A DNA stretch of 64,000 nt. Origin: an uncultured Gammaproteobacteria bacterium (lineage in GTDB: Bacteria > Patescibacteriota > Microgenomatia > Levybacterales > GWA1-39-11). Positions 1 through 64,000 of this stretch are shown here, in pieces (within the stretch, counting starts at the first letter, position 1; the number at the start of each line of letters is the position of its first letter). Both the position numbers and the translations under genes were made by a program. The notes under the pieces were generated by a model. That model made no database searches and was not told where the DNA came from. It worked only from the letters and a program-made list of their open reading frames with translations. Where the stretch lies: NCBI GenBank assembly GCA_964452165.1, contig CAYVKP010000001.1, forward strand, positions 76,110-140,109, read 5' to 3'.

Positions 1-17
1 GCCTGAAGGCTGCAAAA

Positions 18-1109
18 GTGGTTCCTGCAAAATCTACCAAAAGTTCTAAGGCGGATGATCTTCTAGCACTTGCAAAGAAACGCGGATATATCTCCCAAGA
101 GGAAATTCTGGCTGCCTTTCCAAAACCTGAGGATCACATTCAAGATATTGACTATCTCTATGACCAACTCCTCAAAAAGGGTATAGATATTTTTGAAACG
201 GTTGAAGAGGAAAAAGACTCCCAAAGATCAATTGAAGACCTTGAACGCGAGCTTGAAGCCCTCAATATTATTCAGGGTGGAGCGGTAACTGATCCTGTCC
301 GAATGTATCTTAAGGAGATTGGACGAATTCCACTTTTGACATTCCCTGAAGAAGTAGAACTTGCAAAAAGAATTGAAAAAGGTGATGAGCGCGCAAGAAA
401 GAAATTAGTCGAGTCTAATTTACGTCTGGTAGTCTCGATTGCCAAAAAGTATGTTGGTCGTGGAATGACTTTACTCGATTTAATTCAGGAAGGAAATCAG
501 GGATTAATCAGGGCCGTAGAAAAATATGACTGGAAAAAGGGTTTTAAATTCTCAACTTATGCAACCTGGTGGATACGTCAGGCAATAACCCGTGCAATTG
601 CTGATCAAGCAAGAACTATTCGTATTCCGGTTCACATGGTTGAGAATATCAACCGGTTTATGAGAGTTCAGAGAAAACTCATGCAAGAGCTTGGTCGACA
701 ACCAACACCAGAAGAGATCTCTGAAATTCTTGAGATAGATCCGGAAAAAGCACGCGAAATTATCAAAATTTCCCAGCAACCAGCCTCACTCGATACTCCG
801 GTTGGAGATGAGGAAGATTCATATCTTGGAGATTTCATTTACGATATTACAGCGCCAACCTTATTTGATACTGCTTCCCGAGGACTTTTGAAAGAACAGT
901 TAAATTCTGTTTTATCAACCTTATCTGATCGCGAAAGAAGAGTACTTGAAGAAAGATTTGGACTTAGAGATGGAAAACCAAAGACACTTGAAGAAGTTGG
1001 ACGCATGTTTGCTGTTACACGTGAACGTATTCGTCAAATTGAGGCAAAGGCCTTGAGAAAACTTCGCCACCCCTCCCGCGGCAACAAACTCAGGGATTAT
1101 TTGGAGTAA
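18..1109 (+). CDS. rpoD: RNA polymerase sigma-70 factor RpoD; possibly 5'-truncated by the window edge (no in-frame stop upstream of 18)
   Basis: Region 2 motif [56 protein letters not shown], plus regions 3 and 4 ([30 protein letters not shown]). The reading frame is open back to nt 3. Confidence 0.9.
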
Positions 1110-1860
1110 TACTTGAAAGATCTATTTCTTTTGACTTTTGAATCAGTGAATCTAGAACTGAACCACAAACCTCATAATCTCCTACGCTCATCTCACTTAC
1201 AACAACATCGTGATACATTCGTTCCGGACTTATGCGGGGTCGCGGGTCGCTTATAGAATCGGGAATCATACTCGATTTATATACCTTATTATCTTCACCC
1301 AAGGCGTAATATGTTCCCGCGTTGTACTGTATATAACCATCTCCCTCTTCTTGTGCAAGGTTTCTAATTCCCTCTTGAACGTGAGAATCCGTAACAAGAC
1401 CCGCTATGTATAGATATGCCGTCTCAGGAGCACCCCTGGTGAATGGGGATGGTTCTTGTTTTTTTTCACCATGATTAACTGAAAAGGTAATCTCTGCCCC
1501 ATTTGAGTCCTCTTGACCGGGAAGAATTATAGATTCATTGGATACTATTAAGGAACTGTCTACGTCTTGGTCTTCTTCCTCTGGATAATGTGCTATTTCA
1601 AAATCTCCGGCGTGAAATTCACCCCTGTTTACTTTAGTTTTATCTAACCATTTAATTAGAACTTCCATCTTGGCTCGCAAAATTTCGTCTGGATCAATCT
1701 TTTCCACTTCAGGCTCCTCGACGGGCGAGTTTCTTACTATTTCATGCGCCTTCTGCTGATCTTCTTTAAGTCTATCCTTTATAGATCTGTACCCGGGGCG
1801 CTTACTCGGAGTGACATAGGGTTCTTTTTTAGGAATATCGTTAGAGCCTGCTTCATTCAT
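1090..1860 (-). CDS. hypothetical acidic protein, no recognised domain; 3' end overlaps rpoD convergently by 20 nt
   Basis: 256-aa ORF with coding-like composition; function not recognised. Confidence 0.5.
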
Positions 1861-1964
1861 AAAACAATATTAGCACAACCGTTAGGATTATTTAAGTGAA
1901 AGCAATTTACAATCAGCCTTGGGTCTTATATAATTCAAAAGTTACGAACTATTTTTCGTAGTAT

Positions 1965-2036
1965 TCCCCTGTAGCTCAATGGTAGAGCAGGAAGCTGTTA
2001 ACTTCAAGGTTTGAGGTTCGAATCCTCACGGGGGAG
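1965..2036 (+). tRNA. tRNA-Asn (anticodon GTT); CCA not encoded
   Basis: Hand-folded cloverleaf. Acceptor stem tcccctg/cggggga with one G-U pair. D arm gctc/gagc. Anticodon loop cuGUUaa with U33 and A37. T arm tgagg-TTCGAAT-cctca. Discriminator G. Confidence 0.85.
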
Positions 2037-2055
2037 CAAGTTAAACTTACAACAT

Positions 2056-2376
2056 ATGTCACCAATAATTTATAAGAAAACACAAATAATTAAGGCTCCT
2101 ATTGATAAAGTTTTCGGAACAATTATTGATATTGGAAATTTTCCCAAATGGAACCCAACTACGCCACAGGCGCGGAAGATCAGCAGGGGTAAAATCAGTC
2201 AAGGAAGTGAGTTTGAGATGAAGGTGCGCGGGTTTGGAATGGTTAAACAAACCCTTGATGAGTTTGAGAATAATAAACGGGTGATGATTGTCCCGCATAT
2301 TAAAGTGCTTGGTGGAGGTCACCGTTTTATCTTAAAAAAACTGGTCCAAATCAAACACAAGTTAAGCACGAGATGA
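2056..2376 (+). CDS. SRPBCC (polyketide-cyclase/START-like) family protein
   Basis: PIDKVFGTIIDIGNFPKWNP-type N-terminus typical of the Polyketide_cyc2/SRPBCC fold. Start moved to the ATG at 2056 because the longer ORF would begin inside the tRNA. Confidence 0.5.
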   Translation: MSPIIYKKTQIIKAPIDKVFGTIIDIGNFPKWNPTTPQARKISRGKISQGSEFEMKVRGFGMVKQTLDEFENNKRVMIVPHIKVLGGGHRFILKKLVQIKHKLSTR

Positions 2377-2557
2377 TTATGATTCCAAAAGGAGTTTTTA
2401 TCCTCTTTTCTCCATTCATGAAAATGATGGGAGCAAAAAACGTTAATGCGCTAGCTGACAGCTTGCAAAAATATCTTGAAAAGAATTAAGAGTGCGATTA
2501 GATAGTTGCAACATTTTTGGCAAGGGTCCTAAACTGACTCTCTGCTATAATCTCCCC

Positions 2558-2959
2558 ATGAAAAAGATTTACTCTTCGGATAAAGTATATGTCAAACAAT
2601 CAGGAATTGTGAATGCCGGCCGGGGAGTCTACGCTGCGCATGATATCAAAAAAAACGAACTTATTGAAAAATGCCCTGCTATTGAAGTCCCAAAAAATGA
2701 TCTATCTAATTTAAACGAAAGTTTTCTCGTTACTTATTTTTTCTATTTTGGCAAGAATAAGGAGCGCCTGGCAGTAGCATTGGGTTTTGGGTCAATATAC
2801 AACCATGCGCACGAACCTAACGCAACATACAAAATAAACGGGTCGGAGGGGACAATCGATTTTATAGCTTTGAGGGGCATTAAAAAAGATCAGGAGATAA
2901 CATTCAACTACAAGCAGGGGAATCCAAAAAATAAAAATCCGCTATGGTTTGAGGAATAA
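2558..2959 (+). CDS. SET-domain protein (putative lysine methyltransferase)
   Basis: SET signatures GRGVYAAHDIKKNELIEKCP ... GSIYNHAHEPNATY ... FIALRGIKKDQEITFNY. ATG 2558 sits 7 nt after a TGcTATAAT extended -10 (leaderless). Confidence 0.7.
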   Translation: MKKIYSSDKVYVKQSGIVNAGRGVYAAHDIKKNELIEKCPAIEVPKNDLSNLNESFLVTYFFYFGKNKERLAVALGFGSIYNHAHEPNATYKINGSEGTIDFIALRGIKKDQEITFNYKQGNPKNKNPLWFEE

Positions 2960-2983
2960 TAATTTTAGATGGCGTCTACTTAG

Positions 2984-3826
2984 TTAGAGTGCTGGGGGAC
3001 GTTGGTATTCTTGGGGGAAATCTTTTGTGTAAGGAAGTTCTCCAAGCGCCGAGTACTTCTCATTAAGTCCGTGGAGCATTCTCATATCCCCCTCCTCAAT
3101 TTCAAAATCAAAAACGTTAAGGTCTTCTTCCAGGTGCTGTTTCTCATTGGCTTTTGAGATGGGGACGGTGCCAATCTGTAAATTCCACCGTATTAGAATC
3201 TGCGCCGGTGTCTTTCCATACTTTTCGGCCATATCGTCGAGTACCGGGTCATCAAGCTTGGTTCCACGAGTAAGAGAACTATACGCCTGTATCACAATAT
3301 TGTGGTCAACGCAGTATTTCATCATCTTGTCGGAATGACCGAAAGGCGTCCATTCAATTTGATTAACAACCGGGATCTCGCCGGTCACTCCAATCAACCT
3401 GTCAATAAGCTCTGCCGTATAGTTACTTACTCCAATATCCCGCACTAGTCCTTCTTTTTTTGCCCGGATTAAATCTTCCCACAACTTTTCCCCCGCTCCG
3501 TGCTCGGGCGGCCGGTGAATCAACATGAGGTCAGCATAATCAAGGTCAAGCTCTGAAAGGTTTGATTTAACACGTTCGTACGCGTTATCCGTCTCCTCAA
3601 CCTTTGTAACAAGGTAAATCTTATCTCGCGCAATGCCGCTCCTCTTAATTCCCTGCCCAACGCCCTTTTGAGTTCCATAATCACTTGAGGTATCAATCAT
3701 AGGCCAGCCAATTTTTAGTGCATACTCAATTGTCCCCGCCGTATCATCTGTAAGCTCCCAGGTTCCAAGTCCTAAGGTGGGCATTTTGCTTCCTGTACGT
3801 AGAGCTATCGTTGAGTTTCCAGTCAT
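2984..3826 (-). CDS. aldo/keto reductase family oxidoreductase
   Basis: AKR motifs (LGLGTW, IDTSSDYG, LMLIHRPP, IGVSNY) across the full length. Confidence 0.85.
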   Translation of the reverse strand: MTGNSTIALRTGSKMPTLGLGTWELTDDTAGTIEYALKIGWPMIDTSSDYGTQKGVGQGIKRSGIARDKIYLVTKVEETDNAYERVKSNLSELDLDYADLMLIHRPPEHGAGEKLWEDLIRAKKEGLVRDIGVSNYTAELIDRLIGVTGEIPVVNQIEWTPFGHSDKMMKYCVDHNIVIQAYSSLTRGTKLDDPVLDDMAEKYGKTPAQILIRWNLQIGTVPISKANEKQHLEEDLNVFDFEIEEGDMRMLHGLNEKYSALGELPYTKDFPQEYQRPPAL

Positions 3827-3950
3827 ACACCAATGATATACGCAGCTTGTAAGTTTGAGTATCGAGGAGAGTAAAAAAATAGTAAGTCTTACTTTTCCTT
3901 AACACGATTCTTCTTTTCAAAGGCTGGTTATTTTGCTATACTTGCTCCAC

Positions 3951-4379
3951 GTGAATGCAAAAATTACCCCATATTTAGCTTTTGACAAAAAAACTCGTGA
4001 GGCAATGGAGTTCTACAAATCCGTTCTAGGAGGCGAACTCACAATGCAGACATTTGGCGAATCGGGCCAATCTAAAAATGATAGCGAAAAGGATTTAATA
4101 ATGCACGCAGACCTCAAAAATGGCGAGCTTTCTTTTATGGCAAGTGACGGAAATCAAGAGAAGCCCGTACACATGGGAGACAATATCTCAATGAGCATCG
4201 CGGGAGACGACGAGGCAAAATTAACCGAATATTTCAATGGTTTAGCTGAGGGTGGAAAAGTCACCATGCCGCTTGCCAAGCAATTCTGGGGAGATACTTT
4301 TGGAATGTTAACTGATAAATTCGGAGTTAATTGGATGGTTAATATCTCATCCGGCCAACCTTTTCAAACAAAAAAATAA
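3951..4379 (+). CDS. VOC-superfamily PhnB/YjdN-like (3-demethylubiquinone-9 3-methyltransferase-domain) protein
   Basis: N-terminus (V)NAKITPYLAFD...AMEFYKSV, typical of PF06983/glyoxalase-like proteins. GTG start 8 nt after the TATACT -10 (leaderless); the ORF track begins at 3933. Confidence 0.65.
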   Translation: MNAKITPYLAFDKKTREAMEFYKSVLGGELTMQTFGESGQSKNDSEKDLIMHADLKNGELSFMASDGNQEKPVHMGDNISMSIAGDDEAKLTEYFNGLAEGGKVTMPLAKQFWGDTFGMLTDKFGVNWMVNISSGQPFQTKK

Positions 4380-4380
4380 T

Positions 4381-4791
4381 ATGAAAACAAACCCCGTAGT
4401 TCACTTCGAAATGCCTTACAAAGACCAAAAAAGAGTGGCTGATTTCTATTCCAAAGCTTTTGATTGGAAAATGCAGGTAATGGGAGCTGATATGAGCAAC
4501 TATGTAGTTGCCGTAACAGGAGAGCAGGATGAGAAAACTAGGAGACCAAAGACTCCGGGAGAGATTAACGGTGGATTTTTTGAAAGATCTGAGGAGAATA
4601 ATCTTCCCTCTGTTGTAATTTCGGTTGAAAATATTACTGATGCAATGAAAAATGTTGAATCAGCAGGTGGCAAAATTTTAAAACAACCCCAGGAGATTCC
4701 GGGAATCGGGAATTGGGCAGTATTTGAAGATACAGAAGGCAACCGCGTAAGTATTCTTCAGCCATTTCCTATGATGGAAATGCCGAAATAA
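4381..4791 (+). CDS. VOC/glyoxalase-bleomycin-resistance family protein
   Basis: HFEMPYKDQKRVADFYSKAFDW beta-alpha-beta-beta-beta module pattern. Confidence 0.65.
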   Translation: MKTNPVVHFEMPYKDQKRVADFYSKAFDWKMQVMGADMSNYVVAVTGEQDEKTRRPKTPGEINGGFFERSEENNLPSVVISVENITDAMKNVESAGGKILKQPQEIPGIGNWAVFEDTEGNRVSILQPFPMMEMPK

Positions 4792-4800
4792 ACAGTAATC

Positions 4801-5487
4801 ATGTATCTTCAGCTTTTAGAGAAAAGGCAAGAACTTGAGGGCGTAACCTCATTCTTTTTTGAGCCAGAAAGCCCAATTGAGTGGCAAGCAGGCCAATATA
4901 TTCATTATGTCTTGCATCACCTGCCCACAGACGACCGCGGATCTGACCGTTGGTTTACAAATTCTGCGGCACCATTTGAAAAAAACGTAAGAATAACCAC
5001 CAGATTTGCAACAGATAAGGGAAGTTCTTTTAAAAAAGCGCTCGATGGTATAAAAATAGGAAAGTGGATTGAAATATCTGTTGTTGAAGGTGATTTCACT
5101 CTTGAGGATCCGGAGCGCGAATATGTTTTTTTGGCCGGTGGAATCGGTGTAACACCCTACAGATCAATAATAACGCAGCTTGCACACGATAAGAAACCCA
5201 TAAATATTACTCTTCTTTATGCAAATCGAGATGAAAATATAGTTTTCAAAGATGAACTTGAAAAAATCGCAAAAGATAACCCCAATTTTAAAATCCACTA
5301 TATTATTTCACCAGAACATATTGACGAGGCGAAAGTAAAAGAATTTGTCCCGGACATTAAAAAACCTATTTTTTATGTCTCAGGACCCGAACCTATGGTT
5401 GATAGTCTTTCCGAGATGCTTGAAAAGATGGGAATCCCGAAAGATAATATTAAGCAAGATTCCTTCCCGGGATATCCAGGTGAATAA
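4801..5487 (+). CDS. FAD/NAD(P)-binding oxidoreductase (ferredoxin-NADP reductase-like)
   Basis: GGIGVTP NAD-binding motif; FNR-like domain order. Confidence 0.7.
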   Translation: MYLQLLEKRQELEGVTSFFFEPESPIEWQAGQYIHYVLHHLPTDDRGSDRWFTNSAAPFEKNVRITTRFATDKGSSFKKALDGIKIGKWIEISVVEGDFTLEDPEREYVFLAGGIGVTPYRSIITQLAHDKKPINITLLYANRDENIVFKDELEKIAKDNPNFKIHYIISPEHIDEAKVKEFVPDIKKPIFYVSGPEPMVDSLSEMLEKMGIPKDNIKQDSFPGYPGE

Positions 5488-5577
5488 TAAAGAGAAGATT
5501 TGCAGTCGCGGTCATAAATATCAGGGCAAACCCCCTTGTCCTGTTTGTTATCCGGGATTTTACAAAAAGAAGAAAAA

Positions 5578-6630
5578 CTAGTTTGCTTTTCCTATTTCAA
5601 AAATAGAAAGTAGTCCAACGATTCCATTTTCATAATCTTTTAAATCCTTGGCACGCATCTCCTTCTTAAATTTCTCGTGAGTATTTAAATTGGAGAGAGT
5701 ATAACCTTGGGTGTATGCATCAAAAACCGCCGGATGAATGTAATATTTGCGGCAAGTTGAAGGAAGATTTCTGAGATGTTTTGCAACCTGTTTTACGATA
5801 TCGCTTGTCGTCTTTTTAATTGCTGCTTTGTTATTCTGCAGTCCAAAGCGATCGAGCATTTCTGCGGCCAAAACAGTCCCGGCCCAAGTTCTAAAATCTT
5901 TAGCCGTTATGTCTTCTCCAGCTATCTGCCTTAGATACTCATTAATGTCTTGAGATGTAACCACCTGCATTTGCCCCTCTTCATCTTTGTATTCAAACAA
6001 ATCTTGGCCGGGTAGGTCCTGACATTGTTTTATAATCTTAGCAACACGGCGACTTTTAATCTCTACCTTATGGTAGACTCCGCTTTTTCCCTTAAAAGCA
6101 AACTTTACCTCTCCTCCCCAGATGTCAACGTGACGATTCTTAAGAGTAGTGAGACCATAAGACTTGTTGTCTTCTTCATATTCTTCGTTTCCAACACGAA
6201 TTAACGTATTTTCAAGAAGCCAAACAACTGTTGCCAAAACTTTTTCGCGGGTCAAACCCTTTCTTTCAAGGACATTATCAACGTGGTTGCGAATTTTCGG
6301 TAAAACTTTTGCAAACTCAAGCATATGCTCAAACTTTTTTTGCTGCGAAACTTCTGTCCAAAGAGGATGATACCTATATTGCTTGCGGCCGCGGTCGTCT
6401 ACTCCCGTTGCTTGAAGGTGACCATTTCTATACGGACAAATCCATACGTCGTGCCATGCCGGGGGAATAGCAAGAGAATTAATCTTTTCGATTATATTTT
6501 TATCGGTAATTTTTCCTCCTTGAGTATCAAAATAGTAATAAGTTTCTCCGTTTTTCTTTCTTGTGTAACCGTGGCCTGTGCCCTGCGAGTACCGGAGACT
6601 TGCTTGATCAAGTAATTCTTCTGTGGACAT
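5578..6630 (-). CDS. DNA topoisomerase IB (poxvirus/Deinococcus-type TopIB)
   Basis: ATGVDDRGRKQYRYHPLW, KDFRTWAGT and active-site-region motifs of bacterial TopIB. Start taken at the ATG at 6630 (MSTEELL). The track ORF extends to 6714. Confidence 0.8.
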   Translation of the reverse strand: MSTEELLDQASLRYSQGTGHGYTRKKNGETYYYFDTQGGKITDKNIIEKINSLAIPPAWHDVWICPYRNGHLQATGVDDRGRKQYRYHPLWTEVSQQKKFEHMLEFAKVLPKIRNHVDNVLERKGLTREKVLATVVWLLENTLIRVGNEEYEEDNKSYGLTTLKNRHVDIWGGEVKFAFKGKSGVYHKVEIKSRRVAKIIKQCQDLPGQDLFEYKDEEGQMQVVTSQDINEYLRQIAGEDITAKDFRTWAGTVLAAEMLDRFGLQNNKAAIKKTTSDIVKQVAKHLRNLPSTCRKYYIHPAVFDAYTQGYTLSNLNTHEKFKKEMRAKDLKDYENGIVGLLSIFEIGKAN

Positions 6631-6667
6631 TAAAAAATTATAGCATTTCAAGTGATATAATCTTCGG

Positions 6668-7138
6668 GTGAAATACGTTGCGCTTATTCGCGGAGTTGGC
6701 CCCGGCAATCCCAATATGCATCAGGCAAGGCTCAAAGAATTCTTTGAAAGCCTTGGATTTACGGGCGTTAAGCCGGTTATTTCGAGCGGAAATGTAGTCT
6801 TTGAGAGTGATTCGAACAATGCGAAAACACTCGAAGATAAAATCGAGGAGGAGCTGCCAAAGAAATTAGGTTTCTTGCGAACGGTTATTGTCCGCTCGGA
6901 ATCAGAACTCAAGAAGTTGATAGCAGGTGATCCATACAAAGGCATAGAAGACACGCTGCCAAATTATCTTCTCGTTACTTTTTTCAAAGATAGAAAACCG
7001 GAGTTGTGTTCGGTAATCAACATGAACTCAGGTAGAACTCCTGACTTCATGGCAAGGATTGAACGAGAACATGGGAAGGAAGTTACCTCCCGCACATGGA
7101 AAACCGTCAATCGAATTTTAAAAGCGATGGCAAAATAG
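6668..7138 (+). CDS. DUF1697 family protein
   Basis: MKYVALIRGVGPGNPNM...SSGNVVFES matches the DUF1697 N-terminal signature. GTG start 7 nt after TGATATAAT. Confidence 0.7.
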   Translation: MKYVALIRGVGPGNPNMHQARLKEFFESLGFTGVKPVISSGNVVFESDSNNAKTLEDKIEEELPKKLGFLRTVIVRSESELKKLIAGDPYKGIEDTLPNYLLVTFFKDRKPELCSVINMNSGRTPDFMARIEREHGKEVTSRTWKTVNRILKAMAK

Positions 7139-7151
7139 CTTTTGGTATAAT
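7131..7151 (+). promoter_or_regulatory. degenerate copy of the iterated promoter box (gcaaaatagcttttgGTATAAT) before gene 7158
   Basis: Extended -10 TGgTATAAT; ATG 6 nt downstream. Confidence 0.45.
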
Positions 7152-7157
7152 TGCCCC

Positions 7158-8009
7158 ATGAAGCGCGAAGAAGGATTTCTTAAAACCTCTGGCGGAAAGG
7201 TTTGGTATGAAATAGTTGGCGATTCCGTCAAAACCCCACTCCTTGTGATCCACGGAGGGCCGGGATATCCCCATGACTATTTGGAGCCGCTGTCTGATTT
7301 GGCTAACTCGCGAAAAGTCATTTTTTATGATCAACTCGATTGTGGAAATTCCCAACGGGTAAAAAATAAATCGCTTTGGACACTCGAATATTTTACTGAA
7401 GAACTCGAACAGCTCACGAAGGAGCTTGGCTTAAAACAGTACCATATCTTGGGCCATTCCTGGGGATCAGGCTTGGGACTTGCCTTTGCGCTTAAAAAAC
7501 CCAAAGGTCTTTCGGGTCTGATTTTGGCTGACCCATATATCAGCACACCTCTGTGGGAAAAGGATGCAATGAAACTACTCGGAAAGTTTTCAAAAAAAAT
7601 GCGGGAGACGTTATTAAAAAATGATGCCGAATCAGAAGGGTACAAAAATGCCTGGAGGCAGTTTTATTACAAGCACGTTTTCATGATGAAAGAGTTACCC
7701 GTGCACGTACTTAAGTCCGAACACAAAATGAACGTAGAACTTTATAATTATATGTGGGGACCTGCTGAATTTAAGCCTACCGGAACGCTCATAGATTTTG
7801 ATTTAGCAGGAAGACTGCACGAAATAAAAATACCGGTTCTTTTACTTTGTGGTCGGTTTGATGAAGCAACTCCAGCAACAGTTGAATATTTTAAAAATCA
7901 AATTCCGAACGCAAAAATGGAAGTGTTTGAGAAAAGCGCCCACTTCCCACACTGGACAGAAAGAAAAGAATACATTGAAACTGTCCGCTCCTTCCTAAAC
8001 AGCCTGTAG
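7158..8009 (+). CDS. alpha/beta hydrolase, proline iminopeptidase (S33) family
   Basis: LLVIHGGPGYPHDY and the GHSWG nucleophile elbow. Confidence 0.8.
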   Translation: MKREEGFLKTSGGKVWYEIVGDSVKTPLLVIHGGPGYPHDYLEPLSDLANSRKVIFYDQLDCGNSQRVKNKSLWTLEYFTEELEQLTKELGLKQYHILGHSWGSGLGLAFALKKPKGLSGLILADPYISTPLWEKDAMKLLGKFSKKMRETLLKNDAESEGYKNAWRQFYYKHVFMMKELPVHVLKSEHKMNVELYNYMWGPAEFKPTGTLIDFDLAGRLHEIKIPVLLLCGRFDEATPATVEYFKNQIPNAKMEVFEKSAHFPHWTERKEYIETVRSFLNSL

Positions 8010-8030
8010 ACAAATTTCTTCTGATATAAT
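8004..8030 (+). promoter_or_regulatory. iterated promoter box copy (cctgtagacaaatttcttcTGaTATAAT) before gene 8037
   Basis: TGnTATAAT extended -10; start codon 6 nt downstream (leaderless). Confidence 0.55.
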
Positions 8031-8036
8031 TGCCTC

Positions 8037-8765
8037 GTGGAAGATTTATTTATTGAAAACGACGGAAATAGGCTTGCTGCAACTATTTTTAGACCGAACG
8101 ATAAAAAGCGCAAAAATCCTGCAATTCTTTTTATTCCCGGCTGGACAGGCGAGCGAAAAAGAAATTTTCAGTTCGCAAAGTCTCTTGTAAAATTAGGCTA
8201 TATTTGTTTTCTGGTAGATTTACGAGGTCATGGAGATAGCGAGGGCGATATTAACAATTCTACTCATCAACAATTCTTAAGCGATGTCTTTGCAGCATAT
8301 GATTATCTTGCGGAGATAGATGGAGTAGACCCTGATAATATCAGCGCTGTTGGCTCAAGTTTTGGCGGATATCTTGCTTCGATCCTTTCATCCAAAAGAA
8401 AAGTTAAGAACTTGGTACTCCGTGTCCCCGCAAACTATCCCAATGATGCTTTTCTCAAGCTTTCAAGAGCCTCAAGCGCGACCAACAGCCCAGAGATAAT
8501 AGAGTGGAGAAAAGAAGCAAGACAGCCGGAAGATACCTATTCCCTTGAAGCGCTACACAATTTCGATGGGAGTGTATTGGTAATTGAATCGGAGCTTGAT
8601 GAATTTGTCCCCCATCAAACAATTGAAAACTACATGAACTCAGTCAAAGATAAGACTAAATTAACGCACGTCTTTATGAAAGACGCACCCCACAGTATAA
8701 GAGAAGGAAAATTCCGAGACGAAGTGGAAAAAATCTACCTCGACTGGTTCCGTAAGACCTTGTAG
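8037..8765 (+). CDS. alpha/beta hydrolase (dienelactone-hydrolase/BAAT-like)
   Basis: GSSFGG nucleophile elbow; ILFIPGWTGERK. GTG start 6 nt after TATAAT. Confidence 0.7.
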   Translation: MEDLFIENDGNRLAATIFRPNDKKRKNPAILFIPGWTGERKRNFQFAKSLVKLGYICFLVDLRGHGDSEGDINNSTHQQFLSDVFAAYDYLAEIDGVDPDNISAVGSSFGGYLASILSSKRKVKNLVLRVPANYPNDAFLKLSRASSATNSPEIIEWRKEARQPEDTYSLEALHNFDGSVLVIESELDEFVPHQTIENYMNSVKDKTKLTHVFMKDAPHSIREGKFRDEVEKIYLDWFRKTL

Positions 8766-8786
8766 ACAAATTTCTTCTGGTATAAT
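8759..8786 (+). promoter_or_regulatory. iterated promoter box copy (ccttgtagacaaatttcttcTGgTATAAT) before gene 8800
   Basis: Near-identical to the copy at 8004. Confidence 0.55.
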
Positions 8787-8799
8787 CAATTTTGAAATC

Positions 8800-9132
8800 A
8801 TGCAGTTTTTAATAATAGGAAAAGACGGGACTGACGAGGAAGGAAAAAACAGAAGAATCGCAGCAAGAGACGCACACATTAAGCTTGGAGATGAGCTTCT
8901 TGCTTCTGGTAATATGTGGTACGGCGCAGCCTTGTTGAACGACAACAATGAAATGATTGGATCAATGCTTCTCATGGACTTTACGTCCGAACAAGCGCTA
9001 CACGATTGGCTTGATAACGAACCCTATGTAACCGGAAAAGTATGGGAGTCAGTAGAAATATCAAAGTGCAATGTCCGGGATCCTTGGCAATTTAGCCGCC
9101 CACAATCCTTCTTTGAATCAAGAAAGAAATAG
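8800..9132 (+). CDS. YciI-like dimeric alpha/beta-barrel protein
   Basis: Pattern RRIAARDAHIKLGDELLASG...GAALLNDNNEMIGSMLLMDFTSEQALHDWLDNEPYV resembles the YciI family. Confidence 0.55.
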   Translation: MQFLIIGKDGTDEEGKNRRIAARDAHIKLGDELLASGNMWYGAALLNDNNEMIGSMLLMDFTSEQALHDWLDNEPYVTGKVWESVEISKCNVRDPWQFSRPQSFFESRKK

Positions 9133-9138
9133 AAACTT

Positions 9139-9166
9139 CTTGTAAACAAATTGCTTCTGATATACT
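9139..9166 (+). promoter_or_regulatory. iterated promoter box copy (cttgtaaacaaattgcttcTGaTATACT) before gene 9174
   Basis: Same box; ATG 7 nt after the -10. Confidence 0.55.
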
Positions 9167-9173
9167 TTTCGTA

Positions 9174-9938
9174 ATGCGGGAAATTAAGTTTGTAACTCAT
9201 ATATCGCGAAACTTCTATCTATATTTCCTAGTTTTTCTTCTTTTAAAGCTTGTCTTTAATTTTCAAACAAGCTTGCAATTGTTTTTTTTGGGATTGCTTG
9301 CATATGGAGTTGGATATGCGCCCGTATACTTCTTGAATGATTCTCAAGACCATAAAGAGGACAAAGCGGACCATAAGGACAATCTTTATTCGGCAATAGG
9401 GAGTCCGGCATTATTTTGGATCATTACGTTTTCTCTATTCGCAGTTGGAGCTTACTTAGGTATTTTGGTATCAACTAAGGGCTATATCTTAATGCTCGTC
9501 TGCTACATACTTAACTTTCTGCACAGCTTTAGGCCTTTTAGGTTTAAGGGGAACCTTATGCATTATTCCGCGAACTACTTTATTATGAACCTGGTTAAGT
9601 TTGGGCTCATGATTTCATATCTCCATTTTACCTTTACAACTAGCCTCATAGGATTGATGCTTATGTTTGCCTCTGGAGCAACGCTTGCTGGGTTAATTTA
9701 TAAAAGACATAAGCATAAAAACACGATAATTGAGGGTATTTTTGGCTTTATTTTTTTGATAGCTTCAGCTATTTCTACTTACCAGTATCCAAAACTATTG
9801 ATACTCTTGGCGCCGATCGTAGTTCTTATGGTTTATGCAAACAATAAATACAAAGATAAACCGCTGCCGGCCAACCAATTCCAACTCGCGATGCTTATTT
9901 ATTCTCTCGTTGTCTTCGCAATAATAACCTTCTTGTAA
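9174..9938 (+). CDS. UbiA-like prenyltransferase-family membrane protein (putative)
   Basis: Polytopic membrane protein with an NDSQDHKED (NDxxDxxxD) Asp-rich motif. Confidence 0.45.
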   Translation: MREIKFVTHISRNFYLYFLVFLLLKLVFNFQTSLQLFFLGLLAYGVGYAPVYFLNDSQDHKEDKADHKDNLYSAIGSPALFWIITFSLFAVGAYLGILVSTKGYILMLVCYILNFLHSFRPFRFKGNLMHYSANYFIMNLVKFGLMISYLHFTFTTSLIGLMLMFASGATLAGLIYKRHKHKNTIIEGIFGFIFLIASAISTYQYPKLLILLAPIVVLMVYANNKYKDKPLPANQFQLAMLIYSLVVFAIITFL

Positions 9939-9961
9939 ACAAACTACTTCGGTTTTAGAAT
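9932..9961 (+). promoter_or_regulatory. iterated promoter box copy (cttgtaaacaaactacttcggttttagaat) before gene 9969
   Basis: Conserved 5' half; -10 TAGAAT; ATG 7 nt downstream. Confidence 0.5.
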
Positions 9962-9968
9962 CAAATAG

Positions 9969-10544
9969 ATGTATCTTCGGCTGTATTTTTTATTTTTTGG
10001 TTTTGTTGGTTTAATTGCACTGCTTGCTCAGTTTATATCTTTTCCGAACCTAGTAAACTACCTTAGTCTCTTTACAATCTTAAGTAACATTGCGGCAACT
10101 TTTCTTTTTCTTTACCTTGGCTTTATGGGAAAAAGTAGATATTCGGAGACTATAGATTTTCTATTCGGTGCTTTTGTAATGTATATAATGCTTACTACTA
10201 CGGGTTATTGGGTATTTCTTAGAAATGAACCCGTTCTGACCCCATGGATTAATATAGTACTTCACCTAGTTATGCCAGGCGCAGTCGTGGTGGGCTGGAT
10301 AATCCATAAGCACCAAAAGACGCTAAAGTACAAAACAGTTTTAATATGGCTCACTTTTCCAGTTCTTTACCTTGTTTATACGCTTGTTCGCGGGGGCCTC
10401 ACAAATTGGTATCCATACCCATTTTTAAATCCCGCAGAGTCCGGTGGATACGGAGGAGCTTTTATTTACGTAGCCATTCTTTCAATAGCTGCTTATCTTT
10501 TTGGCATCGCAACAGTTTTCATCGGCAACAAACTCCGCAAATAA
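9969..10544 (+). CDS. integral membrane protein, 5-6 TM, function unknown
   Basis: Hydrophobic helices; NWYPYPFL motif; no confident family assignment. Confidence 0.5.
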   Translation: MYLRLYFLFFGFVGLIALLAQFISFPNLVNYLSLFTILSNIAATFLFLYLGFMGKSRYSETIDFLFGAFVMYIMLTTTGYWVFLRNEPVLTPWINIVLHLVMPGAVVVGWIIHKHQKTLKYKTVLIWLTFPVLYLVYTLVRGGLTNWYPYPFLNPAESGGYGGAFIYVAILSIAAYLFGIATVFIGNKLRK

Positions 10545-10548
10545 TAAT

Positions 10549-10576
10549 CTTGTAAATAAATTGCTCCTGGTATAAT
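10549..10576 (+). promoter_or_regulatory. iterated promoter box copy (cttgtaaataaattgctccTGgTATAAT) before gene 10582
   Basis: Same box; ATG 5 nt after the -10. Confidence 0.55.
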
Positions 10577-10581
10577 TAAGC

Positions 10582-11358
10582 ATGGCACCCACGCAATTTG
10601 AAGATGTTAATAGTCTTCTAGGTGAACTTCTAAAAGAGCTGCAGACCGTTCTTGGTGAAAAACTCGTAGGCTTGTATCTTTATGGATCGCTTGTTTGGGG
10701 AGATTTTGACCATGATATCAGCGATATTGATTTATTGGCCGCAACCTCGGAAGACATAAATCAAGAAGATCTTGAGGCATTAAGAACAATGCATGAAGAT
10801 TTTACCAGTAAACACCTTAGGTGGAAAGACAGGATTGAAATTCAATACGTTTCAGTTTCGGTATTAAAAACATATAAATCTTCCGCAGAGGAAGGAACCC
10901 TAGCCGCGATAAGTCCAGGGGATCCGCTTAAGATAGCGCCTGCCTTAAAGGATTATTTAATGAATTGGTATTCTGTCATGGAGAAAGGGATTACGCTTTT
11001 TGGACCTGATCCCAAAACGGTTATCGAACCTGTTTCGAAAGAAGAGTTTATCCAAGCGGTAAAGAAAAACGTAAGCAAATGGACTACGTATATAGAGGGG
11101 ACAAAACATTCTCGCCCTTATCAGGCATATGCAATATTAACCATGTGTAGGGCGCTATACGCTTATAAAAATGGCGAACAGCCTTCAAAAAAGCAAGCGG
11201 CTGAGTGGGCGCAGAAAGAATTACCGGATTGGGCTCCATTGATACAAGATGCTTTATCTTGGCGCAAAGATTACAGGAATGAAAATGTTGAACATGAGAA
11301 AACGTACCCCAAAACAGTTGAGTTCGTCAATTTCATAAGTAAGCTGATCCAAGAGTAA
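10582..11358 (+). CDS. nucleotidyltransferase-domain protein, ANT(9)/ANT(3'')-like aminoglycoside adenylyltransferase fold
   Basis: GSLVWGDFDHDISDIDLL NTase motif, roughly 260 aa with a helical C-terminal domain as in AadA-type enzymes. Confidence 0.6.
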   Translation: MAPTQFEDVNSLLGELLKELQTVLGEKLVGLYLYGSLVWGDFDHDISDIDLLAATSEDINQEDLEALRTMHEDFTSKHLRWKDRIEIQYVSVSVLKTYKSSAEEGTLAAISPGDPLKIAPALKDYLMNWYSVMEKGITLFGPDPKTVIEPVSKEEFIQAVKKNVSKWTTYIEGTKHSRPYQAYAILTMCRALYAYKNGEQPSKKQAAEWAQKELPDWAPLIQDALSWRKDYRNENVEHEKTYPKTVEFVNFISKLIQE

Positions 11359-11388
11359 CTTGTAAATAAATTACTCTGGGTGTATCAT
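11359..11388 (+). promoter_or_regulatory. iterated promoter box copy (cttgtaaataaattactctgggTGtATCAT) before gene 11397
   Basis: Conserved 5' half; -10 TATCAT; TTG start 8 nt downstream. Confidence 0.5.
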
Positions 11389-11396
11389 GCTCCAAA

Positions 11397-12134
11397 TTGC
11401 AGTCCGACTATATATCTATACGCTATAAAGAAGCTATACCGGTGGTAAGCCTCTGCTATTTATGCGATGAACCTTTAGATTCAACTGCCACTTCTGACCA
11501 TATTATTCCAAATCATTTATTTAAACCTGGGGATCCTCATAGACCAAAACTACCCGTACATTATGCCTGTAATAATTTGAAATCAAAGGAAGATGAATGG
11601 TTTGTTAAGCAATTACAATTACGATCTGCTTTTGACAAAGGTGCTGAGGAAGAATTTTCAAAGTTAATGACGAAAGCCATAATTGAAAAACCTGATGCAT
11701 ACATAATTGGCAAAAAGCTACACAACTATAAGTTGGCAAAAGGAATGTTCGAAGGAATAGAGTGGGGATTTGAACTGCCATACAAAGACGAGGCTCTCAT
11801 GCAATTTAAAATACCGAAAAACATCGCGGAGCGCTTTGGAAAAAATGTGGAGGATTTATGTACCGGATTGTATATTCGCAATATACCATCATCAAAACCA
11901 TCTAGGCCCGAAATTATGTTAACACAGGACAAAAAACTTGCTTTTAATGGTAAAGCTGAAGGATTTTATAATTCAATAATTGGATTTATGAAAGCTTCAG
12001 AAAGTAGTCTATTTATGCAACGCTGGGATAGTAGGATTTTCTACGTAGGAAGTCGCGTTGCAGAAACACCAGATAAAGGCTTTATATTCATCCAGTTTTA
12101 TACCCAATTCAATATTCTGGCTGTTTTTAGATAG
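11397..12134 (+). CDS. hypothetical protein with HNH-like N-terminal motif
   Basis: CYLCDEPLDSTATSDHIIPNHLF (CxxC...DHxxP...H). TTG start; start uncertain. Confidence 0.45.
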   Translation: MQSDYISIRYKEAIPVVSLCYLCDEPLDSTATSDHIIPNHLFKPGDPHRPKLPVHYACNNLKSKEDEWFVKQLQLRSAFDKGAEEEFSKLMTKAIIEKPDAYIIGKKLHNYKLAKGMFEGIEWGFELPYKDEALMQFKIPKNIAERFGKNVEDLCTGLYIRNIPSSKPSRPEIMLTQDKKLAFNGKAEGFYNSIIGFMKASESSLFMQRWDSRIFYVGSRVAETPDKGFIFIQFYTQFNILAVFR

Positions 12135-12158
12135 CTCACAGTCTATCGATATTAAGTC

Positions 12159-12187
12159 TTGACTTAATTAAGTGGAGGGTTTATAAT
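12159..12187 (+). promoter_or_regulatory. consensus sigma-70 promoter (TTGACT-17-TATAAT) for arsR; near-leaderless
   Basis: TTGACT at 12159-12164, 17-nt spacer, TATAAT at 12182-12187; ATG at 12195. Confidence 0.55.
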
Positions 12188-12194
12188 ACTCCTA

Positions 12195-12518
12195 ATGGAC
12201 ACATTTCAAGCTCTTTCTGACCCCAACCGTCGCCGTATTATCGAGTTAATCGCTGCTAAGGGACAACTTACTGCCACAGATATTTCAGACAACTTCAAAG
12301 TCTCAGCACCAGCAATTTCCCAACACTTAAAAATCTTACGAGAAGCAAAATTGGTTGACATGGAAAAGCGAGCACAACAAAGAATTTATACAATTAACAC
12401 TGCTTCAATTCATGAAATAGAAGAGTGGGCAAGAAAAATGGTCGCGACATGGGACGCGCGCTTTAAAAAATTAGACAAGTTACTTGAGGATCTTAAAAAG
12501 AAGGGAGGGAAAAAATAA
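12195..12518 (+). CDS. ArsR/SmtB-family transcriptional regulator
   Basis: LSDPNRRRIIELI...ISQHLKILREAKLV winged HTH. Confidence 0.85.
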   Translation: MDTFQALSDPNRRRIIELIAAKGQLTATDISDNFKVSAPAISQHLKILREAKLVDMEKRAQQRIYTINTASIHEIEEWARKMVATWDARFKKLDKLLEDLKKKGGKK

Positions 12519-12982
12519 TGGATAACAACACTCAATTTGAAGTAGATAAAAATAATTTACAGGTTACAATCACGCGTGTTTTCAATGCTACACCTGACAA
12601 ACTTTGGGCTGCATATACAAAGCCTGAATTAATCGTTAAATGGTGGGAAGGAACAGTCGTTGATAAATTAGAGATGAACGTAGGGGGTGCATGGCGTTTT
12701 GTAAGCAAGAGCCCTGACGGTCAAGAACACGCATTCCGGGGAGAGTTCAAAGAAATTGACGAGCCAAAAAAAATTGTCAGAACTTTTGAATACGAACCAA
12801 TGGCCGGACACGTAATGACTGAAACTCTAAATCTCACGCCTGTTGGAGACAACAAAACAAAAGTCACAACAATATCAAGGTTTAAAAACGAACAAGATTT
12901 GGAAGGAATGGTTTCAATGGGAATGAAAGAAGGATCATCTGCCGGTCTTGATAGACTCGCAAAGGTTGTAGAAAGTATGTAA
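12518..12982 (+). CDS. SRPBCC/AHSA1 (activator of Hsp90 ATPase homolog-like) domain protein
   Basis: ITRVFNATPDKLWAAYTKPELIVKWW is typical of PF08327. ArsR-AHSA1 is a common pair. Confidence 0.8.
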   Translation: MDNNTQFEVDKNNLQVTITRVFNATPDKLWAAYTKPELIVKWWEGTVVDKLEMNVGGAWRFVSKSPDGQEHAFRGEFKEIDEPKKIVRTFEYEPMAGHVMTETLNLTPVGDNKTKVTTISRFKNEQDLEGMVSMGMKEGSSAGLDRLAKVVESM

Positions 12983-13112
12983 CTAAAAGTGCGGCCGCAC
13001 TCACTGGAGTTTTCTCATACACTTTCTTAACAAAGTCCTACTTAAAAGCTCTTACAATTCATGTTAAAATGGCTAAGCTAATCTCAGGGAAGATCGGGGA
13101 TTAAAGATAAAA

Positions 13113-13616
13113 ATGCAAAAGATTACCACGTGTCTATGGTTTAAAAAAAATAACGGTGAAGAAGCTGCCAATTACTACGTTGAAACCTTTAACTCAGCCC
13201 CCAACTCTTCTCACAACGGAAAAATTTTGACAAGCCAGAAAACTCCTGAAGCGGCTGCGGAAATATCCGGAAGGCCGGCAGGGTCCCTCCTAACAATTGA
13301 ATTTGAACTAGATGGAGCTCGATTTTTAGGACTAAATGGTGGACCTGTTGAAGGATTTAATTTCTCTCCCGCAACTTCCTTTATTGTAGACTGCGAAACC
13401 CAAGAAGAAATTGATCATTTCTGGAAGGCTCTTTCTGCGGTCCCTGAGGCCGAGCAGTGTGGCTGGTGTACCGATCGCTTTGGAATAACATGGCAAATAG
13501 TCCCAAAAATTTTGACCGAACTGATGAGCGATCCTGCAACGAGCGAAAAAGTAACAGCGGCTTTCATGCCAATGAAAAAACTTAATATAGAAGAACTCAA
13601 AAAAGCTGCCGAATAA
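13113..13616 (+). CDS. VOC/PhnB-like 3-demethylubiquinone-9 3-methyltransferase-domain protein
   Basis: MQKITTCLWF...EEAANYYVETF...CGWCTDRFGITWQIVP, strong PF06983-like pattern. Confidence 0.75.
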   Translation: MQKITTCLWFKKNNGEEAANYYVETFNSAPNSSHNGKILTSQKTPEAAAEISGRPAGSLLTIEFELDGARFLGLNGGPVEGFNFSPATSFIVDCETQEEIDHFWKALSAVPEAEQCGWCTDRFGITWQIVPKILTELMSDPATSEKVTAAFMPMKKLNIEELKKAAE

Positions 13617-13618
13617 TA

Positions 13619-14218
13619 ATGCGAAAGATAATTGTTCTATCATTTATCTCTCTTGATGGTGTGATGCAGGCGCCTGGTGGCCCTGAGGAAGACACTTCAG
13701 GCGGTTTTAAATACGGCGGCTGGACAGCGCCTTTCTTTGATGACTTTGCAGGTAAAATAATGGGCGAGCAAATGAGTGGAGACTACGATTTGCTCTTAGG
13801 AAGAAAGACTTATGATATATTTGCAGGTTATTGGCCTACGCATGCAGGTGAATTCTGGCCCCAAGTAAATAAAATTACAAAATATGTCGTCTCAAAAACT
13901 CTCGAGAAAGGAACTTGGACAAATTCAGTCGTTTTAAAAGATTCATCGGATATCAAAAAACTAAAAGATGAGGACGGAACCCCTCTTCAGGTTCACGGAA
14001 GCGGAAATTTAATTCAGACACTTTTGAAAGAAGATCTAGTGGACGAACTCTGGCTTAAAACATTCCCCGTGACTTTAGGTCCCGGGAAAAAGCTTTTTGC
14101 GGAGGGTACGATTCCCGGTGCATTTACCCTTACTGACAGTAAAGTTTCACCAAGCGGAGTAATATTTGCAAATTACAAGCGTGCGGGAGAAGTCAAAACC
14201 GGCACGGTGGGTGAATAG
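13619..14218 (+). CDS. dihydrofolate-reductase-like RibD_C family protein
   Basis: MRKIIVLSFISLDGVMQAPGGPEED...GRKTYDIFAGYWP, RibD C-terminal (PF01872) pattern. Confidence 0.8.
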   Translation: MRKIIVLSFISLDGVMQAPGGPEEDTSGGFKYGGWTAPFFDDFAGKIMGEQMSGDYDLLLGRKTYDIFAGYWPTHAGEFWPQVNKITKYVVSKTLEKGTWTNSVVLKDSSDIKKLKDEDGTPLQVHGSGNLIQTLLKEDLVDELWLKTFPVTLGPGKKLFAEGTIPGAFTLTDSKVSPSGVIFANYKRAGEVKTGTVGE

Positions 14219-14266
14219 ACAAATCCGCTTGAAAAATATCCCGTATAGAATTAGAATCTACACACC

Positions 14267-14542
14267 ATGTGTCGGAATATTAAACATCTCTTCAACTTTG
14301 ATCCTCCTGCAAGAGAAGACGAAATTAAAGCTGCCGCTGAACAATTCGTAAGAAAAATCTCAGGATTCACCAAGCCTTCGAAGGCAAACGAAAAGGTATT
14401 TAATCATGCAGTCGAACATATAACAGAACATGCGGCGCAACTTCTATCCTCACTTGTCACAGACGCTGATCCTCGAAACCGTGAGGAAGAAGCAAAACGG
14501 GCACACGAAAGAGCAATCAAAAGATTTGGAACACAAAACTAA
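14267..14542 (+). CDS. DUF2277-like small protein
   Basis: MCRNIKHLFNFDPPAREDEIKAAAEQFVRKISGF resembles DUF2277. Confidence 0.55.
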   Translation: MCRNIKHLFNFDPPAREDEIKAAAEQFVRKISGFTKPSKANEKVFNHAVEHITEHAAQLLSSLVTDADPRNREEEAKRAHERAIKRFGTQN

Positions 14543-15115
14543 ATGAGAAAGATAATTGTTTTCAATATGATCTCGGCCGATGGCTATTTTGCAGGAATTG
14601 ATGGCGACATCTCATGGCACATGGTAGACGACGAATTTAATAAATTCGCGATTGAACATACACAAGAGTTTGGAACTATAATTTTTGGCCACACGACTTA
14701 CAAAATCTTTGAAGAATACTGGCCAAAAGCTTTAAAAGACCCAAAAACAGGTGCGGACGATCGTAAAATTGCGCAGATAATAGAGGACGTGCAGAAAATA
14801 GTATTTTCAAAAAAACGTAAAGAGGTCACCTGGAATAATTCGAAGGTATTCAATAAAATTACACCTGAAAATGTAATTGCCTGGAAAGAAAAAAAAGGAA
14901 GCGACGGAAAACCTGCTGCCATTTTTGGAAGCGGGCAGATAGTTGCGCAATTTACGGATCTGGGTTTAATCGACGAATACCGCCTGATGATAAATCCCGT
15001 TATTTTGGGCGCCGGGAAATCTATGTTTGCCGGAGTCAAAAAGCAGAATCTGAAGCTAATAAAAACGCGAGAATTTAAAAATGGAAATATACTCGCCTAT
15101 TACCAACCACAATGA
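14543..15115 (+). CDS. dihydrofolate-reductase-like RibD_C family protein (paralog of 13619..14218)
   Basis: MRKIIVFNMISADGYFAG...GHTTYKIFEEYWP. Confidence 0.8.
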   Translation: MRKIIVFNMISADGYFAGIDGDISWHMVDDEFNKFAIEHTQEFGTIIFGHTTYKIFEEYWPKALKDPKTGADDRKIAQIIEDVQKIVFSKKRKEVTWNNSKVFNKITPENVIAWKEKKGSDGKPAAIFGSGQIVAQFTDLGLIDEYRLMINPVILGAGKSMFAGVKKQNLKLIKTREFKNGNILAYYQPQ

Positions 15116-15474
15116 AAGCTGTAAATATAAAAAATCTTAAGAAACAAAAAATAGGCGCACCGCTTTTTACGGACGAGATTATCATGCAGACGGCAGTTTC
15201 GGAGGAGGAGGGTGCTGACATGGTTGTTGCCTACGTAACTTTTCCTAAAAATGTAAGGAATCGCTTTCATAAACATACACATGACCAGGTTTTAATAGTA
15301 ACTGAAGGCGAGGGATTCTATGAGACAAAAGAAAAACGTTTCATTCTGAAAAAGGGTGATATTGCGTGGAGTCCGGCAGGCGAAGTACATTCACATGGCG
15401 CGCTTGAAAAGGGCAAATTTACACACATTACTGTTACCCCCAAGAAAACAAAACTCACCCAGATTGAGAAGTAA
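15112..15474 (+). CDS. cupin-domain protein
   Basis: FHKHTHDQVLIVTEGEG...GEVHSHGA cupin motifs. Confidence 0.75.
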   Translation: MKAVNIKNLKKQKIGAPLFTDEIIMQTAVSEEEGADMVVAYVTFPKNVRNRFHKHTHDQVLIVTEGEGFYETKEKRFILKKGDIAWSPAGEVHSHGALEKGKFTHITVTPKKTKLTQIEK

Positions 15475-15563
15475 AAATTAGTCGATTTTGATCTACTTAG
15501 TCTAATTTACTTTCGTATTTTTTTCGTATATTATTATTAGTCCCAGACTGACCATGCAGGCCT

Positions 15564-15773
15564 ATGAACCTCTCAGATACCATTATAAAAATTATTAAAT
15601 CCTTCAAGCCAATTGAAGCAAAAACTCAGATTAAAAATCCTGTCATAAACTACAAAAGTCCCACAAATTATGTGTTCCAAAAATTTGAGATGGATAAATC
15701 CCAATTTGAAACTCTTGTTTCTGAGATCTCGAGCAAAATCATTGAAACGATTACCAAAGCGCTGGATAGTTGA
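15564..15773 (+). CDS. small hypothetical protein
   Basis: 69-aa ORF in an otherwise unassigned gap; no homology recognised. Confidence 0.3.
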   Translation: MNLSDTIIKIIKSFKPIEAKTQIKNPVINYKSPTNYVFQKFEMDKSQFETLVSEISSKIIETITKALDS

Positions 15774-15779
15774 TATAAT

Positions 15780-16514
15780 TTGACTATGTACGGAATTGCA
15801 AAGTTTTTAGATCCAAATCATCCAGAAGCACATACGGTCAATACTACGGCTAAGCTCAATTGGCTGCGTGCATCAGTCTTAGGTGCAAATGATGGAGTCG
15901 TATCAATCGCAGGACTCGTCTTGGGAGTCGCTGGGGCAACAAGCCATATTGGAGTAATTGTTGCTGCCGGAGTTGCGGGAATAATTGCAGGAGCCATATC
16001 AATGGCGGCGGGTGAATATGTCTCCGTCTCCTCATCTCGTGATACAGAACACGCACTTCTCAAAAAAGAGGAATATGAACTCAAGAACTATCCCGAGGCA
16101 GAACTTGAAGAGCTGATATCTCTCTATGAGAGAAAGGGTCTTTCAAAAAAAACCGCGACTCAGGTTGCAAATGAACTAACAAAAAAGGATGCATTTGCAG
16201 CGCATGTTGATATTGAACTTGGAATTGACCCTGAGAATCTGACTAACCCGTGGCATGCCGCTGCGGCTTCGGCTATTTCTTATCTGGTTGGGGCAATAAT
16301 TCCGCTTGTTGCGATTATTTTACCCAGCGCGTCTACTCGCGTGCCTATTGCGTTCGGTTCGGTTGTAGTGGCGCTTATTGTTATTGGAACGTTCTCTGCG
16401 GTAGTTGGCGGAGCAAGTATTTCAAGAGCGGTAATAAGAGTGGTTGCCGGGGGAATTCTTGCGATGGGCGTTACCTACTCAATTGGGCGACTCTTTGGAA
16501 TATCAGGACTTTAA
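15780..16514 (+). CDS. VIT1/CCC1-family iron/manganese transporter
   Basis: LRASVLGANDGVVSIAGLVLGVAGA and a C-terminal TM block. Confidence 0.8.
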   Translation: MTMYGIAKFLDPNHPEAHTVNTTAKLNWLRASVLGANDGVVSIAGLVLGVAGATSHIGVIVAAGVAGIIAGAISMAAGEYVSVSSSRDTEHALLKKEEYELKNYPEAELEELISLYERKGLSKKTATQVANELTKKDAFAAHVDIELGIDPENLTNPWHAAAASAISYLVGAIIPLVAIILPSASTRVPIAFGSVVVALIVIGTFSAVVGGASISRAVIRVVAGGILAMGVTYSIGRLFGISGL

Positions 16515-16533
16515 GTAGTGCTATAATACCTCT

Positions 16534-17139
16534 ATGAAAATCGCAGTGATTGGCGCAGGAAATGTAGGTGGAACTCTGGCTAAAAGATTTGCAGATGCCG
16601 GGCATACTGTTGTCCTTGGTGTTAGAAATCAGGACGATCCAAAAGTAAAAATACTTCTTTCAGATAAACTCTCTGCAAAATCAATTTCCGAGGCCGCACG
16701 CGAGGCTGAAGTTATTGTAACCGCAGCATATCCGACGGCGACAAAAGAAATTGCCGAACAACTCGGAGATGTCAAAAACAAGGTAATAATTGACGTCATG
16801 AATACTTTCCGTGGCGCGCCCGTTCCACACAAAACAACCGCCGAGGCACTTCTTGCCTGGACAAATTCAAAAGATGTTGTCCGATGTTTCAACACAACCG
16901 GTTGGCAAAATATGGAAAATCCTACATATAACGGTGAAGGTATTGATATGTTTGTTGCAGGAGACAGCAAGCGCGGAAAAGCACTCGCGACAAAGCTTGC
17001 CAAAGAAATTGGCTTCGGGCAAGTGTACGATCTTGGAGGAAATGATGCATTTGAACTTATGGAAAATATTGTTATAACTTGGGTTGGACTTTCTCAAAAA
17101 CTCGGGCGAGACATTGCTCTTAAGATCCTCAAACGCTGA
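16534..17139 (+). CDS. NAD(P)-binding oxidoreductase, F420-dependent NADP reductase/P5CR-like (PF03807)
   Basis: MKIAVIGAGNVGGTLA Rossmann N-terminus. Leaderless: TGCTATAAT then 6 nt to ATG. Confidence 0.7.
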   Translation: MKIAVIGAGNVGGTLAKRFADAGHTVVLGVRNQDDPKVKILLSDKLSAKSISEAAREAEVIVTAAYPTATKEIAEQLGDVKNKVIIDVMNTFRGAPVPHKTTAEALLAWTNSKDVVRCFNTTGWQNMENPTYNGEGIDMFVAGDSKRGKALATKLAKEIGFGQVYDLGGNDAFELMENIVITWVGLSQKLGRDIALKILKR

Positions 17140-17182
17140 ACACAAAACGATAGGAAAAGATCTTCTTAGGAAATAGAGGCGA

Positions 17183-17773
17183 TTAAACTTCTTCTGATGG
17201 GGTTTCTTGTGTTGGAGTTTCTGCTTGCTCTTCGGGTTGCACTTCAGCTTGGACCTTTGAAGGCGCGGCTTTTCTTGTTCTCTTGGGTTTTTCCGCTAAA
17301 ACGGTTGGTTCCTCCGGCGAAAGCTCCAGCTCTTCAACTTTTCTTGACGGGCGAGGTGAGGCTGCTGCTTGTGCCTTCTCGGGTTTTGTTGCGGAAGATT
17401 CAAGTAAGCCGATGATTCTGTCGAGTTTACTGTTTAAGGCAGCGAGTTGTTCGCCGAATTGGGCTTGACCATTACCCCTTGGAGCATCTGACCTTCTGTC
17501 TCCTCTATCTGATCCTCTTCTGTCATCTCTTCCTTCACTTCTCGCAGGACGGTCGCTACCACCTCTTTGTTCTCGGAAACAATCGTTGCAGAAAACCGGC
17601 TTACCACTTGTGGGCTGAAAGGGAACTTCACATTCTTTTCCACAGTTACTACAAACTGCACTATACATTTGGCGAGGTCCGGAGTCTCTTCTGTCAAACC
17701 CTCGTCCGCCTCCACGCGAAGATCTTTGTCCACGATTGTCTCTGTTAAAATCAGCCATGGGTACATTATACAC
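17183..17773 (-). CDS. zinc-ribbon protein with RG/RD-rich low-complexity region and acidic tail
   Basis: CSNCGKECEVPFQPTSGKPVFCNDCF (CxxC-x17-CxxC), arginine/glycine-rich segment, Glu-rich C-terminus. Confidence 0.5.
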   Translation of the reverse strand: MYNVPMADFNRDNRGQRSSRGGGRGFDRRDSGPRQMYSAVCSNCGKECEVPFQPTSGKPVFCNDCFREQRGGSDRPARSEGRDDRRGSDRGDRRSDAPRGNGQAQFGEQLAALNSKLDRIIGLLESSATKPEKAQAAASPRPSRKVEELELSPEEPTVLAEKPKRTRKAAPSKVQAEVQPEEQAETPTQETPSEEV

Positions 17774-17801
17774 TAGACTCGGCCCAAAGACACGAGTAAC
17801 T

Positions 17802-18779
17802 TCAGGAGGGTGAAAAGCTTTGAACTATCTTCTTAGCTTCTTCCTTCTTTTCTTCCGTGATATGGACTAGGACTCCGCCAACATCCGGCAAACCGTAAAA
17901 GACGGTTGAGGAGAGAGGCGCAAGGAGTATTGCGGGGAGAGTAAGTAGGTCCTCCTCGCCTTCAACTTCAATTGCCTGCCTATGTCCTGACAAGGCACCC
18001 TGGACTGCCTGATTTAAACTTTTAACCGCGGCGGAGCTTATCGTCCCGGGGTCATTTCTTACTTTAATATCCGGCTTTGGGAGCTTTTCTAAAATCTGTG
18101 GGGCTGCTGCTTGGCGTTTTGTCTTTAAATCAAAAACCGAAACGCTTTGGGCTATACCATTTTCAATAAGTCTAACCGTTGCCACATCTCCTATTGAAAC
18201 ATTGAATTTTGAATCGACGCCAAATTTATCGCTTGTTATAATTTCTCCCAACGGCTTTCTCAATTCTTCCCGCAAAGAGTCGGGCATATGTAAGTCTTTC
18301 TCGAACAGCCTTAAATAAACCGTTCCCTCACGATCTATTTCCCCATTCCTGATTCTTGTTGATGAAATCGGTCCTCCATCTTCTGCCTTAAGGATGGATA
18401 CCTGTATTGTCTCAAGCTCTGAAAGACCATTTTTTCCACGCGCTTGGTTTACTTCGCCTGCTCCCCCCAGGGTATTCTCGCTTACTATAATTGCTTCAAT
18501 GTCAGGATCAGTATAAGCGGGGCAGCCTGTTTTATCATGGACATGAAAATGTGCTCGCGCAGACCAATCTTTAGATCTTAAGAAATTCTCGACCCCCTGA
18601 GTCCTCGCATCTTGATCCTGAAGTGTATTTTTGCCTCGCTCGCGACAAAATTCATCTGAATTTACTCCTATCAAAACCTCTTCTGAATTTGAAAAAGCCT
18701 CACTAATCAACTTCTCATGACCTTTATGCAAAAAGTCAAATGCGCCACCTAAAATTGCACGTTTGTATTTAAAACTCAT
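17802..18779 (-). CDS. fusion of an archaeal-type phosphopantetheine adenylyltransferase-like cytidylyltransferase with a DUF359 (GTP-dependent dephospho-CoA-kinase-family) domain
   Basis: N-terminus AILGGAFDFLHKGHEKLI (HxGH) ... ISSTRIRNGEID (ISSTxIR). C-terminus GDVATV ... VEGEEDLLTLPAILLAPLSSTVFYGLP is DUF359-like. Confidence 0.55.
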   Translation of the reverse strand: MSFKYKRAILGGAFDFLHKGHEKLISEAFSNSEEVLIGVNSDEFCRERGKNTLQDQDARTQGVENFLRSKDWSARAHFHVHDKTGCPAYTDPDIEAIIVSENTLGGAGEVNQARGKNGLSELETIQVSILKAEDGGPISSTRIRNGEIDREGTVYLRLFEKDLHMPDSLREELRKPLGEIITSDKFGVDSKFNVSIGDVATVRLIENGIAQSVSVFDLKTKRQAAAPQILEKLPKPDIKVRNDPGTISSAAVKSLNQAVQGALSGHRQAIEVEGEEDLLTLPAILLAPLSSTVFYGLPDVGGVLVHITEEKKEEAKKIVQSFSPS

Positions 18780-18815
18780 TTTTGAATTATATCTTGAGGA
18801 CCGAAAGATTGCGAA

Positions 18816-19253
18816 TTATTGAACCACTATTGTCCCTTTTTGGGTTGGGTTGAAGTGGTTGTGGTATCCGTATGTGCCGGGTTTATCAAATGTAAGCTCA
18901 TGGGTCGCGCCGTCCTGGAAGGGCCCAAGATTAAGTGGCGGATAATTTGTGTGAGTGGGATGAGGGTCTGACGATACGGTTGCTGCTGCACCGCTCATAT
19001 TTTTCCACGTTACTTTGGTTCCTGCTTTTATAGTGAGTGTTGCCGGTGAAAATCCATCTTTTGTAAGGGTTACTGTGTTTTCCTCCATCATCATAGCGCC
19101 AGAAGGTGAAGCTGCCGCTGACGGAGCAGGAGTCTCTGTTGGGGTTTGACTTGCGGGAGCCGGTGTCATCGAGCTTTTTTTACCCATCAAATAGTATCCG
19201 CCTACCAAAATTACTACTATTACAACCGCAATCGCAAGCCACTTTGTCATCAC
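18816..19253 (-). CDS. membrane-anchored cupredoxin-like protein
   Basis: N-terminal TM helix; C-terminus TWKNMSGAAATVSSDPHPTH...GTYGYHNHFNPTQKGTIVV cupredoxin fold signature. Confidence 0.65.
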   Translation of the reverse strand: MMTKWLAIAVVIVVILVGGYYLMGKKSSMTPAPASQTPTETPAPSAAASPSGAMMMEENTVTLTKDGFSPATLTIKAGTKVTWKNMSGAAATVSSDPHPTHTNYPPLNLGPFQDGATHELTFDKPGTYGYHNHFNPTQKGTIVVQ

Positions 19254-19317
19254 CTAAATATACAGCAATTAATAAATATGTCAAGAAGAATTTGGATAGT
19301 CTTATGTAAGAGGCGGC

Positions 19318-19767
19318 TTACGGCGTGTACTCCTGATAATCGTTGTCGGGAAAGTTAACCCTATCGAACAAAGCAAATTTACGAGGTTTTATTCTGTAGA
19401 GCTTGTGTGGATTTTTGCCAGCAACAAAATCCCGATACCAATCTTGCCCTCTGCTAAATTTATCGGAATATAATTTGGATCCCTTTTCGATTTCGCTTTG
19501 ATCAGTCACTTCCTCTGCGTCCCCTTCAATGGACAGACCCCTAACTATTAAGTTGTCGAATTTGACTGGAATTGCAGCCGCGACTTTTGAATTATTTTTA
19601 ATTTCCATACTATGCCTTGTTTCGGGTTTGCTGATCCAATAAAGGCTTAAATTTTCGTCCGCTGCAAAATAGACGGTGCAATTCCAGGGCTGGTCAGCTA
19701 CGACTGTTGCAACCTGCATCATTCGTGCGGTTTTTAAGTCTTCCTCAATAATCTTTCGTAAATCCAT
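19318..19767 (-). CDS. pyridoxamine 5'-phosphate oxidase-like FMN-binding split-barrel protein
   Basis: PNPOx/general stress protein 26-like pattern. Confidence 0.65.
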   Translation of the reverse strand: MDLRKIIEEDLKTARMMQVATVVADQPWNCTVYFAADENLSLYWISKPETRHSMEIKNNSKVAAAIPVKFDNLIVRGLSIEGDAEEVTDQSEIEKGSKLYSDKFSRGQDWYRDFVAGKNPHKLYRIKPRKFALFDRVNFPDNDYQEYTP

Positions 19768-19894
19768 AGCGAAATTATAACATTTTTGTTTTTTATGGAA
19801 ACTGAATTGCTTAACGTTTTCTTACATTTCTCACATTGAAACTCCCGAATTGCTTAGCTAAGATTAAGGTAGATTAAGAATTGGAGGTGAGAAT

Positions 19895-20344
19895 ATGGCC
19901 GAATATATTGAAACAAAAACACAGGAGGTTAGTCACCCAACTGTTGTAAAGACGGTAAAACATGTTGAACCTACTCAGGCTGTCCGCACGGAACATCCTC
20001 AGAAAGTGTTTGAAAAAAAGAAGGTAATTTTTAGGACTTATCAAGTTGTGTGGTACGTGCTCGTTGTAATCGAGGTGATTTTGGGCTTTCGCATGACGCT
20101 TAAAGCACTCGGCGCAAATCCTGCCAGCGGCTTCACAAGTTTTGTCTACGGACTTTCCGATCCACTCGCTTTGCCTTTTAGTGGAATTTTGAGAACAAAT
20201 GTCGTACAGGGATCGGTCTTTGAATGGTCAACGTTAATTGCTGCAATAGTTTACTTTCTAATTGCGCTTGGGATTGTCCAATTCATACAGTTAGTAAAAC
20301 CTGTTAGTCCTCATGAAGTTGAGGAAACTGTTGATAACGCCTAA
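19895..20344 (+). CDS. membrane protein, YggT-like (putative)
   Basis: Two TM helices flanking LSDPLALPFSGIL. Confidence 0.4.
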   Translation: MAEYIETKTQEVSHPTVVKTVKHVEPTQAVRTEHPQKVFEKKKVIFRTYQVVWYVLVVIEVILGFRMTLKALGANPASGFTSFVYGLSDPLALPFSGILRTNVVQGSVFEWSTLIAAIVYFLIALGIVQFIQLVKPVSPHEVEETVDNA

Positions 20345-20358
20345 GGAGGTGATTTATT

Positions 20359-20502
20359 TTGACACTTGGAATAGGGAATCTTAATCCTGTTGTTTCAATC
20401 ATTTTTGGAATTTTAATTTTGGTATTTCCAAAGTTTTTAAATTATTTAATTGCGGCATTCTTGATTATTTCAGGACTTTTGGCGCTTGGAATAATTAGAT
20501 AG
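20359..20502 (+). CDS. DUF3096-like small membrane protein (47 aa, TTG start), not in the ORF track
   Basis: AGGAGG RBS 7 nt upstream. Translation LTLGIGNLNPVVSIIFGILILVFPKFLNYLIAAFLIISGLLALGIIR. Confidence 0.4.
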   Translation: MTLGIGNLNPVVSIIFGILILVFPKFLNYLIAAFLIISGLLALGIIR

Positions 20503-20554
20503 TTCTGCACAGAATGCTCAATGAGAGGTGGGGCTTCTGATATAATCTGATTTT

Positions 20555-21352
20555 GTGACAAAGATAATTGAGGTAACAAATCTTACTAAAAAGTTTAAGG
20601 AAGTAAACGCCGTATCCGATATTTCCTTTGACGTCCAAACCGGCGAGATATTTGCATTTTTGGGCCCAAATGGCGCAGGAAAGTCCACGACCATAAAGAT
20701 GCTCACAACCCTTCTTTCTCCAACGTCTGGACAGATGTCGCTCGCAGGAGCTGACCCTGCTAAAAACCAGGAAAAGGCAAGGCGTGCTTTCGGGATAGTT
20801 TTTCAGGATCCAAGCCTCGATGACGACTTGACTGCGCTCGAGAATATGCAGTTTCACGCAATTTTATACAGCGTTGCCGCAGATATTCGCGACAAGAGGA
20901 TTCAGGAACTTATGGAGTTTGTCGAGCTTTGGGATAGACGCAATGACTTGGTAAAAACCTTTTCGGGAGGCATGAAAAGAAGACTTGAGATTGCCAGAGG
21001 ACTTTTGCATCACCCCAAGATTTTGTTTTTGGATGAGCCAACCCTTGGCCTTGACCCTCAGACGAGAAACCATATGTGGAATTACATAAGAAACATAAAT
21101 AAATCAGAAAAAATGACCGTCTTTTTCACTACTCATTATATGGAAGAGGCTGAAAAAATTGCTAAAAGAATTGCGATTATCGACCATGGAAAAATAATCG
21201 CAATGGGAACGCCCACCGAACTCAAGAAAAAAACCGGCACAAAAAGTCTTGAGGAAGCATTCCTTAAATTAACGGGCTCAGCGATTCGTGAAGAAGAAGC
21301 AGGGTCGGCTGACGCAATGCGCAACATGAGAAGAATGTGGAGGGGAAGATAA
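20555..21352 (+). CDS. ABC transporter ATP-binding protein (ABC-2 exporter type)
   Basis: Walker A GPNGAGKST, signature LSGGMKRRLEIA, Walker B ILFLDEPT. Confidence 0.9.
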   Translation: MTKIIEVTNLTKKFKEVNAVSDISFDVQTGEIFAFLGPNGAGKSTTIKMLTTLLSPTSGQMSLAGADPAKNQEKARRAFGIVFQDPSLDDDLTALENMQFHAILYSVAADIRDKRIQELMEFVELWDRRNDLVKTFSGGMKRRLEIARGLLHHPKILFLDEPTLGLDPQTRNHMWNYIRNINKSEKMTVFFTTHYMEEAEKIAKRIAIIDHGKIIAMGTPTELKKKTGTKSLEEAFLKLTGSAIREEEAGSADAMRNMRRMWRGR

Positions 21353-22098
21353 TGGGATCAATCTATATTTTGTGGCTAAGACAAGTTAAAAAATACTTCA
21401 GATCAAGGTCTAGAATTATAGGTTCACTTGGTCAACCGCTTTTATTTCTTCTTGCTTTCGGCTTTGGATTCGGATCAATTTATGCAAGGGCTGGAGCAGG
21501 GAACTATATTCAATTTTTGGGACCCGGAATAATTTTGATGAGTGTTTTATTTACTGCGATTTTCTCGGGAATCGAAGTTATCTGGGATAGACAGTTTGGA
21601 TTTTTAAAAGAAACAATGGTTGCGCCAGTTCCGAGAATTAAGATTATGTTAGGCAGAACTCTTGGAGGAGCTACTGTTGCGTCGATTCAGGGTCTAATTG
21701 TTTTTATCTTAACTCTTATTGTAGGTTTTAGACCACATAGTTTGGTTGCGCTGCCGATTGCTGCTGTTTTTGTTTTTTTATCAGCCTTGCTTTTTACATC
21801 TCTTGGAACAGCTCTTGCATCAGTTCTTACAGACATGCAGGGTTTTCAGCTTATCATGAACTTTCTAGTCATGCCTATATTTTTCTTATCGGGCGCGCTT
21901 TTTCCTCTCCAGGGACTTCCCGGGGTTATGGAAGTTGTAACAAAATTTGATCCCTTAAGTTACGGCGTAGATGGACTCCGGGGCGCTCTTATAAACACCT
22001 CGAGCTTTGGAATAGCCACAGATTTTATCGTCCTTGCCATCTTGACTGTAATTTTGCTTGGAATCGGAAGCTATCTTTTTGAAAGAATCCAAATTTAA
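21352..22098 (+). CDS. ABC-2 family transporter permease
   Basis: Six TM helices. Start ATG overlaps the upstream stop (TAATG), preceded by GGAGGGG. Confidence 0.8.
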   Translation: MGSIYILWLRQVKKYFRSRSRIIGSLGQPLLFLLAFGFGFGSIYARAGAGNYIQFLGPGIILMSVLFTAIFSGIEVIWDRQFGFLKETMVAPVPRIKIMLGRTLGGATVASIQGLIVFILTLIVGFRPHSLVALPIAAVFVFLSALLFTSLGTALASVLTDMQGFQLIMNFLVMPIFFLSGALFPLQGLPGVMEVVTKFDPLSYGVDGLRGALINTSSFGIATDFIVLAILTVILLGIGSYLFERIQI

Positions 22099-22823
22099 GC
22101 GATACTTCTTCCGCCGTCGACCGGAAGAACAACTCCCGTCGTAAAATCTGAATCAAGAAGGTACAAAACAGCCTTTACTATTTCTTCTGCTCCTCCCCAT
22201 TTACCAAGTGGAGTTTTAGCAAGAACTTCACGGTTCTCGTCTTCTGTCAAACCAGGCGGCATAAGAATTGGACCCGGTGCGATGGCATTAACTGTAATCT
22301 TAGGAGCAAGTTCGCGGGCAAGAGTTTTTGTAATAGAATCGATAGCGGCTTTGGCTGCGTTATAAACGAGGTAATCGGGAAAGGGGGATCGTAGCACTGA
22401 CCAATCTGAGAAGAAAATTATTTTTCCACCCCTATCTTTCATAGGTAAACCCACTTCTTGACCCAGTAAGATTGCCGAACCGGCAATTGCTGAAAAGATT
22501 GCGGCAATCGCAGTCTCGTTGATTTGGCCAAGAGGAGTTTTGGGGTAGGGGGCAGCCATATGAACAAGGCCATCTATTTTTCCAAACTCATGCGTGACAC
22601 TCTCCACTAAATTCTTGATATCTGATTGCTTTGAAATGTCAGCTTTTATTAGCATGGAACGAACCCCTGTATCTTTAATTTGATTTACCAAGCTTTCCGC
22701 CTCTTCTTTTGAAGAATTGTAGGCGATAGCAAGATTTGCGCCTCGGCGGGCAAGTGCAATCGCAACATCGCGACCAATTCTCTTTGCCCCTGTTATTAAG
22801 ATGGTTTTATTTTTAATATCCAT
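22095..22823 (-). CDS. SDR-family oxidoreductase
   Basis: TGAKRIGRDVA Rossmann; NAAKAA...K catalytic region. Confidence 0.8.
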   Translation of the reverse strand: MDIKNKTILITGAKRIGRDVAIALARRGANLAIAYNSSKEEAESLVNQIKDTGVRSMLIKADISKQSDIKNLVESVTHEFGKIDGLVHMAAPYPKTPLGQINETAIAAIFSAIAGSAILLGQEVGLPMKDRGGKIIFFSDWSVLRSPFPDYLVYNAAKAAIDSITKTLARELAPKITVNAIAPGPILMPPGLTEDENREVLAKTPLGKWGGAEEIVKAVLYLLDSDFTTGVVLPVDGGRSIA

Positions 22824-23354
22824 TTAGGTTTTGACTTCCTCTTTAAATTCTCTGAGTAGCTTTTTAATTTTTGGGTCAATTATAACCTTGCAATATCCGT
22901 AATTTGGATTTTTTGCATAAAAGTCTTGATGATACTCCTCAGCTTTATAAAAGTTTTCAAAAGGCACGATTTTAGTGATTATCGAATTTTTATAAACGTG
23001 CTCGTCTTCTATTTTTTTGCGAACCTTCTCCGCTATTTTTTTCTGATCTTCCGAATGACAGAAAATAATCGAGCGATATTGTGTCCCAACATCATATCCC
23101 TGCTGATTTAGAGTCGTTGGGTCATGAAGGTGAAAGAAAATCTCGACAAGTTTTTCATACGAAATGATTTTTGGGTCAAACTCAACCTGAATTGCCTCGG
23201 CGTGCCCCGTCTCACCCTCTGAAACGGCCTCATAATCAGGCTTATCCATGTCACCCCCCGAGTAACCTGAAACAACCGAAACGACTCCTTTTACTCTTTT
23301 GAATATTGCTTCCGTGCACCAAAAACAGCCGCCTGCAAAAGTTGCTTTCTCCAT
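22824..23354 (-). CDS. msrA: peptide methionine sulfoxide reductase MsrA
   Basis: ATFAGGCFWCTEA active-site motif. Confidence 0.9.
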   Translation of the reverse strand: MEKATFAGGCFWCTEAIFKRVKGVVSVVSGYSGGDMDKPDYEAVSEGETGHAEAIQVEFDPKIISYEKLVEIFFHLHDPTTLNQQGYDVGTQYRSIIFCHSEDQKKIAEKVRKKIEDEHVYKNSIITKIVPFENFYKAEEYHQDFYAKNPNYGYCKVIIDPKIKKLLREFKEEVKT

Positions 23355-23357
23355 AGG

Positions 23358-24047
23358 CTAGTATGTTACTACGTGGACTCTTGCTTGGTCAAGATACGCG
23401 GGTGAAGCAAGTTGTGTACGCATTTGGACTTTATAGACATTAGTTCCGGGATCAAGACTAATCACTGAGAAAAGTACGCCTGAAGCGGTTCCACCAGAAT
23501 ATGAAATTGCAGAATTCCAAACTGGATGACCTGCGGTCACATTAAAAAGCTGAACATCAACCGATTCGTTACCGGTTGGAACCCTGATAGAAACTTCAAA
23601 ATTTGTTTGCTTGATCTTGCCATACGCACTGCCGTCTATGGCAACCTGCATCCCCGGGACATCAAACCAGTCGGTCGATGAAGCATATCCCGTACCAAAC
23701 GGAATAAAATACTCTTTTACAGATGCTTTGTTATCGGTCGGAGCTGGGGCGGCTGAGTTTTGAGATGGAATTGCTGCAGCAACCTCCCTCCTGATCTCTT
23801 CTTTGCAATTCTGACCGCAAGCATCTTCTCCTTTTGTAATAACCGTACTTTGCGGTGAAATCGCAGGGGCCTTTTTTTCTCCCGCGATAAATGGCAGAAA
23901 CGGAATATTTGAAGACCCGATAATAATTTTATAGTTCAGGAATAGAAGGTCTGCGACAAGAATTAAGCACAAGATAAAAGCAAATAATGGAAACTTTGGG
24001 TGCTTATGAACAGAAAGGAGTTTGTTGCGAGTTAGAAATTCGCTCAT
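23358..24047 (-). CDS. hypothetical membrane-anchored exported protein
   Basis: N-terminal TM helix followed by a soluble, probably beta-rich, domain. Confidence 0.5.
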   Translation of the reverse strand: MSEFLTRNKLLSVHKHPKFPLFAFILCLILVADLLFLNYKIIIGSSNIPFLPFIAGEKKAPAISPQSTVITKGEDACGQNCKEEIRREVAAAIPSQNSAAPAPTDNKASVKEYFIPFGTGYASSTDWFDVPGMQVAIDGSAYGKIKQTNFEVSIRVPTGNESVDVQLFNVTAGHPVWNSAISYSGGTASGVLFSVISLDPGTNVYKVQMRTQLASPAYLDQARVHVVTY

Positions 24048-24072
24048 GAATTAAGTATACAAAATCTTGAAA

Positions 24073-25116
24073 CTAAAGAAGAGATGCCTGCTTTGCTGGT
24101 GTTTTTGATCTTATTCCAAGATGCTTATAGGCATCAGGCGTTGCTACCCGTCCTCGGTTTGTTCGCTTAATAAAACCTGTTTGAAGAAGATACGGCTCAA
24201 CTATCTCTTCAATTGTACCAACATCCTCAGCAAGGGACGCCGCAATAGTTTCAACACCCACCGGACCCCCTGCGTGCTTTTCAATTATCGACCGGAGATA
24301 CCTATGATCTAAGTTATCAAGTCCCATTGAATCGACCTCGATTAACCTAAGAGCTTTTTCTGCCAGATCAAACGATATATCTCCTTTACCATGCACTTGA
24401 GCGTAATCTCTTGCTCGTTTCAGGAGGCGAAGCGCAATACGAGGAGTTCCCCTTGCTCTTTTCGCAATTTCCGTGATGGCCTTCTCATCAATCTTAACTT
24501 TGAGTTTTTTGGCAGCTTTTTCAATTATCTTTTCCAGATCAACCGGGTCGTAAAAAATCATTCGATGAACAACTCCGAAGCGATCCCTCAGGGGACCGGA
24601 GAGCATTCCGGCTCTGGTTGTTGCGCCGACTATTGTAAACCTAGGCAAATCAAGGCGAACAGTGCGCGCCGAAGGGCCTTTTCCAATAACGATATCTAAA
24701 GCAAAATCCTCCATGGCAGGATAGAGTGTTTCCTCAACCACTTTGTTTAATCTGTGAATTTCATCAACGAACAAGACGTCTCCGGGTTCAAGATTGGTTA
24801 GAATTGAAGCAAGATCTCCTGCGCGCTCGATTGCGGGACCTGATGTAATACGAATATTGGCTCCCATTTCTTTAGCAATTAAGTGTGAAAGAGTGGTTTT
24901 GCCAAGTCCCGGAGGTCCGTAAAGAAGGACGTGCTCAAGAGGCTCTTTTCTTTTCTTTGCAGCAGATATTCCAATTTGAATTGATTTTTTAACCTGATCC
25001 TGTCCTACAAAATCAGCCCAGTCTGAGACACGAAGCGAGGTGAATACAGCTTCCTCTTCAGGTGTTGTGTTTTCGTCAATAATCGAACCTTTTATTTTTT
25101 TCTTGTCGTCTTTCAT
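24073..25116 (-). CDS. ruvB: Holliday junction branch migration ATPase RuvB
   Basis: [28 protein letters not shown], and a winged-helix C-terminus. Confidence 0.95.
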
Positions 25117-25682
25117 CTGCCTAGGTTTTTAAGCGCTGCTTTTATTTGATTTTCGATTGAAAGGGAACCGTCAATGTTGCGAACCGCTTCATTAATCTCC
25201 GACGCTGTAAATCCGAAGGTCTTAAGAGCGATCGACACTTCACTGCGCGAAGAAATCGAACCATTCGTGAGGTCAATTTCTCCGCCACCTATCTTATTTT
25301 TCAGTTCAATTATTATCTTTTGAGCGTTCTTTGATCCGAGCCTTGGAACAGAAGTGAAAAAGGCTACGTTTCCTTCAAAAATAGCCTGCTTTATCTGATC
25401 TGATGACCCAATTGAAAAAATTCCAATGGCTGTCTTTGGGCCCACACCCGAAACATTAATTAAAGACTCGAATAATTTTAAATCCGAATATTTTAAGAAT
25501 CCATAAAGCTCAAGGATATCTTCGCGGACGTGAGTATAGGTGAAAACCTTCACCTTCGAATCTTGAGGAATAGAAGAGAGAACATCTTGGCTTGCGTGAA
25601 CTTTATAGCCAACACCTGCAACATCAACTATTAGAAATGGGTCATCTCTTATAACTACAGCGCCGTTTAATGAGCCTATCAT
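25113..25682 (-). CDS. ruvA: Holliday junction DNA helicase subunit RuvA
   Basis: OB-fold N-terminus, HhH segment [12 protein letters not shown]. Confidence 0.85.
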
Positions 25683-25714
25683 TTGCCACTCGATTATATC
25701 ATAGGGTCTTCAGT

Positions 25715-26188
25715 CTAAATTTTTCTTGAGAACCCACAAGCCAGGGCGCAGGCGAGAGCATCACATGTGTCATCCGGCTTTGGAACTTCGGGCAAACCTA
25801 AAAGTATTTTTACCATCTTGCCAACTTGATTTTTTTCAGCGCTTCCGGAGCCTGTTACTGCTACTTTTACTTGAGGTGGAGTATATGAGTAAATTTTCAA
25901 ACCCATTTCCGCTGCCGTCTCGATTACAACTCCCCTTGCTTGCCCAACTATCATTGCTGTTTTAGCGTTTGTATTAAAAAATAATTCCTCGATTCCAAGC
26001 TGCTGAGGCTTATGATCTTTAATAAGTTTTAGAATATGTTTTCTGATCTCAATTAATCTGTCCGGAAGCTCCATTGAAGAAGGAGTCTCAAGACAACCAT
26101 AGTCAATAGCACGACTTTTTGATCCCTGAATTTCAATTACTCCCCAGCCTGTTCTCCCAATCCCGGGATCTATGCCCAAAACAATCAT
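25715..26188 (-). CDS. ruvC: crossover junction endodeoxyribonuclease RuvC
   Basis: MIVLGIDPGIGRTGWGV and catalytic acidic residues. Confidence 0.9.
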   Translation of the reverse strand: MIVLGIDPGIGRTGWGVIEIQGSKSRAIDYGCLETPSSMELPDRLIEIRKHILKLIKDHKPQQLGIEELFFNTNAKTAMIVGQARGVVIETAAEMGLKIYSYTPPQVKVAVTGSGSAEKNQVGKMVKILLGLPEVPKPDDTCDALACALACGFSRKI

Positions 26189-26787
26189 GAAGCTATTAGA
26201 TCTGAAAGAAGATGTATTGTGCGAATCTCAGGGTCGTCATCTTCCGTTCTTCTATTGATCCAAACCGATTCTACAAAGGGGGCAATTTTTTGAGCAACCT
26301 CATGATTGTCATCGACTACCATCGCGTCCCGTGGTAAAAGCGCAATCGATTCATCTGATAGTTTTCTTGTGTGGACAAAGATGTGCTCTCCTTTGAAATA
26401 TTTCATTATTCCGCATGCATCAAGCTTCCTATTTTGTAGCTCTTCGTTACCCTGGGAGAAAATTCCTAAGGTTTTTGTGCTGGAAAGTTTTTTTAATGTA
26501 TCAACTATCTCAGGGTACAAACATTTTTTATAGATTTGGTTATCGCCGAAGAAAACCCTATCAAGACTTGCAGGATCAGCCTTAAATCTATCTGCCATAT
26601 GAGAGACCATACCCCGTGGAGAAAAGTCACTCCCGAGCTCTAGAGCCGCATAATAATCGGCGTTAGCACGGATTAACTCTTCTTCAACAACTCCCAGAAT
26701 ATTTATAAATCCTGCCCGAATGAGCTCCCCAAACAACTCGGGATCAAATAATGTTCCGTCTATATCAAGCAAGATAAGATCTGACAC
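26185..26787 (-). CDS. HAD-superfamily hydrolase
   Basis: LLDIDGTLFD motif I and a VVDDN-type motif IV. Confidence 0.75.
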   Translation of the reverse strand: MSDLILLDIDGTLFDPELFGELIRAGFINILGVVEEELIRANADYYAALELGSDFSPRGMVSHMADRFKADPASLDRVFFGDNQIYKKCLYPEIVDTLKKLSSTKTLGIFSQGNEELQNRKLDACGIMKYFKGEHIFVHTRKLSDESIALLPRDAMVVDDNHEVAQKIAPFVESVWINRRTEDDDPEIRTIHLLSDLIAS

Positions 26788-26852
26788 TACCCAAATTATA
26801 CATCAAGCAAGCAATTCGCGAAATTAGGCCTATATTTGTTATAATTGGGCCT

Positions 26853-27821
26853 ATGGGAAACAAACTTGTAAAATACGTTTTGCAAAACCAGTTTTTAGTT
26901 GCAATCTTAGTTGTTGCGACGGCCTGGTTAATCATTGAAATAAGAGAAGTTCTAATTGCAATATTTGTATCCTACATCTTAATGGCAGCAATCTCCCCTT
27001 ACGTTGAGTTCCTGCAGAGAAACAAAGTGCCAAGACCAATTGCTATTCTAATCCCTTATCTATCGGCCTTTATCTTATTGATACTTCTAGTAGTATCTCT
27101 CCTTCCATTTTTTGTAAGCCAGATACAAAGCCTTGTAGAACATTTTCCTTTTTACCTGGATCAGGCAATAGGTGCTCTTAATCTGTCTTTGAACCGAGAT
27201 CAGCTTAACTCCTTCGCATTCTCGGGAATTGGGAACGCTTTTTCTATAACCGGTAAGGTTTTTGGGGGACTTTTTTCGGGCATCTCTGTCTTTGTGATAT
27301 CTTTTTATCTCTTGTTTTACAAAAACACTGTCAAGAACAACTTTGCCTCGATTTTTCCAAAATCTTCCCGTGATAAAGTTTTGGTAGCGATGACCCAAGC
27401 TGAGGACAAGCTTGGAAATTGGCTAAGAGGCCAAATAATATTGTCGGGATTTATAGGGGTCTTTACTTGGGTTATCTTAACCCTACTGGGGGTAGAATTT
27501 GCCTTACCGTTAGCCGCCCTGGCAGGACTTTTGGAGATAGTGCCAACAATAGGTCCTGTGATTGCCGCTATTCCTGCCGTAGTCGTTGCCCTCACGGTAT
27601 CTCTCCCGCTTGCCGCAATCGTGGCATTTTCATACATCTTAATCCAATTCTTTGAAAGTCATGTCCTGGTACCTAGAATTATGCAGAAAGCCGTAGGACT
27701 TAATCCAATCGTAATTATTGTGGGGATCATAACCGGAGGCAAACTCTTGGGACCAATAGGCGCTCTCCTTGCAATACCGTTTATCTCGCTTCTTATAATC
27801 ACCTACAAAAACCTAGAATAA
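26853..27821 (+). CDS. AI-2E (UPF0118) family transporter
   Basis: Eight TM helices with the characteristic PF01594 layout. Confidence 0.8.
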   Translation: MGNKLVKYVLQNQFLVAILVVATAWLIIEIREVLIAIFVSYILMAAISPYVEFLQRNKVPRPIAILIPYLSAFILLILLVVSLLPFFVSQIQSLVEHFPFYLDQAIGALNLSLNRDQLNSFAFSGIGNAFSITGKVFGGLFSGISVFVISFYLLFYKNTVKNNFASIFPKSSRDKVLVAMTQAEDKLGNWLRGQIILSGFIGVFTWVILTLLGVEFALPLAALAGLLEIVPTIGPVIAAIPAVVVALTVSLPLAAIVAFSYILIQFFESHVLVPRIMQKAVGLNPIVIIVGIITGGKLLGPIGALLAIPFISLLIITYKNLE

Positions 27822-30227
27822 TTTTATTTTGTCCTGTATTTGGGAGTTTGCAACATAGAATAGCGTAGCCAAAAAGACGATTAGTATCCCGAGTGGCAGC
27901 AATGCAAATTTACCCGATGGTAACTTCTCCGTTCTTACCGCCTTAAACTCAAATGGCTTATCCTGCTTGAGAAGAATCTTTGAAATCCAGAAAGGAACAT
28001 AAGACATCAGGCCAGTTAATAATCCCGAGCTGTATCTCCTGCCTGAGGAATAGACGAGTAGACCTGTGTCTATCTTTACCTCTCCCACTTTTCTAAGTTT
28101 TTGAGATAGATCTATGTCTTCCCCCATCTTAAGAGTCGGATCAAATCCGCCGATTTTAAGAAATGCACTTTTTCTGGCAGACATATTAAAGCCAATTAGG
28201 TTCCAGCCTCCGGCGACTAATTTATCAAATCTCCAAAAGAGAGGAGAGATAAACCTACCCGCGGTTCTTGCCGTTAGGGGGCCTGAGTAGAGCAGGTTAA
28301 GACCTCCAAATCCAGATAGGTTTTTGTTCTTCTCGTATTCCTCGACTATTCTCGCTATCCAATTTTCAGGCACAACGGTATCTGCGTCTGTTGATACAAT
28401 TATTTCGCCTTTTGCGGCAAAGAAGCCTGCCTGCCTTGTCGCGGAAACTCCAGCAACGTGTTCGCGCAAGACTTTTGCGCCGAACCTTCTGGCAACCTCA
28501 CCGGTATTGTCGGTTGAGTTGTTGTCTACAACTATGATCTCGAAATTTTTATAGGTTTGGTTGAGAAGGCTTTTTAGTGTTGGTTCTATGAACTCTGATT
28601 CGTTGTAGGCCGGAACCACAACGCTTACCTTGGGATTTTCAGGATTCTCGTGTTTTAGCTCACGAGTGCTGATGTAAAATTTGGGCCTATCCTTTGTCCT
28701 GGTGTTAAAAAGAATTATGGGTAAAATGCCGGCGGCAAGTATTGGAATCAAATTCAAGGGATTCCAATAGTCAAGATAATTTGTGTGATATGAAAGCAGA
28801 GACCAGGCCTCGTTAGCAATCAGGCCGATTCCGACGCCTAGAATTGCAAGAGGAAAAAATCCGGGGGTTCTTTTCCGAACAAGCAGTGCCAAGAATATAA
28901 GGATCAAGAAAAGACCAAAGCTGGCATGGGGAAAAATCTGATTCCCCAAAATTACCTGAGGATAAGTTTGAGTATGAAAGAACAAGCTCAAAAGTCGAGA
29001 CGAAATTACTGTCAAAAAGAAAGAGATATTAACAAGAAACGCTCTTTCGCCTCTGGCATTTGAGCCCATTATTTTTCCAACGCTTTCCTTGTTGTATTTA
29101 TCCAAAACCTCAAAATATACGTTCTCAAGCGAGTCAACTGTATTTTTGACCGAGAATGTTTGCGCACTCTCAAAAGCATATTGACCCATTTGTTTTCTGA
29201 GGTCTTTGTTCTCAAGTATTGAGAGCGTTTTCAGAGCAAACTCTTTTGGATCCTTTTCAACAAGATATCCGTTCTTACCGCTTTCTATACACTCAAAAGC
29301 CGGATCGTCAACGGCAACCACCGGCACTCCTGAGGCAAGGGCTTCGGGGACCACCAGTCCCTGTGTCTCGGTTGTTGATGAAAAAACAAAAACCTCCGCA
29401 TCTTTGTAGACTTTTCGCATCAGAGACATGTCTATGTGCCCCAGAAAATGAATATTTGATAGAACCTTAAGTTTTGAAGCCAGATTCTCAAGTTTTTTCC
29501 TATCAACTCCATCTCCCACAATAACAAATTGCGTGGAAGGCAAGTTGTCGTGAACATACTTGAAACTTCTTATCAAAAAGTCCACTGACTTTTCCCTACC
29601 AAGTCTTCCCACAAATAGAATTATTGGGTCTTTTTGATTTTTAATTTTTTCTCGCAGGAATCCTTTCTCCTCATTCTTAAAAGCCTCAACGTCAATTCCG
29701 GACGGAACAACTTCAACAGGCTTCTTGACACCATATGATCGCAGCTCTTTTTCAACCCGTCCTGTGGGAGCAATAAGAAAGTCTGTTTGATTGCCGAAAA
29801 TCTTTGTAGCACGCTCCATAACGCGTGGTCCTACAACTTTTCCTTTCAAAAAATAATGCGTATATCGATTCCAAAGCGTGTGATAAGTTACAACAAAAGG
29901 AATTTTTTTAGCGCGTGCAACTTCCCACCCAAGAAGCGTCGTGGGTCCTCCGCTGTGACCGTGAATTATGTCAAAATCCATGGACATAATCTTGCGAAGC
30001 GCTTTGTCGGGAAGATTGAGAGAAATTCTTGTCTCCGGGGTCTTGTGAACCTTAAGCGAGGTTAGCCTTATAACTTTTTTGTTGCGATCAACGTATCCAG
30101 GGTATTTGGGAGCTATGATATAAACTTCATGTCCGCGCCTTTCAAGTTCTTTTGCTGATTCCAAAACTGAGGTTGTAACACCATGTGGCTGTGGTAAAAA
30201 CCCGTCTGTGAAAAAACCTATTCTCAT
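27813..30227 (-). CDS. multidomain glycosyltransferase: N-terminal GT4 (GT-B), central polytopic TM block, C-terminal GT2 (GT-A)
   Basis: GT4: MRIGFFTDGFLPQPHGV ... EGFGLVVPEALASG-like. GT2: VSVVVPAYNESEFIEPTLKSLLNQTYKNFEIIVVDNNSTD. Several TM helices lie between the two domains. Confidence 0.8.
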   Translation of the reverse strand: MRIGFFTDGFLPQPHGVTTSVLESAKELERRGHEVYIIAPKYPGYVDRNKKVIRLTSLKVHKTPETRISLNLPDKALRKIMSMDFDIIHGHSGGPTTLLGWEVARAKKIPFVVTYHTLWNRYTHYFLKGKVVGPRVMERATKIFGNQTDFLIAPTGRVEKELRSYGVKKPVEVVPSGIDVEAFKNEEKGFLREKIKNQKDPIILFVGRLGREKSVDFLIRSFKYVHDNLPSTQFVIVGDGVDRKKLENLASKLKVLSNIHFLGHIDMSLMRKVYKDAEVFVFSSTTETQGLVVPEALASGVPVVAVDDPAFECIESGKNGYLVEKDPKEFALKTLSILENKDLRKQMGQYAFESAQTFSVKNTVDSLENVYFEVLDKYNKESVGKIMGSNARGERAFLVNISFFLTVISSRLLSLFFHTQTYPQVILGNQIFPHASFGLFLILIFLALLVRKRTPGFFPLAILGVGIGLIANEAWSLLSYHTNYLDYWNPLNLIPILAAGILPIILFNTRTKDRPKFYISTRELKHENPENPKVSVVVPAYNESEFIEPTLKSLLNQTYKNFEIIVVDNNSTDNTGEVARRFGAKVLREHVAGVSATRQAGFFAAKGEIIVSTDADTVVPENWIARIVEEYEKNKNLSGFGGLNLLYSGPLTARTAGRFISPLFWRFDKLVAGGWNLIGFNMSARKSAFLKIGGFDPTLKMGEDIDLSQKLRKVGEVKIDTGLLVYSSGRRYSSGLLTGLMSYVPFWISKILLKQDKPFEFKAVRTEKLPSGKFALLPLGILIVFLATLFYVANSQIQDKIKLF

Positions 30228-30251
30228 GTAGCTTAATTATACCTAAAAAGT

Positions 30252-30407
30252 TTACTCACAGCACGGATCTTTGTAGCCACAATTCTTGCAAACTGCATCT
30301 CGACCTCCACTCATCGCTCCAATTATTTCTCCGCAACATGGACAATTCTGAAGTGGCATTCCAAATATACTTCTAACATCAATTTGCTCGTCAAGAGAAG
30401 TATTCAT
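30252..30407 (-). CDS. small zinc-ribbon protein (51 aa), not in the ORF track
   Basis: MNTSLDEQIDVRSIFGMPLQNCPCCGEIIGAMSGGRDAVCKNCGYKDPCCE; CPCC...CKNC; sits in the gap upstream of dnaA. Confidence 0.3.
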   Translation of the reverse strand: MNTSLDEQIDVRSIFGMPLQNCPCCGEIIGAMSGGRDAVCKNCGYKDPCCE

Positions 30408-30448
30408 CTGTCTTCAGGTTAGCATATTTTCTGATCCAGTTGCACCCC

Positions 30449-30478
30449 TTGACAAAAAGTTATCCACATTCGTATACT
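30449..30478 (+). promoter_or_regulatory. dnaA promoter (TTGACA-18-TATACT) with a consensus DnaA box TTATCCACA (30460-30468) in the spacer
   Basis: Direct read; a second weaker box TTATCCTGC lies at about 30491. Confidence 0.55.
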
Positions 30479-30517
30479 GTGACCCTCGCGTTATCCTGCC
30501 AAGAACGCCCCACACGT

Positions 30518-31861
30518 ATGGAAGATCTTTGGAAACAAGTATTAGCAGAGATTCAAGTAGAGGTCTCAAAGCCTATCTTTCTGACATTCTTTAAGCCAAC
30601 AACTCTTGTATCCGTAGCAAATTCCATAGCAACAATTGATGCTCCAACCCACATAACAGCTGACTACATAGAAAGGAGATACTATTCACTGATTAAAAAA
30701 TCTCTTGATAAAAAAACCGGAGAAAACTTAAGCCTTGTCTTTACTTCGGAGGGGAATGCCTCTAGAAAATCTGTGAAGAAAGAGGAGGGTCCTCTTTTTG
30801 TATCGGAAAATCGCAAGCCACAACTCGCAAGAAGGCCTGCCAGAATAAGATCCGATTATACTTTCGAATCCTTGGCAGTGTCTGAGAGCAATCAGCTTGC
30901 CTATACCGCTGCTCTAACTGTTGCTTCAGATCTTGGAAGCAAATACAACCCGCTCTTTCTCTACGGTAGTGTTGGTGTAGGCAAAACTCATCTCATGAAC
31001 GCTGTAGCAAACAAAGCCTGCGACCAAAACGAGCACTGCAAAATTGTTTATCTAACAACTGAAGAGTTCACCAATGAAGTAGTTGAGGCAATAATGGAAA
31101 AGACAACCGGACAACTGCGTAAAAAATTTAGGAACGTAGATCTGCTACTTCTTGATGACATTCAGTTTTTAGCAGGAAAAGAGAAGGTCCAAGAAGAACT
31201 CTTTCACACATTTAACACTCTCGTTGATCGTGGTGGTCAAATAGTTTTTTCTTCAGATAGACCACCTTCTGAAATTAGAAAAATTGAGGCAAGGCTTGCA
31301 TCCCGATTTGAAGGAGGGTTATCAGTAGACATAGAGCCTCCGGATTTTGAGCTAAGAACGGCAATTCTTCTTATTAAAAGCAGGAAATACGGGCTAAGCC
31401 TTAGCCTTGATGCTGCAAAAGCCGCTGCCGAGAAGATTGAAGATACCCGCGCGCTTGAGGGATTTTTATTAAGAGTATCATCTATCATAACGGATAAGAC
31501 AAAAGAAATTTTAGTAGAAGACATAGCTTCAATTCTTGAAAAAAACAAGCCTACGTCAACCATCCTGAGGCCCGATTCAATAATTTCTACTATATGCTCG
31601 TTTTACAACCTAAAGCCAACTCAGCTTAAGGGGGCCAAGAGAGATTCTTATCTCGTTGGACCGAGACACGTATGCATGTTTATCTTGAAGGAAGAGGCTG
31701 GCCTAACGTATGTTGAAATAGGGAATTTATTGGGTGGCCGTGATCATACAACAGTTATGCACGCTGTGGAAAAGATTAGGGAGATGAGCGCAAATTCTGA
31801 TAAAATTCGTGAGGAAATAATGTTTATAAAGAAGAAATTAAAAGAAGATAGTCTAGGATAA
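30518..31861 (+). CDS. dnaA: chromosomal replication initiator DnaA
   Basis: N-terminus MEDLWKQVLAEIQ, AAA+ GSVGVGKTHLMNAV, and C-terminal DnaA-box-binding HTH (DHTTVMHAVEKI). The track ORF starts at 30440, but ATG 30518 fits the DnaA N-terminus. Confidence 0.9.
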   Translation: MEDLWKQVLAEIQVEVSKPIFLTFFKPTTLVSVANSIATIDAPTHITADYIERRYYSLIKKSLDKKTGENLSLVFTSEGNASRKSVKKEEGPLFVSENRKPQLARRPARIRSDYTFESLAVSESNQLAYTAALTVASDLGSKYNPLFLYGSVGVGKTHLMNAVANKACDQNEHCKIVYLTTEEFTNEVVEAIMEKTTGQLRKKFRNVDLLLLDDIQFLAGKEKVQEELFHTFNTLVDRGGQIVFSSDRPPSEIRKIEARLASRFEGGLSVDIEPPDFELRTAILLIKSRKYGLSLSLDAAKAAAEKIEDTRALEGFLLRVSSIITDKTKEILVEDIASILEKNKPTSTILRPDSIISTICSFYNLKPTQLKGAKRDSYLVGPRHVCMFILKEEAGLTYVEIGNLLGGRDHTTVMHAVEKIREMSANSDKIREEIMFIKKKLKEDSLG

Positions 31862-31993
31862 AAAGATGAAAATACAATATCAACAAACAATACACATTTT
31901 TATCAACAGGTTTTCCACATTTTTGAGAGCACCGGTTTTTGCTTTAATCCACATATCCACCTATACTACTACTATTACTAAGATAAATAATAT
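31862..31993. other. candidate oriC/DUE region between dnaA and dnaN
   Basis: AT-rich 132-bp spacer with DnaA-box-like 9-mers (TTTTCCACA, TTAATCCACA, TATCCACCT) and an AT-rich run (tactactactattactaagataaataatat). Confidence 0.5.
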
Positions 31994-33097
31994 ATGAAAG
32001 TAGAATTTTTAATAGAAAACATTGAGGAGTTTTTGCCAACCATTGCAAAAGTTCTTCCTGTTCATTCCCAAATTCCAGTACTTTCAAACTTACTTATAGA
32101 AGCAAACGAAAAAGGATTATTTCTTTCTGCAACAAATCTGGAGATAGGAATAAGAGTAAAGATTCCAGCAAAAATAGAAGAAGGTGGAGCAACTACGGTC
32201 CCGGGTAAGCAATTCATTGAGGCCTTGTTAAGTCTTCCCAAGGATAAAGTTATTTTAAGTCAAGAAAAGGATAATTTAGTTCTTAAATCAAGAGGAAGCA
32301 GTATAAGTTTTCAGACTATCTCAAGGGATGAGTTTCCAACACTACTTGAAAATATTGGAGAAAAGACTCATGTGTTTGCAGAAGGAGAATTGAGTAGGGT
32401 TTTCTCTAAGGTTATTTTTGCTGTTTCCCTGGATGAGTCAAGGCCTGAGCTTACGGGCATATTGATAGCACAGAAGAAAGAGAGAATAGACTTTGTTGCA
32501 ACGGATGGGTTTAGGTTGTCTTTGAAAAAACTTGTAGGTAAAAAGATTTTTACAGAAGAGAGAAGCCTTATAATTCCGGCAAGAATAATAGCAGAAGTGA
32601 TGGGTTTTAAAACAGGGGGTAATGTTGCTATGTATCTTTATGGGAAAACGAATCAAGTGGTATTTGAAACAGAAAATGCAGTTTTGGTGGGGCGCTTGAT
32701 AAGCGGAGACTTTCCAAATTACGAGAGAGTTGTTCCATCAAAAAATAAAACTAAAATTACGCTGGACCGCGAGGAATTCGTTCAAAAACTTAGGCTTGCC
32801 TCGGTTTTTGCAAGAGATGCTGCAAATATTGTAAAAGTTAAAATAGAAAAAGAAGAGATGGGTATATTCTCCAAAGCCTCCGGGGTAGGAGAGGGGGAGG
32901 TTACTCTTGAGGTTGAAAAAGAAGGAGAAGACAACGAGATATCTTTTAACGTGAAGTTTTTAACGGATTTGCTAAAAAATCTTTCTAGTAAAACCGTTCA
33001 CGTAGAACTTTCCTCACCTGTTGAGCCGGCTGTATTTAAGATAGATGATGACCCGGACTTTCTCCATATAATAATGCCTGTAAGGATCCAGGATTAA
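31994..33097 (+). CDS. dnaN: DNA polymerase III beta sliding clamp DnaN
   Basis: Three-domain clamp pattern; position immediately after dnaA. Confidence 0.9.
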   Translation: MKVEFLIENIEEFLPTIAKVLPVHSQIPVLSNLLIEANEKGLFLSATNLEIGIRVKIPAKIEEGGATTVPGKQFIEALLSLPKDKVILSQEKDNLVLKSRGSSISFQTISRDEFPTLLENIGEKTHVFAEGELSRVFSKVIFAVSLDESRPELTGILIAQKKERIDFVATDGFRLSLKKLVGKKIFTEERSLIIPARIIAEVMGFKTGGNVAMYLYGKTNQVVFETENAVLVGRLISGDFPNYERVVPSKNKTKITLDREEFVQKLRLASVFARDAANIVKVKIEKEEMGIFSKASGVGEGEVTLEVEKEGEDNEISFNVKFLTDLLKNLSSKTVHVELSSPVEPAVFKIDDDPDFLHIIMPVRIQD

Positions 33098-33098
33098 T

Positions 33099-33563
33099 CT
33101 AGAGGCCTGTTTTGTAGTCGATTGGATAGGTTGATAGGTTAACCCCAAAACCGCTCAAGGTTTGTGTAACAGCGTTCTTTATTTGGGTAACATCGTTACT
33201 GCTCAGTCTGTTTGATGCATCGTAAATTTTTGCCGTAAACCTCTTGGTTTTTATATCAAAGTAAACAAAGTAATTGTCTGTTTGAATAGGAAGCTTTGAG
33301 TACCATGGATATTGGGAGTAGATTTTTGCGACCTGGTCGGAAAAGTTTTTATCAGCTGTTTCCTGCGCGTTTTGATTTTGAGGAGACGAGCTTGACGGAA
33401 GCGTCTCGGGAGTCACTTCTATTCTTTGTTTGGCGGCAGGTTTGGCTGTGGGTTTTGCCCCACTTATAAAAACGTAGACCACGAATAGAGTCACTATCGT
33501 TACAACCGATGCCGCTATAAAAATAATTCTTTTTTTGGCGTCCATATTATTGTGTTGTTCCAA
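33099..33563 (-). CDS. hypothetical exported/TM-anchored protein (T4SS-like locus)
   Basis: N-terminal TM helix; no domain recognised. Confidence 0.45.
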   Translation of the reverse strand: MEQHNNMDAKKRIIFIAASVVTIVTLFVVYVFISGAKPTAKPAAKQRIEVTPETLPSSSSPQNQNAQETADKNFSDQVAKIYSQYPWYSKLPIQTDNYFVYFDIKTKRFTAKIYDASNRLSSNDVTQIKNAVTQTLSGFGVNLSTYPIDYKTGL

Positions 33564-34260
33564 ATCCCATAACAGAATACGTTGAAGGACTTGTTAGCAG
33601 GCCTTTAATAGTCCAGGAATCTACAGGATATGAAAGCACTTTCCCCCCGCTTGCAGGTGAGATATTTGCGTCATACGTTTCAAGTGTTCCGTCTCCATGA
33701 GTATTCACGTTTATTGATTTTATTATAGCCGCATGGTCAAATGACCCAATAGTTGTTGATCCGGGGACTGCCTGAAAGAAAATTGCATATCCGGGCTTTG
33801 CTTGGCTAAGAGCAGAGGAGTGGCTACCTGAATAATAGTCCAGGAATTTATATCCTGCATTACCCCGGAAATAGTTCATAAGGTTGACTGCTCCTCCATG
33901 GTTTTGGCGACTGGTCCCCGAGAAACCGGCTAAATTATAGGAATCAATTACAAGATATGTGCACCAATATTTATTGGCAGAACTTGTCCCGGGACTTTGT
34001 GCTGTGGTGTACGAGCCATTGCTGATCTGACTTACCATCTTGTCATATGACCCGTCGTATCCTATCTCAAGCACAGCGCTAATTTTTTCAGTCCAAGAAA
34101 TAACTCCGGAAGAATTCTTGGAGGGTTGGCTTTGAGGATTTCCAATTCGAGTCTCTATGGTGTTGCTGTTTGTTTGAAGTTGCTGTGCCTGGGCCTGTTT
34201 AGCCGATAAAAAAACCAGCCCCAATACGATTAATATAGCTATTCTCTTCATTGTTGGCAA
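33547..34260 (-). CDS. secreted CHAP-domain (Cys/His amidohydrolase) protein, putative peptidoglycan hydrolase
   Basis: Signal peptide; NKYWCTYLVIDSYN (catalytic Cys) and FDHAAII (His) in CHAP-like spacing. Confidence 0.55.
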   Translation of the reverse strand: MPTMKRIAILIVLGLVFLSAKQAQAQQLQTNSNTIETRIGNPQSQPSKNSSGVISWTEKISAVLEIGYDGSYDKMVSQISNGSYTTAQSPGTSSANKYWCTYLVIDSYNLAGFSGTSRQNHGGAVNLMNYFRGNAGYKFLDYYSGSHSSALSQAKPGYAIFFQAVPGSTTIGSFDHAAIIKSINVNTHGDGTLETYDANISPASGGKVLSYPVDSWTIKGLLTSPSTYSVMGFGTTQ

Positions 34261-34709
34261 AAGCTTAAAGGATAAGATTTCCCTGAAAAATCCGGATTTG
34301 CGTAATATGGCGTTGTGATTTCAACGTTTGCTTGGCATGCCGCAGCCTGGCTCATGCCGGTTTTTTCAAGAAATATTTTCTCGGCCTCTTGTCGCAAAGA
34401 CTCAAAGGGAGAACCCGTAATACTTATCATAAAATTATTAAATTTTTCAAAATACATAATTTGATACTTGTTGGGCTCATCAATAATGTACACGTCTCTT
34501 TGTTTGTCGATTTTGGCAGCACCCTTGTAGAAGTTTTTAATAGGCGTACCGGAAAGACTTAGCGTATCGCTTTGTGGAATTGTGGGGGTTGCGTTCACGT
34601 TGTTGGGCTGGTTTGTTTTTGGTTGCTTGATGCTTGACAAGAAAGCAAACAGGATTACTATTCCAAAGAGCGTGACAATAATTGTTGCAACGAATACAAG
34701 CTTTTTCAT
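34248..34709 (-). CDS. hypothetical exported protein
   Basis: Signal/TM N-terminus; no domain recognised. Confidence 0.45.
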   Translation of the reverse strand: MKKLVFVATIIVTLFGIVILFAFLSSIKQPKTNQPNNVNATPTIPQSDTLSLSGTPIKNFYKGAAKIDKQRDVYIIDEPNKYQIMYFEKFNNFMISITGSPFESLRQEAEKIFLEKTGMSQAAACQANVEITTPYYANPDFSGKSYPLSFCQQ

Positions 34710-34713
34710 TTCA

Positions 34714-36918
34714 TTAGTTTATACCACAGGTATCAGCAGGCGTGTACCACGGCTTCCAGTTTGTTCCACCCGCTGACATCTCTGCCATTTTTTTAGTATT
34801 CTCGATGGGGTCTGAGTATTTGGCTACACATGCATCAAGTTTTGCTTGATTTGCAACTGCGCAAGTCGGCGGATTTATCGTGTAATTTGAAAAAGCTCCG
34901 GGACACTGGACGAGCATGTTTATTTGGAAAAGTCCGACACTGTAGTCAGCGGAGACTCCTGTTAGACAGCCCTTATTAAGCGCGGCGGGATTTCCTCCGC
35001 TTTCTCGCTTGCAAATTATAGAGGCTTTGAGGGCTTTTGTCTCATCGTTGCCAAAATATTGCTTTAAGCTCGACACGGCACAAAAATTGGATCCCCCGGA
35101 GCATACGCCGCCGGTTGGGGGAGCCGATTGTCCCGGAGTTGGGCCTGTGGGTGAAGGTGCCGCAGCTTGTGCATACAGGAAGTTCGATATTGATACATCA
35201 TCCTTCGCAGGCTTTAAAGTTAAGGTAAAGCCTTGTTGATTGTCGGTCTCTTTAAGAGACCAGGAGACTTTGTTGGTTGTTGGTTCAAAATGATATACAC
35301 CAGAAGTTGCCTGAAAAGTTGTCCCCTGCGGGATATCATCGTAGACTGTTATTTGCTCAAGAGGGACAGTTGCAATAGATGAATCATAAAAAACTTGCAC
35401 GTTATAGGCAATATCTCCCCCGTTATCAATTATGTCAGGACCAGAGAGCGTAAGCGTGAAGCCGGGAATTGGCGTAAGGCTTTGCTGTCCGGCAGGTCCG
35501 GCGCCTTTGCCATTTTGAGCATTGTTTGATCCACCTCCACCAAGGGGGATAGGTAGGGAGCTACCGGACATAAAAAAGAAAATAAAAATTATTAAAACGA
35601 TAAAAAGAAGAGCCCAGAATAAGGGAGATCGGAGGAGAAACCTTTTTATGAACGATGACGAATTCTGAAGTAGAGAGCGTGCTCGTGCTCCAGGTTGGCG
35701 ACCCTGCTTGGGATTTTTTTTAGGTTGTCTTCGTTCCGCGGCGGGTTGAGATTCGTGTGGGTGTTGTCCGGCGTCTTCTCTTTGGGCGTAGGGTTCTGCA
35801 GGCGCTTCAGTGTGGGAGGCATGTTCGGCTGTTTCATGGGGTGGATTCAGAGGCTCCATGTTTTCATGTGGAACCCGAGTTGCCTCCTCAAGTCTTTCCG
35901 TTGCTTGACTCGTCGGTGGTATGTTGACGACATCTGACGTCTGAACGTGTTCTGTATGAGATTGTTGTGTTGGAGGCACTGTTGGTGCAGGGGGCGCAGT
36001 CGCATGGGTTTCCTCGTGCTCTGGTGTCGATTCGGCAATTTTTTTATCAAGCACGCTTTGCGGGACGGGATAATAACCGTATTTTGCTGCTTCCTCAAGT
36101 TCTCCGAGTGTCGAGGTGGCATAATAGTCTGCCGTTCGTTTACGAATTTCCTGTCTCCCCAAAGCGCTTTTTATTTCTTCAGAGTCTTTTTTATAAGCCT
36201 CGGCTTTTTCGGGAAATCTATCTACGAATTTATTCCAGTGCTTTTCTTCTATCCGTTCTCGTATTTTGCTCCAGTCTTCTTTTGAGTCTTTTTTTCCGGC
36301 AGCAAGTACCCTGTCATGTATTTCATCTCTGACTTTTTTTTGTGTTACCCAATAGTTTGGATCCTTCTCAAGCTTAGTTATTTTTTTTGCTTGCTTGTCG
36401 TAATATTCGGCGTTTTTAGGTTTCTTTTCTCTGAACTCTTTTTCAACCTCATCGTGAAGACTGGGTGCTTCAGGATCTTCCAGGGAACCATGAACGTAAT
36501 CCAGAAACTCTTTGCTTTCATAGTTCTTATCCTTATTATTTTTTAGCCACTCGTCTTTCTTACGTATAGCAATTTTTATGAAATCGTTGTCATATTCCAT
36601 GACCTCATTTTGTTTTCTGAAGAGAAGCATGGGGGCAAAAGCAAAGCCAATTAGGCTACCAGCGCGGCTTCTTGTTGGAGGTTTGTAATCTTCTTGTGGC
36701 GCTTCGGGTTGTTTTGTTCCAGAGCCCAAATAATTTGATATCTCAAATCCCGCCACAACATTTGCTGGTAAGCTAATTCCCGTGCTTTCACTCCATTTGA
36801 CCAGCTCGTGTTCGGATGGAAAACCGGGTAGTCCGTTTCTTTTTTGATAATCTTGCCATTTCGCTATTAAGTTATCTGCTGTTTGGCGGTTGCTTTGTAT
36901 AAACTTTCCTGTATCCAT
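34714..36918 (-). CDS. large bitopic protein: cytoplasmic charged N-terminal region, single TM, extracellular domain ending in a lysozyme-like/SLT-type transglycosylase module
   Basis: C-terminal KRESGGNPAALN ... DYSVGLFQIN resembles the ES...GLMQ core of lytic transglycosylases; TM helix LFWALLFIVLIIFIFFFM. Confidence 0.55.
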   Translation of the reverse strand: MDTGKFIQSNRQTADNLIAKWQDYQKRNGLPGFPSEHELVKWSESTGISLPANVVAGFEISNYLGSGTKQPEAPQEDYKPPTRSRAGSLIGFAFAPMLLFRKQNEVMEYDNDFIKIAIRKKDEWLKNNKDKNYESKEFLDYVHGSLEDPEAPSLHDEVEKEFREKKPKNAEYYDKQAKKITKLEKDPNYWVTQKKVRDEIHDRVLAAGKKDSKEDWSKIRERIEEKHWNKFVDRFPEKAEAYKKDSEEIKSALGRQEIRKRTADYYATSTLGELEEAAKYGYYPVPQSVLDKKIAESTPEHEETHATAPPAPTVPPTQQSHTEHVQTSDVVNIPPTSQATERLEEATRVPHENMEPLNPPHETAEHASHTEAPAEPYAQREDAGQHPHESQPAAERRQPKKNPKQGRQPGARARSLLQNSSSFIKRFLLRSPLFWALLFIVLIIFIFFFMSGSSLPIPLGGGGSNNAQNGKGAGPAGQQSLTPIPGFTLTLSGPDIIDNGGDIAYNVQVFYDSSIATVPLEQITVYDDIPQGTTFQATSGVYHFEPTTNKVSWSLKETDNQQGFTLTLKPAKDDVSISNFLYAQAAAPSPTGPTPGQSAPPTGGVCSGGSNFCAVSSLKQYFGNDETKALKASIICKRESGGNPAALNKGCLTGVSADYSVGLFQINMLVQCPGAFSNYTINPPTCAVANQAKLDACVAKYSDPIENTKKMAEMSAGGTNWKPWYTPADTCGIN

Positions 36919-36931
36919 TGATTTTTACGCC

Positions 36932-39244
36932 TTATGGATTCGGTTGTTGCGGCGGCGTAGGAGCGGCAGGTGAGGCGGGCGTGGTGGGATCCGGAGAATT
37001 AGGAATCTCATGCGGCGCAATTGGTGTTGTTGCCTTAGGAGTAGCCGGGACAGTCTGAGCAGGTTGTGGGGCAGGCGCGACCGGGGCCTGTATCGGAACT
37101 GTCTGTTGTGTGGCCGGGCTTGCTTGAGGCGGGACAGTCTGATTTTGTGGCGCCGGTGTGGCGGGTGTTGGAATAGGCGGAGCAGAATCTACAATTTTAA
37201 TTTCCGTATCTGCTGCGGGAACGCTTGTTCCACTTGGTATTGGCGCAGGCGCAGGTGTCTGTCCGGCTGCTTGCTCGGCAGCAGCCTGAGCGGTTATGCC
37301 GGCTTGATCTTCTCCTTGTTTTATTATGTCTTGAGGTTTTGAAGTGATCAATTCGTATTCTGCGCTTGATGCTATGAACTGAGCGGTTATATGATTTTGT
37401 CCGGCAAAAAGAAGTCCTTCACCAACCTGGGCCGTAACCAAAAATTGTTTCTCGCCTTCTGATAAGAAGAGTGCTTTTGCAAGCGTTTCAACCTCGGACG
37501 AATTTTGTTTCAGGAGAATCTGGATTGAGGAGTTTGAGAGTATCGATTTCCCATAGTCGTTGTTAAGAAAGTCCTCAATGTCCTGCGTAAGCGTTGTCAC
37601 TCCCAGGAAATATTTTCTTGCTCTTTTTGCAATTCCCTGCAGGAAACTCGCCGAATCGGGGTGCTTCATAAGATACCACGCCTCATCGACTACTAGAATT
37701 CTTTTCTTAAGTTTTGTTCTAACACGATTCCAGATAAAGTCTAAGACCACGTGCATGGCAATCGGTCGTAATGCGTCCTCGAGTTGCTTAATAGAAAAAA
37801 CCGTAAGCTGGTTTTTAATATCGTAGTTAGTTTGTTCGTTTAGAAGTCCTGAGAATCCTCCCTTGACATATTTTTCAAGCCTAAAGGAGAGATCTTTGGC
37901 TTCGGGTTCTTCCATGTTGAGAAGAGTTTTATAAAGATCTTCAAGAATTGGCGGCTCGTTTTTATAAGTTGTCGGATCCGGCGTTATCCCCTTTTGCTTG
38001 TAGCAAAGCACAATTGCACGGTCGAGAATCGCTTCTTGGGTTGGGGTCATATCTCCAAGCATGGTCTTTAAGAGTCCATGGAGAGATAAGATTTTAATTC
38101 CAAGCTGGGCGTCTGTCATGTCCTCAGAGATTAGGGCAAAAGGGTTTATCTTGACCTCTGAGCTTTTTGAGAAATTTATATACTCGCCATCCAGTGCGTG
38201 ACAAAGTGCTTTGTACTCGTCCTCCGGATCAATTATCAAAATCTCGGCATCAAACATCATCTGGCGAAGAAGTTCGAGCTTAACAAGAAAAGATTTTCCT
38301 GCACCGGATTTTCCAAAGACAACTTCATTTGCGTTTTCAAAAGAAAATCTGTCAACTATTGCCAGGGAATTGTTTATTGTGTTTATTCCATACAGAATTC
38401 CATTCGGGTGAGAAATTTCGTATGAAGTAAAAGGAAAAGTTGACGCGAGTGAGGTCGTGTCCATGTTGCGCGTTATAAAGAGTTTGTCGGTTCCTGAGGG
38501 AAGAGTGGTTTTAAATCCTTCCTCCATTTGCAAAGTTGCCGGACGAATCAAAAGAAGGTTCGATGCAAGAAGCGATGAGAGTTCTTTTGTTTTTGAATCA
38601 AGCGCTTCAACTGTATCTGCTGCAAGAGTTATATAAAGCCCAAACTGAAAAAAGCGCTCTAACCCCCGAGCAAGCTCTTCGCGAAGGGCAATAGCGTCTT
38701 CAAGGGCTGCGTTTATCTTGGGATCCGGCTCAAGACCTTGCTCCGCATCAGACTGAAGCGTTGCTTCCATTTCTGATATCTTACGACGCAAATTTGACAA
38801 GACGTCTTTGCTCTCAACGGGATAAGCGAACATAGATATATTCATCGTCTCTTTGTAATCGATTAGTATTGAAAGCCAATTAGGTGAAACTTGACGAGGA
38901 TAATCAACAACAAAGAAGGTTCTGAAAAATTTATCCCCAACGCGAATATTTTTAAAATCTACCTCAACGGAGGAGGGGGAAATAAGATCAACAACCGAGA
39001 CTGACCCTTGTTTTAAAGCAGTATAGCCCTTACTTGGCCCCGTAGGTTTTGCCGCAACTTTGCCTTTCGGCGCCGCGCGTCCTACTGCGGTTTTTGCCGC
39101 AGGGGTGGCGGTCGAGGGGGGTGTGCTTGTTTGGGTCTGTGGCGCTGGTGGCACCTGAGGTTGAGGCTCGTTTTGCCCCGCCTGCTTAATAACAGGTGTC
39201 GATTCTAGAACTTGCGGTTGTTTTTTTTTGCCAAGACCTAACAT
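36932..39244 (-). CDS. VirB4/TrbE/CagE-family T4SS ATPase with Pro/Thr/Ala-rich N- and C-terminal extensions
   Basis: Walker A FGKSGAGKSF, Walker B ILVVDEAWYL, VirB4-type N-domain (TFFVVDYPRQVSPNWLSIL). Confidence 0.85.
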   Translation of the reverse strand: MLGLGKKKQPQVLESTPVIKQAGQNEPQPQVPPAPQTQTSTPPSTATPAAKTAVGRAAPKGKVAAKPTGPSKGYTALKQGSVSVVDLISPSSVEVDFKNIRVGDKFFRTFFVVDYPRQVSPNWLSILIDYKETMNISMFAYPVESKDVLSNLRRKISEMEATLQSDAEQGLEPDPKINAALEDAIALREELARGLERFFQFGLYITLAADTVEALDSKTKELSSLLASNLLLIRPATLQMEEGFKTTLPSGTDKLFITRNMDTTSLASTFPFTSYEISHPNGILYGINTINNSLAIVDRFSFENANEVVFGKSGAGKSFLVKLELLRQMMFDAEILIIDPEDEYKALCHALDGEYINFSKSSEVKINPFALISEDMTDAQLGIKILSLHGLLKTMLGDMTPTQEAILDRAIVLCYKQKGITPDPTTYKNEPPILEDLYKTLLNMEEPEAKDLSFRLEKYVKGGFSGLLNEQTNYDIKNQLTVFSIKQLEDALRPIAMHVVLDFIWNRVRTKLKKRILVVDEAWYLMKHPDSASFLQGIAKRARKYFLGVTTLTQDIEDFLNNDYGKSILSNSSIQILLKQNSSEVETLAKALFLSEGEKQFLVTAQVGEGLLFAGQNHITAQFIASSAEYELITSKPQDIIKQGEDQAGITAQAAAEQAAGQTPAPAPIPSGTSVPAADTEIKIVDSAPPIPTPATPAPQNQTVPPQASPATQQTVPIQAPVAPAPQPAQTVPATPKATTPIAPHEIPNSPDPTTPASPAAPTPPQQPNP

Positions 39245-39245
39245 A

Positions 39246-39914
39246 TTACAAGACTACGTTTTTTATATCGTCAGCGTTCCAATCAAGCGTTACAAACTCT
39301 TGATTTAACATTTCATAGAATAATTTAATAAGCTCATCGGTCCCAAGGGGTCTGTGAGTTAGTCCCATTCTTTCAACCTGGGTAAGTATATTATTTCTCT
39401 TTGAGATTAGAGCGGACTTTATCCTGTCATTGAGCGGTAGTTTCTTTCCCGGAGTAGCAGGGGCTCCCGGCTGCTGTGTAGGCCCAATATTTGTAGGCCC
39501 AAGCTCAAGCTGAGAAAATGGAATAACGATATAAACTTTCTTATCAAGAAGCCCCTCCCCCTTTATTAGATCCGCAATAAAATCTCTATAAAGAGTTAGT
39601 TGTTCGGATATCTTTGGGTTTTTCACTTTGGAAATCTTGTCTTCGAGCAGCTTGATGTAGTTGCCCATGTCAATTCGTCTTGAAACTATAAGTATCTGAA
39701 TGTAGAAAGAAAGAGAGTTAAGTAGGGACATGTATCCATATATTCTGGCTGTCTGTTCATCGCTTGAAAGCAGAAAGAAATTAACCGATGAGATTTCCGC
39801 AACCATGCAAGTGTTGCCTCCCTTGAAAAAAATCATGTCGTCTGAGATATCAACAATTTCCGTAAAATCCTGAGTTGTTGAATGAATTTTTGATTTTGCC
39901 ATATTATTCACCAA
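39246..39914 (-). CDS. hypothetical T4SS-associated protein immediately upstream of VirB4
   Basis: Tightly coupled to VirB4 (2-nt gap); no domain recognised. Confidence 0.45.
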   Translation of the reverse strand: MVNNMAKSKIHSTTQDFTEIVDISDDMIFFKGGNTCMVAEISSVNFFLLSSDEQTARIYGYMSLLNSLSFYIQILIVSRRIDMGNYIKLLEDKISKVKNPKISEQLTLYRDFIADLIKGEGLLDKKVYIVIPFSQLELGPTNIGPTQQPGAPATPGKKLPLNDRIKSALISKRNNILTQVERMGLTHRPLGTDELIKLFYEMLNQEFVTLDWNADDIKNVVL

Positions 39915-39938
39915 GGATATTTCTATCCTTGGTACTCC

Positions 39939-41222
39939 TTAGACTGCGGCTACCGCCGGCCCTTGGCCGCCAAAAAGCTCTCGTCTAAGTTTCTCACGTG
40001 AATCAACAGATGTTACTTCAATCGGATTAAATATTGATCCATCGAGCGTTATTTGAATAATTTGAAATTCGTGTTGTTTTTGCGGATCCTCAAAGTAGAC
40101 TTTATATGTACCATTTGATAGTGGTGTAGCAGATGCAAATTGTCCAAGAGAGTTAGTCTTGAAAGCTCTTACCGGAATATTATTCGTATCAACAATCTCA
40201 ACCAGGATGTTCGGCATGGTTTTCCCACGTGGATCTCGCACAATGCCAAGAACTACATTTCCAATGTCGGGAAGACTCGGGAAGCCGGCTGCAAGGCTTG
40301 CCCCCGGAGCAACATACTTTACGCTTTCGGTTTGTTTTTGTTCCTGCCCCTGAGAAGGGGTGAACACTTGTTCTTCGGTCTTGCTCTTATCGAGCTCATA
40401 TCCCACAACTTTCTTGGCTAGGGTATCTTTCTCGGCTTGTGCCTGACTGAGTTGACCCTGAAGTTCTTTCACCTTGCCGGTCAGGTCCTCATTTGGAGCA
40501 GCGGTTTTAGTAGTCTCTTCTATTTTAGCCTTCCTGATACTGTTTGCACCGGTTTCTATGACTTTTTGGGCGACGGCTTGTTTTTCGCTAATAACCCCTC
40601 TTACCTGATCTTCCGTTTGTCTGATCATCTGAATAGGGTCGCTCGCTTTTTCTATCTCTTGGTGAAGAAGTCTTGCGGTATTTGTCCTTGGAGTATCCGC
40701 GGCAATTGGCGTAAGGGGACGAATATTAGCGCTTGTTGGATTCTCAAAGAAGGATTTAATAGTTTTAAGTTGTGCTATTTCGGAATCGTCTGCACGTACA
40801 TTCGAGTTTCTAAGCCTTGAGAGGAGAAGTGTTTTTTTGTCGTTGGCAGGCGTTGTGGCGGTTGTTGTTGCGGTCTTTGAAGTAACCCGAGGCTTGACAA
40901 CAATCCTTAAGGCTTCAAAAGAGGCCAGGTTTGCACCCTTTTTGTGGTAAATGTATCTATTTTCAGAAGGAATAGTTTTGGCAAAATTTGAGATCATAAC
41001 GTCCATCGGGCGACCTTCAATGGGTATAAAAGTAAGCGCGACACCAATTCCTGCAAAAAGCATCATCAGGGGTACTTTAATAAAGAAGTTAAGGTGTAGG
41101 ACGAAAGCAACCGTGGTAAGAATCCCAAAACCCAGAAGATATAAGAATTGTTTTACCGTAACACTTCCGATCAGCTTAAACTTAAAACCCGTAACATCCT
41201 GAGGAATGGGATGATTCTCCAT
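39939..41222 (-). CDS. membrane protein with PrgI/VirB3-like N-terminal 2-TM module, coiled-coil middle and beta-rich C-terminal domain
   Basis: FKLIGSVTVKQFLYLLGFGILTTVAFVL...MMLFAGIGVALTFIPIEGRP resembles PrgI-family VirB3 analogs. Confidence 0.45.
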   Translation of the reverse strand: MENHPIPQDVTGFKFKLIGSVTVKQFLYLLGFGILTTVAFVLHLNFFIKVPLMMLFAGIGVALTFIPIEGRPMDVMISNFAKTIPSENRYIYHKKGANLASFEALRIVVKPRVTSKTATTTATTPANDKKTLLLSRLRNSNVRADDSEIAQLKTIKSFFENPTSANIRPLTPIAADTPRTNTARLLHQEIEKASDPIQMIRQTEDQVRGVISEKQAVAQKVIETGANSIRKAKIEETTKTAAPNEDLTGKVKELQGQLSQAQAEKDTLAKKVVGYELDKSKTEEQVFTPSQGQEQKQTESVKYVAPGASLAAGFPSLPDIGNVVLGIVRDPRGKTMPNILVEIVDTNNIPVRAFKTNSLGQFASATPLSNGTYKVYFEDPQKQHEFQIIQITLDGSIFNPIEVTSVDSREKLRRELFGGQGPAVAAV

Positions 41223-41315
41223 ATATAAAAGCGTATAACGTGAAAAATCTCATTGCAAGGGTCTCAAAGTACGTCAAAGTACGAGCGAGTTATGCGTAGT
41301 GTGTGAAAAGGGTAT

Positions 41316-43433
41316 TTATGGGGTCCCACCAACTAGTCGTCGTCCCGTACCTGTAACAACTGCTCCTGCAAATCCAAGTCCTCCCAAGAAACCCCAGATT
41401 CCCCAGCGAACCTTACTTCTTGTTGCAATATCAACAGGTATAGCACCTTTCGCAACTTCATCAGCAGGTTCTCGGCCTCTTGCTGGCTCTAATTTCTGAT
41501 GCCAATTTTCGTAGAACATACTCATCTCGTCATTTGAATAGGCTAGTTCACCCGCTTTACCAAACGCTATAACTCTGTCTCGTAGTCCTCTTGCCCCAAG
41601 GAACGCCTTCATGACTGTATCTTCGTAGTTTGCGCCTTCTCTGGTATATATTTCGTTAAACTTTTCGTTTCTCACTTTTACCGCCACATCTACTTTCTCT
41701 CTGTCGGTTAGGCTCAAGGTATCATAATCAGAGCCACTGTAAAGCTCCTCGACTACAATTGACCTTTGTTTTGCTGCATCAGTACTCCAGTTTACAATTG
41801 CGCCCATTGATTCTCTTCCGCCGTCTTTACCCTTGTGGACAAAGGGATCAAAGCGCTTCTTAATGTGAGTTCTGTCATACAGTCTTTTTCTCCTATTCTT
41901 GTCCATGGGCATTAACTTGTCTAAATCATCTTTTATTGCCTTGGCAGCATTCTTAGTCCATTCATCGCCTTTTTCTCCTGCTTCATCAGTCAATTTTTGA
42001 AGTCTTATTTCATTGAGTTTGATCATATCCCTTTGTCTTCCTGTTATGACTTCCGCAACAGAACTACGAACCAAATCTCGCATCTCAGCAACTATTCCTC
42101 TCTCTGCCTGGAGCCTGGCGGCGCGATCTCCCGCGGCCTCAGGACTTGCTTTGGTCTTCTCGATTGCTTCGTTTGCAGTACTGAGCCTCTTGTCTTCTTC
42201 AACCAGACGTTTTGCTGCTCCACCTATTCCTCCCTCACGAGTCATTCCGTCACTACCAACAGTTCCATATATCTGTTCTCGCATCGCCGAAATGGTTCTT
42301 AGGGCAGCGCTAATTTTCGTCTCGTCTCCTCCGAGAGAACCCTTAAGATATTCTCTTGTTGCCTGAGCCTCGGCTTTCTGCGTTTGCAGATCGATAACCT
42401 TATCCTGTAGTTCTCCGGCCCTTCTTGAAGTTTTATCGCTTCTTGTTCTTCCTCCCTCAAGTCTATCAATTTCACCTTGTAGTGCCTTGATTGTTTGGGC
42501 ACTTTTCTCTTCCACCAATTTTGCGGCTCCGTACGCGTCGTACTCGTTTATTCCCGTTATGCCCTTATCTTTTAGAAGTTTTAATAATATTCTTCCTTGA
42601 ATTTCTCCTTGAGATACGCCCGCTTTAATGAGCGGCTCGATTGCCGCTTTTAGTTCTGCTTGAGCCCCGCCTTCTATACCAAGTGTCTGAAAAACTAATT
42701 CAAAATTGGTTTCGATGTTCTTTTCAGCACTTACCTTGTCTACTTCGTGTTTCTTAAGTTCCTCGCCTTGTCCCACTTTTGCAAGCTCCCTGCTTCTTCT
42801 GAGTATGTCGTTGAGTTTGGTGGTCATAGCCTCATTAAGTTTGGGATCAGTTGCAAGTCTGTCTTTGACTATCGCTCTTTGTGCCGCGGGATCTGAATCT
42901 AAATCCTTAAGTCCGTCTATTCCTTCCCTAAGTCCGCCATCCGTCAGAAGAGTATCAAGCGCCTTGTCTTCAAAAACTTTCCACTCAGCAGCACCCTTAT
43001 CATAAACTTGCTCCGCCGTCCTTCCGGTTCTTGCAGCCTCGGCTACTATCTGAGTGTATTGCAAGACCGGTTCGTATGATTCTCGCGCTTCTTCACCTGC
43101 TGCAAAAATATCTTTGGCGTCCTGCGATGCTTCGGTGGGCATACTGGGTTTTCCGTCTGTTCCAAGGACTGCTTCCTCTGCGCCTAGTTGGGCCTGTAGG
43201 GCATTGCTGTCAGTTTTATTGAAATCGGGCCTTGGTTGATTTGCACGAAAAACTTCTGCTCCTGTCGTAGAGTTTGCGTGTTCTCTGACTGCATTCAGAT
43301 GTTCTGCCCTATCGGCTTGTTCTTTGGGCGCGCCTGTTGGCACAGTAGTTTTATCTTGTCCTCCATGATGGAATGCTTCTGTTTGAGTAGGTTGTTTGAG
43401 TTCGGTTGGTACGGCTGTTAATACGTCTGGCAT
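41316..43433 (-). CDS. large alpha-helical/coiled-coil protein with a Gly-rich hydrophobic C-terminus
   Basis: 705 aa, heptad-like charged repeats, C-terminal WGIWGFLGGLGFAGAVV. Confidence 0.5.
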   Translation of the reverse strand: MPDVLTAVPTELKQPTQTEAFHHGGQDKTTVPTGAPKEQADRAEHLNAVREHANSTTGAEVFRANQPRPDFNKTDSNALQAQLGAEEAVLGTDGKPSMPTEASQDAKDIFAAGEEARESYEPVLQYTQIVAEAARTGRTAEQVYDKGAAEWKVFEDKALDTLLTDGGLREGIDGLKDLDSDPAAQRAIVKDRLATDPKLNEAMTTKLNDILRRSRELAKVGQGEELKKHEVDKVSAEKNIETNFELVFQTLGIEGGAQAELKAAIEPLIKAGVSQGEIQGRILLKLLKDKGITGINEYDAYGAAKLVEEKSAQTIKALQGEIDRLEGGRTRSDKTSRRAGELQDKVIDLQTQKAEAQATREYLKGSLGGDETKISAALRTISAMREQIYGTVGSDGMTREGGIGGAAKRLVEEDKRLSTANEAIEKTKASPEAAGDRAARLQAERGIVAEMRDLVRSSVAEVITGRQRDMIKLNEIRLQKLTDEAGEKGDEWTKNAAKAIKDDLDKLMPMDKNRRKRLYDRTHIKKRFDPFVHKGKDGGRESMGAIVNWSTDAAKQRSIVVEELYSGSDYDTLSLTDREKVDVAVKVRNEKFNEIYTREGANYEDTVMKAFLGARGLRDRVIAFGKAGELAYSNDEMSMFYENWHQKLEPARGREPADEVAKGAIPVDIATRSKVRWGIWGFLGGLGFAGAVVTGTGRRLVGGTP

Positions 43434-43792
43434 TATTGATTTGTTTGTGTCTTTATCTCTTCAATTTTTTCCTGAACATCGGCTAGCTCTTGTTGATCAG
43501 TTTGTTTTGCTTCTTCTTGCTCAAGAGAGAGCAGGACAGGCTTGAAGACCGGATGATGGAGGACAAGCTCCTCAGCCCATACCTTCAGTTCTACATGGTC
43601 GTTTGCTCCTTCTATGTATTCAACTACAAAACGACTCGCTTGTTCGGATTCATCAACGGATAGATTTCCTTCTTTGAGTCCGTTAATCATGAGATCCGCA
43701 AGCTCATTAAGAAGCTCCTTTTTCTTCAATGCAAAACTTTGGGCGTTTGCGTCCATACCAAAAGAATAATGGAAAACGTGAGCAATTGTCAA
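43433..43792 (-). CDS. small acidic hypothetical protein
   Basis: 119-aa ORF translationally coupled to the gene downstream of it on this strand (1-nt overlap). Confidence 0.45.
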   Translation of the reverse strand: MTIAHVFHYSFGMDANAQSFALKKKELLNELADLMINGLKEGNLSVDESEQASRFVVEYIEGANDHVELKVWAEELVLHHPVFKPVLLSLEQEEAKQTDQQELADVQEKIEEIKTQTNQ

Positions 43793-43812
43793 GGAAAAAC
43801 AGAGTGGCCAGT

Positions 43813-44121
43813 CTATTTGGGGATCAATTGTTTGACTCCTGTAAATTTGCCAAGAGTTGCGAGTATTACAAATGAGGCAAGAACCAGAAGAAATCCACCC
43901 AATGCATAGAAAAGAGTTTTTCTCGTAGTTTTAAGTTTCTCCGGATCTCCTTCTGACGTGACCATTTTGTACCCTGAGAATATTATGAGAAAAACACATA
44001 CGATTCCGGCCAAGATAACGAGCGACCTTATAAGGTTGTCAAGAACAATCGGAATGCATCTAAGCGTTGCGACTTTTGTTTCTGGGTCGAGACAGCTATC
44101 CCAGGAGAGTGTTGGCATCAT
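43813..44121 (-). CDS. TrbC/VirB2-like mini-pilin (paralog A)
   Basis: Two hydrophobic helices around SGYKMVTSEGDPEKLKTTRKTLFYALGGFLLVLASFVIL. Confidence 0.6.
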   Translation of the reverse strand: MMPTLSWDSCLDPETKVATLRCIPIVLDNLIRSLVILAGIVCVFLIIFSGYKMVTSEGDPEKLKTTRKTLFYALGGFLLVLASFVILATLGKFTGVKQLIPK

Positions 44122-44179
44122 ATAACATTATTCTAAAAGCAAAATAGAGCAAAAGCAAGAGAAGAAGGAATTCGGAATG

Positions 44180-44602
44180 TTAAATCTGGCTGTCTGGAGC
44201 TTTTTGGAGAACCGGAATCTTGAGATGTGAGAGGCTTCCAAGTCCTAGCGCTGAGATTACGACGTTTACAATAACAAAAGATAGTGCAATTACAATGAGC
44301 CCAATGATTGCGGCGATAATGTGATTTCTCGCATCTGCTACTCTTTGTTTGTCTCCTCCTGATGTGATCCATTGAAATGCTCCAATAACTATGTAAAGAA
44401 GTGCTGCCAAGAATGCTACGACAATAACAAAAGCTACCGCAAAAGAGACGATAGAACCGATGCTTGTATCAGGTGTGATGATTGTCCCTCCGGGAGGGCT
44501 TTTAATAGACGCATTTAAAACGGCCGGGTCGCCCTGTGCGAGAACACCCTGAGCAAGTGCCAGAAAAGGTAGAGCTGAAAGCGCAATTTGTAATTTCTTC
44601 AT
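44180..44602 (-). CDS. TrbC/VirB2-like pilin with signal peptide (paralog B)
   Basis: Signal peptide MKKLQIALSALPFLALAQGVLA; core GAFQWITSGGDKQRVADARNHIIAAIIGLIVIALSFVIV. Confidence 0.6.
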   Translation of the reverse strand: MKKLQIALSALPFLALAQGVLAQGDPAVLNASIKSPPGGTIITPDTSIGSIVSFAVAFVIVVAFLAALLYIVIGAFQWITSGGDKQRVADARNHIIAAIIGLIVIALSFVIVNVVISALGLGSLSHLKIPVLQKAPDSQI

Positions 44603-44683
44603 AACCTAATTTTTATTACAGCATTTTTCACAACCTTTGTCAAGAGGAGTAGAGTATAACGTATTTTGTTAGAATAAGGGGAA

Positions 44684-46123
44684 ATGAAAATAGGATTAAA
44701 ATTATTCTTTTGGTTCGTAATTTTTTTGGTAGGTTTTGGCTTTTATATTAAAAATGTTTCATTGCTTGATCCCGACTTTGGTTGGCATCTTCACTTAGGG
44801 CAGTTAATTTTAAAGTCCGGAATACCAAAATTGGATCCCTTCTCATACACTATGCCCTCATTCCCATTTATAGATCATGAGTGGTTATCAAACGTAATAA
44901 TCTATCTAGTTTATTCCAAGAGCCAGTTTGTTTTAAATATAATTTTTGCAATCTTTACAACAGCAACGTTTATAATTCAATTTCCAAAGAAGAATAAGTG
45001 GTTGGCGATTCCGTTTTTCTTACTTTCTTGCGCCTCGATTGTAATTTTTTCAGGAGTTCGTGTACAGGTTGTCTCATGGTTTTTGTTCTCGGTGTTGTTA
45101 AAAATAATTTTTGATGAAAGTCTTTGGAAAAAATGGCGAATCACGGTTCCCTTACTGGTTGTTATTTGGGCAAATCTCCACGGCGGTTTTGCAATCGCCA
45201 TTTTTCTTTTAGGAATCTTTTTGTTCTCGAGGATTTTCTTAAAAAAGATTGATAAATGGGATTTTGCGGTTTTCTTAGCATCAATTGCTGCAACTTTTGT
45301 AAATCCATATGGAGCAAGACTTTGGTCTGAGGTTTTGTCTTCAGTGACAGACACGAGTCTTCGTTTTGAAATTCAAGAATGGCTTCCTGGAGTGCTCATA
45401 TTTAATGTCCCCCTTGTTGTTCTCGTTTCTATCATTTTGGGACTTGGTTCGTCGCTTTATAAAAAACTTACTTTTACCCAAATTGGAATTTTTATAGTAT
45501 TTCTTCTGCTCGCAGCATCAAGTATTCGTCATACACCTTTCTTTATAATAATTGCATTTTGTTTTTCAACTCAGCTTTTCACTCTCTTTTATTCGGGTAT
45601 CAAGAAAGCCGAACAAAAAAAACGTTTTGATAAATTTAATATTGGTCTCTTTTTAATCGCGGGATTCTTATTTATATACGCATTTTATAATTCGGCAATT
45701 CATAATCCTCATTCGGTAGAAAAATTTTATCCTACCAAGGACGCAGTAGGGTATATGTCTAAAAATGCAAAAGAAAGCCAAATTTTTGCTTTGTACAACT
45801 GGGGTGGATATTTAATATGGAAACTGCCTTCCAAAAAAGTTTTCATTGATGGAAGAATGCCTTCCTGGCGATTTAAAGCGCCCGTCGGACAGGCAGACTC
45901 AGCCTTAAAAGAATACGACAGTATTGTGACGGGAGACGCCGACTACAAAGTTTTTTTTGATAAATATAAAATTGCGTGGGCGATTCTTGATAAGCCCTGT
46001 CCCCAAAACAGATTATTTCTGTGTCAAAGATTGTTACATGATGGCTGGAGCAGGGTATATGAGGATAAGGTTTCCATCATTTACAAAAAGCCAATACTTA
46101 ATGGGTCACTGCGCCGTTTGTAA
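44684..46123 (+). CDS. polytopic membrane protein (about 11 TM plus C-terminal soluble domain), GT-C-fold-like putative glycosyltransferase
   Basis: First-loop motif DPDFGWHLHLGQLILKSG followed by many TM helices and a roughly 130-aa C-terminal domain, the layout of ArnT/PglL-type enzymes. Assignment is weak. Confidence 0.4.
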   Translation: MKIGLKLFFWFVIFLVGFGFYIKNVSLLDPDFGWHLHLGQLILKSGIPKLDPFSYTMPSFPFIDHEWLSNVIIYLVYSKSQFVLNIIFAIFTTATFIIQFPKKNKWLAIPFFLLSCASIVIFSGVRVQVVSWFLFSVLLKIIFDESLWKKWRITVPLLVVIWANLHGGFAIAIFLLGIFLFSRIFLKKIDKWDFAVFLASIAATFVNPYGARLWSEVLSSVTDTSLRFEIQEWLPGVLIFNVPLVVLVSIILGLGSSLYKKLTFTQIGIFIVFLLLAASSIRHTPFFIIIAFCFSTQLFTLFYSGIKKAEQKKRFDKFNIGLFLIAGFLFIYAFYNSAIHNPHSVEKFYPTKDAVGYMSKNAKESQIFALYNWGGYLIWKLPSKKVFIDGRMPSWRFKAPVGQADSALKEYDSIVTGDADYKVFFDKYKIAWAILDKPCPQNRLFLCQRLLHDGWSRVYEDKVSIIYKKPILNGSLRRL

Positions 46124-46442
46124 CACCTACGGCAGATGTTATAAAGTTTACTATAACCAAAGATAACGCCATGATTATAATCCCCAAAATTGAATAGACG
46201 ATAATTCTTCTTGCATGGTCAAGTTTTTCCTTATCTCCCTTAGATTGTAACCAGTAAAAGCCGCCATAAGTCATATAAATTAAAGAAAGAATTACTCCAA
46301 TGACCATTGCAACCTCAACGAATTTTGTGGCAAGTGAGGAGATTGTGAATTCCGCACCATGTGGAATTCCTGCAGGCGGGTGAATTTCAATTGATGACGT
46401 GCCATCTCCGGTTGGAACTTTCAAAGAAATAAGACCTCTCAT
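46098..46442 (-). CDS. TrbC/VirB2-like mini-pilin (paralog C)
   Basis: Core GGFYWLQSKGDKEKLDHARRIIVYSILGIIIMALSLVIV. Confidence 0.6.
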   Translation of the reverse strand: MRGLISLKVPTGDGTSSIEIHPPAGIPHGAEFTISSLATKFVEVAMVIGVILSLIYMTYGGFYWLQSKGDKEKLDHARRIIVYSILGIIIMALSLVIVNFITSAVGVTNGAVTH

Positions 46443-48127
46443 CTTGACAATCCTGGAATCTTAAGAATATCGACTCCAACTATCTCAAGTATAACAATCG
46501 AAAGAATTATAAACAACAATCCTACTATCGCCGCGGTTATTGTTTCCCTGGCTCCTGCAAGTTTTTCCTTATCTCCCCGAGATATCATAAGTAAGTAACC
46601 CGAGTAGATGATTATGATGATTGCTCCAAATCCTGCCAATGTTAGTATGAAGCCAAACATAGTTTCAATAAAACCCTTAAATGAACTGACATCAATGTTT
46701 CCTATAGCCGTATTTATTGATTTACAGTTAAGTGTCGAATTTTTGGTACGAATAGGATTACTTCCGTTTCCGCAAGGGAGTCCTACGGCCAGATCCTTCT
46801 TGTTAAGAGCTGCAAGCTCTTTCAGAAATGCCTTGTATTCTTCTCCTTGGGGATCCTTTCCGTCCTGAGGGTTTGTACAAGATCCCCCCGCTTTATTAGC
46901 AGGGCTTACGCCGCAAGTTATTTGATAGTATGTAAATCCGCCCTGACATGTATTAATAAAGGTATTATCGATGTCGTTTATTGTCCTAACGCCGAATTTT
47001 CCTACGTCTATAGCTTTTTGTATAGGGTAAATGATTGGCCTGAGCGCTTGTTTCGCAATATCAACTGCAAAATCTTTAGGGTGGGTGAAATCGTGTGCTA
47101 AGTCGCCAATCACACCAGTAACTTTTTTAACTACGTGCAGGGGATTTGGATCAAACCCAAGAAGTCCTCCTCCTCCGCCTCCACCACCACCCGTATCACC
47201 GCTTTTTAAGGCACCGCCCAGAGTATCGGGTTCATTTATCTGTTCTTTTATTAAAATCGTGTATACACCGGCGTCAGTAATTCCTCCAAAGGGTTGAGCT
47301 TGTCCAATGTCTATACACCCCTCACTGTCGTAGCCGCCTTCTCCTCCCTGAACCAGTACTTGATAATTATTCCTTTTTTCTCCTCCTCCTTTGGATCGGC
47401 CTGAAATAGTGACCTTGAAGGTGTTTATTGGAGCGACAAGGCTTTGATTTGGCTCAACGCTTACGGTGGGATAATATTTGGTCACATAGAATCCACCATT
47501 CTTAACAGGTTGGTATTTATCGCCTTGAGCGGCTTTTTTGACGACGCTGAAATTATACATTTGTCCACCCTGAAACCAATTCTCCTTATCTGGTCCACAT
47601 CCCTCGATCTTTAAATTATCTCCGTCTCCACAAACTCTGAAGCGTACATCTCCCTCTTCGTCTGCTTGACTCCCATCATCCGTTAATACGCTGTCGTCGG
47701 ATATCTTGCCCGTTCCAAAACAGTTATCGTCTCCCGTACAAATGAAATATTTTGTTCCCGGATTTAAATTGTGGAATGTAATATCTACGCAGGGTAGTGA
47801 TTCATCAATGCTCAAGAAGTTGGGGTTAGTTGTAAAGTCGCTATCGCCTTGGGTATCCTGTGCAAGTGCCAAGTCGGCCGACGTAAGAGGTATTCCATTT
47901 CCACAAGGGCTTGTTGGGGCCGCGGTTGGCGAGGGGGTAGTTTGGCCCGCGGGATTTTGTGCAGGTGTTTGGGGAGTGGTGTTTTGACCGGAGCCATTGG
48001 GTGACGTGGTTTGACCAAGGGGGTTGGGAGTAGTTTGAGCATAGCCGGTGCCTGAAAAAGAAGAGAAAAAGACAAAAAGAATTGAGGATACAAAAATGAA
48101 CTGTAGAATAACTCTCAAGATCTTCAC
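46439..48127 (-). CDS. secreted Pro/Thr- and Gly-rich surface protein carrying a C-terminal VirB2-like pilin module (paralog D)
   Basis: Signal peptide, poly-Gly tract GGGGGGGGGLLG, many Cys, C-terminus YSGYLLMISRGDKEKLAGARETITAAIVGLLFIILSIVIL. Confidence 0.6.
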   Translation of the reverse strand: MKILRVILQFIFVSSILFVFFSSFSGTGYAQTTPNPLGQTTSPNGSGQNTTPQTPAQNPAGQTTPSPTAAPTSPCGNGIPLTSADLALAQDTQGDSDFTTNPNFLSIDESLPCVDITFHNLNPGTKYFICTGDDNCFGTGKISDDSVLTDDGSQADEEGDVRFRVCGDGDNLKIEGCGPDKENWFQGGQMYNFSVVKKAAQGDKYQPVKNGGFYVTKYYPTVSVEPNQSLVAPINTFKVTISGRSKGGGEKRNNYQVLVQGGEGGYDSEGCIDIGQAQPFGGITDAGVYTILIKEQINEPDTLGGALKSGDTGGGGGGGGGLLGFDPNPLHVVKKVTGVIGDLAHDFTHPKDFAVDIAKQALRPIIYPIQKAIDVGKFGVRTINDIDNTFINTCQGGFTYYQITCGVSPANKAGGSCTNPQDGKDPQGEEYKAFLKELAALNKKDLAVGLPCGNGSNPIRTKNSTLNCKSINTAIGNIDVSSFKGFIETMFGFILTLAGFGAIIIIIYSGYLLMISRGDKEKLAGARETITAAIVGLLFIILSIVILEIVGVDILKIPGLSR

Positions 48128-48168
48128 TTATTAATGATAGTCAGAAGTAAAGCACATTGTCAAACAAA

Positions 48169-49470
48169 TTATTTACTAAATTTATAGCCCCGGCCTTTTA
48201 CGGTTTGAATGAAACGGGGATTCTCAGGATCATCTTCGATTTTTCGACGCAGTCTATAAATTATTTGATCGAGTGCTTGGTCCGTGACTCCTTCCTGGGT
48301 TTGGTTATCCTTCCAGACCCCTGTGATTATCTCGTCTTTCTCGGAAATTTTGTCTGCGTTTGTCATAAGGAATTTTAACAGTCTAAACTCTGAGGGGGTA
48401 AGTTTCTCGGTTAAGTTTTCTTGTCCTTTCATGATCTCATTTTTCTCAGGATCATATTTTAATTCGCCAGCAACCTCTTTCGGTCGCTTGTTAACGAACG
48501 AAACAAATAAGGGAATCGTTATTTTCCCCCCGCTTGTCAGATTTAATTTCTCAAGATTTTCATTTTTCGTTTCGCTTCTTATGTCTTTTTGTTCTTCGGG
48601 AGTCAGGAAATTCCATATTTCAAAAAGAGCAGCCTTTACCTGAGTGTTAGAGATTAAAAATTCCTCTAAATCTTTAGATCTATCTTCTGCAAGAACCGCC
48701 TCGTAAGAAACTTTTGCAAGCTTTCCATGTCCACCCGTAAGTGTTTCAACCTCATTTCTCACTTTTTCAGAAGCTTTTTTACCGGTAATCTCCTCAAGGT
48801 GAGAAAATCTGAAGGTAAGGCCAACGGGGTCTTTAATAGGTAGAAAGATTGTGTTGCCCACAAGGAGTTCATAAAATTCAGAGTAGAGCGGGAGTTCAAG
48901 TGTGTCTTCAATTGGACGGCTTACTGCAAAAACAGCAAGGAAATTGTATTTAACCCGGTTTCTTAAAATTCTTAAGTTTAGGAAAAACTTAGAATCCACA
49001 TTCGGAATATAATCTTCGAATCGGTCGAAAAGAAAAACCAAAAAGTATCCCTTGTCTTTGACTAGAAAATCTACAGTCTTTTTAAGCGCCTGAAAGAGTA
49101 TCAGCTCATCTTGAAAATTTACAACTTCTGCCAGATACTCGTTGACCGTATTTTGTGCTTCAGTTAGTCTTCTCTCGCCTAGGGAATAGGAGACTGAGAT
49201 CAGGATGAACTTTACAATCTCAAACAAACTTCTGCCCCGGACTTCCGAGAAGTCCATATATATAAAGTGAAAGCTAGGCTCATCTGTACCCAGGTGAAGT
49301 TCTCGTACCTTCCTGTTATATGGTAGTAGACGCAAGGCGTTACTTTTTCCAACACCGGGGATTCCAACCACCTGGCAAGATGCGCCCGTGCGTAGAATTT
49401 TGATCATTTCTGATATTTCTGCTTCACGCGTGTTGGGTGGGTAGAGAGCCTCAAAATGGTTGGGTTCCAT
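48169..49470 (-). CDS. P-loop NTPase fused to a C-terminal OmpR/PhoB-type winged-helix DNA-binding domain
   Basis: Walker A GIPGVGKSN. C-terminus TPSEFRLLKFLMTNADKISEKDEIITGVW...RLRRKIEDDPENPRFIQTVKGRGYKF (trans_reg_C). Confidence 0.65.
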   Translation of the reverse strand: MEPNHFEALYPPNTREAEISEMIKILRTGASCQVVGIPGVGKSNALRLLPYNRKVRELHLGTDEPSFHFIYMDFSEVRGRSLFEIVKFILISVSYSLGERRLTEAQNTVNEYLAEVVNFQDELILFQALKKTVDFLVKDKGYFLVFLFDRFEDYIPNVDSKFFLNLRILRNRVKYNFLAVFAVSRPIEDTLELPLYSEFYELLVGNTIFLPIKDPVGLTFRFSHLEEITGKKASEKVRNEVETLTGGHGKLAKVSYEAVLAEDRSKDLEEFLISNTQVKAALFEIWNFLTPEEQKDIRSETKNENLEKLNLTSGGKITIPLFVSFVNKRPKEVAGELKYDPEKNEIMKGQENLTEKLTPSEFRLLKFLMTNADKISEKDEIITGVWKDNQTQEGVTDQALDQIIYRLRRKIEDDPENPRFIQTVKGRGYKFSK

Positions 49471-49573
49471 AATATTTATTCTACTATTTTTACAGCCAAG
49501 GCGCCATTTATAGCTTTTTTGTTAGGTTGCTGGGAGGCAAATATCAAGTTCAAGGCAGCTTTAGGTTGTAAAC

Positions 49574-52500
49574 TTGCCGCATATGAATGAGAATTTGACA
49601 CCTAACAAACCTGTAGCGTATCCTTTAAATAGGCCTATGGCTGAAAATACAGCAGATAATTTACCCGCAACTCCTCCTACAGAGGTGAAAGGTTCTGATG
49701 AGGAGCAAGTAGTCGTTGTTGAATCAAGGGATAATGTTCAAAACGGCAAGACTGAGGATAGGGGGACCAACGGATCCAAAAAGGACGAGGAAACACGTAC
49801 TCAAAGGGAGACACGACAAGGCAGAAACAAGCCTACTCCTAAAGAGGCTGAGGAAATCCTAGAAACCTATAAAAAGATCTACGAAAGAGAGTTCAAAAAG
49901 AAGTACGAAGACTTAGACATAGAAACAAGGGAGGCTATTGAAAAAAGGATCGAAGAAGGTAAGCCACCTAACCCTATGGGTGGAGCAAACGAACACGAAG
50001 ACCATGATGAAGAACACGAGGAGCATGGTGGCGGAGGAAATGGGCCTAGAAACACTTATGAAAGAGCCAGGGATATTATGCGGGAATCAAAATATGGCGC
50101 TCAATATACAGCCTTTGTTAATGCTCTTAGAAATGGTGATATGCGTTCTGCATCAAGTCTCCATGATGAAGCGGCGCACGAACTATCTACAGAGCTCACC
50201 GCTGTTGAAGAAAGAATAATAGATGCTCAGAATAATCCTGACCCGGCAGATATTGTGAAAAGAAACGACATAACTAACCTTTTAGGTGAAATGGCTGGAA
50301 TAAAAAGAGAAATTACACCTGCTCCCCCGGTCGATAAACTTCACATAAAGGCTGAAGAACTCATAAGCAAAAGAGAAAGAGGAGAAGAGTGGACCGCTCA
50401 TGACAGAGAAGAAGTTATAGAGTACATAGAAGAAATGAATCCGGCCGGGTATCAAGTAGACGAAGGCGATATTGATTTTATTGCAAGAGACGATGAGTTT
50501 TCTGAAAGATATCTTGACCTTCTCTTAAGTTTGCCTGAAAGCCAACCTAGATCTGGTTACCATTTGGGCTTTCACGAAGGAAATAATCTTGAAGCTTTCA
50601 TGCACAAAGTAAAAGAACACGATCCAAAACGCCTTCAAAGATATTCAGATGAGAGAGGAATGCGTCAGAACTTTCACGAGATGCGCCGTTACATGCTTGT
50701 TGGAAATATCCGTGACTTTTCAACTGTGGCAAGAGATATTCCCGATACTTATATACAAGCAGCAACAGATTATGTAGGTGTGAACTCTGTTCAAAGATTT
50801 TATGATACGGTTTTCAAAGAAGCCATGGCAAAAAAACAGACAATCTCGCCTCAAGACTTCAAGCATATAGAAGAAAGACTCGAAAAATTATTCCGAGATG
50901 CTAATGAGTCTGGGGTTTTTAATATTGAACAGAAGGGTGAGGATGGAAATCCTCTCAGAGATGAACATGGAAATATTGCCACCAGGGCACTTCGCGAATG
51001 GGAAATAAATAGAGCAATTAATGTGGGTAGAAACTTCAGCGCAATCAAGCTTAGACTTCCAGAGCTAATATCTGTAGGGGAAATTCCCAGCAACTTTGGA
51101 ACCCCATCGGTCCCTGAAACTTTTGTCTCATTTGACTATGAAAGTGCCGTAAGATTTCTTAATCCATTAAGGTTCTTGGGCTCAAAGTTTGGAATAGGAG
51201 CAGTCAGGGGAGGCCAGGAATATCTTAAAAAACTTTTCATAGAGATTGATGCACAAAAAAATAGCCAAGCTAAATTTACCAAGCTTTTTGGTATTGATCG
51301 CAAGAATTATGAGCGATCAGCCCCCTTTGGTAATACCAGCTTTGACTCGGGCTGGCGTATACCTCAGGCAAACCTTAACGTCTTTAAAATTATGGCAAGA
51401 GTAAGAGACGAGAAAATATATGACGAGGTTGACAATAAAGAAATGATACTTAAAGTTTATGATCCAACACAAGCCGAGCAGGAAGTTGAGGCAGGTTATT
51501 ATATAGATCATCAGACAAGATACATCAGAGAGCTTAGAAAAAGAGGACTTAAAGACCCACAAATAAGCGCACAGTATGATCACAATGCAGCCATAAAACA
51601 AGCCGTCGAGAAATTACCCTTTTATCGAGGATTTTTGGCTTCTTACGGTAATGTTCCTATTGAAGCAAAAGTAGAGGCATGGAAGAAAATTGCCGAAGAT
51701 ATGCCAAACCAAGTTATGATGATTTTAAAGGGTAATGCCAGCTTTGATGCTTTAAAAGCGTCTCAGGGAATGACTGAAGAAAAAATGGAAACCCTTCAAA
51801 GAAAGCTTGCGTTATATCAAGAGCTGAGACTGCAAGCCCAAATGAGAGAAACTAAGCTTCGTGATGATGGTAGTCCAATTGATCCCACAGCCGGTATAAC
51901 CGAAAAAGATCCTAATGACCCCGAGGGTCACAGAAGAATCATCAGAAACGTAACTCTCAATGAAATAATTACCAGCAATCCAATTCATGGGGACAACAGC
52001 TTGTCACCTGACGAATTAAGATTCATTGATGCGATGAAAACGTGGATGGGACACGATATGCAGGAGGGTGGCGGCACCGTCTACAAAAATCTTGCCGAGG
52101 TTAAGTGGCCAATAAACCCTATAAATGAAGACTTTGCATATGAAACCGCTGACTATACCAGAACTGGAGCTGAGGTATTCAGACGCCGAATTGGAGGAGA
52201 TGCAGTAGCGCTTTATCAAGCCGCTGAAGAGGTAATTCCTATCTTGCGAAATCCCAATATGGCGTTTGAGACTTACATTGAGCATATGCAAAAAGCAGCT
52301 GATGCAATAGATACTCCTCATGGATATGAGGCAGCGCAAAACATGCTTTTCACCTTCCACAAGACCAAGCTGGATTTTACAAGAAAAGACAAAATATGGG
52401 AAAGCTTACCCGGAATCGATGAAGCGGCATCATATTTTGGAGTACCGGTTTCTGAGGCTCAGAGATGGTTTGGAAAAAATGGGGCAGCCTATGATACCTT

Positions 52501-52714
52501 CCAGACACGTGCGTTAATAGAGCAGTTGGTAGGTGCAGGTCTTATAAGACGTCACAAGGAGATTGGCGAAGATAAGCCTCAAATTGACAAGTTAAGAAAA
52601 GCGTTAAGAGCCACACTCCCTGACATTTTAGTAAAGAGAATTCCAATAGGGGGCATATTTATTCTTTTGATAATTATCTCGGAGTTTACAAAGAGGGCGC
52701 TTAAAGAAAAATAA
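49574..52714 (+). CDS. giant (1046 aa) mostly alpha-helical hypothetical protein with a His/Glu-rich patch and a C-terminal TM anchor
   Basis: HEDHDEEHEEHGGGGNG; C-terminal IPIGGIFILLIIISEF; no domain recognised. Confidence 0.6.
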   Translation: MPHMNENLTPNKPVAYPLNRPMAENTADNLPATPPTEVKGSDEEQVVVVESRDNVQNGKTEDRGTNGSKKDEETRTQRETRQGRNKPTPKEAEEILETYKKIYEREFKKKYEDLDIETREAIEKRIEEGKPPNPMGGANEHEDHDEEHEEHGGGGNGPRNTYERARDIMRESKYGAQYTAFVNALRNGDMRSASSLHDEAAHELSTELTAVEERIIDAQNNPDPADIVKRNDITNLLGEMAGIKREITPAPPVDKLHIKAEELISKRERGEEWTAHDREEVIEYIEEMNPAGYQVDEGDIDFIARDDEFSERYLDLLLSLPESQPRSGYHLGFHEGNNLEAFMHKVKEHDPKRLQRYSDERGMRQNFHEMRRYMLVGNIRDFSTVARDIPDTYIQAATDYVGVNSVQRFYDTVFKEAMAKKQTISPQDFKHIEERLEKLFRDANESGVFNIEQKGEDGNPLRDEHGNIATRALREWEINRAINVGRNFSAIKLRLPELISVGEIPSNFGTPSVPETFVSFDYESAVRFLNPLRFLGSKFGIGAVRGGQEYLKKLFIEIDAQKNSQAKFTKLFGIDRKNYERSAPFGNTSFDSGWRIPQANLNVFKIMARVRDEKIYDEVDNKEMILKVYDPTQAEQEVEAGYYIDHQTRYIRELRKRGLKDPQISAQYDHNAAIKQAVEKLPFYRGFLASYGNVPIEAKVEAWKKIAEDMPNQVMMILKGNASFDALKASQGMTEEKMETLQRKLALYQELRLQAQMRETKLRDDGSPIDPTAGITEKDPNDPEGHRRIIRNVTLNEIITSNPIHGDNSLSPDELRFIDAMKTWMGHDMQEGGGTVYKNLAEVKWPINPINEDFAYETADYTRTGAEVFRRRIGGDAVALYQAAEEVIPILRNPNMAFETYIEHMQKAADAIDTPHGYEAAQNMLFTFHKTKLDFTRKDKIWESLPGIDEAASYFGVPVSEAQRWFGKNGAAYDTFQTRALIEQLVGAGLIRRHKEIGEDKPQIDKLRKALRATLPDILVKRIPIGGIFILLIIISEFTKRALKEK

Positions 52715-54346
52715 TTATCCCCCAATTACTGAACGGAAGAGACCTCTCCATATTCCAATAGGTTGAGCATGACCACTTTTGTCGTATGTGTATCCAAGTC
52801 CGGCTGTGTAGCCTCTTCCGAATTGTCCAATAATCCCCGGACCTGCCGAAAGAGATCTACCGATACCCGATGAATACTTGAAGTCAGGAGACTTAAGAGC
52901 ATCTTTTACCATGACTGCTGCCTCAGGCGCCATTAATATTATTCCTAGGCCAATTATTGATCCAAAACGCGACGGATCAGTAAGATCTCCAACTAAAGGA
53001 GGGATAAATGGCGTTACTCCACCAGGAGTATGTCCGCTAAAGCCGTTAATAAAAGTTTGCCCTAGAAGAAATAAGGTTATTGTTGCGGGAAAGACAGCAA
53101 GATTTGAGAGCATTCCTCTGAAAAAAGCTCCGAGTCCGGATCTACCCGGAATAAGGCCGCTGGCGATATAAAAAGGGGAGAAAACTACGGTTACCAAGAC
53201 TGAGATGTAGCATTTAATTAGCTGGAACCATATTCGCAGAAGCGCTTGGAAGATAGCAATGATAATTACAATATATGCAATAAGACCGGCTATAAGACCG
53301 ATAAGTTTATTCCCGAGTATTGCTCCACCAACTCCACCAATTGCTCCTCCAATCAGGCTCGCTTTTGTAAAAAATGCGCCCACAAGAGGTAGCGGTATTC
53401 CTTTGCCTATCTGTTGGCCAATCAAACCACCAATAAGTGTACCTATTATTCCACCTAAGACCCTACCCAGTGTTCCATCAAATATAGATGCCGTAATTCC
53501 CGATATGTTTTTTGCGACTCCAAAAGCAATTCCGCTTACTCCCCCAATTCCTCCGGCAGCCCCAAAAGGATTGGTTGAAAGAGAGTTTGAAGGGTCAATT
53601 CCGGCTTGAGAAAAGAGTGACATTATAAGGTAGATTGAGACATACATCATGTCTATTAGAAATCCTGCAATTGCATACGAGAAAGTTACAAAAATAATAG
53701 CCATTATAATTTTTGGTATCTGATTTTGAAGTGTCATGACAGTTCTTGGATCAATTTTAATTCTGAACATTATTCCAAGTCCCACGATTACAAAAAGAAT
53801 TACAAAAAGAAGATATGTAACATTTCTAAAAACCTGCCAGAGCTTGAGAGTAGGCAGGAGAGAATTAAAACCTATGCTTCCCTCTCTTTGATTTTTTGCT
53901 TGTCCTGCCGCAGCCGGAGTATCTCCTGTGTTTTGTGCATACGTCCTTTTTGCTATGCCAAAATTTGATGCCACATCAGCAACATAATCGTGAGTCGATA
54001 TTGGAATGTAAAAAGTTTCAGCGATTAAATTACCTACAAGTCCTATTGCGCCCCCACCACCTTCAACAAAACCTATCTTTTTAGTTTTAGGGTCTATTCC
54101 AAGACATTTTCCGTCGGGATTTATGGGGTCAATGCCACTTAATTGGCAGGAAATTGCCGCTCCTACCTCTATAAAAACGCTTTGAGTATATGTATGAAAG
54201 TCCTGAGGAACGTTAGGATTTGTATTTAGATAATTTTGATTGGGCTGCGTTGGTGTTGTACTTTGAGCATATATTTTAGGAACGAACAGAAGTGCGAGCA
54301 AAAGAAAAAAGAGAATTGATAAAATCTTAAGCTTCATGGACAGCAC
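52715..54346 (-). CDS. VirB6/TrbL-like polytopic membrane protein with signal peptide and Gly-rich TM helices
   Basis: Signal peptide, then at least 6 TM with GxxxG-rich helices (GGIIGTLIGGLIGQQIGKGIP ...). Size and topology match VirB6/TrbL. Confidence 0.55.
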   Translation of the reverse strand: MLSMKLKILSILFFLLLALLFVPKIYAQSTTPTQPNQNYLNTNPNVPQDFHTYTQSVFIEVGAAISCQLSGIDPINPDGKCLGIDPKTKKIGFVEGGGGAIGLVGNLIAETFYIPISTHDYVADVASNFGIAKRTYAQNTGDTPAAAGQAKNQREGSIGFNSLLPTLKLWQVFRNVTYLLFVILFVIVGLGIMFRIKIDPRTVMTLQNQIPKIIMAIIFVTFSYAIAGFLIDMMYVSIYLIMSLFSQAGIDPSNSLSTNPFGAAGGIGGVSGIAFGVAKNISGITASIFDGTLGRVLGGIIGTLIGGLIGQQIGKGIPLPLVGAFFTKASLIGGAIGGVGGAILGNKLIGLIAGLIAYIVIIIAIFQALLRIWFQLIKCYISVLVTVVFSPFYIASGLIPGRSGLGAFFRGMLSNLAVFPATITLFLLGQTFINGFSGHTPGGVTPFIPPLVGDLTDPSRFGSIIGLGIILMAPEAAVMVKDALKSPDFKYSSGIGRSLSAGPGIIGQFGRGYTAGLGYTYDKSGHAQPIGIWRGLFRSVIGG

Positions 54347-54461
54347 TTTTCAGTATGAGAAAAAAAAGAAAAAAAGTCAATTATTTGGTTTTCTATATAT
54401 ATGTTATTTACGATTGGGGTTGACAATATAAAAGATTAAAGAGTATTATTATGCCAAAATC

Positions 54462-55022
54462 ATGATGAAGAAATTTTCAATTGTTTTCGCATTGCTCGTT
54501 GTTTTCTCCGTTTTATTGCCTAGGGTTATCTTTGCGGACGAAGCCAAAAATGATGAGGATTTGGTAGCAACAACTCCTGCAAAAATAGAATACAACCTTC
54601 CGTATCCCGGGATACTTCCCGACAACCCATTATATTTCTTAAAAACCGCGAGAGATAAGCTGGTTGCACTGTTAATAAGTGATCCTCTTAAAAAAGCGGA
54701 ATTTAATTTACTGACATCTGACAAGAGAGTAGCATCTGCTCAAGTTATGGCAGATCGCAGAAAATCTGAAATGGCTGTTTCAGTTTTTTCAAAAAGCAAT
54801 AATTATTTTGAAAGTGCAATTAGCAACATGGAACAAGCTAAAAAATCCGGAGAGAATGTTGATACAGTTTTACATACTATGCAAACTGCCGTTAAAAAGC
54901 ATTATGAGATCTTGGAGGGGGTAGAAAAGAAGGCGGATAAAAAGTTTTCTTCTCAGCTTCAGCAAGAAGAAGACAGGCTTAAAAAATTCGAAAATACTGT
55001 AACTAAGCTCGACCATAATTAA
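54462..55022 (+). CDS. DUF5667-domain secreted protein
   Basis: YPGILPDNPLYFLKTARDKL matches the DUF5667 hallmark; signal peptide. Confidence 0.65.
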   Translation: MMKKFSIVFALLVVFSVLLPRVIFADEAKNDEDLVATTPAKIEYNLPYPGILPDNPLYFLKTARDKLVALLISDPLKKAEFNLLTSDKRVASAQVMADRRKSEMAVSVFSKSNNYFESAISNMEQAKKSGENVDTVLHTMQTAVKKHYEILEGVEKKADKKFSSQLQQEEDRLKKFENTVTKLDHN

Positions 55023-55204
55023 GAGATAAACTGTCCACTTAGATCATTTTTTGTATACAGCTTTTGGCGAACCTTCTCTGCTATTTTTTCGAATACTTCT
55101 GTCCTGGTTTATAAAATAAATTCTGAAGCTAGAAAATGACCTGTTATATTTTGATATAAAAGTTGATAGTTGACCGACGCGATATAGTGCTTTACTATTA
55201 ATTT

Positions 55205-55294
55205 AACACTAGATATGGGGCGAAGCTTAAGCGAAAGCTGAAGGTTAACCCGCCCGCAAAAAGCGGGAATGAAGCAACTAACATATAGATGTTT
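55205..55294 (+). promoter_or_regulatory. candidate NrdR-box palindromes upstream of nrdR-nrdJ
   Basis: aACACTAGATATGggg (55205-55220) and aACATATAGATGTTt (55280-55294) resemble the ACACwAtATaTwGTGT NrdR box. Spacing is atypical. Confidence 0.3.
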
Positions 55295-55349
55295 CATTAT
55301 ATTTAGGGGTAATAGCACTTTTTAAATTTGTCCAAATTTTTTCTAAATT

Positions 55350-55799
55350 ATGCAATGCCCTTATTGTAAAAGTACTGATTCAGAAGTCGTCGAGACGAGA
55401 GTCTCCGAGGACGGAACAAATATAAGACGTCGAAGAAATTGCCTTTCTTGCGGAAAAAGATACACCACATACGAGCGGATAGAAAACGTTACATTAATAG
55501 TCCAAAAAAAAGACGGGAAACGCGAGCAATTTGACCGGGAGAAACTACGAGTTGGAATTGCAAGGGCTTGCGAAAAGACTACGGTATCAGCAGAAGATAT
55601 TAATAATATAGTAGATGAGATAGAACGGGAATTGATTGGCGGAGACTCAGTTGAAATAGAAGCAAAAAAAATTGGACAAATGGTAGCAGCCAAGCTTAAG
55701 AAAATCGACAAAATTGCATATATAAGATTTGCAAGCGTTTTTAAAAGATTTGTTGATGTTGAAGATTTTGAAAAAGAAGTAAAAAGATTATTAAAATAA
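55350..55799 (+). CDS. nrdR: transcriptional repressor NrdR
   Basis: MQCPYCKSTDSEVVETR...NCLSCGKRYTTYE zinc ribbon plus ATP-cone. Confidence 0.9.
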   Translation: MQCPYCKSTDSEVVETRVSEDGTNIRRRRNCLSCGKRYTTYERIENVTLIVQKKDGKREQFDREKLRVGIARACEKTTVSAEDINNIVDEIERELIGGDSVEIEAKKIGQMVAAKLKKIDKIAYIRFASVFKRFVDVEDFEKEVKRLLK

Positions 55800-55801
55800 A
55801 A

Positions 55802-58336
55802 ATGAAATTAGACGGAATAAGAAATAAAGTATTTTTAGACAGGTACTCCTTAAAAGACGTAGAGGGAAATCCCCTCGAGTCAACTCCCGAGGAGATGTGG
55901 AGAAGAGTTGCCAAGGGAATTGCCGGTGTTGAGAAAAAGGCAGATCGAAAGCGCTGGGAAGACAAGTTCTATAAAGTAATGGAGGACTTTAAATTCTTGC
56001 CGGGTGGTCGAATCTTTGCAGGGGCCGGAACGGGTTTTGATGTAACCTACTTTAATTGTTTTGTTATTCCAAATCCTCCCGACTCAAGACAGGGGATCAT
56101 GGAGAATTTGACTCAAATGATTGAAATTATGGCCCATGGTGGGGGTGTGGGACTTAATCTTTCGGGACTTCGCCCGAGAGGAGCAAGGGTAAAGAAAGTT
56201 AATGGTTTTTCCTCAGGCCCCATGAATTGGGCAGAGCTTTATTCGCTAGCTACAAAAGATATTGTTCAGCAGGGTGGTTCGCGCCGCGGCGCACTCATGC
56301 TTATGATTCATGATTGGCACCCGGACGTTGAAGAGTTTATCACTGTCAAGCAGGATCTCACCAAAATTAACGGGGCAAATCTTTCCGTATGTGTTTCAGA
56401 CGAATTTATGGAAGCGGTAAAAAAAGACGCTGACTGGGACTTGATGTATCCGGATCTCGATGATAAGAAGTATGACAAAAATTGGGATGGCGATATCCAT
56501 GACTGGAAGAAAAAAGGCGGTAAAGTCAGGGTTTACAAAACAGTAAAAGCATCATATCTCTGGAATCTAATTTGCGAAGCTGCATGGAGAAGTGCAGAGC
56601 CGGGTTTGCATTTCTTAGATCGCTCAAACAAAAGATCAAATACATGGTATTTTGAAAAACTTCTTGCAACAAACCCCTGCGGAGAACAGCCACTTGGTGC
56701 TTGGGCAGTTTGTAATTTGGGAGCGATGAATCTTTCAGCCTATGTAAAAGACGATGATCTTACTTCCGATAAGGCAGGTTGGTTTGACTATGAATCATTC
56801 GGGAAAGATGTGAAGATTGCCATGAGGTTCCTCGACAACGTTATTGATGATACGCATTATTTCTTCAAAGAGAATGAAAAAGTGGCAAAAGACATTAGAA
56901 GAACAGGCCTTGGTATTATGGGGATTGCTGACACCTTTATTAAAATGAAAGTTAGATACGGATCTAGCGAATCAGAAGAGGTTTCTAAAAAGATTTTTGA
57001 AACACTTCGTAACAACGCCTACATTGCCTCATCAGATATCGCGAAAGAAAAAGGATCTTTCCCCAAGTACGATCGTATCAAATATCAAAAAGGCTATCAT
57101 ATTAAAGCGTTGCCAAAAGCAATTCGCCAGAGAATTTTTGATCAAGGGATCCGCAATGCTGTTCTTCTGACAATTGCGCCAACCGGTACAACCAGTCTTA
57201 TCGCCGGTGTTTCATCAGGGGTCGAGCCGGTTTATGAATTTGAATACTCTCACAACGGGAGACTCGGGAAGCAAATGGTATATCATGACCTGTATGGAAA
57301 ATGGAAAGAGGCACATCCAGAAGATGAGAAGCCTGACTATTTTGTCGGAGCAAATGATCTAACCCCTGAGGATCACGTAAAGATTCAGGCAATCGCGCAA
57401 GCATATATCGACTCATCAATCTCAAAAACTGTCAATGCTCCAAATAGTCATACGGTTGAGGACGTAAAGAGCTTATATATGAAGTCTTACGACATGGGTC
57501 TAAAGGGAGTTACATACTTCAGGGACGGTTCACGCCAGGGTGTATTGCAGAGGGAAGAAAAGAAAGAGGAGCTGCCGGTTGCGGTGCCGAAAACGCCTGC
57601 GATTTTAAAAAGACCATCTATCATGTATGGGTTAACTTATAAAACACCAACTCCACTCGGAGACGCCTTTATCACTTTGAATAATGATGAGAATGGAGAT
57701 CCGTTTGAAGCATTTGTAACAATTGGAAAATCGGGAAGTGATGTTGCCGCAATGACTGATGCGCTTGGGCGAATGATCTCGCTACTCCTGAGAATTCAAT
57801 CTCCTGTTACATCGCGAGAGAGAGTAAGACAAATTGTTGCCCAGCTTTCAGGAATCGGAGGAGTTAGAAGTGTAGGATTTGGACCTAAGCAAGTTAGGTC
57901 TGTCCCGGACGCCATCGCCAAAATATTGGCCGAACAATTCGGGTTTGCTGTAAATGGAGTCGTCAAGGATCTACAAAAGAAAGAAGCACTTATGAGTAGC
58001 AATGGTATACAGGTTACAAATGGCAATGGAAAGTCTTTGAATGGTAATGGAGTCGCTCTTACCAACGGAAATTCTAATGGAAACGGTATTTCAAACGGCA
58101 ATGGATTACTTGCAAACGGTCACAGTAACGGAGCGGCACAAGTACAAAACATTCAAATAAATGTTGCAACTCAGGTCTCAACACCTGACGCGTCGACAAC
58201 AGTTATGGAGCAATTAAGTCTTAATTCAGAACCCACTCACAACGCCTTTGATCTGTGTCCATCGTGTGGAGGAGCAACCCTTGCACATGAAGAGGGTTGC
58301 AAAAAATGCTATAGCTGTGGTTATAGCGAATGTTAG
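55802..58336 (+). CDS. nrdJ: class II (adenosylcobalamin-dependent) ribonucleotide reductase NrdJ with an Asn/Gly-repeat insertion and a C-terminal zinc ribbon
   Basis: FLDRYSLKD start, catalytic NPCGEQPL, radical-site and B12-region motifs, C-terminal CPSCGG...CKKCYSCGY. Confidence 0.9.
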   Translation: MKLDGIRNKVFLDRYSLKDVEGNPLESTPEEMWRRVAKGIAGVEKKADRKRWEDKFYKVMEDFKFLPGGRIFAGAGTGFDVTYFNCFVIPNPPDSRQGIMENLTQMIEIMAHGGGVGLNLSGLRPRGARVKKVNGFSSGPMNWAELYSLATKDIVQQGGSRRGALMLMIHDWHPDVEEFITVKQDLTKINGANLSVCVSDEFMEAVKKDADWDLMYPDLDDKKYDKNWDGDIHDWKKKGGKVRVYKTVKASYLWNLICEAAWRSAEPGLHFLDRSNKRSNTWYFEKLLATNPCGEQPLGAWAVCNLGAMNLSAYVKDDDLTSDKAGWFDYESFGKDVKIAMRFLDNVIDDTHYFFKENEKVAKDIRRTGLGIMGIADTFIKMKVRYGSSESEEVSKKIFETLRNNAYIASSDIAKEKGSFPKYDRIKYQKGYHIKALPKAIRQRIFDQGIRNAVLLTIAPTGTTSLIAGVSSGVEPVYEFEYSHNGRLGKQMVYHDLYGKWKEAHPEDEKPDYFVGANDLTPEDHVKIQAIAQAYIDSSISKTVNAPNSHTVEDVKSLYMKSYDMGLKGVTYFRDGSRQGVLQREEKKEELPVAVPKTPAILKRPSIMYGLTYKTPTPLGDAFITLNNDENGDPFEAFVTIGKSGSDVAAMTDALGRMISLLLRIQSPVTSRERVRQIVAQLSGIGGVRSVGFGPKQVRSVPDAIAKILAEQFGFAVNGVVKDLQKKEALMSSNGIQVTNGNGKSLNGNGVALTNGNSNGNGISNGNGLLANGHSNGAAQVQNIQINVATQVSTPDASTTVMEQLSLNSEPTHNAFDLCPSCGGATLAHEEGCKKCYSCGYSEC

Positions 58337-58359
58337 TGACCCTATAATAAATTTGCCTG

Positions 58360-58388
58360 TTGACAGTTTTTAGTCTTCGATTTATTAT
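58360..58388 (+). promoter_or_regulatory. sigma-70 promoter TTGACA-17-TATTAT for the B12-binding-protein operon
   Basis: TTGACA at 58360-58365; TATTAT at 58383-58388. Confidence 0.5.
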
Positions 58389-58394
58389 AGTCAA

Positions 58395-58516
58395 ACTTTA
58401 GTTTACATAGGTAATCACCGTGAAAGTCGGTGACTGTGCCGCAACTGTTAAAGTCAGAAAACTATGTTTACATCAAATCCCGAGCAGGAATTTTTTTGTT
58501 CTTTCGAACAACGAAT
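58395..58516 (+). ncRNA. structured 5' leader with weak, partial resemblance to a cobalamin riboswitch
   Basis: GTGAAA-capped hairpin tcaccg-tgaaagt-cggtga, gccgcaactgt (like GCCACTG), aagtcagaaaac (B12-box-like AGYCMG...). Sits between the promoter and the terminator, upstream of B12-binding-protein genes. Confidence 0.35.
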
Positions 58517-58517
58517 T

Positions 58518-58543
58518 AACTCCTCGGGAAGAGGAGTTTTTTT
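58518..58543 (+). terminator. intrinsic terminator/attenuator hairpin immediately before the ATG of 58544
   Basis: 8-bp stem aactcctc/gaggagtt, loop gggaa, then TTTTTTT. The 3' arm contains the only SD-like GAGGAG. Confidence 0.55.
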
Positions 58544-59173
58544 ATGTTCGAGCAAATAAAAATAGTTTTTAAAAAGTATTTAGGATCGCCCCTTATTGCG
58601 CTTGCGATCGTTTTCTTTATCCTGGCAGGAGCAACGGTTCTTTTTTCCGGTAAGTCTACAAAGACACTAGGCGTAATAACGGAAAATAAACAAGCGGCAA
58701 GAGTTAAGTCTGTTAAATCAACAGCGACACCCACTCAAGAGGCTCAGGAAAGTTCGAATACTTCGACAAATTCCTACCAACAGCCAACAACGGCCTCGTC
58801 AACTCCCACCCCGTATAAAACCGAGACTACAACCACAACAAATTCTTCCAATAACTCGAATGGATCCTCTCAAACACAAGGCAGGGTAAAACTTTCAATC
58901 AACGGTTCATCCACCGGAGAAGTAAATGTTGGTGCGGGACAAAATCAGTGCGATGTTCTAAACGATGCTCTTGCGCAGGGAAAAATTTCTCAGCTTACTA
59001 TGCGTTATGAATCAAGTCTTGGGACTTACGGCGTCTACAAAATTAACAATACTGGCAAAGATAATTCTATTTGGTGGACTTATAAAGTAAACGGAAACTC
59101 GCCTGACAAGGGGTGCAGTTACCTAGGAGTAAATAATGGTGACAGTGTCGAATGGAATTATATAGGAAGCTAA
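58544..59173 (+). CDS. membrane-anchored Ser/Thr-rich protein with a C-terminal DUF4430-like (transcobalamin/intrinsic-factor beta-domain-like) module
   Basis: N-terminal TM helix, ST-rich linker, C-terminus WWTYKVNGNSPDKGCSYLGVNNGDSVEWNY. Confidence 0.55.
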   Translation: MFEQIKIVFKKYLGSPLIALAIVFFILAGATVLFSGKSTKTLGVITENKQAARVKSVKSTATPTQEAQESSNTSTNSYQQPTTASSTPTPYKTETTTTTNSSNNSNGSSQTQGRVKLSINGSSTGEVNVGAGQNQCDVLNDALAQGKISQLTMRYESSLGTYGVYKINNTGKDNSIWWTYKVNGNSPDKGCSYLGVNNGDSVEWNYIGS

Positions 59174-59174
59174 T

Positions 59175-60905
59175 ATGAAATTTATTAAATCAACATTGCT
59201 ATTATTCTTATTCGCGACAGTCTTTTTATTCGTGACCTCAAAAGTTTTTGCAGCAGGAGTGACCGCCGAGGTCAGAATTGTAGGTTCATCAAGAACTATT
59301 TTCTACAATAACGTAACAATCGACGGCGGTTGCACGGTGACAGATGTTGATGGTGGGGTACATACATACACTGACCCGCTCGCAATTTGTGCACTCGATA
59401 AAGCATCAAAAGATGGCGGTTTTTCCTACAAAATCAAAGATAGTTCTTTCGGAATATACCTGACGGGAATTGCGGAAGACGACGGCGCAGCGGATTTTTC
59501 AACTTATTGGCTTTACGATATTAATGGAGCAGGAGCCCAAGTTGGAATTTCAAGCTTAACTCTAAATAACAATGATAAGCTTTTCTTACATTTTTATCCT
59601 GATGCCGACCCTAATGCTCGTTCGTCAAATGATGGAATTGCGTACCTGCGTAGCCAGCAGGCAGCAGACGGGCACATTAACGGATTTGGTGGAGTAAGCC
59701 AGTGGGCGGCGATGGCATTTGCAGCAAAAGGAATTGATATAAGTGGTGTTTCAAAAGGCGGCGCGAGTCTTAAAAGTTATCTTGAGGCCAATTTGCCCAC
59801 TGCTTGTTCTTCTGCAACAGATTGGGAGAAAGATATACTCGCGATAGTTGATACCGGCGCAAATCCTTACAACTTTGGGGGATTAAATTTTGTTGGAACT
59901 CTCAAGTCTTCTGCTTATTACAACGGCACACAAATAGGAGATAGCTCGGGGCTCAACGACGACTTTTTTGGAGTAATGGCTCTCATTGCCGCTGGTGTCT
60001 CAAACTCGGATTCCGTAATAAAAAATAGTGTTTCGTACATAATTTCAAAACAAAATTCGGACGGAGGATGGGGTTTTTCCACAAGTAGTAAATCTGACAG
60101 TAATGATACTGCAGCAGCGCTTCACGCCTTGTCTTCAGCAAAAAATTACGGAGTAACTCATGCAAGTCTTGATAACGCAATAAGCCAAGCCAAGACTTAT
60201 TTGCTTTCACTTCAAGCTTCAGACGGTGGATTTAAATACGATGGTTCTTCGACTGATCCCGATGGATCATCAACTGCTTGGGATTTGGTTGGGCTAAATG
60301 CTGCGGGCATGAATGATGCCGCAACCAGTGCAAAAAAATGGCTCACAAACAATCAGAATAAGGACGGCGGATTTTATTATCAGGCCTCATTTGGAAGTGA
60401 TACGTACACAACAGCACATGCGGTGATAGGGCTTTCGGGTAAGAATTGGATAATTAAGAATTTTGATGCCGGTTCAAATTCAAGCACGGGTACAACATTA
60501 TCGTCCTGTATTACTCCTACACCAACAAGTTCTGTTACTCCAACTCAAACACCAAGCCCAACAAATACTCCCACACCAACACCTACAAGCTCAACTACTA
60601 ATAATAATTCGACTAATAATACTACCAATACAACCAATAATTATTTCGACAGACCAACCCCGGGACTCTCAAGCGTAGTCAACCGAACTCTTTCTGAAAA
60701 TAAGGTAGTTGATAATCCCGGTGAAACAAAAGAACAAGTTTTGGGTGTACAAACCGATAACTCCGGAAGTAATTTACCCAAAACAGTTCAGGTTGCCGGC
60801 ATTAATAATACGCCCAATGTTTTTGCACAATTGTTCTTTGCATTAGGTATTGCCGTCCTCTGTTTTCACATAGGATCACTTTATCAAAAGAGGAAATTAG
60901 CCTAG
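59175..60905 (+). CDS. surface protein: signal peptide, DUF4430-like domain, alpha/alpha-toroid (prenyltransferase/terpene-cyclase-like) repeats, Pro/Thr linker, C-terminal TM anchor; a bacterial intrinsic-factor/transcobalamin-like candidate B12 binder
   Basis: TYWLYDINGAGAQVGISSL (DUF4430). Repeats QQAADGHINGFGG, KQNSDGGWGF, LQASDGGFKY, NQNKDGGFYY. TPTPTSSVTPTQTPSPT linker; C-terminal hydrophobic anchor. Confidence 0.6.
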   Translation: MKFIKSTLLLFLFATVFLFVTSKVFAAGVTAEVRIVGSSRTIFYNNVTIDGGCTVTDVDGGVHTYTDPLAICALDKASKDGGFSYKIKDSSFGIYLTGIAEDDGAADFSTYWLYDINGAGAQVGISSLTLNNNDKLFLHFYPDADPNARSSNDGIAYLRSQQAADGHINGFGGVSQWAAMAFAAKGIDISGVSKGGASLKSYLEANLPTACSSATDWEKDILAIVDTGANPYNFGGLNFVGTLKSSAYYNGTQIGDSSGLNDDFFGVMALIAAGVSNSDSVIKNSVSYIISKQNSDGGWGFSTSSKSDSNDTAAALHALSSAKNYGVTHASLDNAISQAKTYLLSLQASDGGFKYDGSSTDPDGSSTAWDLVGLNAAGMNDAATSAKKWLTNNQNKDGGFYYQASFGSDTYTTAHAVIGLSGKNWIIKNFDAGSNSSTGTTLSSCITPTPTSSVTPTQTPSPTNTPTPTPTSSTTNNNSTNNTTNTTNNYFDRPTPGLSSVVNRTLSENKVVDNPGETKEQVLGVQTDNSGSNLPKTVQVAGINNTPNVFAQLFFALGIAVLCFHIGSLYQKRKLA

Positions 60906-60940
60906 AAAATCAATCTAACTTATGATACGATAAAAAAATA

Positions 60941-61459
60941 ATGAACAAGCATTTTGACAAATTTTTCCCACTTCTGATTATTTCTATTGGGGTTTTGATG
61001 CGTCTTGTTCCTCACTCTCCAAACTTTACGCCAATAGCGGCGACCGCGTTATTCGGTGGAACATATTTATCCAAAAAATATGCTTTTATAATTCCAGTTG
61101 CAGCCATGCTTGTATCAGATTATTTTATAGGTTTTCATCACACTATGGTTTATGTCTATGGATCTTTCATTTTGACGGGAGTGATTGGGATTTGGCTTCG
61201 CGAACACAAGAGTGTTCGTAATGTAATTGGCGCATCCTTGCTCTCATCGGTCCTTTTCTTCCTAATTACAAATTTTGGGGTTTGGGTAAACGGCGCATAC
61301 GCGCGTGATATCTCGGGACTTTGGCAAAGCTATATGATGGGAATCCCATTCTTCAGAAATACGGTTGCCGGAGACCTTTTCTACACGGGTGCGTTTTTCT
61401 TATCGTTTGAGGCTGCCAAAAGCTTAATCTATCAATTAAAGCCCGCACGCGTAAAATAA
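60941..61459 (+). CDS. small 5-6 TM membrane protein, candidate vitamin/B12 permease (ECF-S/BtuM-like by context)
   Basis: 172 aa, hydrophobic helices, conserved-looking PHSPNFTP segment. It lies between the B12 binders and the adenosyltransferase. Confidence 0.45.
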   Translation: MNKHFDKFFPLLIISIGVLMRLVPHSPNFTPIAATALFGGTYLSKKYAFIIPVAAMLVSDYFIGFHHTMVYVYGSFILTGVIGIWLREHKSVRNVIGASLLSSVLFFLITNFGVWVNGAYARDISGLWQSYMMGIPFFRNTVAGDLFYTGAFFLSFEAAKSLIYQLKPARVK

Positions 61460-62025
61460 TGCCTATCTACACGAGAACCGGGGATCGCGGTAAGACACGG
61501 CTTGGGACGGGTAAGAAAGTCTCAAAAGATTCCTGCAACGTTGAATCCTACGGAACCATAGATGAATTAAATGCACTTTTAGGCGTGGTTTATGCAGAAA
61601 TTGAAATAGGGAAAAGCCCGTATAGAAAGCGTTTACTTAATTTACTTCTTCTTATTCAAAGCGACCTTTTTTGCATAGGAGCGTATTTGGCAAATCCGGG
61701 TCTATCAAATATGATGGATCATTTTCCCGAGAGGATAAAAAGTTTTGAACGTGAGATAGACTTTATGATGGGAAAAGCCCCTCCTCTTACCAACTTTGTT
61801 TTTCCACAAGGGGGTAGAGTAGGTTCACTTTTTCAGCTGGCAAGAACCGTTTGTCGTCGAGCGGAACGTACGGTTGTTACGCACGCAAAAAAGGAAAAAA
61901 TTGACGAGCGAGTGTTAATCTATACAAACAGACTCTCAGATCTAATGCTTGCAGCCGCTCGTTTCACTGCCCACATTGATAAAAAGAGAGAAATTGTTTG
62001 GAGCAGAGAAAAATACCTCAAATAG
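61459..62025 (+). CDS. PduO-type ATP:cob(I)alamin adenosyltransferase
   Basis: MPIYTRTGDRGKTRL...VESYGTIDELNALLG, classic PduO/MMAB N-terminus. Confidence 0.85.
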   Translation: MPIYTRTGDRGKTRLGTGKKVSKDSCNVESYGTIDELNALLGVVYAEIEIGKSPYRKRLLNLLLLIQSDLFCIGAYLANPGLSNMMDHFPERIKSFEREIDFMMGKAPPLTNFVFPQGGRVGSLFQLARTVCRRAERTVVTHAKKEKIDERVLIYTNRLSDLMLAAARFTAHIDKKREIVWSREKYLK

Positions 62026-62147
62026 CCTCATCAACTCATAGTAAAACAAGCGAAATGTGGATAACTTTGTATAACTCTCAGACCTTAGTCCTATAGTTAG
62101 TCAACCGAAAGGGGTTAAAATTCCATATTATTGCTTATAATTAATGT

Positions 62148-62840
62148 ATGGCTCTGATTGATCTCATATTTCCCAAGAAATGTATTAATTGCGCAAAATT
62201 TGGGGAATTTATATGTGCAGATTGTTTTTCAAGGATTAAGTTTAATGACGCCTTGGAATGTCCGGCGTGTTTGCGCCCGGCCCTCAATGGTATGACTCAC
62301 CCGGCTTGTATTACCGCCCAAGGGCTAGACGGGGCCATTTCAGTAGTTGTTTATAATGGTGTTGTTAAGAAGTTGATATACCAATTCAAATATAATCCAC
62401 ATTTATCAAAGTTAGCCTCAACTATTTCCGAGCTTATGACTGAGGGTTTGTCTCAAAATGAGAGCTTTTACGCATTTTCTGAAAAATACCAACCCGTTTT
62501 GGTTCCAATTCCATTAAGCACAAAGCGATTGCGTGAGCGCGGATATAATCACGCAGAATTATTGAGTAATTATGTCGCACAATATTTTAAGCTTGGTTCT
62601 GACAACAAAATATTAACTAGATCTAAAGAAACCAAGCCTCAGTTTAGATTAAATCGCGAAGAACGAAAGAAAAATGTTGAAGGCGCGTTCGATGTGGCTA
62701 AAAGTTCTAAAGTTCCAAGTTCAATAATTTTGATTGATGATATTGCAACAAGTTTTGCAACCTTAAAGGAGGCAGCCAAAATCTTGAAGCGAAAAGGAGC
62801 CAGGAAGGTTCTGGCCGTAACGTTTGCGAGAGAAATTTAG
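62148..62840 (+). CDS. comF: ComF/GntX-family phosphoribosyltransferase-domain protein
   Basis: N-terminal Cys4 zinc finger (CINCAKF...CADCF...CPAC) and C-terminal PRTase motif ILIDDIATSFATL. Confidence 0.8.
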   Translation: MALIDLIFPKKCINCAKFGEFICADCFSRIKFNDALECPACLRPALNGMTHPACITAQGLDGAISVVVYNGVVKKLIYQFKYNPHLSKLASTISELMTEGLSQNESFYAFSEKYQPVLVPIPLSTKRLRERGYNHAELLSNYVAQYFKLGSDNKILTRSKETKPQFRLNREERKKNVEGAFDVAKSSKVPSSIILIDDIATSFATLKEAAKILKRKGARKVLAVTFAREI

Positions 62841-63199
62841 TATGCGCTAGGTGAGGAGTTTGTAGTTGGGTAAGCTGGATTGTACTTCTTCATACACTCT
62901 TTCATGCAAATCATTTTATATTGACTAGTGACACACTCTTTGGCGCAAACACTTTCTTGAGCTTTCTGAAGTTGAGCCGCAGGATTAATTGCTATTAGAC
63001 CAATAATGCTGAAGAAGAAAAAGATCAGTAGAATCATCGGCAAGCTTATCACGAGCTTTACCCATTTTGGCCAACTGGTCCAGACCCACATTAGAATTAT
63101 TCCGGCGGGATATGCGAGTAAAAGCGTGAGAACTGTGACTATTAGCTTTGTGTCTTCCGATACGCTCTGTGATTGTGTCTTTGACTTTCTTTTTGCCAT
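62837..63199 (-). CDS. hypothetical 2-TM membrane protein with a Cys-rich C-terminus
   Basis: 120-aa ORF; TM helices; CAKECVTSQYKMICMKECMKKY. Confidence 0.45.
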   Translation of the reverse strand: MAKRKSKTQSQSVSEDTKLIVTVLTLLLAYPAGIILMWVWTSWPKWVKLVISLPMILLIFFFFSIIGLIAINPAAQLQKAQESVCAKECVTSQYKMICMKECMKKYNPAYPTTNSSPSAY

Positions 63200-63235
63200 G
63201 CAATTAGTATTTCAAACTAAATTCACCGTGTCAAC

Positions 63236-63805
63236 TTATTTGATTATTAAAACTCTATTTACATCTTCCAATAGTCTTTCGAATTTAGTATACCCTGCGG
63301 CTTGATTAAAGTGTCCGGCATTGGAAATGAAAGTTAATGGGACTCCCAAGTGTCGTGCGAGTTGTTGGCCATTTTCAAGCGCAACATAAGGGTCATTGTC
63401 TGAGTGAAAAACTTCAAAATAACCCGAGGACTTCCTTATTTTGTCCCAATCAAAATCAAAATTTCCGCTAAACTTTCTATCGTTTTCAATATTTTTTATT
63501 GGTTCGATACCAATTGGTGTTCCTACTAAGAAAGCTGCTTTTATGGGCACTTCAAGACGTTCCAATAGTCTCAAAGTAAAAAGGCCTCCCAAGCTATGCC
63601 CGATTAAAATGGTTTTTTCATCAATATCTTTGATTTGTGGATCAACTACTTCAAGCCAGGCCTCGAGCGATTGACCATCTGGGGTGGGAAACTGTGGAAC
63701 GGATACTCTGTGCCCTTTATTTTCAAGTTGCGATTTCATCCACGGAAACCAATTCTCTTCAGGGTATCCGGCATTTCCGTGGAATATAAAAACTTCAGAT
63801 CTCAT
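63236..63805 (-). CDS. RBBP9/YdeN-like serine hydrolase (alpha/beta fold)
   Basis: GHSLGG nucleophile elbow; size and pattern of PF06821. Confidence 0.7.
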   Translation of the reverse strand: MRSEVFIFHGNAGYPEENWFPWMKSQLENKGHRVSVPQFPTPDGQSLEAWLEVVDPQIKDIDEKTILIGHSLGGLFTLRLLERLEVPIKAAFLVGTPIGIEPIKNIENDRKFSGNFDFDWDKIRKSSGYFEVFHSDNDPYVALENGQQLARHLGVPLTFISNAGHFNQAAGYTKFERLLEDVNRVLIIK

Positions 63806-64000
63806 TCGCCGATTATACCAAAAAGCCTCCCTTAGCAGGAGGCTATTATGTGGAGATGGGGGGCTATGAGCCCCCGTCCAAAATTACAAAATAAAAACAT
63901 CTACAAGCTTATTTTGTCTTTGATTGTCGTTACAACATACTCCGACAAAAAGGATTTGTTGTAACCAAGGTTATATTTTTTCGAATAAAGCTCCAACCAA

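What the first reader, a model, noticed from the sequence alone, without database searches (positions are those of the whole stretch)
6650..11400. Eight consecutive plus-strand genes each preceded by its own copy of a roughly 28-nt promoter box, all leaderless
The consensus cTTGTA[AG]ACAAATT[GT]CTTCTG[AG]TATAAT recurs ahead of the start codons at 8037, 8800, 9174, 9969, 10582 and 11397 (nearly identical copies). Recognisable degenerate copies lie ahead of 7158 and 6668. Each is an extended -10 (TGnTATAAT) placed 5-8 nt (13 nt for 8800) from the start codon, giving leaderless mRNAs with no Shine-Dalgarno. In two cases the stop codon of the preceding gene is embedded in the box (ctTGTAGacaaa). 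The conserved 5' half (TTGTAAACAAATTGC) is longer than a -35 hexamer needs to be. This suggests a shared operator for a single regulator, or a repeated cassette-junction sequence left by stepwise gene accretion. The cargo is heterogeneous (DUF1697, two hydrolases, a YciI-like protein, a UbiA-like protein, a membrane protein, an ANT-like nucleotidyltransferase, an HNH-like protein).
Basis: seen in the sequence. Interest (0 to 1): 0.7.

Follow-up and report, generated by a model that had tools for sequence, protein, structure and literature searches.

The report
Copied promoter box before six genes
In an uncultured CPR (Patescibacteria) bacterium, six unrelated neighbouring genes each carry their own copy of one private 28-nt promoter, which looks like a promoter copied stepwise as genes accumulated in a variable region; this is a compact example of promoter reuse, not a new kind of system.

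Summary
Six boxes are real, not eight. They start at 8003, 8759, 9139, 9932, 10549 and 11359 on the + strand. Each ends 5-8 nt (13 nt for 8800) before the next start codon, and nothing similar occurs elsewhere in the 64 kb. The window comes from a Levybacteria-like CPR/Patescibacteria genome.

The extended -10, leaderless, no-SD part of the finding is the organism's ordinary gene architecture: 36 of 69 genes have it, against 9% of random sites. The 5' 16-21 nt (CTTGTAAAYAAATTGCTTCTG) is not generic.

The same module occurs in at least four other related environmental contigs, in front of unrelated genes. Similarity between copies falls with distance along the array (r=0.80; 4 of 720 orderings reach this). 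Relatives have different genes between conserved promoter modules.

Best reading: a lineage-specific sigma-70 promoter module was copied stepwise, giving each accreted ORF its own leaderless transcript. This happened in a hypervariable accessory array downstream of rpoD and tRNA-Asn. It is a short-format case of promoter propagation.

An added operator role is neither shown nor excluded. Integron-like, MITE-like, Xer-site and RNA-element readings fail their defining tests. The supposed copies before 7158 and 6668 are not box copies.

The parts
8003..8030 (+). Box W1: CCTGTAGACAAATTTCTTCTGATATAAT. It contains the stop TAG (8007-8009) of the upstream hydrolase. TGATATAAT lies 6 nt before GTG 8037.
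   Evidence: The 3' two-thirds and the tail TGCCTC are conserved at the orthologous gene in L070/L071.
8759..8786 (+). Box W2: CTTGTAGACAAATTTCTTCTGGTATAAT. It contains the stop TAG (8763-8765) of the S15-like hydrolase. It lies 13 nt before ATG 8800.
9139..9166 (+). Box W3: CTTGTAAACAAATTGCTTCTGATATACT, 7 nt before ATG 9174.
9932..9961 (+). Box W4: CTTGTAAACAAACTACTTCGGTTTTAGAAT. It contains the stop TAA (9936-9938). It is the TTGTAA-17-TAGAAT form and lies 7 nt before ATG 9969.
10549..10576 (+). Box W5: CTTGTAAATAAATTGCTCCTGGTATAAT, 5 nt before ATG 10582.
   Evidence: Its 5' 16 nt are identical to the copy in relative L070 at 9975.
11359..11388 (+). Box W6: CTTGTAAATAAATTACTCTGGGTGTATCAT, followed by GCTCCAAA, 8 nt before TTG 11397. 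It starts directly after stop 11356-11358. It is the TATCAT variant shared with L033, L052 and L070.
8037..8765 (+). Gene 1 behind a box: alpha/beta hydrolase (Peptidase_S15/S9/DLH-like). The start is confirmed by the ortholog (GTG here, ATG at the same site in L071).
8800..9132 (+). Gene 2: YciI-like protein.
9174..9938 (+). Gene 3: membrane protein with no family above threshold (weak UbiA, E 0.0086).
9969..10544 (+). Gene 4: Pr6Pr-family membrane protein.
   Evidence: NF038065, 74.8 bits against a cut-off of 30
10582..11358 (+). Gene 5: AadA/ANT-like nucleotidyltransferase.
11397..12134 (+). Gene 6: protein of unknown family with a CxxC...DH...N motif (HNH-like by eye only).
7133..7157 (+). 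Partial relative of the module before Abhydrolase_1 (7158-8009): GCTTTTGGTATAATTGCCCC. It lacks the 5' block.
6653..6661 (+). Generic TGATATAAT, 6 nt before GTG 6668 (DUF1697). It is not a box copy. It overlaps a divergent TGCTATAAT promoter for the topoisomerase IB gene on the minus strand.
12159..12187 (+). Right-hand boundary: a canonical TTGACT-17-TATAAT promoter of the ArsR/SdpR-family gene (12195-12518). It has the perfect palindrome ACTTAATTAAGT and no box.

Best explanation
The six boxes are copies of one lineage-specific sigma-70-type promoter module. The module has a -35-like TTGTAA, a conserved spacer AAYAAATTGCTTCTG, and then either TGnTATAAT at 15-nt spacing or TAGAAT/TATCAT at 17-nt spacing. 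It has been copied locally, one junction after another, in a hypervariable accessory-gene array of a Levybacteria-like CPR bacterium.

Each copy is a complete, very compact gene junction. It carries stop codons in all three frames that end the upstream ORF. It also places transcription initiation at, or within a few nt of, the next start codon. Every unrelated ORF therefore gets its own leaderless mRNA without a Shine-Dalgarno sequence.

What is shown: the copies and their significance; that the leaderless -10 design is genome-typical; that the 5' block is not; that the module occurs in related genomes before other genes; that similarity falls with distance along the array; and that relatives carry different ORFs between conserved promoter modules.

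What is inferred: that the boxes fire as promoters; that copying accompanied gene gain; and that recombination between module copies (short homology) drives gain, loss and replacement of ORFs.
For: (1) Reality and clustering. There are 6 copies, with 0 expected. They precede 6 of 69 genes, and all six are contiguous.

(2) Promoter logic. W4 and W6 are picked up as TTGTAA-17-TAGAAT/TATCAT. The four copies with 15-nt spacing all carry TGn, and the two with 17-nt spacing do not, so each copy keeps one valid route to a working promoter. The -10 lies 5-8 nt before the start in 5 of 6 copies.

(3) Generic versus specific. In 104 non-box leaderless promoters from the window and relatives, only T-5, TG at -3/-2 and a weak TTGa at -23 to -20 carry information. 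Box positions -22 to -6 are not generic. 36 of 69 genes are leaderless-type, against 9% of random sites.

(4) Common descent rather than convergence. Mismatch count rises with distance along the array: r=0.80, and 4 of 720 orderings are as good. Conservation runs through the spacer, and in some copies through the discriminator to the start codon. TATAATTGCCBY occurs twice in the window and 4 times in 14 kb of L070, always directly before a start codon.

(5) Spread to other genes and genomes. L070 9975 has CTTGTAAATAAATTGCTTCTTGCTATAATTGCCCC-ATG before an unrelated 525-aa gene. L033, L052 and L031 carry CTTGTAAATAAATTGCTTTTGTT plus TATCAT/TATAAC. There is no copy in about 120 kb from six other relatives.

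(6) Turnover at modules. The S15 ortholog in L070/L071 keeps CAAtTTTCaTCTGATATAATTGCCTC-ATG but has a different upstream gene and a fused second module. DUF1697 is followed by three different genes in three genomes, each behind a TGnTATAAT placed directly after the stop. Between the TATCAT module and the conserved ArsR promoter, the window has the 245-aa gene and L033 has a small membrane gene.

(7) The flanking CDSs are not homologous to each other.

(8) There is no + strand terminator, RNA family or secondary structure at the junctions.

(9) The concept is documented as promoter propagation, or 'putative mobile promoters' (PMC3488235).
Against: No transcription data exist, so promoter activity and leaderless starts are inferred from sequence only.

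Only 64 kb of a roughly 650-kb contig could be examined, so 'confined to the island' is not proven.

The gradient test rests on six short sequences. It would also arise from local gene conversion without gene accretion.

The 5' block is identical (16 of 16) between the window's W5 and L070's copy, although orthologous proteins of the two species are only 72-80% identical. That suggests either selection on the block (an extra function such as an operator) or recent exchange between two species that co-occur in the same sample. Neutral copying alone does not explain it.

The metagenome members (L031, L033, L052) were found with a pattern that required the 5' block, so their identity there is ascertained.

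The evidence for breakpoints at modules is a handful of junctions, not a population sample.
Confidence: 0.6

Rival explanations
1. Shared operator or regulon. The conserved 5' block (CTTGTAAAYAAATTGC, covering about -34 to -19) is the binding site of one repressor, activator or alternative sigma factor. That factor co-regulates six single-gene units, and selection for it keeps the block conserved. This is compatible with an origin by copying.
For: The block is longer than a -35 hexamer and is not part of the generic promoter. It is identical across species whose proteins differ by 20-28%. In the four TGn copies it sits 2 nt too close to serve as a canonical -35 yet is still conserved. Its position over the -35 and spacer is typical for repressors (general knowledge).
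Against: The only dyad, TTGT-N2-ACAA, is lost in W5, W6 and all copies from other genomes (TTGTAAATAA). The distance to the -10 is 15 nt in some copies and 17 nt in others. The cargo is functionally heterogeneous. The only regulator within the accessory region is an ArsR/SdpR-family gene. Its own conserved promoter carries a different palindrome, ACTTAATTAAGT, which is absent from the boxes. The similarity gradient along the array is not expected from selection towards one consensus. At the orthologous S15 promoter in L070 the 5' block is missing, so 'regulon membership' is not stable.
Confidence: 0.25
2. Site-specific cassette system. The box is a recombination site, like an integron attC, a Xer/pdif site or a site for the neighbouring topoisomerase IB, at which single-gene cassettes are inserted and excised by a dedicated enzyme.
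For: Directly repeated short sites separate unrelated single genes in one orientation. Gene content differs between relatives at module boundaries. One hybrid junction in L070 looks like a deletion between two modules. A type IB topoisomerase gene, which has a tyrosine-recombinase-like catalytic fold (general knowledge), abuts the array in this genome only.
Against: No integrase, transposase or Xer gene lies among the genes from 18 to 27821. The junctions have no hairpin; they fold worse than shuffles on either strand (z about -0.1 to +1.4, except W6 at -1.7), so there is no attC-like structure. There are no 11-6-11 palindromic arms. The box lies 5' of genes and contains their promoter, whereas integron cassettes are mostly promoterless. 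No array of boxes was found in 185,579 species genomes or in the JGI metagenomes.
Confidence: 0.07
3. Nothing special. The box is just the organism's ordinary promoter consensus, and the similarity is what strong promoters look like in an AT-rich genome.
For: TGnTATAAT 5-8 nt before the start is the norm here. T-rich sequence before TG is mildly favoured. One unrelated promoter (before 20555) also has GCTTCTGATATAAT.
Against: Positions -22 to -6 carry almost no information in 104 other promoters. The 5'-half PWM finds only the six copies in 64 kb, and none in about 120 kb of six relatives. The six copies are contiguous.
Confidence: 0.05
4. RNA-level element. On a polycistronic transcript the box would act as a terminator, processing site or translational re-initiation signal.
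For: There are no terminators between the genes, so read-through transcripts containing the box probably exist.
Against: There is no Rfam match at E up to 1. There is no stable structure. The conserved letters coincide with promoter elements at promoter spacing, and TGn compensates for the short spacing.
Confidence: 0.02

Closest known systems
Putative mobile promoters / promoter propagation (Matus-Garcia, Nijveen & van Passel 2012, PMC3488235)
   Same: Homologous promoter sequences sit upstream of non-homologous genes, within one genome and shared between related genomes. They are proposed to arise by recombination-mediated duplication or HGT and to wire newly acquired genes.
   Different: Here the repeat is only 28-30 nt (about 45 nt in the TATCAT variant), so it is below that study's 50-nt, 80%-identity criterion. 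The copies form a contiguous head-to-tail array rather than being scattered. The module ends at the start codon (leaderless) and doubles as the stop region of the upstream gene. The host is a CPR bacterium.
Integron gene-cassette arrays (attC sites; e.g. Vibrio chromosomal integrons)
   Same: An array of unrelated single genes in one orientation is separated by a repeated short sequence, and gene content varies between relatives.
   Different: There is no integrase and no attC hairpin. The repeat is a promoter lying 5' of each gene, not a 57-141-nt recombination site 3' of a promoterless cassette.
Leaderless, TA-led genes of Actinobacteria and Deinococcus-Thermus (Zheng et al. 2011, PMC3160421)
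   Same: A TANNNT -10 box lies about 10 nt upstream of the start codon with no SD. This is a genome-wide architecture.
   Different: That describes the generic signal only. The window adds a private conserved 5' block shared by six neighbours. About half of the genes in this window show the signal, more than the 20-30% reported for those phyla.
Promoter-carrying small repeats (Neisseria Correia elements, other MITEs, REP/BIME)
   Same: Short dispersed repeats can supply promoters to adjacent genes.
   Different: There are no terminal inverted repeats, no target-site duplications and no secondary structure. The element is far shorter and is locally clustered.
Local regulons with repeated operators (for example one repressor acting on several adjacent promoters)
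   Same: An identical sequence overlaps the -35 and spacer of several neighbouring promoters.
   Different: There is no conserved dyad, the spacing to the -10 varies, no cognate regulator was identified, and the copies show a neighbour-similarity gradient.

Membership tests
Putative mobile promoters (PMC3488235) | Homologous sequence within about 150 nt upstream of the start of non-homologous downstream CDSs | tested here: met
   Six copies lie directly upstream of six genes with no pairwise similarity (blastp, best E 0.3).
Putative mobile promoters (PMC3488235) | Upstream CDSs also non-homologous, so there is no whole-gene duplication | tested here: met
   Only Abh1 and S15 share a superfamily by Pfam. 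They do not align significantly.
Putative mobile promoters (PMC3488235) | Alignment of at least 50 nt at 80% identity or more | tested here: not met
   The repeat is 26-32 nt. The longest register is 39 nt at 67-85% identity. The TATCAT variant is conserved over about 45 nt.
Putative mobile promoters (PMC3488235) | Not explained by an IS, MITE or riboswitch | tested here: met
   There is no Rfam hit, no structure or inverted repeat, and no transposase among the genes from 18 to 27821.
Integron cassette array | IntI-type tyrosine recombinase with attI next to the array | tested here: not met
   A Pfam scan of all genes from 18 to 27821 finds none. The only related fold is a topoisomerase IB.
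Integron cassette array | attC: an imperfect palindrome of 57-141 nt that folds as a single-stranded hairpin | tested here: not met
   ssDNA folding of the six junctions on the + strand and three of them on the - strand gives -0.1 to -1.6 kcal/mol, no better than shuffles (W6 -4.8, z -1.7). The intergenic space is only 27-41 nt.
Integron cassette array | Cassettes mostly promoterless and expressed from Pc | tested here: not met
   Each unit carries its own -10 and -35.
Sigma-70 leaderless promoter | TANNNT -10 with TGn extension or a -35 at 16-18 nt | tested here: met
   Four copies have TGnTATAAT/TATACT. Two copies have TTGTAA-17-TAGAAT/TATCAT.
Sigma-70 leaderless promoter | -10 ends 5-8 nt before the start codon, with no SD | tested here: met
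   The gaps are 6, 7, 7, 5 and 8 nt in five copies and 13 nt for 8800. The criterion follows PMC3160421.
Sigma-70 leaderless promoter | Primary 5' ends at the start codon | not testable with these tools
   No transcriptome data are available.
Transcription-factor operator / regulon | Conserved dyad or direct-repeat symmetry of the site | tested here: not met
   TTGT-N2-ACAA is present in W1-W4 only (imperfect in W1). W5, W6, L070, L031, L033 and L052 have TTGTAAATAA.
Transcription-factor operator / regulon | Fixed position relative to core promoter elements | tested here: not met
   The spacing is 15 nt in four window copies (also L070 9975 and L031) and 17 nt in W4 and W6 (also L033 and L052).
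Transcription-factor operator / regulon | A cognate DNA-binding protein | tested here: inconclusive
   Only an ArsR/SdpR-family gene is nearby. Its own conserved promoter palindrome ACTTAATTAAGT is unrelated to the box. Binding cannot be tested.
MITE / Correia-like promoter-bearing repeat | Terminal inverted repeats and target-site duplication | tested here: not met
   No inverted repeat or hairpin is present in or around the box.
Xer (dif/pdif) module boundary | A 28-nt site with two 11-nt partly palindromic arms around a 6-nt spacer | tested here: not met
   By inspection, the arms CTTGTAAACAA and TCTGGTATAAT match in 5 of 11 positions as reverse complements, which is the chance level.

The most novel reading that the evidence does not exclude
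The promoter modules are the working junctions of an integrase-free cassette array. They are the only conserved sequence between otherwise unrelated ORFs, and they are shared between co-occurring CPR species (the window strain and the L070/L071 species are both in run SRR9179560). They could therefore provide the short homology at which single ORFs are deleted, inserted or swapped after DNA uptake. Every swap would automatically yield a correctly terminated upstream ORF and a leaderless, expressed downstream ORF. The array downstream of rpoD and tRNA-Asn would then be a dedicated 'plug-in' site for accessory genes in these reduced genomes.
Probability: 0.15. Interest if true: 0.7.

Novelty: new variant of a known kind. 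Interest (0 to 1): 0.42.

Why it matters
CPR/Patescibacteria are uncultured and have very small genomes. The literature searches here found nothing on their promoters or transcription start sites.

This locus gives a concrete, testable picture of how such organisms may express newly gained genes. Single-ORF units are packed head to tail. Each has a minimal junction that stops the previous ORF and starts a leaderless mRNA, and one junction type has been copied six times in a row.

If confirmed, the locus offers three things. It documents promoter reuse at a scale below the thresholds of earlier surveys. It provides a ready-made set of natural promoter variants (15-nt versus 17-nt spacing, with or without TGn) for studying CPR transcription. 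It marks the rpoD/tRNA-Asn-linked array as a hotspot for comparing gene gain and loss between strains.

It does not reveal a new class of mobile element or regulator on present evidence.

Tried and rejected
(1) Collection scans with CTTGTARAYAAAYTDCTYYKGDT. The genome-contig scan gave 23 singletons, all chance, and none is followed by a -10. The metagenome-contig scan gave 30 singletons, of which only L031, L033 and L052 turned out to be real relatives. L028 looked promising because an ORF ends in the box TAA, but it is a 29% GC Bacteroidetes-like contig, so it is chance.

(2) Two viral-contig scans (box and TATCAT tail) found nothing credible.

(3) The source 650-kb NCBI contig could not be fetched; only short same-strain Logan fragments were returned. 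A whole-genome box census was therefore impossible.

(4) Relatives chosen by RpoD identity (96-89%: L058/L065, L059/L063, L067, L061, L138) have the variable array but no box.

(5) ArsR as the box regulator was rejected as unsupported, because its own conserved operator-like palindrome is different.

(6) The attC-like, terminator and RNA-element ideas were rejected: there is no structure and no Rfam hit.

(7) Foreign origin of the six genes by composition was rejected: GC and GC3 are within the range of the rest of the window.

(8) A vaccinia-type topoisomerase IB site (C/T)CCTT next to the boxes is not consistently present (inspection).

(9) The degenerate copies before 7158 and 6668 are not supported.

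(10) PADLOC gives only a weak nucleotidyltransferase-domain hit for the AadA-like protein and nothing for the others.

Full report
THE OBSERVATION

Reading 6000-12500 and pattern searches confirm six + strand copies of a 28-30-nt box:
- W1 8003 CCTGTAGACAAATTTCTTCTGATATAAT
- W2 8759 CTTGTAGACAAATTTCTTCTGGTATAAT
- W3 9139 CTTGTAAACAAATTGCTTCTGATATACT
- W4 9932 CTTGTAAACAAACTACTTCGGTTTTAGAAT
- W5 10549 CTTGTAAATAAATTGCTCCTGGTATAAT
- W6 11359 CTTGTAAATAAATTACTCTGGGTGTATCAT

The 27-nt consensus has 4 matches at up to 3 mismatches, against none in 100 shuffles. No further copy of the 5' 15-mer exists in the 64 kb. An unbiased repeat search ranks this family first.

The -10 hexamers end 6, 13, 7, 7, 5 and 8 nt before the starts at 8037, 8800, 9174, 9969, 10582 and 11397. 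The stop codon of the preceding gene lies inside the box three times (8007, 8763, 9936).

Short Logan contigs from three sequencing runs carry identical junctions, so the repeats are not an assembly artefact.

The two extra 'degenerate copies' (before 7158 and 6668) do not hold up. PWM scans of the 5' half and of the spacer find only the six copies. 6668 has only a generic TGATATAAT. 7158 shares GCTTtTGGTATAAT and the tail TGCCCC.

WHAT ORGANISM, AND WHAT IS GENERIC

The first gene of the window is the primary sigma factor. Its best relatives are annotated Patescibacteria and Candidatus Levybacteria.

In this window, 36 of 69 genes have a TAnnnT hexamer 4-11 nt before the start codon, against 9.2% of random positions. 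Fifteen of those have TGn. This is the sequence signature of leaderless genes defined by Zheng et al. (PMC3160421).

I aligned 104 such promoters from the window and seven related loci, excluding the box family. Only T at -5, TG at -3/-2 and a weak TTGa at -23 to -20 carry information. The region corresponding to the box's 5' two-thirds carries essentially none.

The leaderless, extended -10, no-SD part of the finding is therefore ordinary for this organism. The block CTTGTAAAYAAATTGCTTCTG is not.

ANATOMY OF THE BOX AS A PROMOTER

W4 and W6 are canonical TTGTAA-17-TAGAAT/TATCAT promoters and are found as such by the consensus scan.

W1, W2, W3 and W5 have the same 5' block 2 nt closer to the -10 (15-nt spacing). 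Exactly these four carry the TGn extension, which makes a -35 dispensable. The two 17-nt copies lack TGn. Each copy thus keeps one valid way of being a promoter.

The box also holds stop codons in all three frames: TAA or TAG at positions 5-7, TAA at 9-11 when position 9 is T, and TAA inside TATAAT.

No + strand terminator lies in any junction. No Rfam family matches. As single strands the junctions fold no better than shuffles, and usually worse.

The six genes behind the boxes, and the genes in front of them, are unrelated to one another. They are an S15/S9-type hydrolase, a YciI-like protein, an unclassified membrane protein, a Pr6Pr membrane protein, an AadA-like nucleotidyltransferase and an unclassified protein with an HNH-like motif. 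Their GC and GC3 are unremarkable.

SURROUNDINGS AND RELATIVES

Genes from about 2.4 to 20 kb are small accessory functions: SET, aldo-keto reductase, glyoxalases, PhnB-like, RibD_C, DUF1697, DUF2277, cupin, VIT1 and others. From about 20.5 kb onward the scanned genes (to 27.8 kb) are mostly housekeeping, including ruvABC at about 24 kb. No integrase or transposase was found.

I looked up RpoD and the NAD-binding protein (4801-5487) in related assemblies. Every relative has a hypervariable run of mostly same-strand small genes downstream of rpoD, and six of the eight scanned loci carry a tRNA-Asn there. Gene sets overlap but differ. Most of these genes have their own TGnTATAAT 5-7 nt before ATG.

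YciI, the two membrane proteins, AadA-like, the HNH-like protein, topoisomerase IB, ArsR and AHSA1 have no homolog in the fetched parts of those relatives.

THE BOX OUTSIDE THE WINDOW

Scans of 185,579 species genomes and of the JGI metagenomes with a degenerate 23-mer returned only single hits. Most lie inside long ORFs of unrelated taxa.

Four related sources do carry the module.

- L070 (GCA_964616095.1; NAD-binding protein 80%, S15 hydrolase 72% identical to the window's) has CTTGTAAATAAATTGCTTCTTGCTATAATTGCCCC-ATG before an unrelated 525-aa gene. It also has three copies of the TATCAT variant.
- L033 has CTTGTAAATAAATTGCTTTTGTTTTATCATGCTCCCAACC before a small membrane gene. That gene is followed by an ArsR ortholog with a nearly identical promoter.
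- L052 has the same module after a GNAT gene.
- L031 has it overlapping the stop of a SET gene, with no gene behind it.

About 120 kb from six other relatives has none.

L071, from the same run as the window strain, is the L070 species. The two box-bearing species therefore co-occur.

EVIDENCE ON ORIGIN

(a) Mismatches between the six window copies increase with their separation in the array. W1-W2 differ at 1 position, W2-W3 at 2, and W1-W6 at 7. The correlation is r=0.80, and only 4 of 720 orderings reach it. This is what stepwise local copying or local conversion predicts. Selection towards a single operator consensus does not predict it.

(b) Conservation is not limited to protein-contact elements. 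It runs through the spacer, and in a sub-family through the discriminator up to the start codon. TATAATTGCCBY occurs 2 times in the window (0.07 expected) and 4 times in 14 kb of L070, always directly before a start codon of a different gene.

(c) Three sets of junctions show turnover at modules.
- The S15 ortholog of L070/L071 retains CAAtTTTCaTCTGATATAATTGCCTC-ATG. It has a different upstream gene and a degenerate TATCAT module fused to it at a shared CAA(A)TT. It has no box at its 3' end.
- DUF1697 is followed by three different genes in three genomes, each behind a -10 placed directly after the stop.
- Between the TATCAT module and the conserved ArsR promoter, the window and L033 carry different genes.

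Promoter modules stay while ORFs between them change.

INTERPRETATION

The best-supported reading (confidence about 0.6) is a lineage-specific promoter module that has been propagated along a growing array of single-ORF, leaderless transcription units. This is an instance of promoter propagation ('putative mobile promoters', PMC3488235). The format is more compact than that survey could detect, because it required 50 nt at 80% identity.

How the copies are made is inferred, not shown. The most economical idea is recombination between module copies at short homology during gain, loss or replacement of ORFs.

A regulatory role of the 5' block remains possible (about 0.25, and not exclusive). In its favour, the block is identical between species whose proteins have diverged by 20-28%, and it is conserved even where TGn makes a -35 unnecessary. 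Against it, the only dyad is not conserved across the family, the block's spacing to the -10 varies, the cargo is heterogeneous, and the neighbouring ArsR gene has a different conserved palindrome (ACTTAATTAAGT) in its own promoter.

Integron-like, Xer-site, MITE and RNA-element readings each fail defining features that were tested.

LIMITS

There are no transcription data. Only a tenth of the source contig was visible, and the contig itself could not be fetched. The comparative junctions are few. The three metagenome members were found with a pattern that fixes the 5' block.

VERDICT

The repeat is real and statistically secure. Part of the description is generic biology of the organism. The interesting residue is a private promoter copied six times in a row, plausibly marking stepwise gene accretion.

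It is a new variant of a known kind of phenomenon. It is of moderate interest, mainly as an entry point to transcription and gene gain in CPR bacteria.

Noticed in passing
window 1-64000 (all genes): About half of the genes (36 of 69; 31 of 63 without the box genes) have a TAnnnT -10 box 4-11 nt before the start codon, so leaderless mRNAs may be the main mode here. Some internal operon genes do have GGAGG (for example before 12518 and 19895). The share is higher than the 20-30% reported for Actinobacteria and Deinococcus-Thermus (PMC3160421).
   Followed up: partly
window 12159-12194; L033 (minus strand) about 456-520: The ArsR/SdpR-family gene has a TTGACT-17-TATAAT promoter containing the perfect 12-bp palindrome ACTTAATTAAGT. 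The promoter is 38 of 40 nt identical in metagenome contig L033 while the flanks diverge. This is probably the autoregulatory operator.
   Followed up: partly
window 6631-6667: A 37-nt divergent control region lies between topoisomerase IB (minus strand, ATG at 6630) and DUF1697 (GTG 6668). It holds two back-to-back leaderless promoters: TGCTATAAT on the minus strand and TGATATAAT on the plus strand.
   Followed up: no
window 5578-6630 (-): A bacterial type IB topoisomerase gene sits between the NAD-binding gene and DUF1697 only in this genome. In L070 these two genes are adjacent, and the other fetched relatives also lack it here. Any link to array rearrangement is pure speculation.
   Followed up: partly
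window 1965-2037; L058 18997, L059 15924, L061 7373, L065 7782, L067 9808: tRNA-Asn(GTT) lies inside the variable region downstream of rpoD in six of the eight scanned relative loci. Variable accessory genes lie on both sides of it, which is a typical hotspot layout for gene gain.
   Followed up: partly
L065 about 5530 and 8835; L067 about 11185: A different palindrome, GTGATTAAAATCAC (Crp/Fnr-like), precedes several accessory genes in relatives that also encode a cNMP-binding/HTH_Crp_2 regulator in the array (L065 5923-6558; L070 3049-3759). It is absent from the window's box region.
   Followed up: no
L070 13465-13537 (= L071 2345-2417): One TATCAT-variant module is followed by GCTCCCAACCTGCCAAGTCGGTAGGTTTTTTT-ATG. 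This is a short GC hairpin plus a T-run directly before the start codon, and it looks like a terminator or attenuator in a 5' leader. In L033 the same leader lacks the hairpin.
   Followed up: no
window 11389-11420: Just after box W6, the start of the 245-aa ORF reads GCTCCAAATTGCAGTCCGACTATATA. This repeats the box core CAAATTGC and has a TATATA further on, so it may be a remnant of a second, decayed module. The true start of this gene (TTG 11397 or GTG 11442) is uncertain.
   Followed up: no
window 13619-14218 and 14543-15115: Two RibD_C-domain paralogs (31% identical) lie in the same array, separated by DUF2277. Their first 40 nt are similar (repeat D10).
   Followed up: no
L091 485-520 (IMGVR_UViG_3300033121_000954): A viral contig carries CTTGTAAATAAATTACTTTTGTATCATAATT, which resembles the box plus TATCAT at a shorter spacing. 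It is probably chance, and it was not examined further.
   Followed up: no

What the first reader, a model, noticed from the sequence alone, without database searches (positions are those of the whole stretch)
17802..18779. Single polypeptide combining archaeal-type PPAT-like and DUF359-like (GTP-dependent dephospho-CoA kinase family) halves
The N-terminal half carries cytidylyltransferase motifs (GGAFDFLHKGHEKLI; ISSTRIRNGEID) as in archaeal/eukaryotic phosphopantetheine adenylyltransferase. The C-terminal half carries the GDVATV ... VEGEEDLLTLPAILLAP pattern of the DUF359 family, whose archaeal members are the GTP-dependent dephospho-CoA kinase. Together they would catalyse the last two steps of CoA synthesis by an archaeal-style route in a bacterium. 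That would be an unusual fusion and phyletic pattern, useful for salvaging phosphopantetheine from a host.
Basis: partly seen in the sequence, partly recalled or inferred. Interest (0 to 1): 0.6.

Follow-up and report, generated by a model that had tools for sequence, protein, structure and literature searches.

The report
Fused archaeal-type PPAT–DPCK CoA enzyme
A tiny-genome (CPR, Levybacteria-like) bacterium encodes one protein joining the archaeal versions of the last two coenzyme A enzymes, a fusion already known from archaea and common in CPR database entries, so it is a solid annotation rather than a new kind of system.

Summary
The ORF at 17802-18779 (-), 325 aa, is real and intact. 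Residues 4-154 are an archaeal/eukaryotic-type phosphopantetheine adenylyltransferase (PPAT). NCBIfam NF001985 scores 137.8 bits against a cutoff of 104, and the HxGH and ISSTRIR motifs are present. Residues 166-322 are a DUF359/PF04019 domain (107 bits). This is the family of the Thermococcus kodakarensis GTP-dependent dephospho-CoA kinase (DPCK), and all three mutagenised Asp residues are conserved. An AlphaFold model (pLDDT 95) matches 8jvc and 3do8.

The host is a Levybacteria-like CPR bacterium. The predicted function, 4'-phosphopantetheine to CoA, is well supported by homology.

The fusion is not unusual. The same PPAT-DUF359 fusion in uncultured archaea was the clue that led to the archaeal DPCK in 2019. 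More than 200 fused homologues, the named ones Patescibacteria, are already in databases. I found no paper describing this module in CPR bacteria, and the 2019 paper retrieved only archaeal members.

Absence of canonical coaD/coaE and phosphopantetheine salvage could not be tested beyond this window. Some relatives add an archaeal-type NMN adenylyltransferase as a third domain.

Verdict: new member of a known kind, moderate-to-low interest.

The parts
17802..18779 (-). Complete ORF of 325 aa (stop codon at 17802-17804): the PPAT-DPCK fusion protein
   Evidence: ORF; domains; full-length homologues, and the identical protein P0001 on a 650,109-bp NCBI contig
18318..18770 (-). Residues 4-154: archaeal/eukaryotic-type phosphopantetheine adenylyltransferase domain (HIGH-type nucleotidyltransferase fold)
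   Evidence: NF001985 137.8 bits > cutoff 104; 3do8 E=1.8e-18; Foldseek 3do8 TM(target) 0.80-0.84, followed by bacterial CoaD structures
18717..18728 (-). HKGH (residues 18-21): the (H/T)xGH nucleotide-binding motif
   Evidence: H18, G20 and H21 are invariant in 91 fused homologues; positions checked
18348..18368 (-). ISSTRIR (residues 138-144): the second nucleotidyltransferase motif (ISSTxxR)
   Evidence: I143 invariant; S140, R142 and R144 at least 90% conserved; aligned to ISSTRIK of 3do8
18285..18317 (-). Residues 155-165: short junction between the two domains, with no extra linker domain
   Evidence: Domain limits. Standalone archaeal PPATs end a few residues after GEIDREG, and standalone DPCKs begin a few residues before LRxxLKxPxG
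17814..18284 (-). Residues 166-322: DUF359/PF04019 domain, the family of the GTP-dependent dephospho-CoA kinase
   Evidence: PF04019 107.4 bits; 8jvc E=3.2e-24; Foldseek 8jvc/8jvg TM(target) 0.79-0.83
18186..18188 (-). Asp198 (GDV), equivalent to Asp48 of T. kodakarensis TK1697
   Evidence: Alignment; invariant; D48A is strongly defective in PMC6650551
18129..18131 (-). Asp217 (FDLKTKR), equivalent to Asp67 of TK1697
   Evidence: Alignment; invariant; D67A is strongly defective in PMC6650551
17949..17951 (-). Asp277 (GEEDL), equivalent to Asp125 of TK1697
   Evidence: Alignment; invariant; D125A is partly defective in PMC6650551
18786..18815 (-). Promoter-like site TTCGCA-18 nt-TATAAT ending 7 nt before the ATG. 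It suggests the gene has its own near-leaderless transcript. This is a consensus match only.
   Evidence: 10 of 12 matches; sequence; no Shine-Dalgarno-like purine run is visible between it and the ATG

Best explanation
The gene encodes a bifunctional enzyme that finishes coenzyme A synthesis. The N-terminal domain (archaeal/eukaryotic-type PPAT) transfers AMP from ATP to 4'-phosphopantetheine to give dephospho-CoA. The C-terminal DUF359 domain then phosphorylates the 3'-hydroxyl of the ribose to give CoA. By analogy with the T. kodakarensis enzyme the phosphate donor is probably GTP.

Shown here: the domain identities, conserved motifs and folds. Inferred: the two activities, the phosphate donor, and any hand-over of dephospho-CoA between the two domains of the one polypeptide.

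The gene sits in a Levybacteria-like CPR bacterium. It appears to have its own promoter and has no CoA-related neighbours. A plausible but untested physiological role is to convert an imported late precursor (4'-phosphopantetheine) into CoA in an organism with little biosynthetic capacity.
For: - Domain matches.
- Active-site conservation: HxGH and ISSTRIR in the PPAT half, and the three Asp residues mutagenised in TK1697 (D48, D67, D125 = D198, D217, D277 here). These Asp residues, H18, G20, H21 and I143 are invariant in 91 fused homologues; S140, R142 and R144 are conserved in at least 90%.
- Structure: the AlphaFold2 model has pLDDT 95.2 and pTM 0.91. Its best PDB matches are the T. kodakarensis DPCK (8jvc/8jvg, TM 0.79-0.83) and A. 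fulgidus PPAT (3do8, TM 0.80-0.84). Bacterial PPATs come next, ahead of other cytidylyltransferases.
- Precedent: the same domain order (PPAT then DPCK) occurs in Poseidoniales/Thalassarchaeaceae archaea (loci L004, L007-L011). Experimental proof of DPCK activity for the family is in PMC6650551.
- Family: widely conserved, with 202 two-domain and 24 three-domain proteins among 282 sequences classified.
- Context: no CoaE, CoaBC or CoaX in the window. Gene GC of 0.438 against 0.414 for the window gives no sign of recent transfer.
Against: - No biochemical data exist for any bacterial member.
- The NCBIfam DPCK equivalog models score only about 102 bits against cutoffs of 300. Those models are lineage-specific (for example Thermococcales), so this mainly shows divergence: about 34% identity to TK1697.
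- GTP preference has been shown for one archaeal enzyme only.
- The rest of the genome (about 590 kb) could not be read, so a canonical CoaD/CoaE or the upstream pathway may exist elsewhere.
- Gene neighbours are unrelated to CoA.
Confidence: 0.85

Rival explanations
1. The chemistry is the same, but the enzyme is the end of a complete de novo or pantothenate-based pathway, or is redundant with canonical bacterial CoaD/CoaE encoded elsewhere in the genome. It would then not be a salvage device for host phosphopantetheine.
For: Only about 10% of the genome was inspected. The window holds many small metabolic enzymes, so this organism is not extremely reduced. Some CPR bacteria (Nealsonbacteria L019, L020) have a standalone archaeal-type PPAT with no DUF359 gene within the locus, so mixed solutions exist.
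Against: No CoaE, CoaBC, CoaX or PanK family was found among about 70 ORFs of the window. CPR bacteria are generally described as lacking cofactor biosynthesis (abstracts listed).
Confidence: 0.3
2. One or both halves have diverged to a different substrate. For example, the N-half could adenylylate or cytidylylate another phosphorylated compound (NMN, FMN, glycerol phosphate), and the DUF359 half could phosphorylate a different nucleotide cofactor. The protein would then not be a CoA synthase.
For: The HIGH-nucleotidyltransferase fold is used for many substrates. There are weak secondary hits to FAD synthetase, NMNAT and glycerol-3-phosphate cytidylyltransferase models. Identity to characterised enzymes is only about 30-35%.
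Against: The PPAT subfamily model passes its curated cutoff by 34 bits, while all other nucleotidyltransferase models are far below theirs. The nearest structures after the archaeal PPAT are bacterial PPATs. Fusion of the two consecutive CoA steps recurs in archaea and CPR. Where an NMNAT is needed, relatives add a separate, clearly NMNAT-like third domain instead.
Confidence: 0.07
3. The kinase half uses ATP (or any NTP) rather than GTP, so the 'GTP-dependent' label does not carry over to the bacterial proteins.
For: Donor specificity has been measured for one archaeal enzyme only (PMC6650551). The structure paper that defines the GTP-contacting residues was not in the searchable library, so those residues could not be checked.
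Against: All family-wide motifs (GDV, DxKTKR, PGTI, GEEDL, YGQP-like) are shared with TK1697.
Confidence: 0.3

Closest known systems
PPAT-arCOG04076 (DUF359) fusion proteins of uncultured marine group II/III euryarchaea (e.g. AIF21550.1; Shimosaka, Makarova, Koonin, Atomi 2019, PMC6650551)
   Same: They have the same two domains in the same order and a similar length (about 330-345 aa). They share the conserved GEIDREG junction followed by LxxPFG, and the same catalytic motifs (loci L004, L007-L011).
   Different: The host domain differs: Bacteria (CPR) rather than Archaea. Sequence identity is only 28-32% over the full length. In NJ trees of either domain the archaeal fusions form their own clade (98-100% bootstrap) that is not nested with the CPR fusions. 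Deep nodes have 0-3% support, so common or independent origin of the fusion is unresolved.
Thermococcus kodakarensis GTP-dependent dephospho-CoA kinase TK1697 (PDB 8jvc/8jvf/8jvg)
   Same: The fold matches (TM 0.79-0.83) at about 34% identity. Asp48, Asp67 and Asp125 are conserved, and both belong to Pfam family PF04019.
   Different: TK1697 is a standalone protein of 177 aa, whereas here the domain is the C-terminal half of a fusion. The NCBIfam equivalog cutoffs are not reached. The phosphate donor is untested.
Archaeal/eukaryotic-type PPAT (Archaeoglobus fulgidus 3do8; P. abyssi and T. kodakarensis TK2128 enzymes)
   Same: NF001985 membership, the HxGH and ISSTxxR motifs, the C-terminal RIRNGEIDREG signature and the fold (TM 0.80-0.84) are all shared.
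   Different: Those enzymes are standalone proteins of about 150 aa in most archaea.
Eukaryotic CoA synthase (COASY) and bacterial CoaD + CoaE
   Same: COASY is also a fusion of PPAT and DPCK activities and catalyses the same two reactions.
   Different: The DPCK of COASY and CoaE is a P-loop kinase (PF01121) unrelated to DUF359, and bacterial CoaD is a different PPAT subfamily. Neither PF01121 nor TIGR01510 is matched above threshold here.
NF002250 / PRK01170 'bifunctional pantetheine-phosphate adenylyltransferase/NTP phosphatase' of some archaea
   Same: It has an archaeal-type PPAT at the N-terminus of a protein of about 320 aa.
   Different: Only the PPAT half aligns (model positions 2-145 of 322; 108 bits against a cutoff of 489). 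The C-terminal partner is a different domain.

Membership tests
DUF359 / PF04019 / arCOG04076 (GTP-dependent dephospho-CoA kinase family) | Match to the Pfam model above its gathering score | tested here: met
   107.4 bits against a cutoff of 25, covering model positions 2-125 of 126
DUF359 / PF04019 / arCOG04076 (GTP-dependent dephospho-CoA kinase family) | The three conserved acidic residues shown by mutagenesis to matter (Asp48, Asp67, Asp125 of TK1697) | tested here: met
   D198, D217 and D277 align to them and are invariant in 91 homologues. The mutagenesis is in PMC6650551
DUF359 / PF04019 / arCOG04076 (GTP-dependent dephospho-CoA kinase family) | Fold of the solved enzyme (derived Rossmann-like, related to thiamine pyrophosphokinase) | tested here: met
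   Foldseek: 8jvc E=4e-15, TM(target) 0.80; 8jvg_B TM 0.83, rmsd 2.9. The model has pLDDT 95.2
DUF359 / PF04019 / arCOG04076 (GTP-dependent dephospho-CoA kinase family) | NCBIfam equivalog thresholds (NF041125, NF002246-NF002249) | tested here: not met
   55-102 bits against cutoffs of 270-339. These are narrow lineage models, which explains why NCBI names the homologues only 'pantetheine-phosphate adenylyltransferase'
DUF359 / PF04019 / arCOG04076 (GTP-dependent dephospho-CoA kinase family) | Dephospho-CoA kinase activity with GTP as donor | not testable with these tools
   Needs an enzyme assay. The residues that read the guanine base could not be checked because the structure paper was not found
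Archaeal/eukaryotic-type PPAT (NF001985 subfamily) | Score above the curated subfamily cutoff | tested here: met
   137.8 bits against a cutoff of 104, residues 4-154, model positions 3-152 of 157
Archaeal/eukaryotic-type PPAT (NF001985 subfamily) | (H/T)xGH and ISSTxxR nucleotidyltransferase motifs | tested here: met
   HKGH at 18-21 and ISSTRIR at 138-144; invariant or nearly invariant in the family
Archaeal/eukaryotic-type PPAT (NF001985 subfamily) | Fold closest to PPAT structures rather than to other cytidylyltransferases | tested here: met
   3do8 first (TM 0.80-0.84), then more than 30 bacterial CoaD entries, ahead of most glycerol-3-phosphate cytidylyltransferase and NadR entries
Archaeal/eukaryotic-type PPAT (NF001985 subfamily) | PPAT activity | not testable with these tools
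   Needs an assay or complementation
Archaeal PPAT-DPCK fusion lineage (group II/III euryarchaea) | Same domain order and junction | tested here: met
Archaeal PPAT-DPCK fusion lineage (group II/III euryarchaea) | Descent from the same fusion event | tested here: inconclusive
   In NJ trees of both domains the archaeal fusions are a separate clade (98-100%), but the backbone has 0-3% bootstrap support
Bacterial CoaE / eukaryotic COASY-type DPCK (P-loop, PF01121) | P-loop kinase domain | tested here: not met
   No PF01121 hit and no Walker A motif in the protein

The most novel reading that the evidence does not exclude
A large part of the CPR/Patescibacteria, including this Levybacteria-like organism, has no bacterial CoaD/CoaE at all. 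These bacteria would complete CoA with an archaeal-type, possibly GTP-dependent, fused PPAT-DPCK module. In some lineages the module is extended by an archaeal-type NMN adenylyltransferase into a single 'cofactor-finishing' protein. PF04019 is treated as an archaea-only family and is used as an archaeal single-copy marker in CheckM. On this reading it is a regular component of a major bacterial radiation, acquired by inter-domain transfer and used to live on late cofactor precursors obtained from hosts.
Probability: 0.4. Interest if true: 0.55.

Novelty: new member of a known kind. Interest (0 to 1): 0.35.

Why it matters
- Annotation: NCBI names the homologues only 'pantetheine-phosphate adenylyltransferase', because its DPCK models are lineage-specific. 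The last step of CoA synthesis therefore looks missing in these CPR genomes when it is probably present.
- Biology: the 2019 discovery paper described the DUF359 kinase family as retrieved only from archaea. Here it is widespread in Patescibacteria in fused form. This bears on how ultra-small bacteria obtain CoA and on archaea-bacteria gene exchange.
- Practice: PF04019 is used as an archaeal marker gene for genome-quality estimates (PMC8421398, PMC10134863), so its presence in bacteria is worth knowing.
- None of this is a new mechanism. It extends a characterised enzyme pair to a new host group.

Tried and rejected
1. Origin of the fusion. I built NJ trees with 100 bootstraps for the DPCK domain (110 sequences) and the PPAT domain (55 sequences). 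The archaeal group II fusions form a tight separate clade, but every deep node has 0-3% support. I draw no conclusion on one versus several fusion events or on the direction of transfer.

2. Taxonomy of standalone DUF359 representatives. Cluster look-up gave almost no organism names. Many sit on contigs of 1-2 kb and may be fragments of fused genes.

3. Whole-genome check for coaD/coaE. The 650-kb NCBI contig could not be reached. Look-ups returned only a 2.5-kb Logan contig, or nothing.

There was no CoaE hit, and CoaD hit only the archaeal-type PPAT halves weakly. This is weak negative evidence.

5. Conserved gene neighbourhood. Nothing is CoA-related. Synteny (cupredoxin upstream; VIT1, RibD_C and glyoxalase genes nearby) is shared only with the closest relative.

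6. Nealsonbacteria loci with a standalone archaeal-type PPAT. No DUF359 or CoaE lies next to it.

7. Foldseek against afdb50, intended to get organism names for the architecture. The library was unavailable.

8. Eight literature searches for DPCK, CoA synthesis, PF04019 or coaE together with CPR/Patescibacteria. No paper describes this module in CPR. The library excludes most subscription journals, so this is not proof of absence.

9. Recent horizontal transfer by composition. Gene GC is 0.438 against 0.414 for the window, so there is no signal.

Full report
**1. The observation**

The window has one ORF at 17802-18779 on the minus strand, with an ATG start and 325 codons. The domain matches are:
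- Pfam PF01467 (CTP_transf_like) at residues 9-145, 45.6 bits against a cutoff of 21.
- Pfam PF04019 (DUF359) at residues 201-322, 107.4 bits against a cutoff of 25, E=4.9e-31.
- NCBIfam NF001985 'pantetheine-phosphate adenylyltransferase' at residues 4-154, 137.8 bits against a curated cutoff of 104.
- NCBIfam GTP-dependent dephospho-CoA kinase models at residues 164-320, about 102 bits. Their lineage-specific cutoffs are about 300.
- PDB sequences: the T. kodakarensis GTP-dependent dephospho-CoA kinase 8jvc (E=3.2e-24, residues 166-322) and the A. fulgidus PPAT 3do8 (E=1.8e-18, residues 8-154).

**2. Integrity of the active sites and the fold**

I aligned the protein with 90 fused homologues. 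Invariant residues include:
- H18, G20 and H21 (the HxGH motif).
- I143, with R142 and R144 conserved in at least 90% of sequences (ISSTRIR).
- G197 and D198, D217, R222, G245, G274, E275, D277, Y295 and G296.

D198, D217 and D277 align with Asp48, Asp67 and Asp125 of TK1697. Alanine substitution of those three residues impaired or abolished complementation of the CoA-auxotrophic knockout (PMC6650551).

An AlphaFold2 model built on this alignment has mean pLDDT 95.2 and pTM 0.91. Foldseek against the PDB gave these matches:
- The T. kodakarensis kinase (8jvc, 8jvg), with target TM-scores of 0.79-0.83.
- The A. fulgidus PPAT (3do8), TM 0.80-0.84.
- A long series of bacterial CoaD structures, ahead of most other cytidylyltransferases.

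Both halves therefore look like working enzymes of the assigned families.

**3. The host**

The window encodes a sigma-70 factor, DnaA and DnaN, RuvABC, NrdR and a bacterial tmRNA. Its DnaA is 63-72% identical to proteins named Candidatus Levybacteria or Patescibacteria group. The identical fusion protein is recorded on a 650,109-bp NCBI contig. The host is therefore a Levybacteria-like member of the CPR/Patescibacteria, and the 'archaeal-type enzymes in a bacterium' part of the finding holds. The gene's GC content (0.438) lies within the range of its neighbours. A 52%-identical orthologue sits in a syntenic position in a related genome whose DnaA is 73% identical. The gene is therefore resident in this lineage, not a recent arrival.

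**4. How common the fusion is**

- The homologue search returned 253 proteins at E<=1e-5, and all 120 listed carry both Pfam domains. Names given by sources include Levybacteria, Roizmanbacteria and 'Patescibacteria group'. JGI calls some 'phosphopantetheine adenylyltransferase/uncharacterized protein (UPF0218 family)'.
- I searched the DUF359 half alone against 1.84 billion cluster representatives. It found 2188 family members at E<=0.001 and 1204 at E<=1e-10. Most of the best 150 are fused proteins of 320-345 aa.
- I classified 282 sequences with two domain HMMs:

| Architecture | Count |
|---|---|
| PPAT-DPCK | 202, plus 3 more whose DPCK half was split into two HMM matches |
| Extra N-terminal domain + PPAT + DPCK | 24 |
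| DPCK only (many on very short contigs) | 42 |
| PPAT only | 11 |

- The genome scan also found the same architecture in Poseidoniales/Thalassarchaeaceae archaea (sequences).

**5. What is already known**

[quoted passage not shown] They also state that this fusion prompted them to test TK1697, which proved to be a GTP-dependent dephospho-CoA kinase required for CoA prototrophy. Makarova et al. (PMC6393860) had already noted that domain fusions link DUF359 to CoA synthesis. The fusion is therefore the textbook clue for this enzyme family, not an oddity.

Two things are less known:
- The 2019 paper reports that iterative searches retrieved only archaeal members.
- PF04019 is used as an archaeal marker gene in CheckM-based quality estimates (PMC8421398 and PMC10134863).

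Eight full-text searches found no paper that connects this kinase, or CoA synthesis in general, with CPR bacteria. The library is limited to open-access papers.

**6. Mechanism and role**

The best-supported reading is a bifunctional CoA synthase of archaeal type. The N-domain adenylylates 4'-phosphopantetheine with ATP. The C-domain phosphorylates dephospho-CoA, probably with GTP. Domain identity, motifs and fold are shown here. The activities, the phosphate donor and any channelling are inferred.

A promoter-like TTCGCA-18-TATAAT site ends 7 nt before the ATG, and there is no Shine-Dalgarno-like sequence. This suggests a separate, near-leaderless transcript, although it is only a consensus match.

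The neighbours are unrelated to CoA:
- A cupredoxin and a PNPOx-like protein lie upstream.
- A treble-clef zinc-finger protein lies downstream.
- VIT1 and RibD_C genes and an ABC-2 exporter lie nearby.

None of about 70 ORFs in the window is CoaE, CoaBC, CoaX or a second CoaD.

It is reasonable for a CPR bacterium and fits the theme of cofactor salvage elsewhere in the window and in relatives. It could not be tested, because about 590 kb of the genome was out of reach.

**7. Origin**

NJ trees of either domain place the archaeal group II fusions in their own clade (98-100% bootstrap), separate from the CPR fusions. Standalone archaeal proteins are scattered among the CPR sequences. The backbone has 0-3% support. 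Whether the fusion arose once or several times, and in which direction it moved, stays open.

**8. Relatives with a third domain**

Proteins of about 500 aa in the family carry an additional N-terminal domain. It matches archaeal-type NMN adenylyltransferase: NF002243 at 121-123 bits against a cutoff of 127, and TIGR01527 at 102-111 bits. One of them lies next to an NAD synthase gene and near thiamine-related genes. This NMNAT-PPAT-DPCK arrangement would finish both NAD and CoA in one polypeptide. It is not in this window.

**9. Verdict**

The protein is a new bacterial member of a known, experimentally characterised enzyme pair, in a fusion format already described for archaea and abundant in CPR database entries. 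The under-reported bacterial distribution and the annotation gap give it some value. It does not reveal a new mechanism. Interest is 0.35.

Noticed in passing
Relatives, not in the window: P0116, P0015, P0080, P0109 and others (about 490-530 aa); locus L026 10001-11506: Three-domain proteins: an archaeal-type NMN adenylyltransferase (GRFQPFHxGH; NF002243 at 121-123 bits, TIGR01527) followed by PPAT and the DUF359 kinase. There are 24 among 282 family sequences. In L026 the gene lies next to an NAD synthase gene and near thiamine pyrophosphokinase and thiamine-transport genes. One polypeptide could finish both NAD and CoA.
   Followed up: partly
window 55350-62025 (+): NrdR (55350-55799) and a class II-like ribonucleotide reductase with a TSCPD domain (55802-58336) come first. 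An AdoCbl-II riboswitch (58393-58469) follows. After it come DUF4430 (58544-59173), a 576-aa DUF4430/prenyltransferase-like protein, DUF6580 and a PduO-type cobalamin adenosyltransferase (61459-62025). This looks like a B12 uptake/salvage module placed beside its B12-dependent user.
   Followed up: no
window 34248-44602 (-): A run of minus-strand genes includes a PrgI-family protein (39939-41222), a T4SS pilin (44180-44602), three large ORFs of 705-770 aa and several ORFs without Pfam hits. This is probably the Patescibacteria type IV secretion/conjugation-like system.
   Followed up: no
window 30228-33097: dnaA (30440-31861) and dnaN (31994-33097) are preceded by a 212-bp intergenic gap. This is probably the chromosomal replication origin region. 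The NCBI DnaA product has 447 aa, so the true start is downstream of the TTG listed for the 473-aa ORF.
   Followed up: no
window 17183-17773 (-): Directly downstream of the fusion gene lies a 196-aa protein with a treble-clef zinc finger (PF23477) embedded in an Arg/Gly/Asp-rich region, followed by a Pro/Glu/Ala-rich tail. An extended -10-like TGTATAAT sits just upstream. Its function is unknown.
   Followed up: no
window 2492-2959 (+) and 5578-6714 (-): A SET-domain protein (155 aa) and a bacterial type IB topoisomerase. Both are eukaryote-like families that are uncommon in bacteria.
   Followed up: no
window 44684-54346: Four large ORFs have no Pfam match at E<=1e-4: 479 aa (44684-46123), 562 aa (46439-48127), 1046 aa (49574-52714) and 543 aa (52715-54346).
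   Followed up: no
Loci L002, L003, L005 (genome contigs): MAGs titled 'uncultured Gammaproteobacteria bacterium' (binchicken and SRP co-assemblies) carry the fusion. L002 and L005 fall inside the main clade of non-archaeal fusions in the DPCK tree, and L003 groups with the Levybacteria protein P0074. The taxon label in the record titles is probably wrong.
   Followed up: partly
Loci L019 2465-2899 and L020 about 200-650: Candidatus Nealsonbacteria encode a standalone archaeal-type PPAT (144-148 aa, ending in RIRNGEIDREG) with no DUF359 gene in the locus. Not all CPR bacteria use the fused form.
   Followed up: partly
Literature, concerning PF04019: PF04019 is one of the CheckM archaeal single-copy marker genes (PMC8421398, PMC10134863). 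NCBIfam DPCK models have lineage-specific cutoffs, so the kinase half of the CPR proteins goes unnamed in NCBI annotation.
   Followed up: partly
window 12195-17139 versus locus L022: A cluster of small accessory genes (AHSA1, 3-dmu-9_3-mt, two RibD_C, cupin, VIT1, glyoxalase) is shared in rearranged order with the closest relative's contig. That contig comes from the same sequencing run (SRR9179560). Two related Levybacteria-like populations seem to coexist in that sample.
   Followed up: no

Follow-up and report, generated by a model that had tools for sequence, protein, structure and literature searches.

A chromosomal type IV secretion system-like locus beside the probable replication origin in Candidatus Levybacteria

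The block of 17 open reading frames (ORFs) at positions 33099-54346 of the 64-kb stretch of DNA analysed here (the window) is, with a probability that we put at about 0.85, a type IV secretion system (T4SS) of the kind typical of Patescibacteria (CPR), encoded in the chromosome and passed on by vertical inheritance, here in Candidatus Levybacteria (Microgenomatia). Sequence comparison shows that VirB4, a TrsD-like N-domain, a PrgI/VirB3-like protein and a VirB6/TrbL-like protein make up a membrane platform that descends from monoderm (MPF-FATA) systems. Two predicted cell-wall hydrolases, an SLT_3 lysozyme-like protein and a peptidase of the CHAP/NlpC-P60 fold, are encoded in the same operon, and four VirB2-like pilin modules are accompanied by a dedicated P-loop/OmpR-type regulator. 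ORF calling placed 15 of the genes on the minus strand and two on the plus strand. The initial annotation had described a 21-kb, mostly minus-strand T4SS-like locus, and profile searches back its main calls, namely a VirB4 ATPase with Pro/Thr-rich tails, a PrgI/VirB3-like protein with a beta-domain, four pilin modules, a bitopic lysozyme-like hydrolase and an ATPase-winged-helix regulator. Its statement that most of the proteins have no recognisable domain was overstated, as 10 of the 17 products are assignable (VirB4, TrsD-like, PrgI/VirB3-like, the four pilin modules, VirB6/TrbL-like, the SLT_3 protein and the P-loop/OmpR regulator). No VirB8-like component was identified among the locus proteins.

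The VirB4-family ATPase (770 aa; 36932..39244, minus strand) was recognised by matches to Pfam P-loop_TraG (7.7e-34) and AAA_10 (1.7e-14) and to NCBIfam NF045971 (VirB4-like conjugal transfer ATPase, CD1110 family; conju_CD1110), where its score of 407.9 bits exceeds the cut-off of 325; its best solved relative in the PDB is 4ag5 (E 1.3e-46). Its core, approximately residues 74-640, has a Walker A motif (GKSGAGKS) at residue 311 and is flanked on both sides by disordered, Pro/Thr/Ala-rich tails, with a Pro content of 17% in residues 1-75 and 25% in residues 640-770 compared to 4% in the core. There were 5265 homologues, and among the best 120, all with a source name were from Levybacteria or Patescibacteria. 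The gene 1 bp upstream of virB4 encodes a TrsD-like protein (222 aa; 39246..39914, minus strand), a separately encoded VirB4 N-terminal domain. This protein covers positions 98-232 of the NCBIfam VirB4_plasma profile (9.1e-7, below the model cut-off), to which the match of VirB4 itself begins at position 293, and it also matches NCBIfam TrsD NF041427 (3.7e-4, below cut-off). It adjoins virB4 in 74 of 80 related loci, drawn from Levybacteria, Gottesmanbacteria, Chisholmbacteria and Woykebacteria. The initial annotation had missed this split N-domain.

The PrgI/VirB3-like membrane protein (427 aa; 39939..41222, minus strand) scored 28.6 bits against Pfam PrgI, for which the gathering cut-off (GA) is 27. 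By TM scan and Pfam, the protein begins with a hydrophobic hairpin, from which a long linker leads to a C-terminal domain of beta-sandwich-like type; this domain resembles CarboxypepD_reg at 27 bits, below the GA of 32.3. PrgI was found in 70 of the 80 related loci. From prgI to the last gene, the operon is spaced with gaps of -17 to +24 bp. At the other end of the locus lies a 543-aa polytopic membrane protein (52715..54346, minus strand; Met4 is the annotated start) with a signal-like N-terminus, 6-8 TM helices and Gly-rich loops in the TM scan. The protein itself had no Pfam match; three of 35 orthologues matched Pfam TrbL/VirB6 (PF04610) at E <= 0.01, and the two of these scanned individually reached 32 bits against a GA of 25.9. 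Its AF2 model was mediocre (pLDDT 66.8), and a Foldseek search with this model returned R388 TrwI/VirB6 chains at a non-significant E of 2-7. The orthologues, though not a direct profile match, support the initial call of a probable VirB6/TrbL-like protein.

Three VirB2-like pilins, all encoded on the minus strand, exceed the Pfam T4SS_pilin (PF18895) GA of 26.6 bits: a 102-aa protein with two TM helices (43813..44121; 29.9 bits), which also matches TrbC (0.0081), a 140-aa protein with a signal peptide and two TM helices in the TM scan (44180..44602; 35.7 bits), and a 114-aa protein (46098..46442; 29.1 bits). The fourth module, in a 562-aa protein (46439..48127, minus strand) whose gene stop overlaps the start of the 114-aa pilin gene by 4 bp, scored 21.1 bits, below GA (E 3.3e-4). 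An alignment revealed an S-x-G-D...R motif common to all four. In the 562-aa protein, a signal peptide is followed by ~450 extracytoplasmic residues that form a Gly-rich domain with 12 Cys, and the pilin module takes up residues 481-547; the gene was found in 36-39 of the 80 related loci, and its product may be a minor or tip pilin or an adhesin. The pilin array is interrupted on the opposite strand by the gene for an accessory polytopic membrane protein (479 aa; 44684..46123, plus strand) with about 10-12 TM helices in the TM scan and no match in Pfam, NCBIfam or PDB. Since two genes lie on the opposite strand and the 479-aa gene occurs in only five of the 80 relatives, some of the genes within these coordinates may not be part of the machine. 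Directly upstream of the pilin genes is the predicted regulator (433 aa; 48169..49470, minus strand), with a P-loop NTPase domain (Pfam AAA_16, 0.027; Walker A GIPGVGKS at residue 36) and an OmpR/PhoB-type winged helix (Pfam Trans_reg_C, 1.9e-22). Of the 36 loci with the 562-aa pilin gene, 28 have such a regulator upstream of their pilins.

Downstream of virB4, a bitopic protein (734 aa; 34714..36918, minus strand) is a predicted cell-wall hydrolase and VirB1 analogue. It scored 38.2 bits against Pfam SLT_3 (GA 27), with RESGG at 638 and GLFQIN at 662 in the lysozyme-like domain, and the TM scan places the N-terminal 430 aa, a charged half, in the cytoplasm and a TM helix at 433-451, after which come an external beta domain and SLT_3. 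Homologues were present in 28 of the 80 related loci. A secreted 237-aa protein (33547..34260, minus strand) is a probable papain-fold peptidase of the CHAP/NlpC-P60 superfamily and a second VirB1 analogue, in which Cys100, His176 and Asn199 are invariant. Fold comparison and orthologues, but no direct profile match, support the initial description of this protein as CHAP-type. The peptidoglycan hydrolase domains encoded just downstream of virB4 differ among relatives, whose 163 ORFs in this slot included Peptidase_M23 (14), CHAP (8), SLT_3 (5), Peptidase_C39_2 (3), SLT (1) and YkuD (1). Two small bitopic proteins were recognised here by TM scan. In one (153 aa; 34248..34709, minus strand), a TM helix at the N-terminus precedes ~100 aa of external domain, in which two Cys, Cys125 and Cys151, are invariant among orthologues in six loci; the profile of this protein had no match in the PDB. 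The other (154 aa; 33099..33563, minus strand) is the last gene of the operon, with one orthologue in the 80 loci and no Pfam match.

None of the remaining proteins had a significant Pfam match. An Ala/Glu/Lys/Gly-rich protein (705 aa; 41316..43433, minus strand) with a hydrophobic, Gly/Ala-rich C-terminus is encoded between the pilins and prgI, in a slot that varies from 94 bp to 6.5 kb across 45 loci and carries homologues of 21-30% identity in three related loci. It had no significant Pfam or PDB match, and the coiled coil initially ascribed to it was not established, given a weak ZapB match (0.048) and a weak crude heptad signal. Its gene start is overlapped by 1 bp by the stop of a gene for a 119-aa protein (43433..43792, minus strand), acidic and soluble by composition and with no Pfam match. 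A divergently transcribed gene, with the regulator on one side and the VirB6-like gene on the other, encodes a 1046-aa protein (49574..52714, plus strand), the largest product of the locus and one of only two from the plus strand. The initial annotation had called it secreted or anchored; the TM scan found a single TM helix at 1018-1036 and neither a signal peptide nor an N-terminal hydrophobic segment, so it is tail-anchored rather than secreted. It belongs to an orphan family with 140 cluster representatives found at E <= 1e-3, most of them 800-1300 aa long, and with R494, W594, R595, D853, D876 and S960 invariant; no Pfam match was found in 42 members and no match in the PDB. Four related loci have a homologue in the same relative position.

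The locus ends 1 bp from dnaN (31994-33097, plus strand; Pfam DNA_pol3_beta), measured between the convergent stops of the 154-aa gene and dnaN, and dnaA follows (30440-31861, plus strand; Pfam Bac_DnaA, 6.5e-64); both lie outside the machine. Together with DnaA-box-like sites at 31900-31953, these genes mark the probable replication origin, which borders the T4SS locus, and the cumulative GC-skew minimum falls at 30-32 kb of the window. The opposite flank carries the housekeeping genes for NrdR and ribonucleotide reductase. A synteny comparison, which the initial annotation had proposed, revealed the order regulator - pilins - PrgI - TrsD - VirB4 - hydrolase slot - dnaN - dnaA in about 60-70 of the 80 related Microgenomatia genomes; dnaN was present in 67 of the 80 loci and dnaA in 62, downstream of virB4 in every locus mapped. 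This shared order marks it as an inherited chromosomal locus rather than a mobile element. Profile scans of the whole 64-kb window found no relaxase, VirD4, VirB11 or integrase, as initially reported for the locus. All scanned ORFs outside the locus were housekeeping or unrelated, and those of VirD4 length were only a glycosyltransferase, ribonucleotide reductase and a prenyltransferase-like protein. The absence of a coupling protein is shown for this 64-kb window. As neither relaxase, coupling protein nor VirB11 accompanies the locus, it is not a conjugation machine, in line with the initial judgement. That it is or was part of an ICE or other mobile element, with relaxase, coupling protein and integrase outside the window or decayed, is close to refuted by the same site beside dnaN/dnaA in most of the 80 genomes from several Microgenomatia candidate phyla, by the housekeeping genes on both flanks and by the lack in the window of an integrase, of flanking att-like repeats beyond short A-rich chance matches and of a composition break, GC content being continuous across both borders. 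A published survey also placed only 15 of 109 relaxases near virB4 (PMC12102498).

We propose that the hydrolases would open the peptidoglycan locally and that a VirB4 hexamer would dock on PrgI and VirB6 and extract pilins from the membrane. The extracted pilins would polymerise into a thin pilus or conduit, of which the 562-aa pilin-module protein may be the tip or adhesin subunit. This structure would contact a host bacterium, and macromolecules would pass between episymbiont and host. We regard this pilus-contact mechanism as somewhat favoured, and in it we infer pilus formation, substrate and transport direction alike. To our knowledge, pilus assembly, known from Agrobacterium, is the sole T4SS activity that needs VirB4 but no coupling protein, and pilus-based host contact is for this reason the most secure part of the function.

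A tentative alternative is that the episymbiont takes up host-derived macromolecules (DNA, RNA or others) through the pilus or channel. Patescibacteria lack nucleotide synthesis, which we count in favour of uptake, and DNA import is known from ComB of Helicobacter, which has no coupling protein, and from the archaeal Ced system; the vicinity of the present locus is also without coupling protein or relaxase. Import of DNA or other macromolecules has been proposed (PMC12102498), and host-RNA feeding was reported alongside T4SS-like tubes (bioRxiv 10.64898/2026.06.21.733656). However, no nuclease, nucleic-acid-binding or ComEC-like component was seen among the locus genes, and the weak VirB4-CedB similarity that might favour uptake (38.9 bits) is far below the cut-off of 700 bits and therefore indicates no specific relationship. 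Delivery of effector proteins onto or into the host cell, with the fast-evolving 705-aa and 1046-aa proteins as substrates, is an equally tentative alternative. Effector loci are often variable between relatives, and the 705-aa slot does vary in length and content; Wang et al. (2023; PMC10633639), moreover, suggest that the system 'may instead export proteins'. Yet the C-terminal hydrophobic anchors of both proteins fit resident membrane proteins better than cargo, and the invariant residues and conserved position of the 1046-aa family look more like those of a machine part or enzyme. Protein-exporting T4SSs normally rely on a coupling protein, and none was found here.

The preferred reading is that of a dedicated apparatus with no role in conjugation in a small-genome episymbiont. 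It was already put forward in the initial annotation and agrees with all tests made here and with published work. Tn-seq in Southlakia epibionticum showed that T4SS genes and a pilin array are essential for epibiotic growth, in a system where neither a coupling protein nor a relaxase could be recognised (Wang et al. 2023, Cell; PMC10633639). These essentiality data come from Saccharimonadia, a different class from Microgenomatia. A survey of 3,035 genomes found this repertoire, as well as its place near dnaA/dnaN in Microgenomatia, and reported VirD4-type homologues in 2,918 of the 3,035 Patescibacteria genomes, in nearly every case a long way from virB4 (Quinonero-Coronel et al. 2025, Microb Genom; PMC12102498). 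Tubular structures seen at a parasite-host interface may be T4SS pili (bioRxiv 10.64898/2026.06.21.733656). The system is therefore already described as to its pilin arrays, missing relaxase and place near dnaA (PMC10633639, PMC12102498), and the missing coupling protein near virB4 is likewise in the earlier literature. The present locus adds a little to this, namely a VirB6 call for Microgenomatia, a regulator and an orphan family of ~1000 aa that are both conserved, and a slot for cell-wall hydrolases.

The 770-aa VirB4 ATPase of the locus (36932-39244, minus strand) matched Pfam P-loop_TraG (E = 7.7e-34) and scored 407.9 bits against NF045971 (conju_CD1110), the NCBIfam model 'VirB4-like conjugal transfer ATPase, CD1110 family', whose cut-off is 325. 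Among solved structures its best relative was 4ag5, a VirB4 from the Gram-positive Thermoanaerobacter (E = 1.3e-46), whereas the match to TrwK of the Gram-negative R388 was weak (E = 6e-5). These profile and PDB matches relate the protein to the monoderm MPF-FATA class. The initial annotation had described a VirB4 with proline-rich tails, and this description held: the profile matches were clear, and proline made up 17% of residues 1-75 and 25% of residues 640-770 compared to 4% of the core. Among the best 120 VirB4 homologues (66-100% identity), all those with a source name were labelled Levybacteria or Patescibacteria. Profile searches also revealed a gene that the initial parts list had omitted, which encodes a TrsD-like protein of 222 aa and lies 1 bp upstream of virB4. 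This protein aligned to positions 98-232 of the VirB4_plasma profile (E = 9.1e-7) and weakly to the TrsD profile (E = 3.7e-4), in both cases below the curated cut-off, and a search of PDB sequences returned nothing for it. VirB4 itself starts at position 293 of the VirB4_plasma model and the 222-aa protein corresponds to the N-terminal part of that model; VirB4 is therefore split, an arrangement already known from TrsD of pGO1-type systems and from Patescibacteria (Quinonero-Coronel et al. 2025, PMC12102498). The PrgI/VirB3-like protein (427 aa) passed the Pfam PrgI gathering cut-off (GA) with 28.6 bits against 27, and it has the C-terminal beta-domain that was read from the sequence earlier.

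VirB2-like pilins were detected with Pfam T4SS_pilin (PF18895). Three small proteins scored above the GA, and the C-terminus of the 562-aa protein (46439-48127) lay just below it (E = 3.3e-4). Of the four pilin modules proposed from the sequence, three thus pass the profile threshold and the fourth falls short of it; all four share a common motif, with 22-34% identity to the first module. Two murein hydrolases are encoded next to virB4. The 734-aa protein is bitopic (TM 433-451) and ends in an SLT_3 lysozyme-like domain, in agreement with the giant bitopic protein first described. The 237-aa protein was assigned as a CHAP domain peptidase (Pfam PF05257), a family recognised by its profile or by its fold together with a catalytic Cys and His; the call is supported by fold comparison and through orthologues, and the protein itself gave no direct profile hit.

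The VirB6/TrbL-like call for the 543-aa protein (52715-54346) was upheld through its orthologues, of which 3 of 35 matched Pfam TrbL/VirB6, and two scanned individually gave 32 bits against a GA of 25.9. The window protein itself had no Pfam match, and its profile found nothing among PDB sequences. Its AF2 model (pLDDT 66.8) had no Foldseek match in the PDB at E <= 0.001; R388 TrwI/VirB6 chains appeared at E values of 2-7, a model-based likeness that is suggestive only. The gene lies ~13 kb from virB4.

The regulator (433 aa; 48169-49470) has the Walker A motif and the strong OmpR-type winged helix expected from its description as an ATPase-winged-helix protein. Of the 36 related loci with a long pilin gene, 28 have a regulator of this P-loop/OmpR type directly before the pilin array (e.g. 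L003, L006, L012-L016, L019, L020 and L024), and a text search of the main text of PMC12102498 returned no mention of it. It could be the switch for host-contact expression. Scanning the locus for promoters and terminators gave no excess over shuffled sequences (39 against 35.4 expected and 22 against 18.6). Between the regulator gene and the 562-aa pilin gene, in a spacer of 41 bp, lies the locus's best sigma-70-like match, TTGACA and TATCAT separated by 18 nt (48163-48134, minus strand), just upstream of the pilin gene. It is a single good -35/-10 match in a locus that, taken as a whole, has no more promoter-like sites than shuffled sequence.

The 1046-aa protein (49574-52714) had been read as a secreted giant. 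It lacks a signal peptide and has a single TM helix, at its C-terminus; it is tail-anchored and not secreted, with its bulk most likely in the cytoplasm. An exhaustive search assembled a family of ~1000-aa proteins with 140 cluster representatives, which keeps its position in the locus, divergent from the regulator, and has the invariant residues R494, W594, R595, D853, D876 and S960. None of the 42 members tested had a Pfam domain, and no PDB match was found; the invariant polar residues hint at an enzyme. PDB sequence searches with the 479-, 705- and 1046-aa proteins and with the 153-aa family likewise returned nothing, and domain and PDB searches assigned no function to the 705-, 119-, 153-, 154- and 479-aa proteins. 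The 705-aa protein, by a crude heptad count, has one short coiled-coil-like stretch only, so that its initial description as a coiled-coil protein is putative. Profile searches for a VirB8-like component (NTF2 fold, PrgL/TraM type) gave no match, nor did the profile of the 153-aa family match the PDB; the small bitopic proteins of 153 and 154 aa are VirB8 candidates by topology only. Inside the pilin array, on the opposite strand, the 479-aa protein (44684-46123) has ~10-12 TM helices and no database match. The 3' end of its gene overlaps a pilin gene by 26 bp, and it was present in only 5 of 80 relatives (L001, L007, L034, L035 and L050).

Fifteen of the 17 ORFs in the locus (33099-54346) lie on the minus strand. 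The genes from prgI to the last one are spaced by -17 to +24 bp and thus appear to make up a single operon, and by the same measure the pilin genes fall into two more tight clusters. The last gene converges with dnaN, whose stop is 1 bp away, and dnaA follows beyond dnaN; the other flank holds a DUF5667 protein, NrdR and ribonucleotide reductase. The dnaA-dnaN spacer (31900-31953) contains three DnaA-box-like 9-mers within 54 bp, each with one mismatch, and a perfect TTATCCACA occurs at 30460-30468, just within the 5' end of dnaA. The cumulative GC-skew minimum falls at 30-32 kb of the window. These sequence features make the spacer a probable oriC. The T4SS operons (33099-48127, minus strand) are directly to the right of this region (origin at ~31.9 kb). 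Provided that the DnaA boxes and the GC-skew minimum mark the origin correctly, these operons are transcribed head-on against the rightward replication fork. High expression through gene dosage has been put forward for a location beside dnaA/dnaN (PMC12102498), an idea with which a head-on orientation sits oddly. The orientation might be related to the fast evolution of several genes of the locus.

A scan of one genome per species yielded 80 related virB4 loci from Levybacteria, Gottesmanbacteria, Chisholmbacteria and Woykebacteria. They share a common order: the VirB6-like gene, the 1046-aa family on the opposite strand, the regulator, the long pilin, further pilins, a variable slot, PrgI, TrsD, VirB4, a hydrolase slot, dnaN and dnaA. 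The TrsD-like gene beside virB4 was kept in 74 of the 80 loci, PrgI in 70, dnaN in 67 and dnaA in 62, and the convergence of the virB4 operon with dnaN was identical in every related locus mapped. This comparison of synteny, proposed in the initial annotation, shows the gene order and the dnaN/dnaA neighbourhood to recur; the locus is part of the chromosome at the origin, inherited vertically, and is not an island. Evolution is fast at two positions. One is the slot that separates the pilins from prgI, whose length varies between 94 bp and 6.5 kb; when filled, it often holds genes for long proteins that end in a hydrophobic, Gly/Ala-rich C-terminus, among them three distant homologues of the 705-aa protein. 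The other is the slot that separates virB4 from dnaN, which measures 64 bp to 6.1 kb across L001-L080, with domains that vary among Peptidase_M23, CHAP, SLT_3, Peptidase_C39_2, SLT and YkuD and that also include the Ig-like Big_5 and DUF11. Such exchange of hydrolases between relatives fits a machine that adapts to the wall of its own cell or to different hosts. A virB4-dnaN-dnaA locus of the Levybacteria type also occurs in many public MAG records with the title 'uncultured Gammaproteobacteria' and in one with the title 'Nevskiaceae' (L001, L003, L009-L013 and many others; VirB4 identity 55-85%), and these titles look like mislabels.

A conjugative or integrative element was considered as an alternative. 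The rest of the window was scanned, covering the likeliest mobility ORFs, every ORF of at least 240 aa and most shorter ones. No relaxase, VirD4, VirB11, VirB8/9/10 or integrase domain was found in any ORF scanned in the 64-kb window. No MOB-family relaxase was detected in the ORFs scanned across the window, and no VirD4/TcpA-type coupling protein within it. A repeat search found no att-like pairs flanking the locus, and its location is fixed across relatives where an integrating element would show variable insertion sites. (Recognition of an oriT depends on knowing the relaxase family.) Within the 64-kb window, therefore, the absence of a coupling protein, VirB11, relaxase and integrase noted at the outset was confirmed, and a search for the flanking relaxase, VirD4, integrase and att repeats that would have made the locus an ordinary mobile element came back empty. 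The scanned ORFs outside the locus had only housekeeping or unrelated functions, among them sigma-70, topoisomerase IB, RuvABC, MsrA, an ABC transporter, a glycosyltransferase, DnaA, DnaN, NrdR, ribonucleotide reductase and cobalamin adenosyltransferase, and the mobile-element reading was rejected. The sole recombinase-related fold in the window is a topoisomerase IB of housekeeping type. This bacterial type IB enzyme (5578-6714) matches Pfam Topoisom_I (7e-41) and Top1B_N_bact, and a SET-domain protein (2.4e-14) is encoded at 2492-2959. Both kinds of protein are uncommon in bacteria.

The closest known systems are those described in Patescibacteria. In Southlakia epibionticum ML1, the T4SS locus SEML1_0006-0019 is essential, including its pilins; it resembles Gram-positive conjugation systems and has no recognisable coupling protein or relaxase (Wang et al. 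2023, PMC10633639). Its requirement for host-dependent, epibiotic growth was shown by Tn-seq in that species only (PMC10633639). Of 3,035 genomes surveyed, 2,407 encode a VirB4 of a clade that is specific to Patescibacteria and lies within MPF-FATA (PMC12102498). The repertoire comprises TrsD, PrgI/VirB3, VirB6 and arrays of 2-11 VirB2-like pilins, the arrays occurring especially in Microgenomatia and Saccharimonadia and averaging 25% identity. Relaxases are almost absent, VirD4-type coupling-protein homologues are present elsewhere in most genomes, far from virB4, and a site beside dnaA/dnaN is typical of Microgenomatia and Paceibacteria (PMC12102498). A 2025 review counts these systems among the recent additions to the T4SS superfamily (PMC12857230).

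The window locus shares with them a monoderm-type VirB4 with an adjoining TrsD-like protein, PrgI/VirB3 and VirB6, a similarly divergent pilin array (22-34% identity), peptidase and lysozyme genes directly downstream of virB4, the lack of a relaxase or coupling protein nearby, and a chromosomal site beside dnaA/dnaN. It differs from the Southlakia system in coming from another class (Microgenomatia, Levybacteria), and further apparent differences are a conserved P-loop/OmpR-type regulator, a ~1000-aa family without Pfam or PDB match and a long C-terminal extension of PrgI. VirB6 homologues were reported to be scarce in Microgenomatia (PMC12102498), whereas a VirB6/TrbL-like gene is present here. 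It was probably missed in the survey because it lies so far from virB4 and scores below profile thresholds.

Likeness to Gram-positive conjugation systems extends to the CD1110-type VirB4, the TrsD-like protein as in pGO1, PrgI, a polytopic protein of VirB6/PrgH type, the SLT and CHAP/NlpC-P60-fold hydrolases and the lack of an outer-membrane core complex. In contrast to those systems, the window locus has VirB2-like pilins, has no relaxase, coupling protein, integrase or recognisable VirB8-like protein (PrgL/TraM type), and keeps a fixed chromosomal place at the origin instead of being carried on a mobile element. With Agrobacterium VirB/VirD4 and other Gram-negative MPF-T systems it has in common VirB2-type pilins, equivalents of VirB3, VirB4 and VirB6, and a VirB1-like lytic transglycosylase, but it has no matches for VirB5, VirB7, VirB9, VirB10 or VirB11. 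Searches of every locus protein against Pfam and NCBIfam gave no match for the VirB7/VirB9/VirB10 core complex or VirB11.

Collectively, these results confirm a T4SS-like locus and support its reading as a dedicated, non-conjugative apparatus. From the observed parts list and operon organisation a working scheme can be drawn. The hydrolases would open the cell wall. VirB4 and its separately encoded N-domain would dock on PrgI and the VirB6-like protein and build, by polymerising the VirB2-like pilins, a thin pilus or conduit to make contact with the host, with pilin expression controlled by the P-loop/OmpR-type regulator. Of the proposed function, pilus-based host contact is the most secure part, because pilus assembly in Agrobacterium needs VirB4 and is independent of the VirD4 coupling protein. 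A 2026 preprint describes tubes, possibly T4SS pili, at a parasite-host contact (bioRxiv 10.64898/2026.06.21.733656).

What would pass through such a contact is a more tentative matter. That the system exports effectors is possible, though we consider it rather doubtful, and we hold import of host material to be about equally uncertain. Import of host macromolecules is the function proposed for the Patescibacteria systems (PMC12102498), and Helicobacter ComB and archaeal Ced, like the window locus, function without a VirD4-type coupling protein and relaxase. Compared with these DNA importers, import by the window system is a proposal only, and there is no specific sequence relationship to Ced (CedB 38.9 bits against a cut-off of 700, CedD 23.8 against 600). 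A narrower version, which we regard as unlikely, is a coupling-protein-independent importer of host nucleic acids or macromolecules. Here two kinds of lineage-specific, tail-anchored cytoplasmic protein would stand in for the missing substrate receptor and deliver cargo to the VirB4/VirB6 channel or accept it from there: the conserved ~1000-aa family, whose six invariant residues include two Arg, two Asp and one Ser, and the variable ~700-aa protein. If true, the machine would serve mainly to import material that the episymbiont cannot make. Pilus-based host contact is the reading that we favour.

The system is already known, and both the observation and the reading of the initial annotation restate published findings (PMC10633639, PMC12102498). 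What is added is minor and modest: a VirB6-like gene for Microgenomatia, a regulator that is conserved, the ~1000-aa family that is an orphan with respect to Pfam and PDB, and the hydrolase slot. The window thus provides another clean, contiguous example from Microgenomatia and leaves existing knowledge unchanged. To our knowledge, no member of Microgenomatia has been cultured and is genetically tractable. Patescibacteria account for a large part of bacterial diversity, and their T4SS, essential in the one species tested, is the leading candidate for the apparatus by which they draw on host resources.
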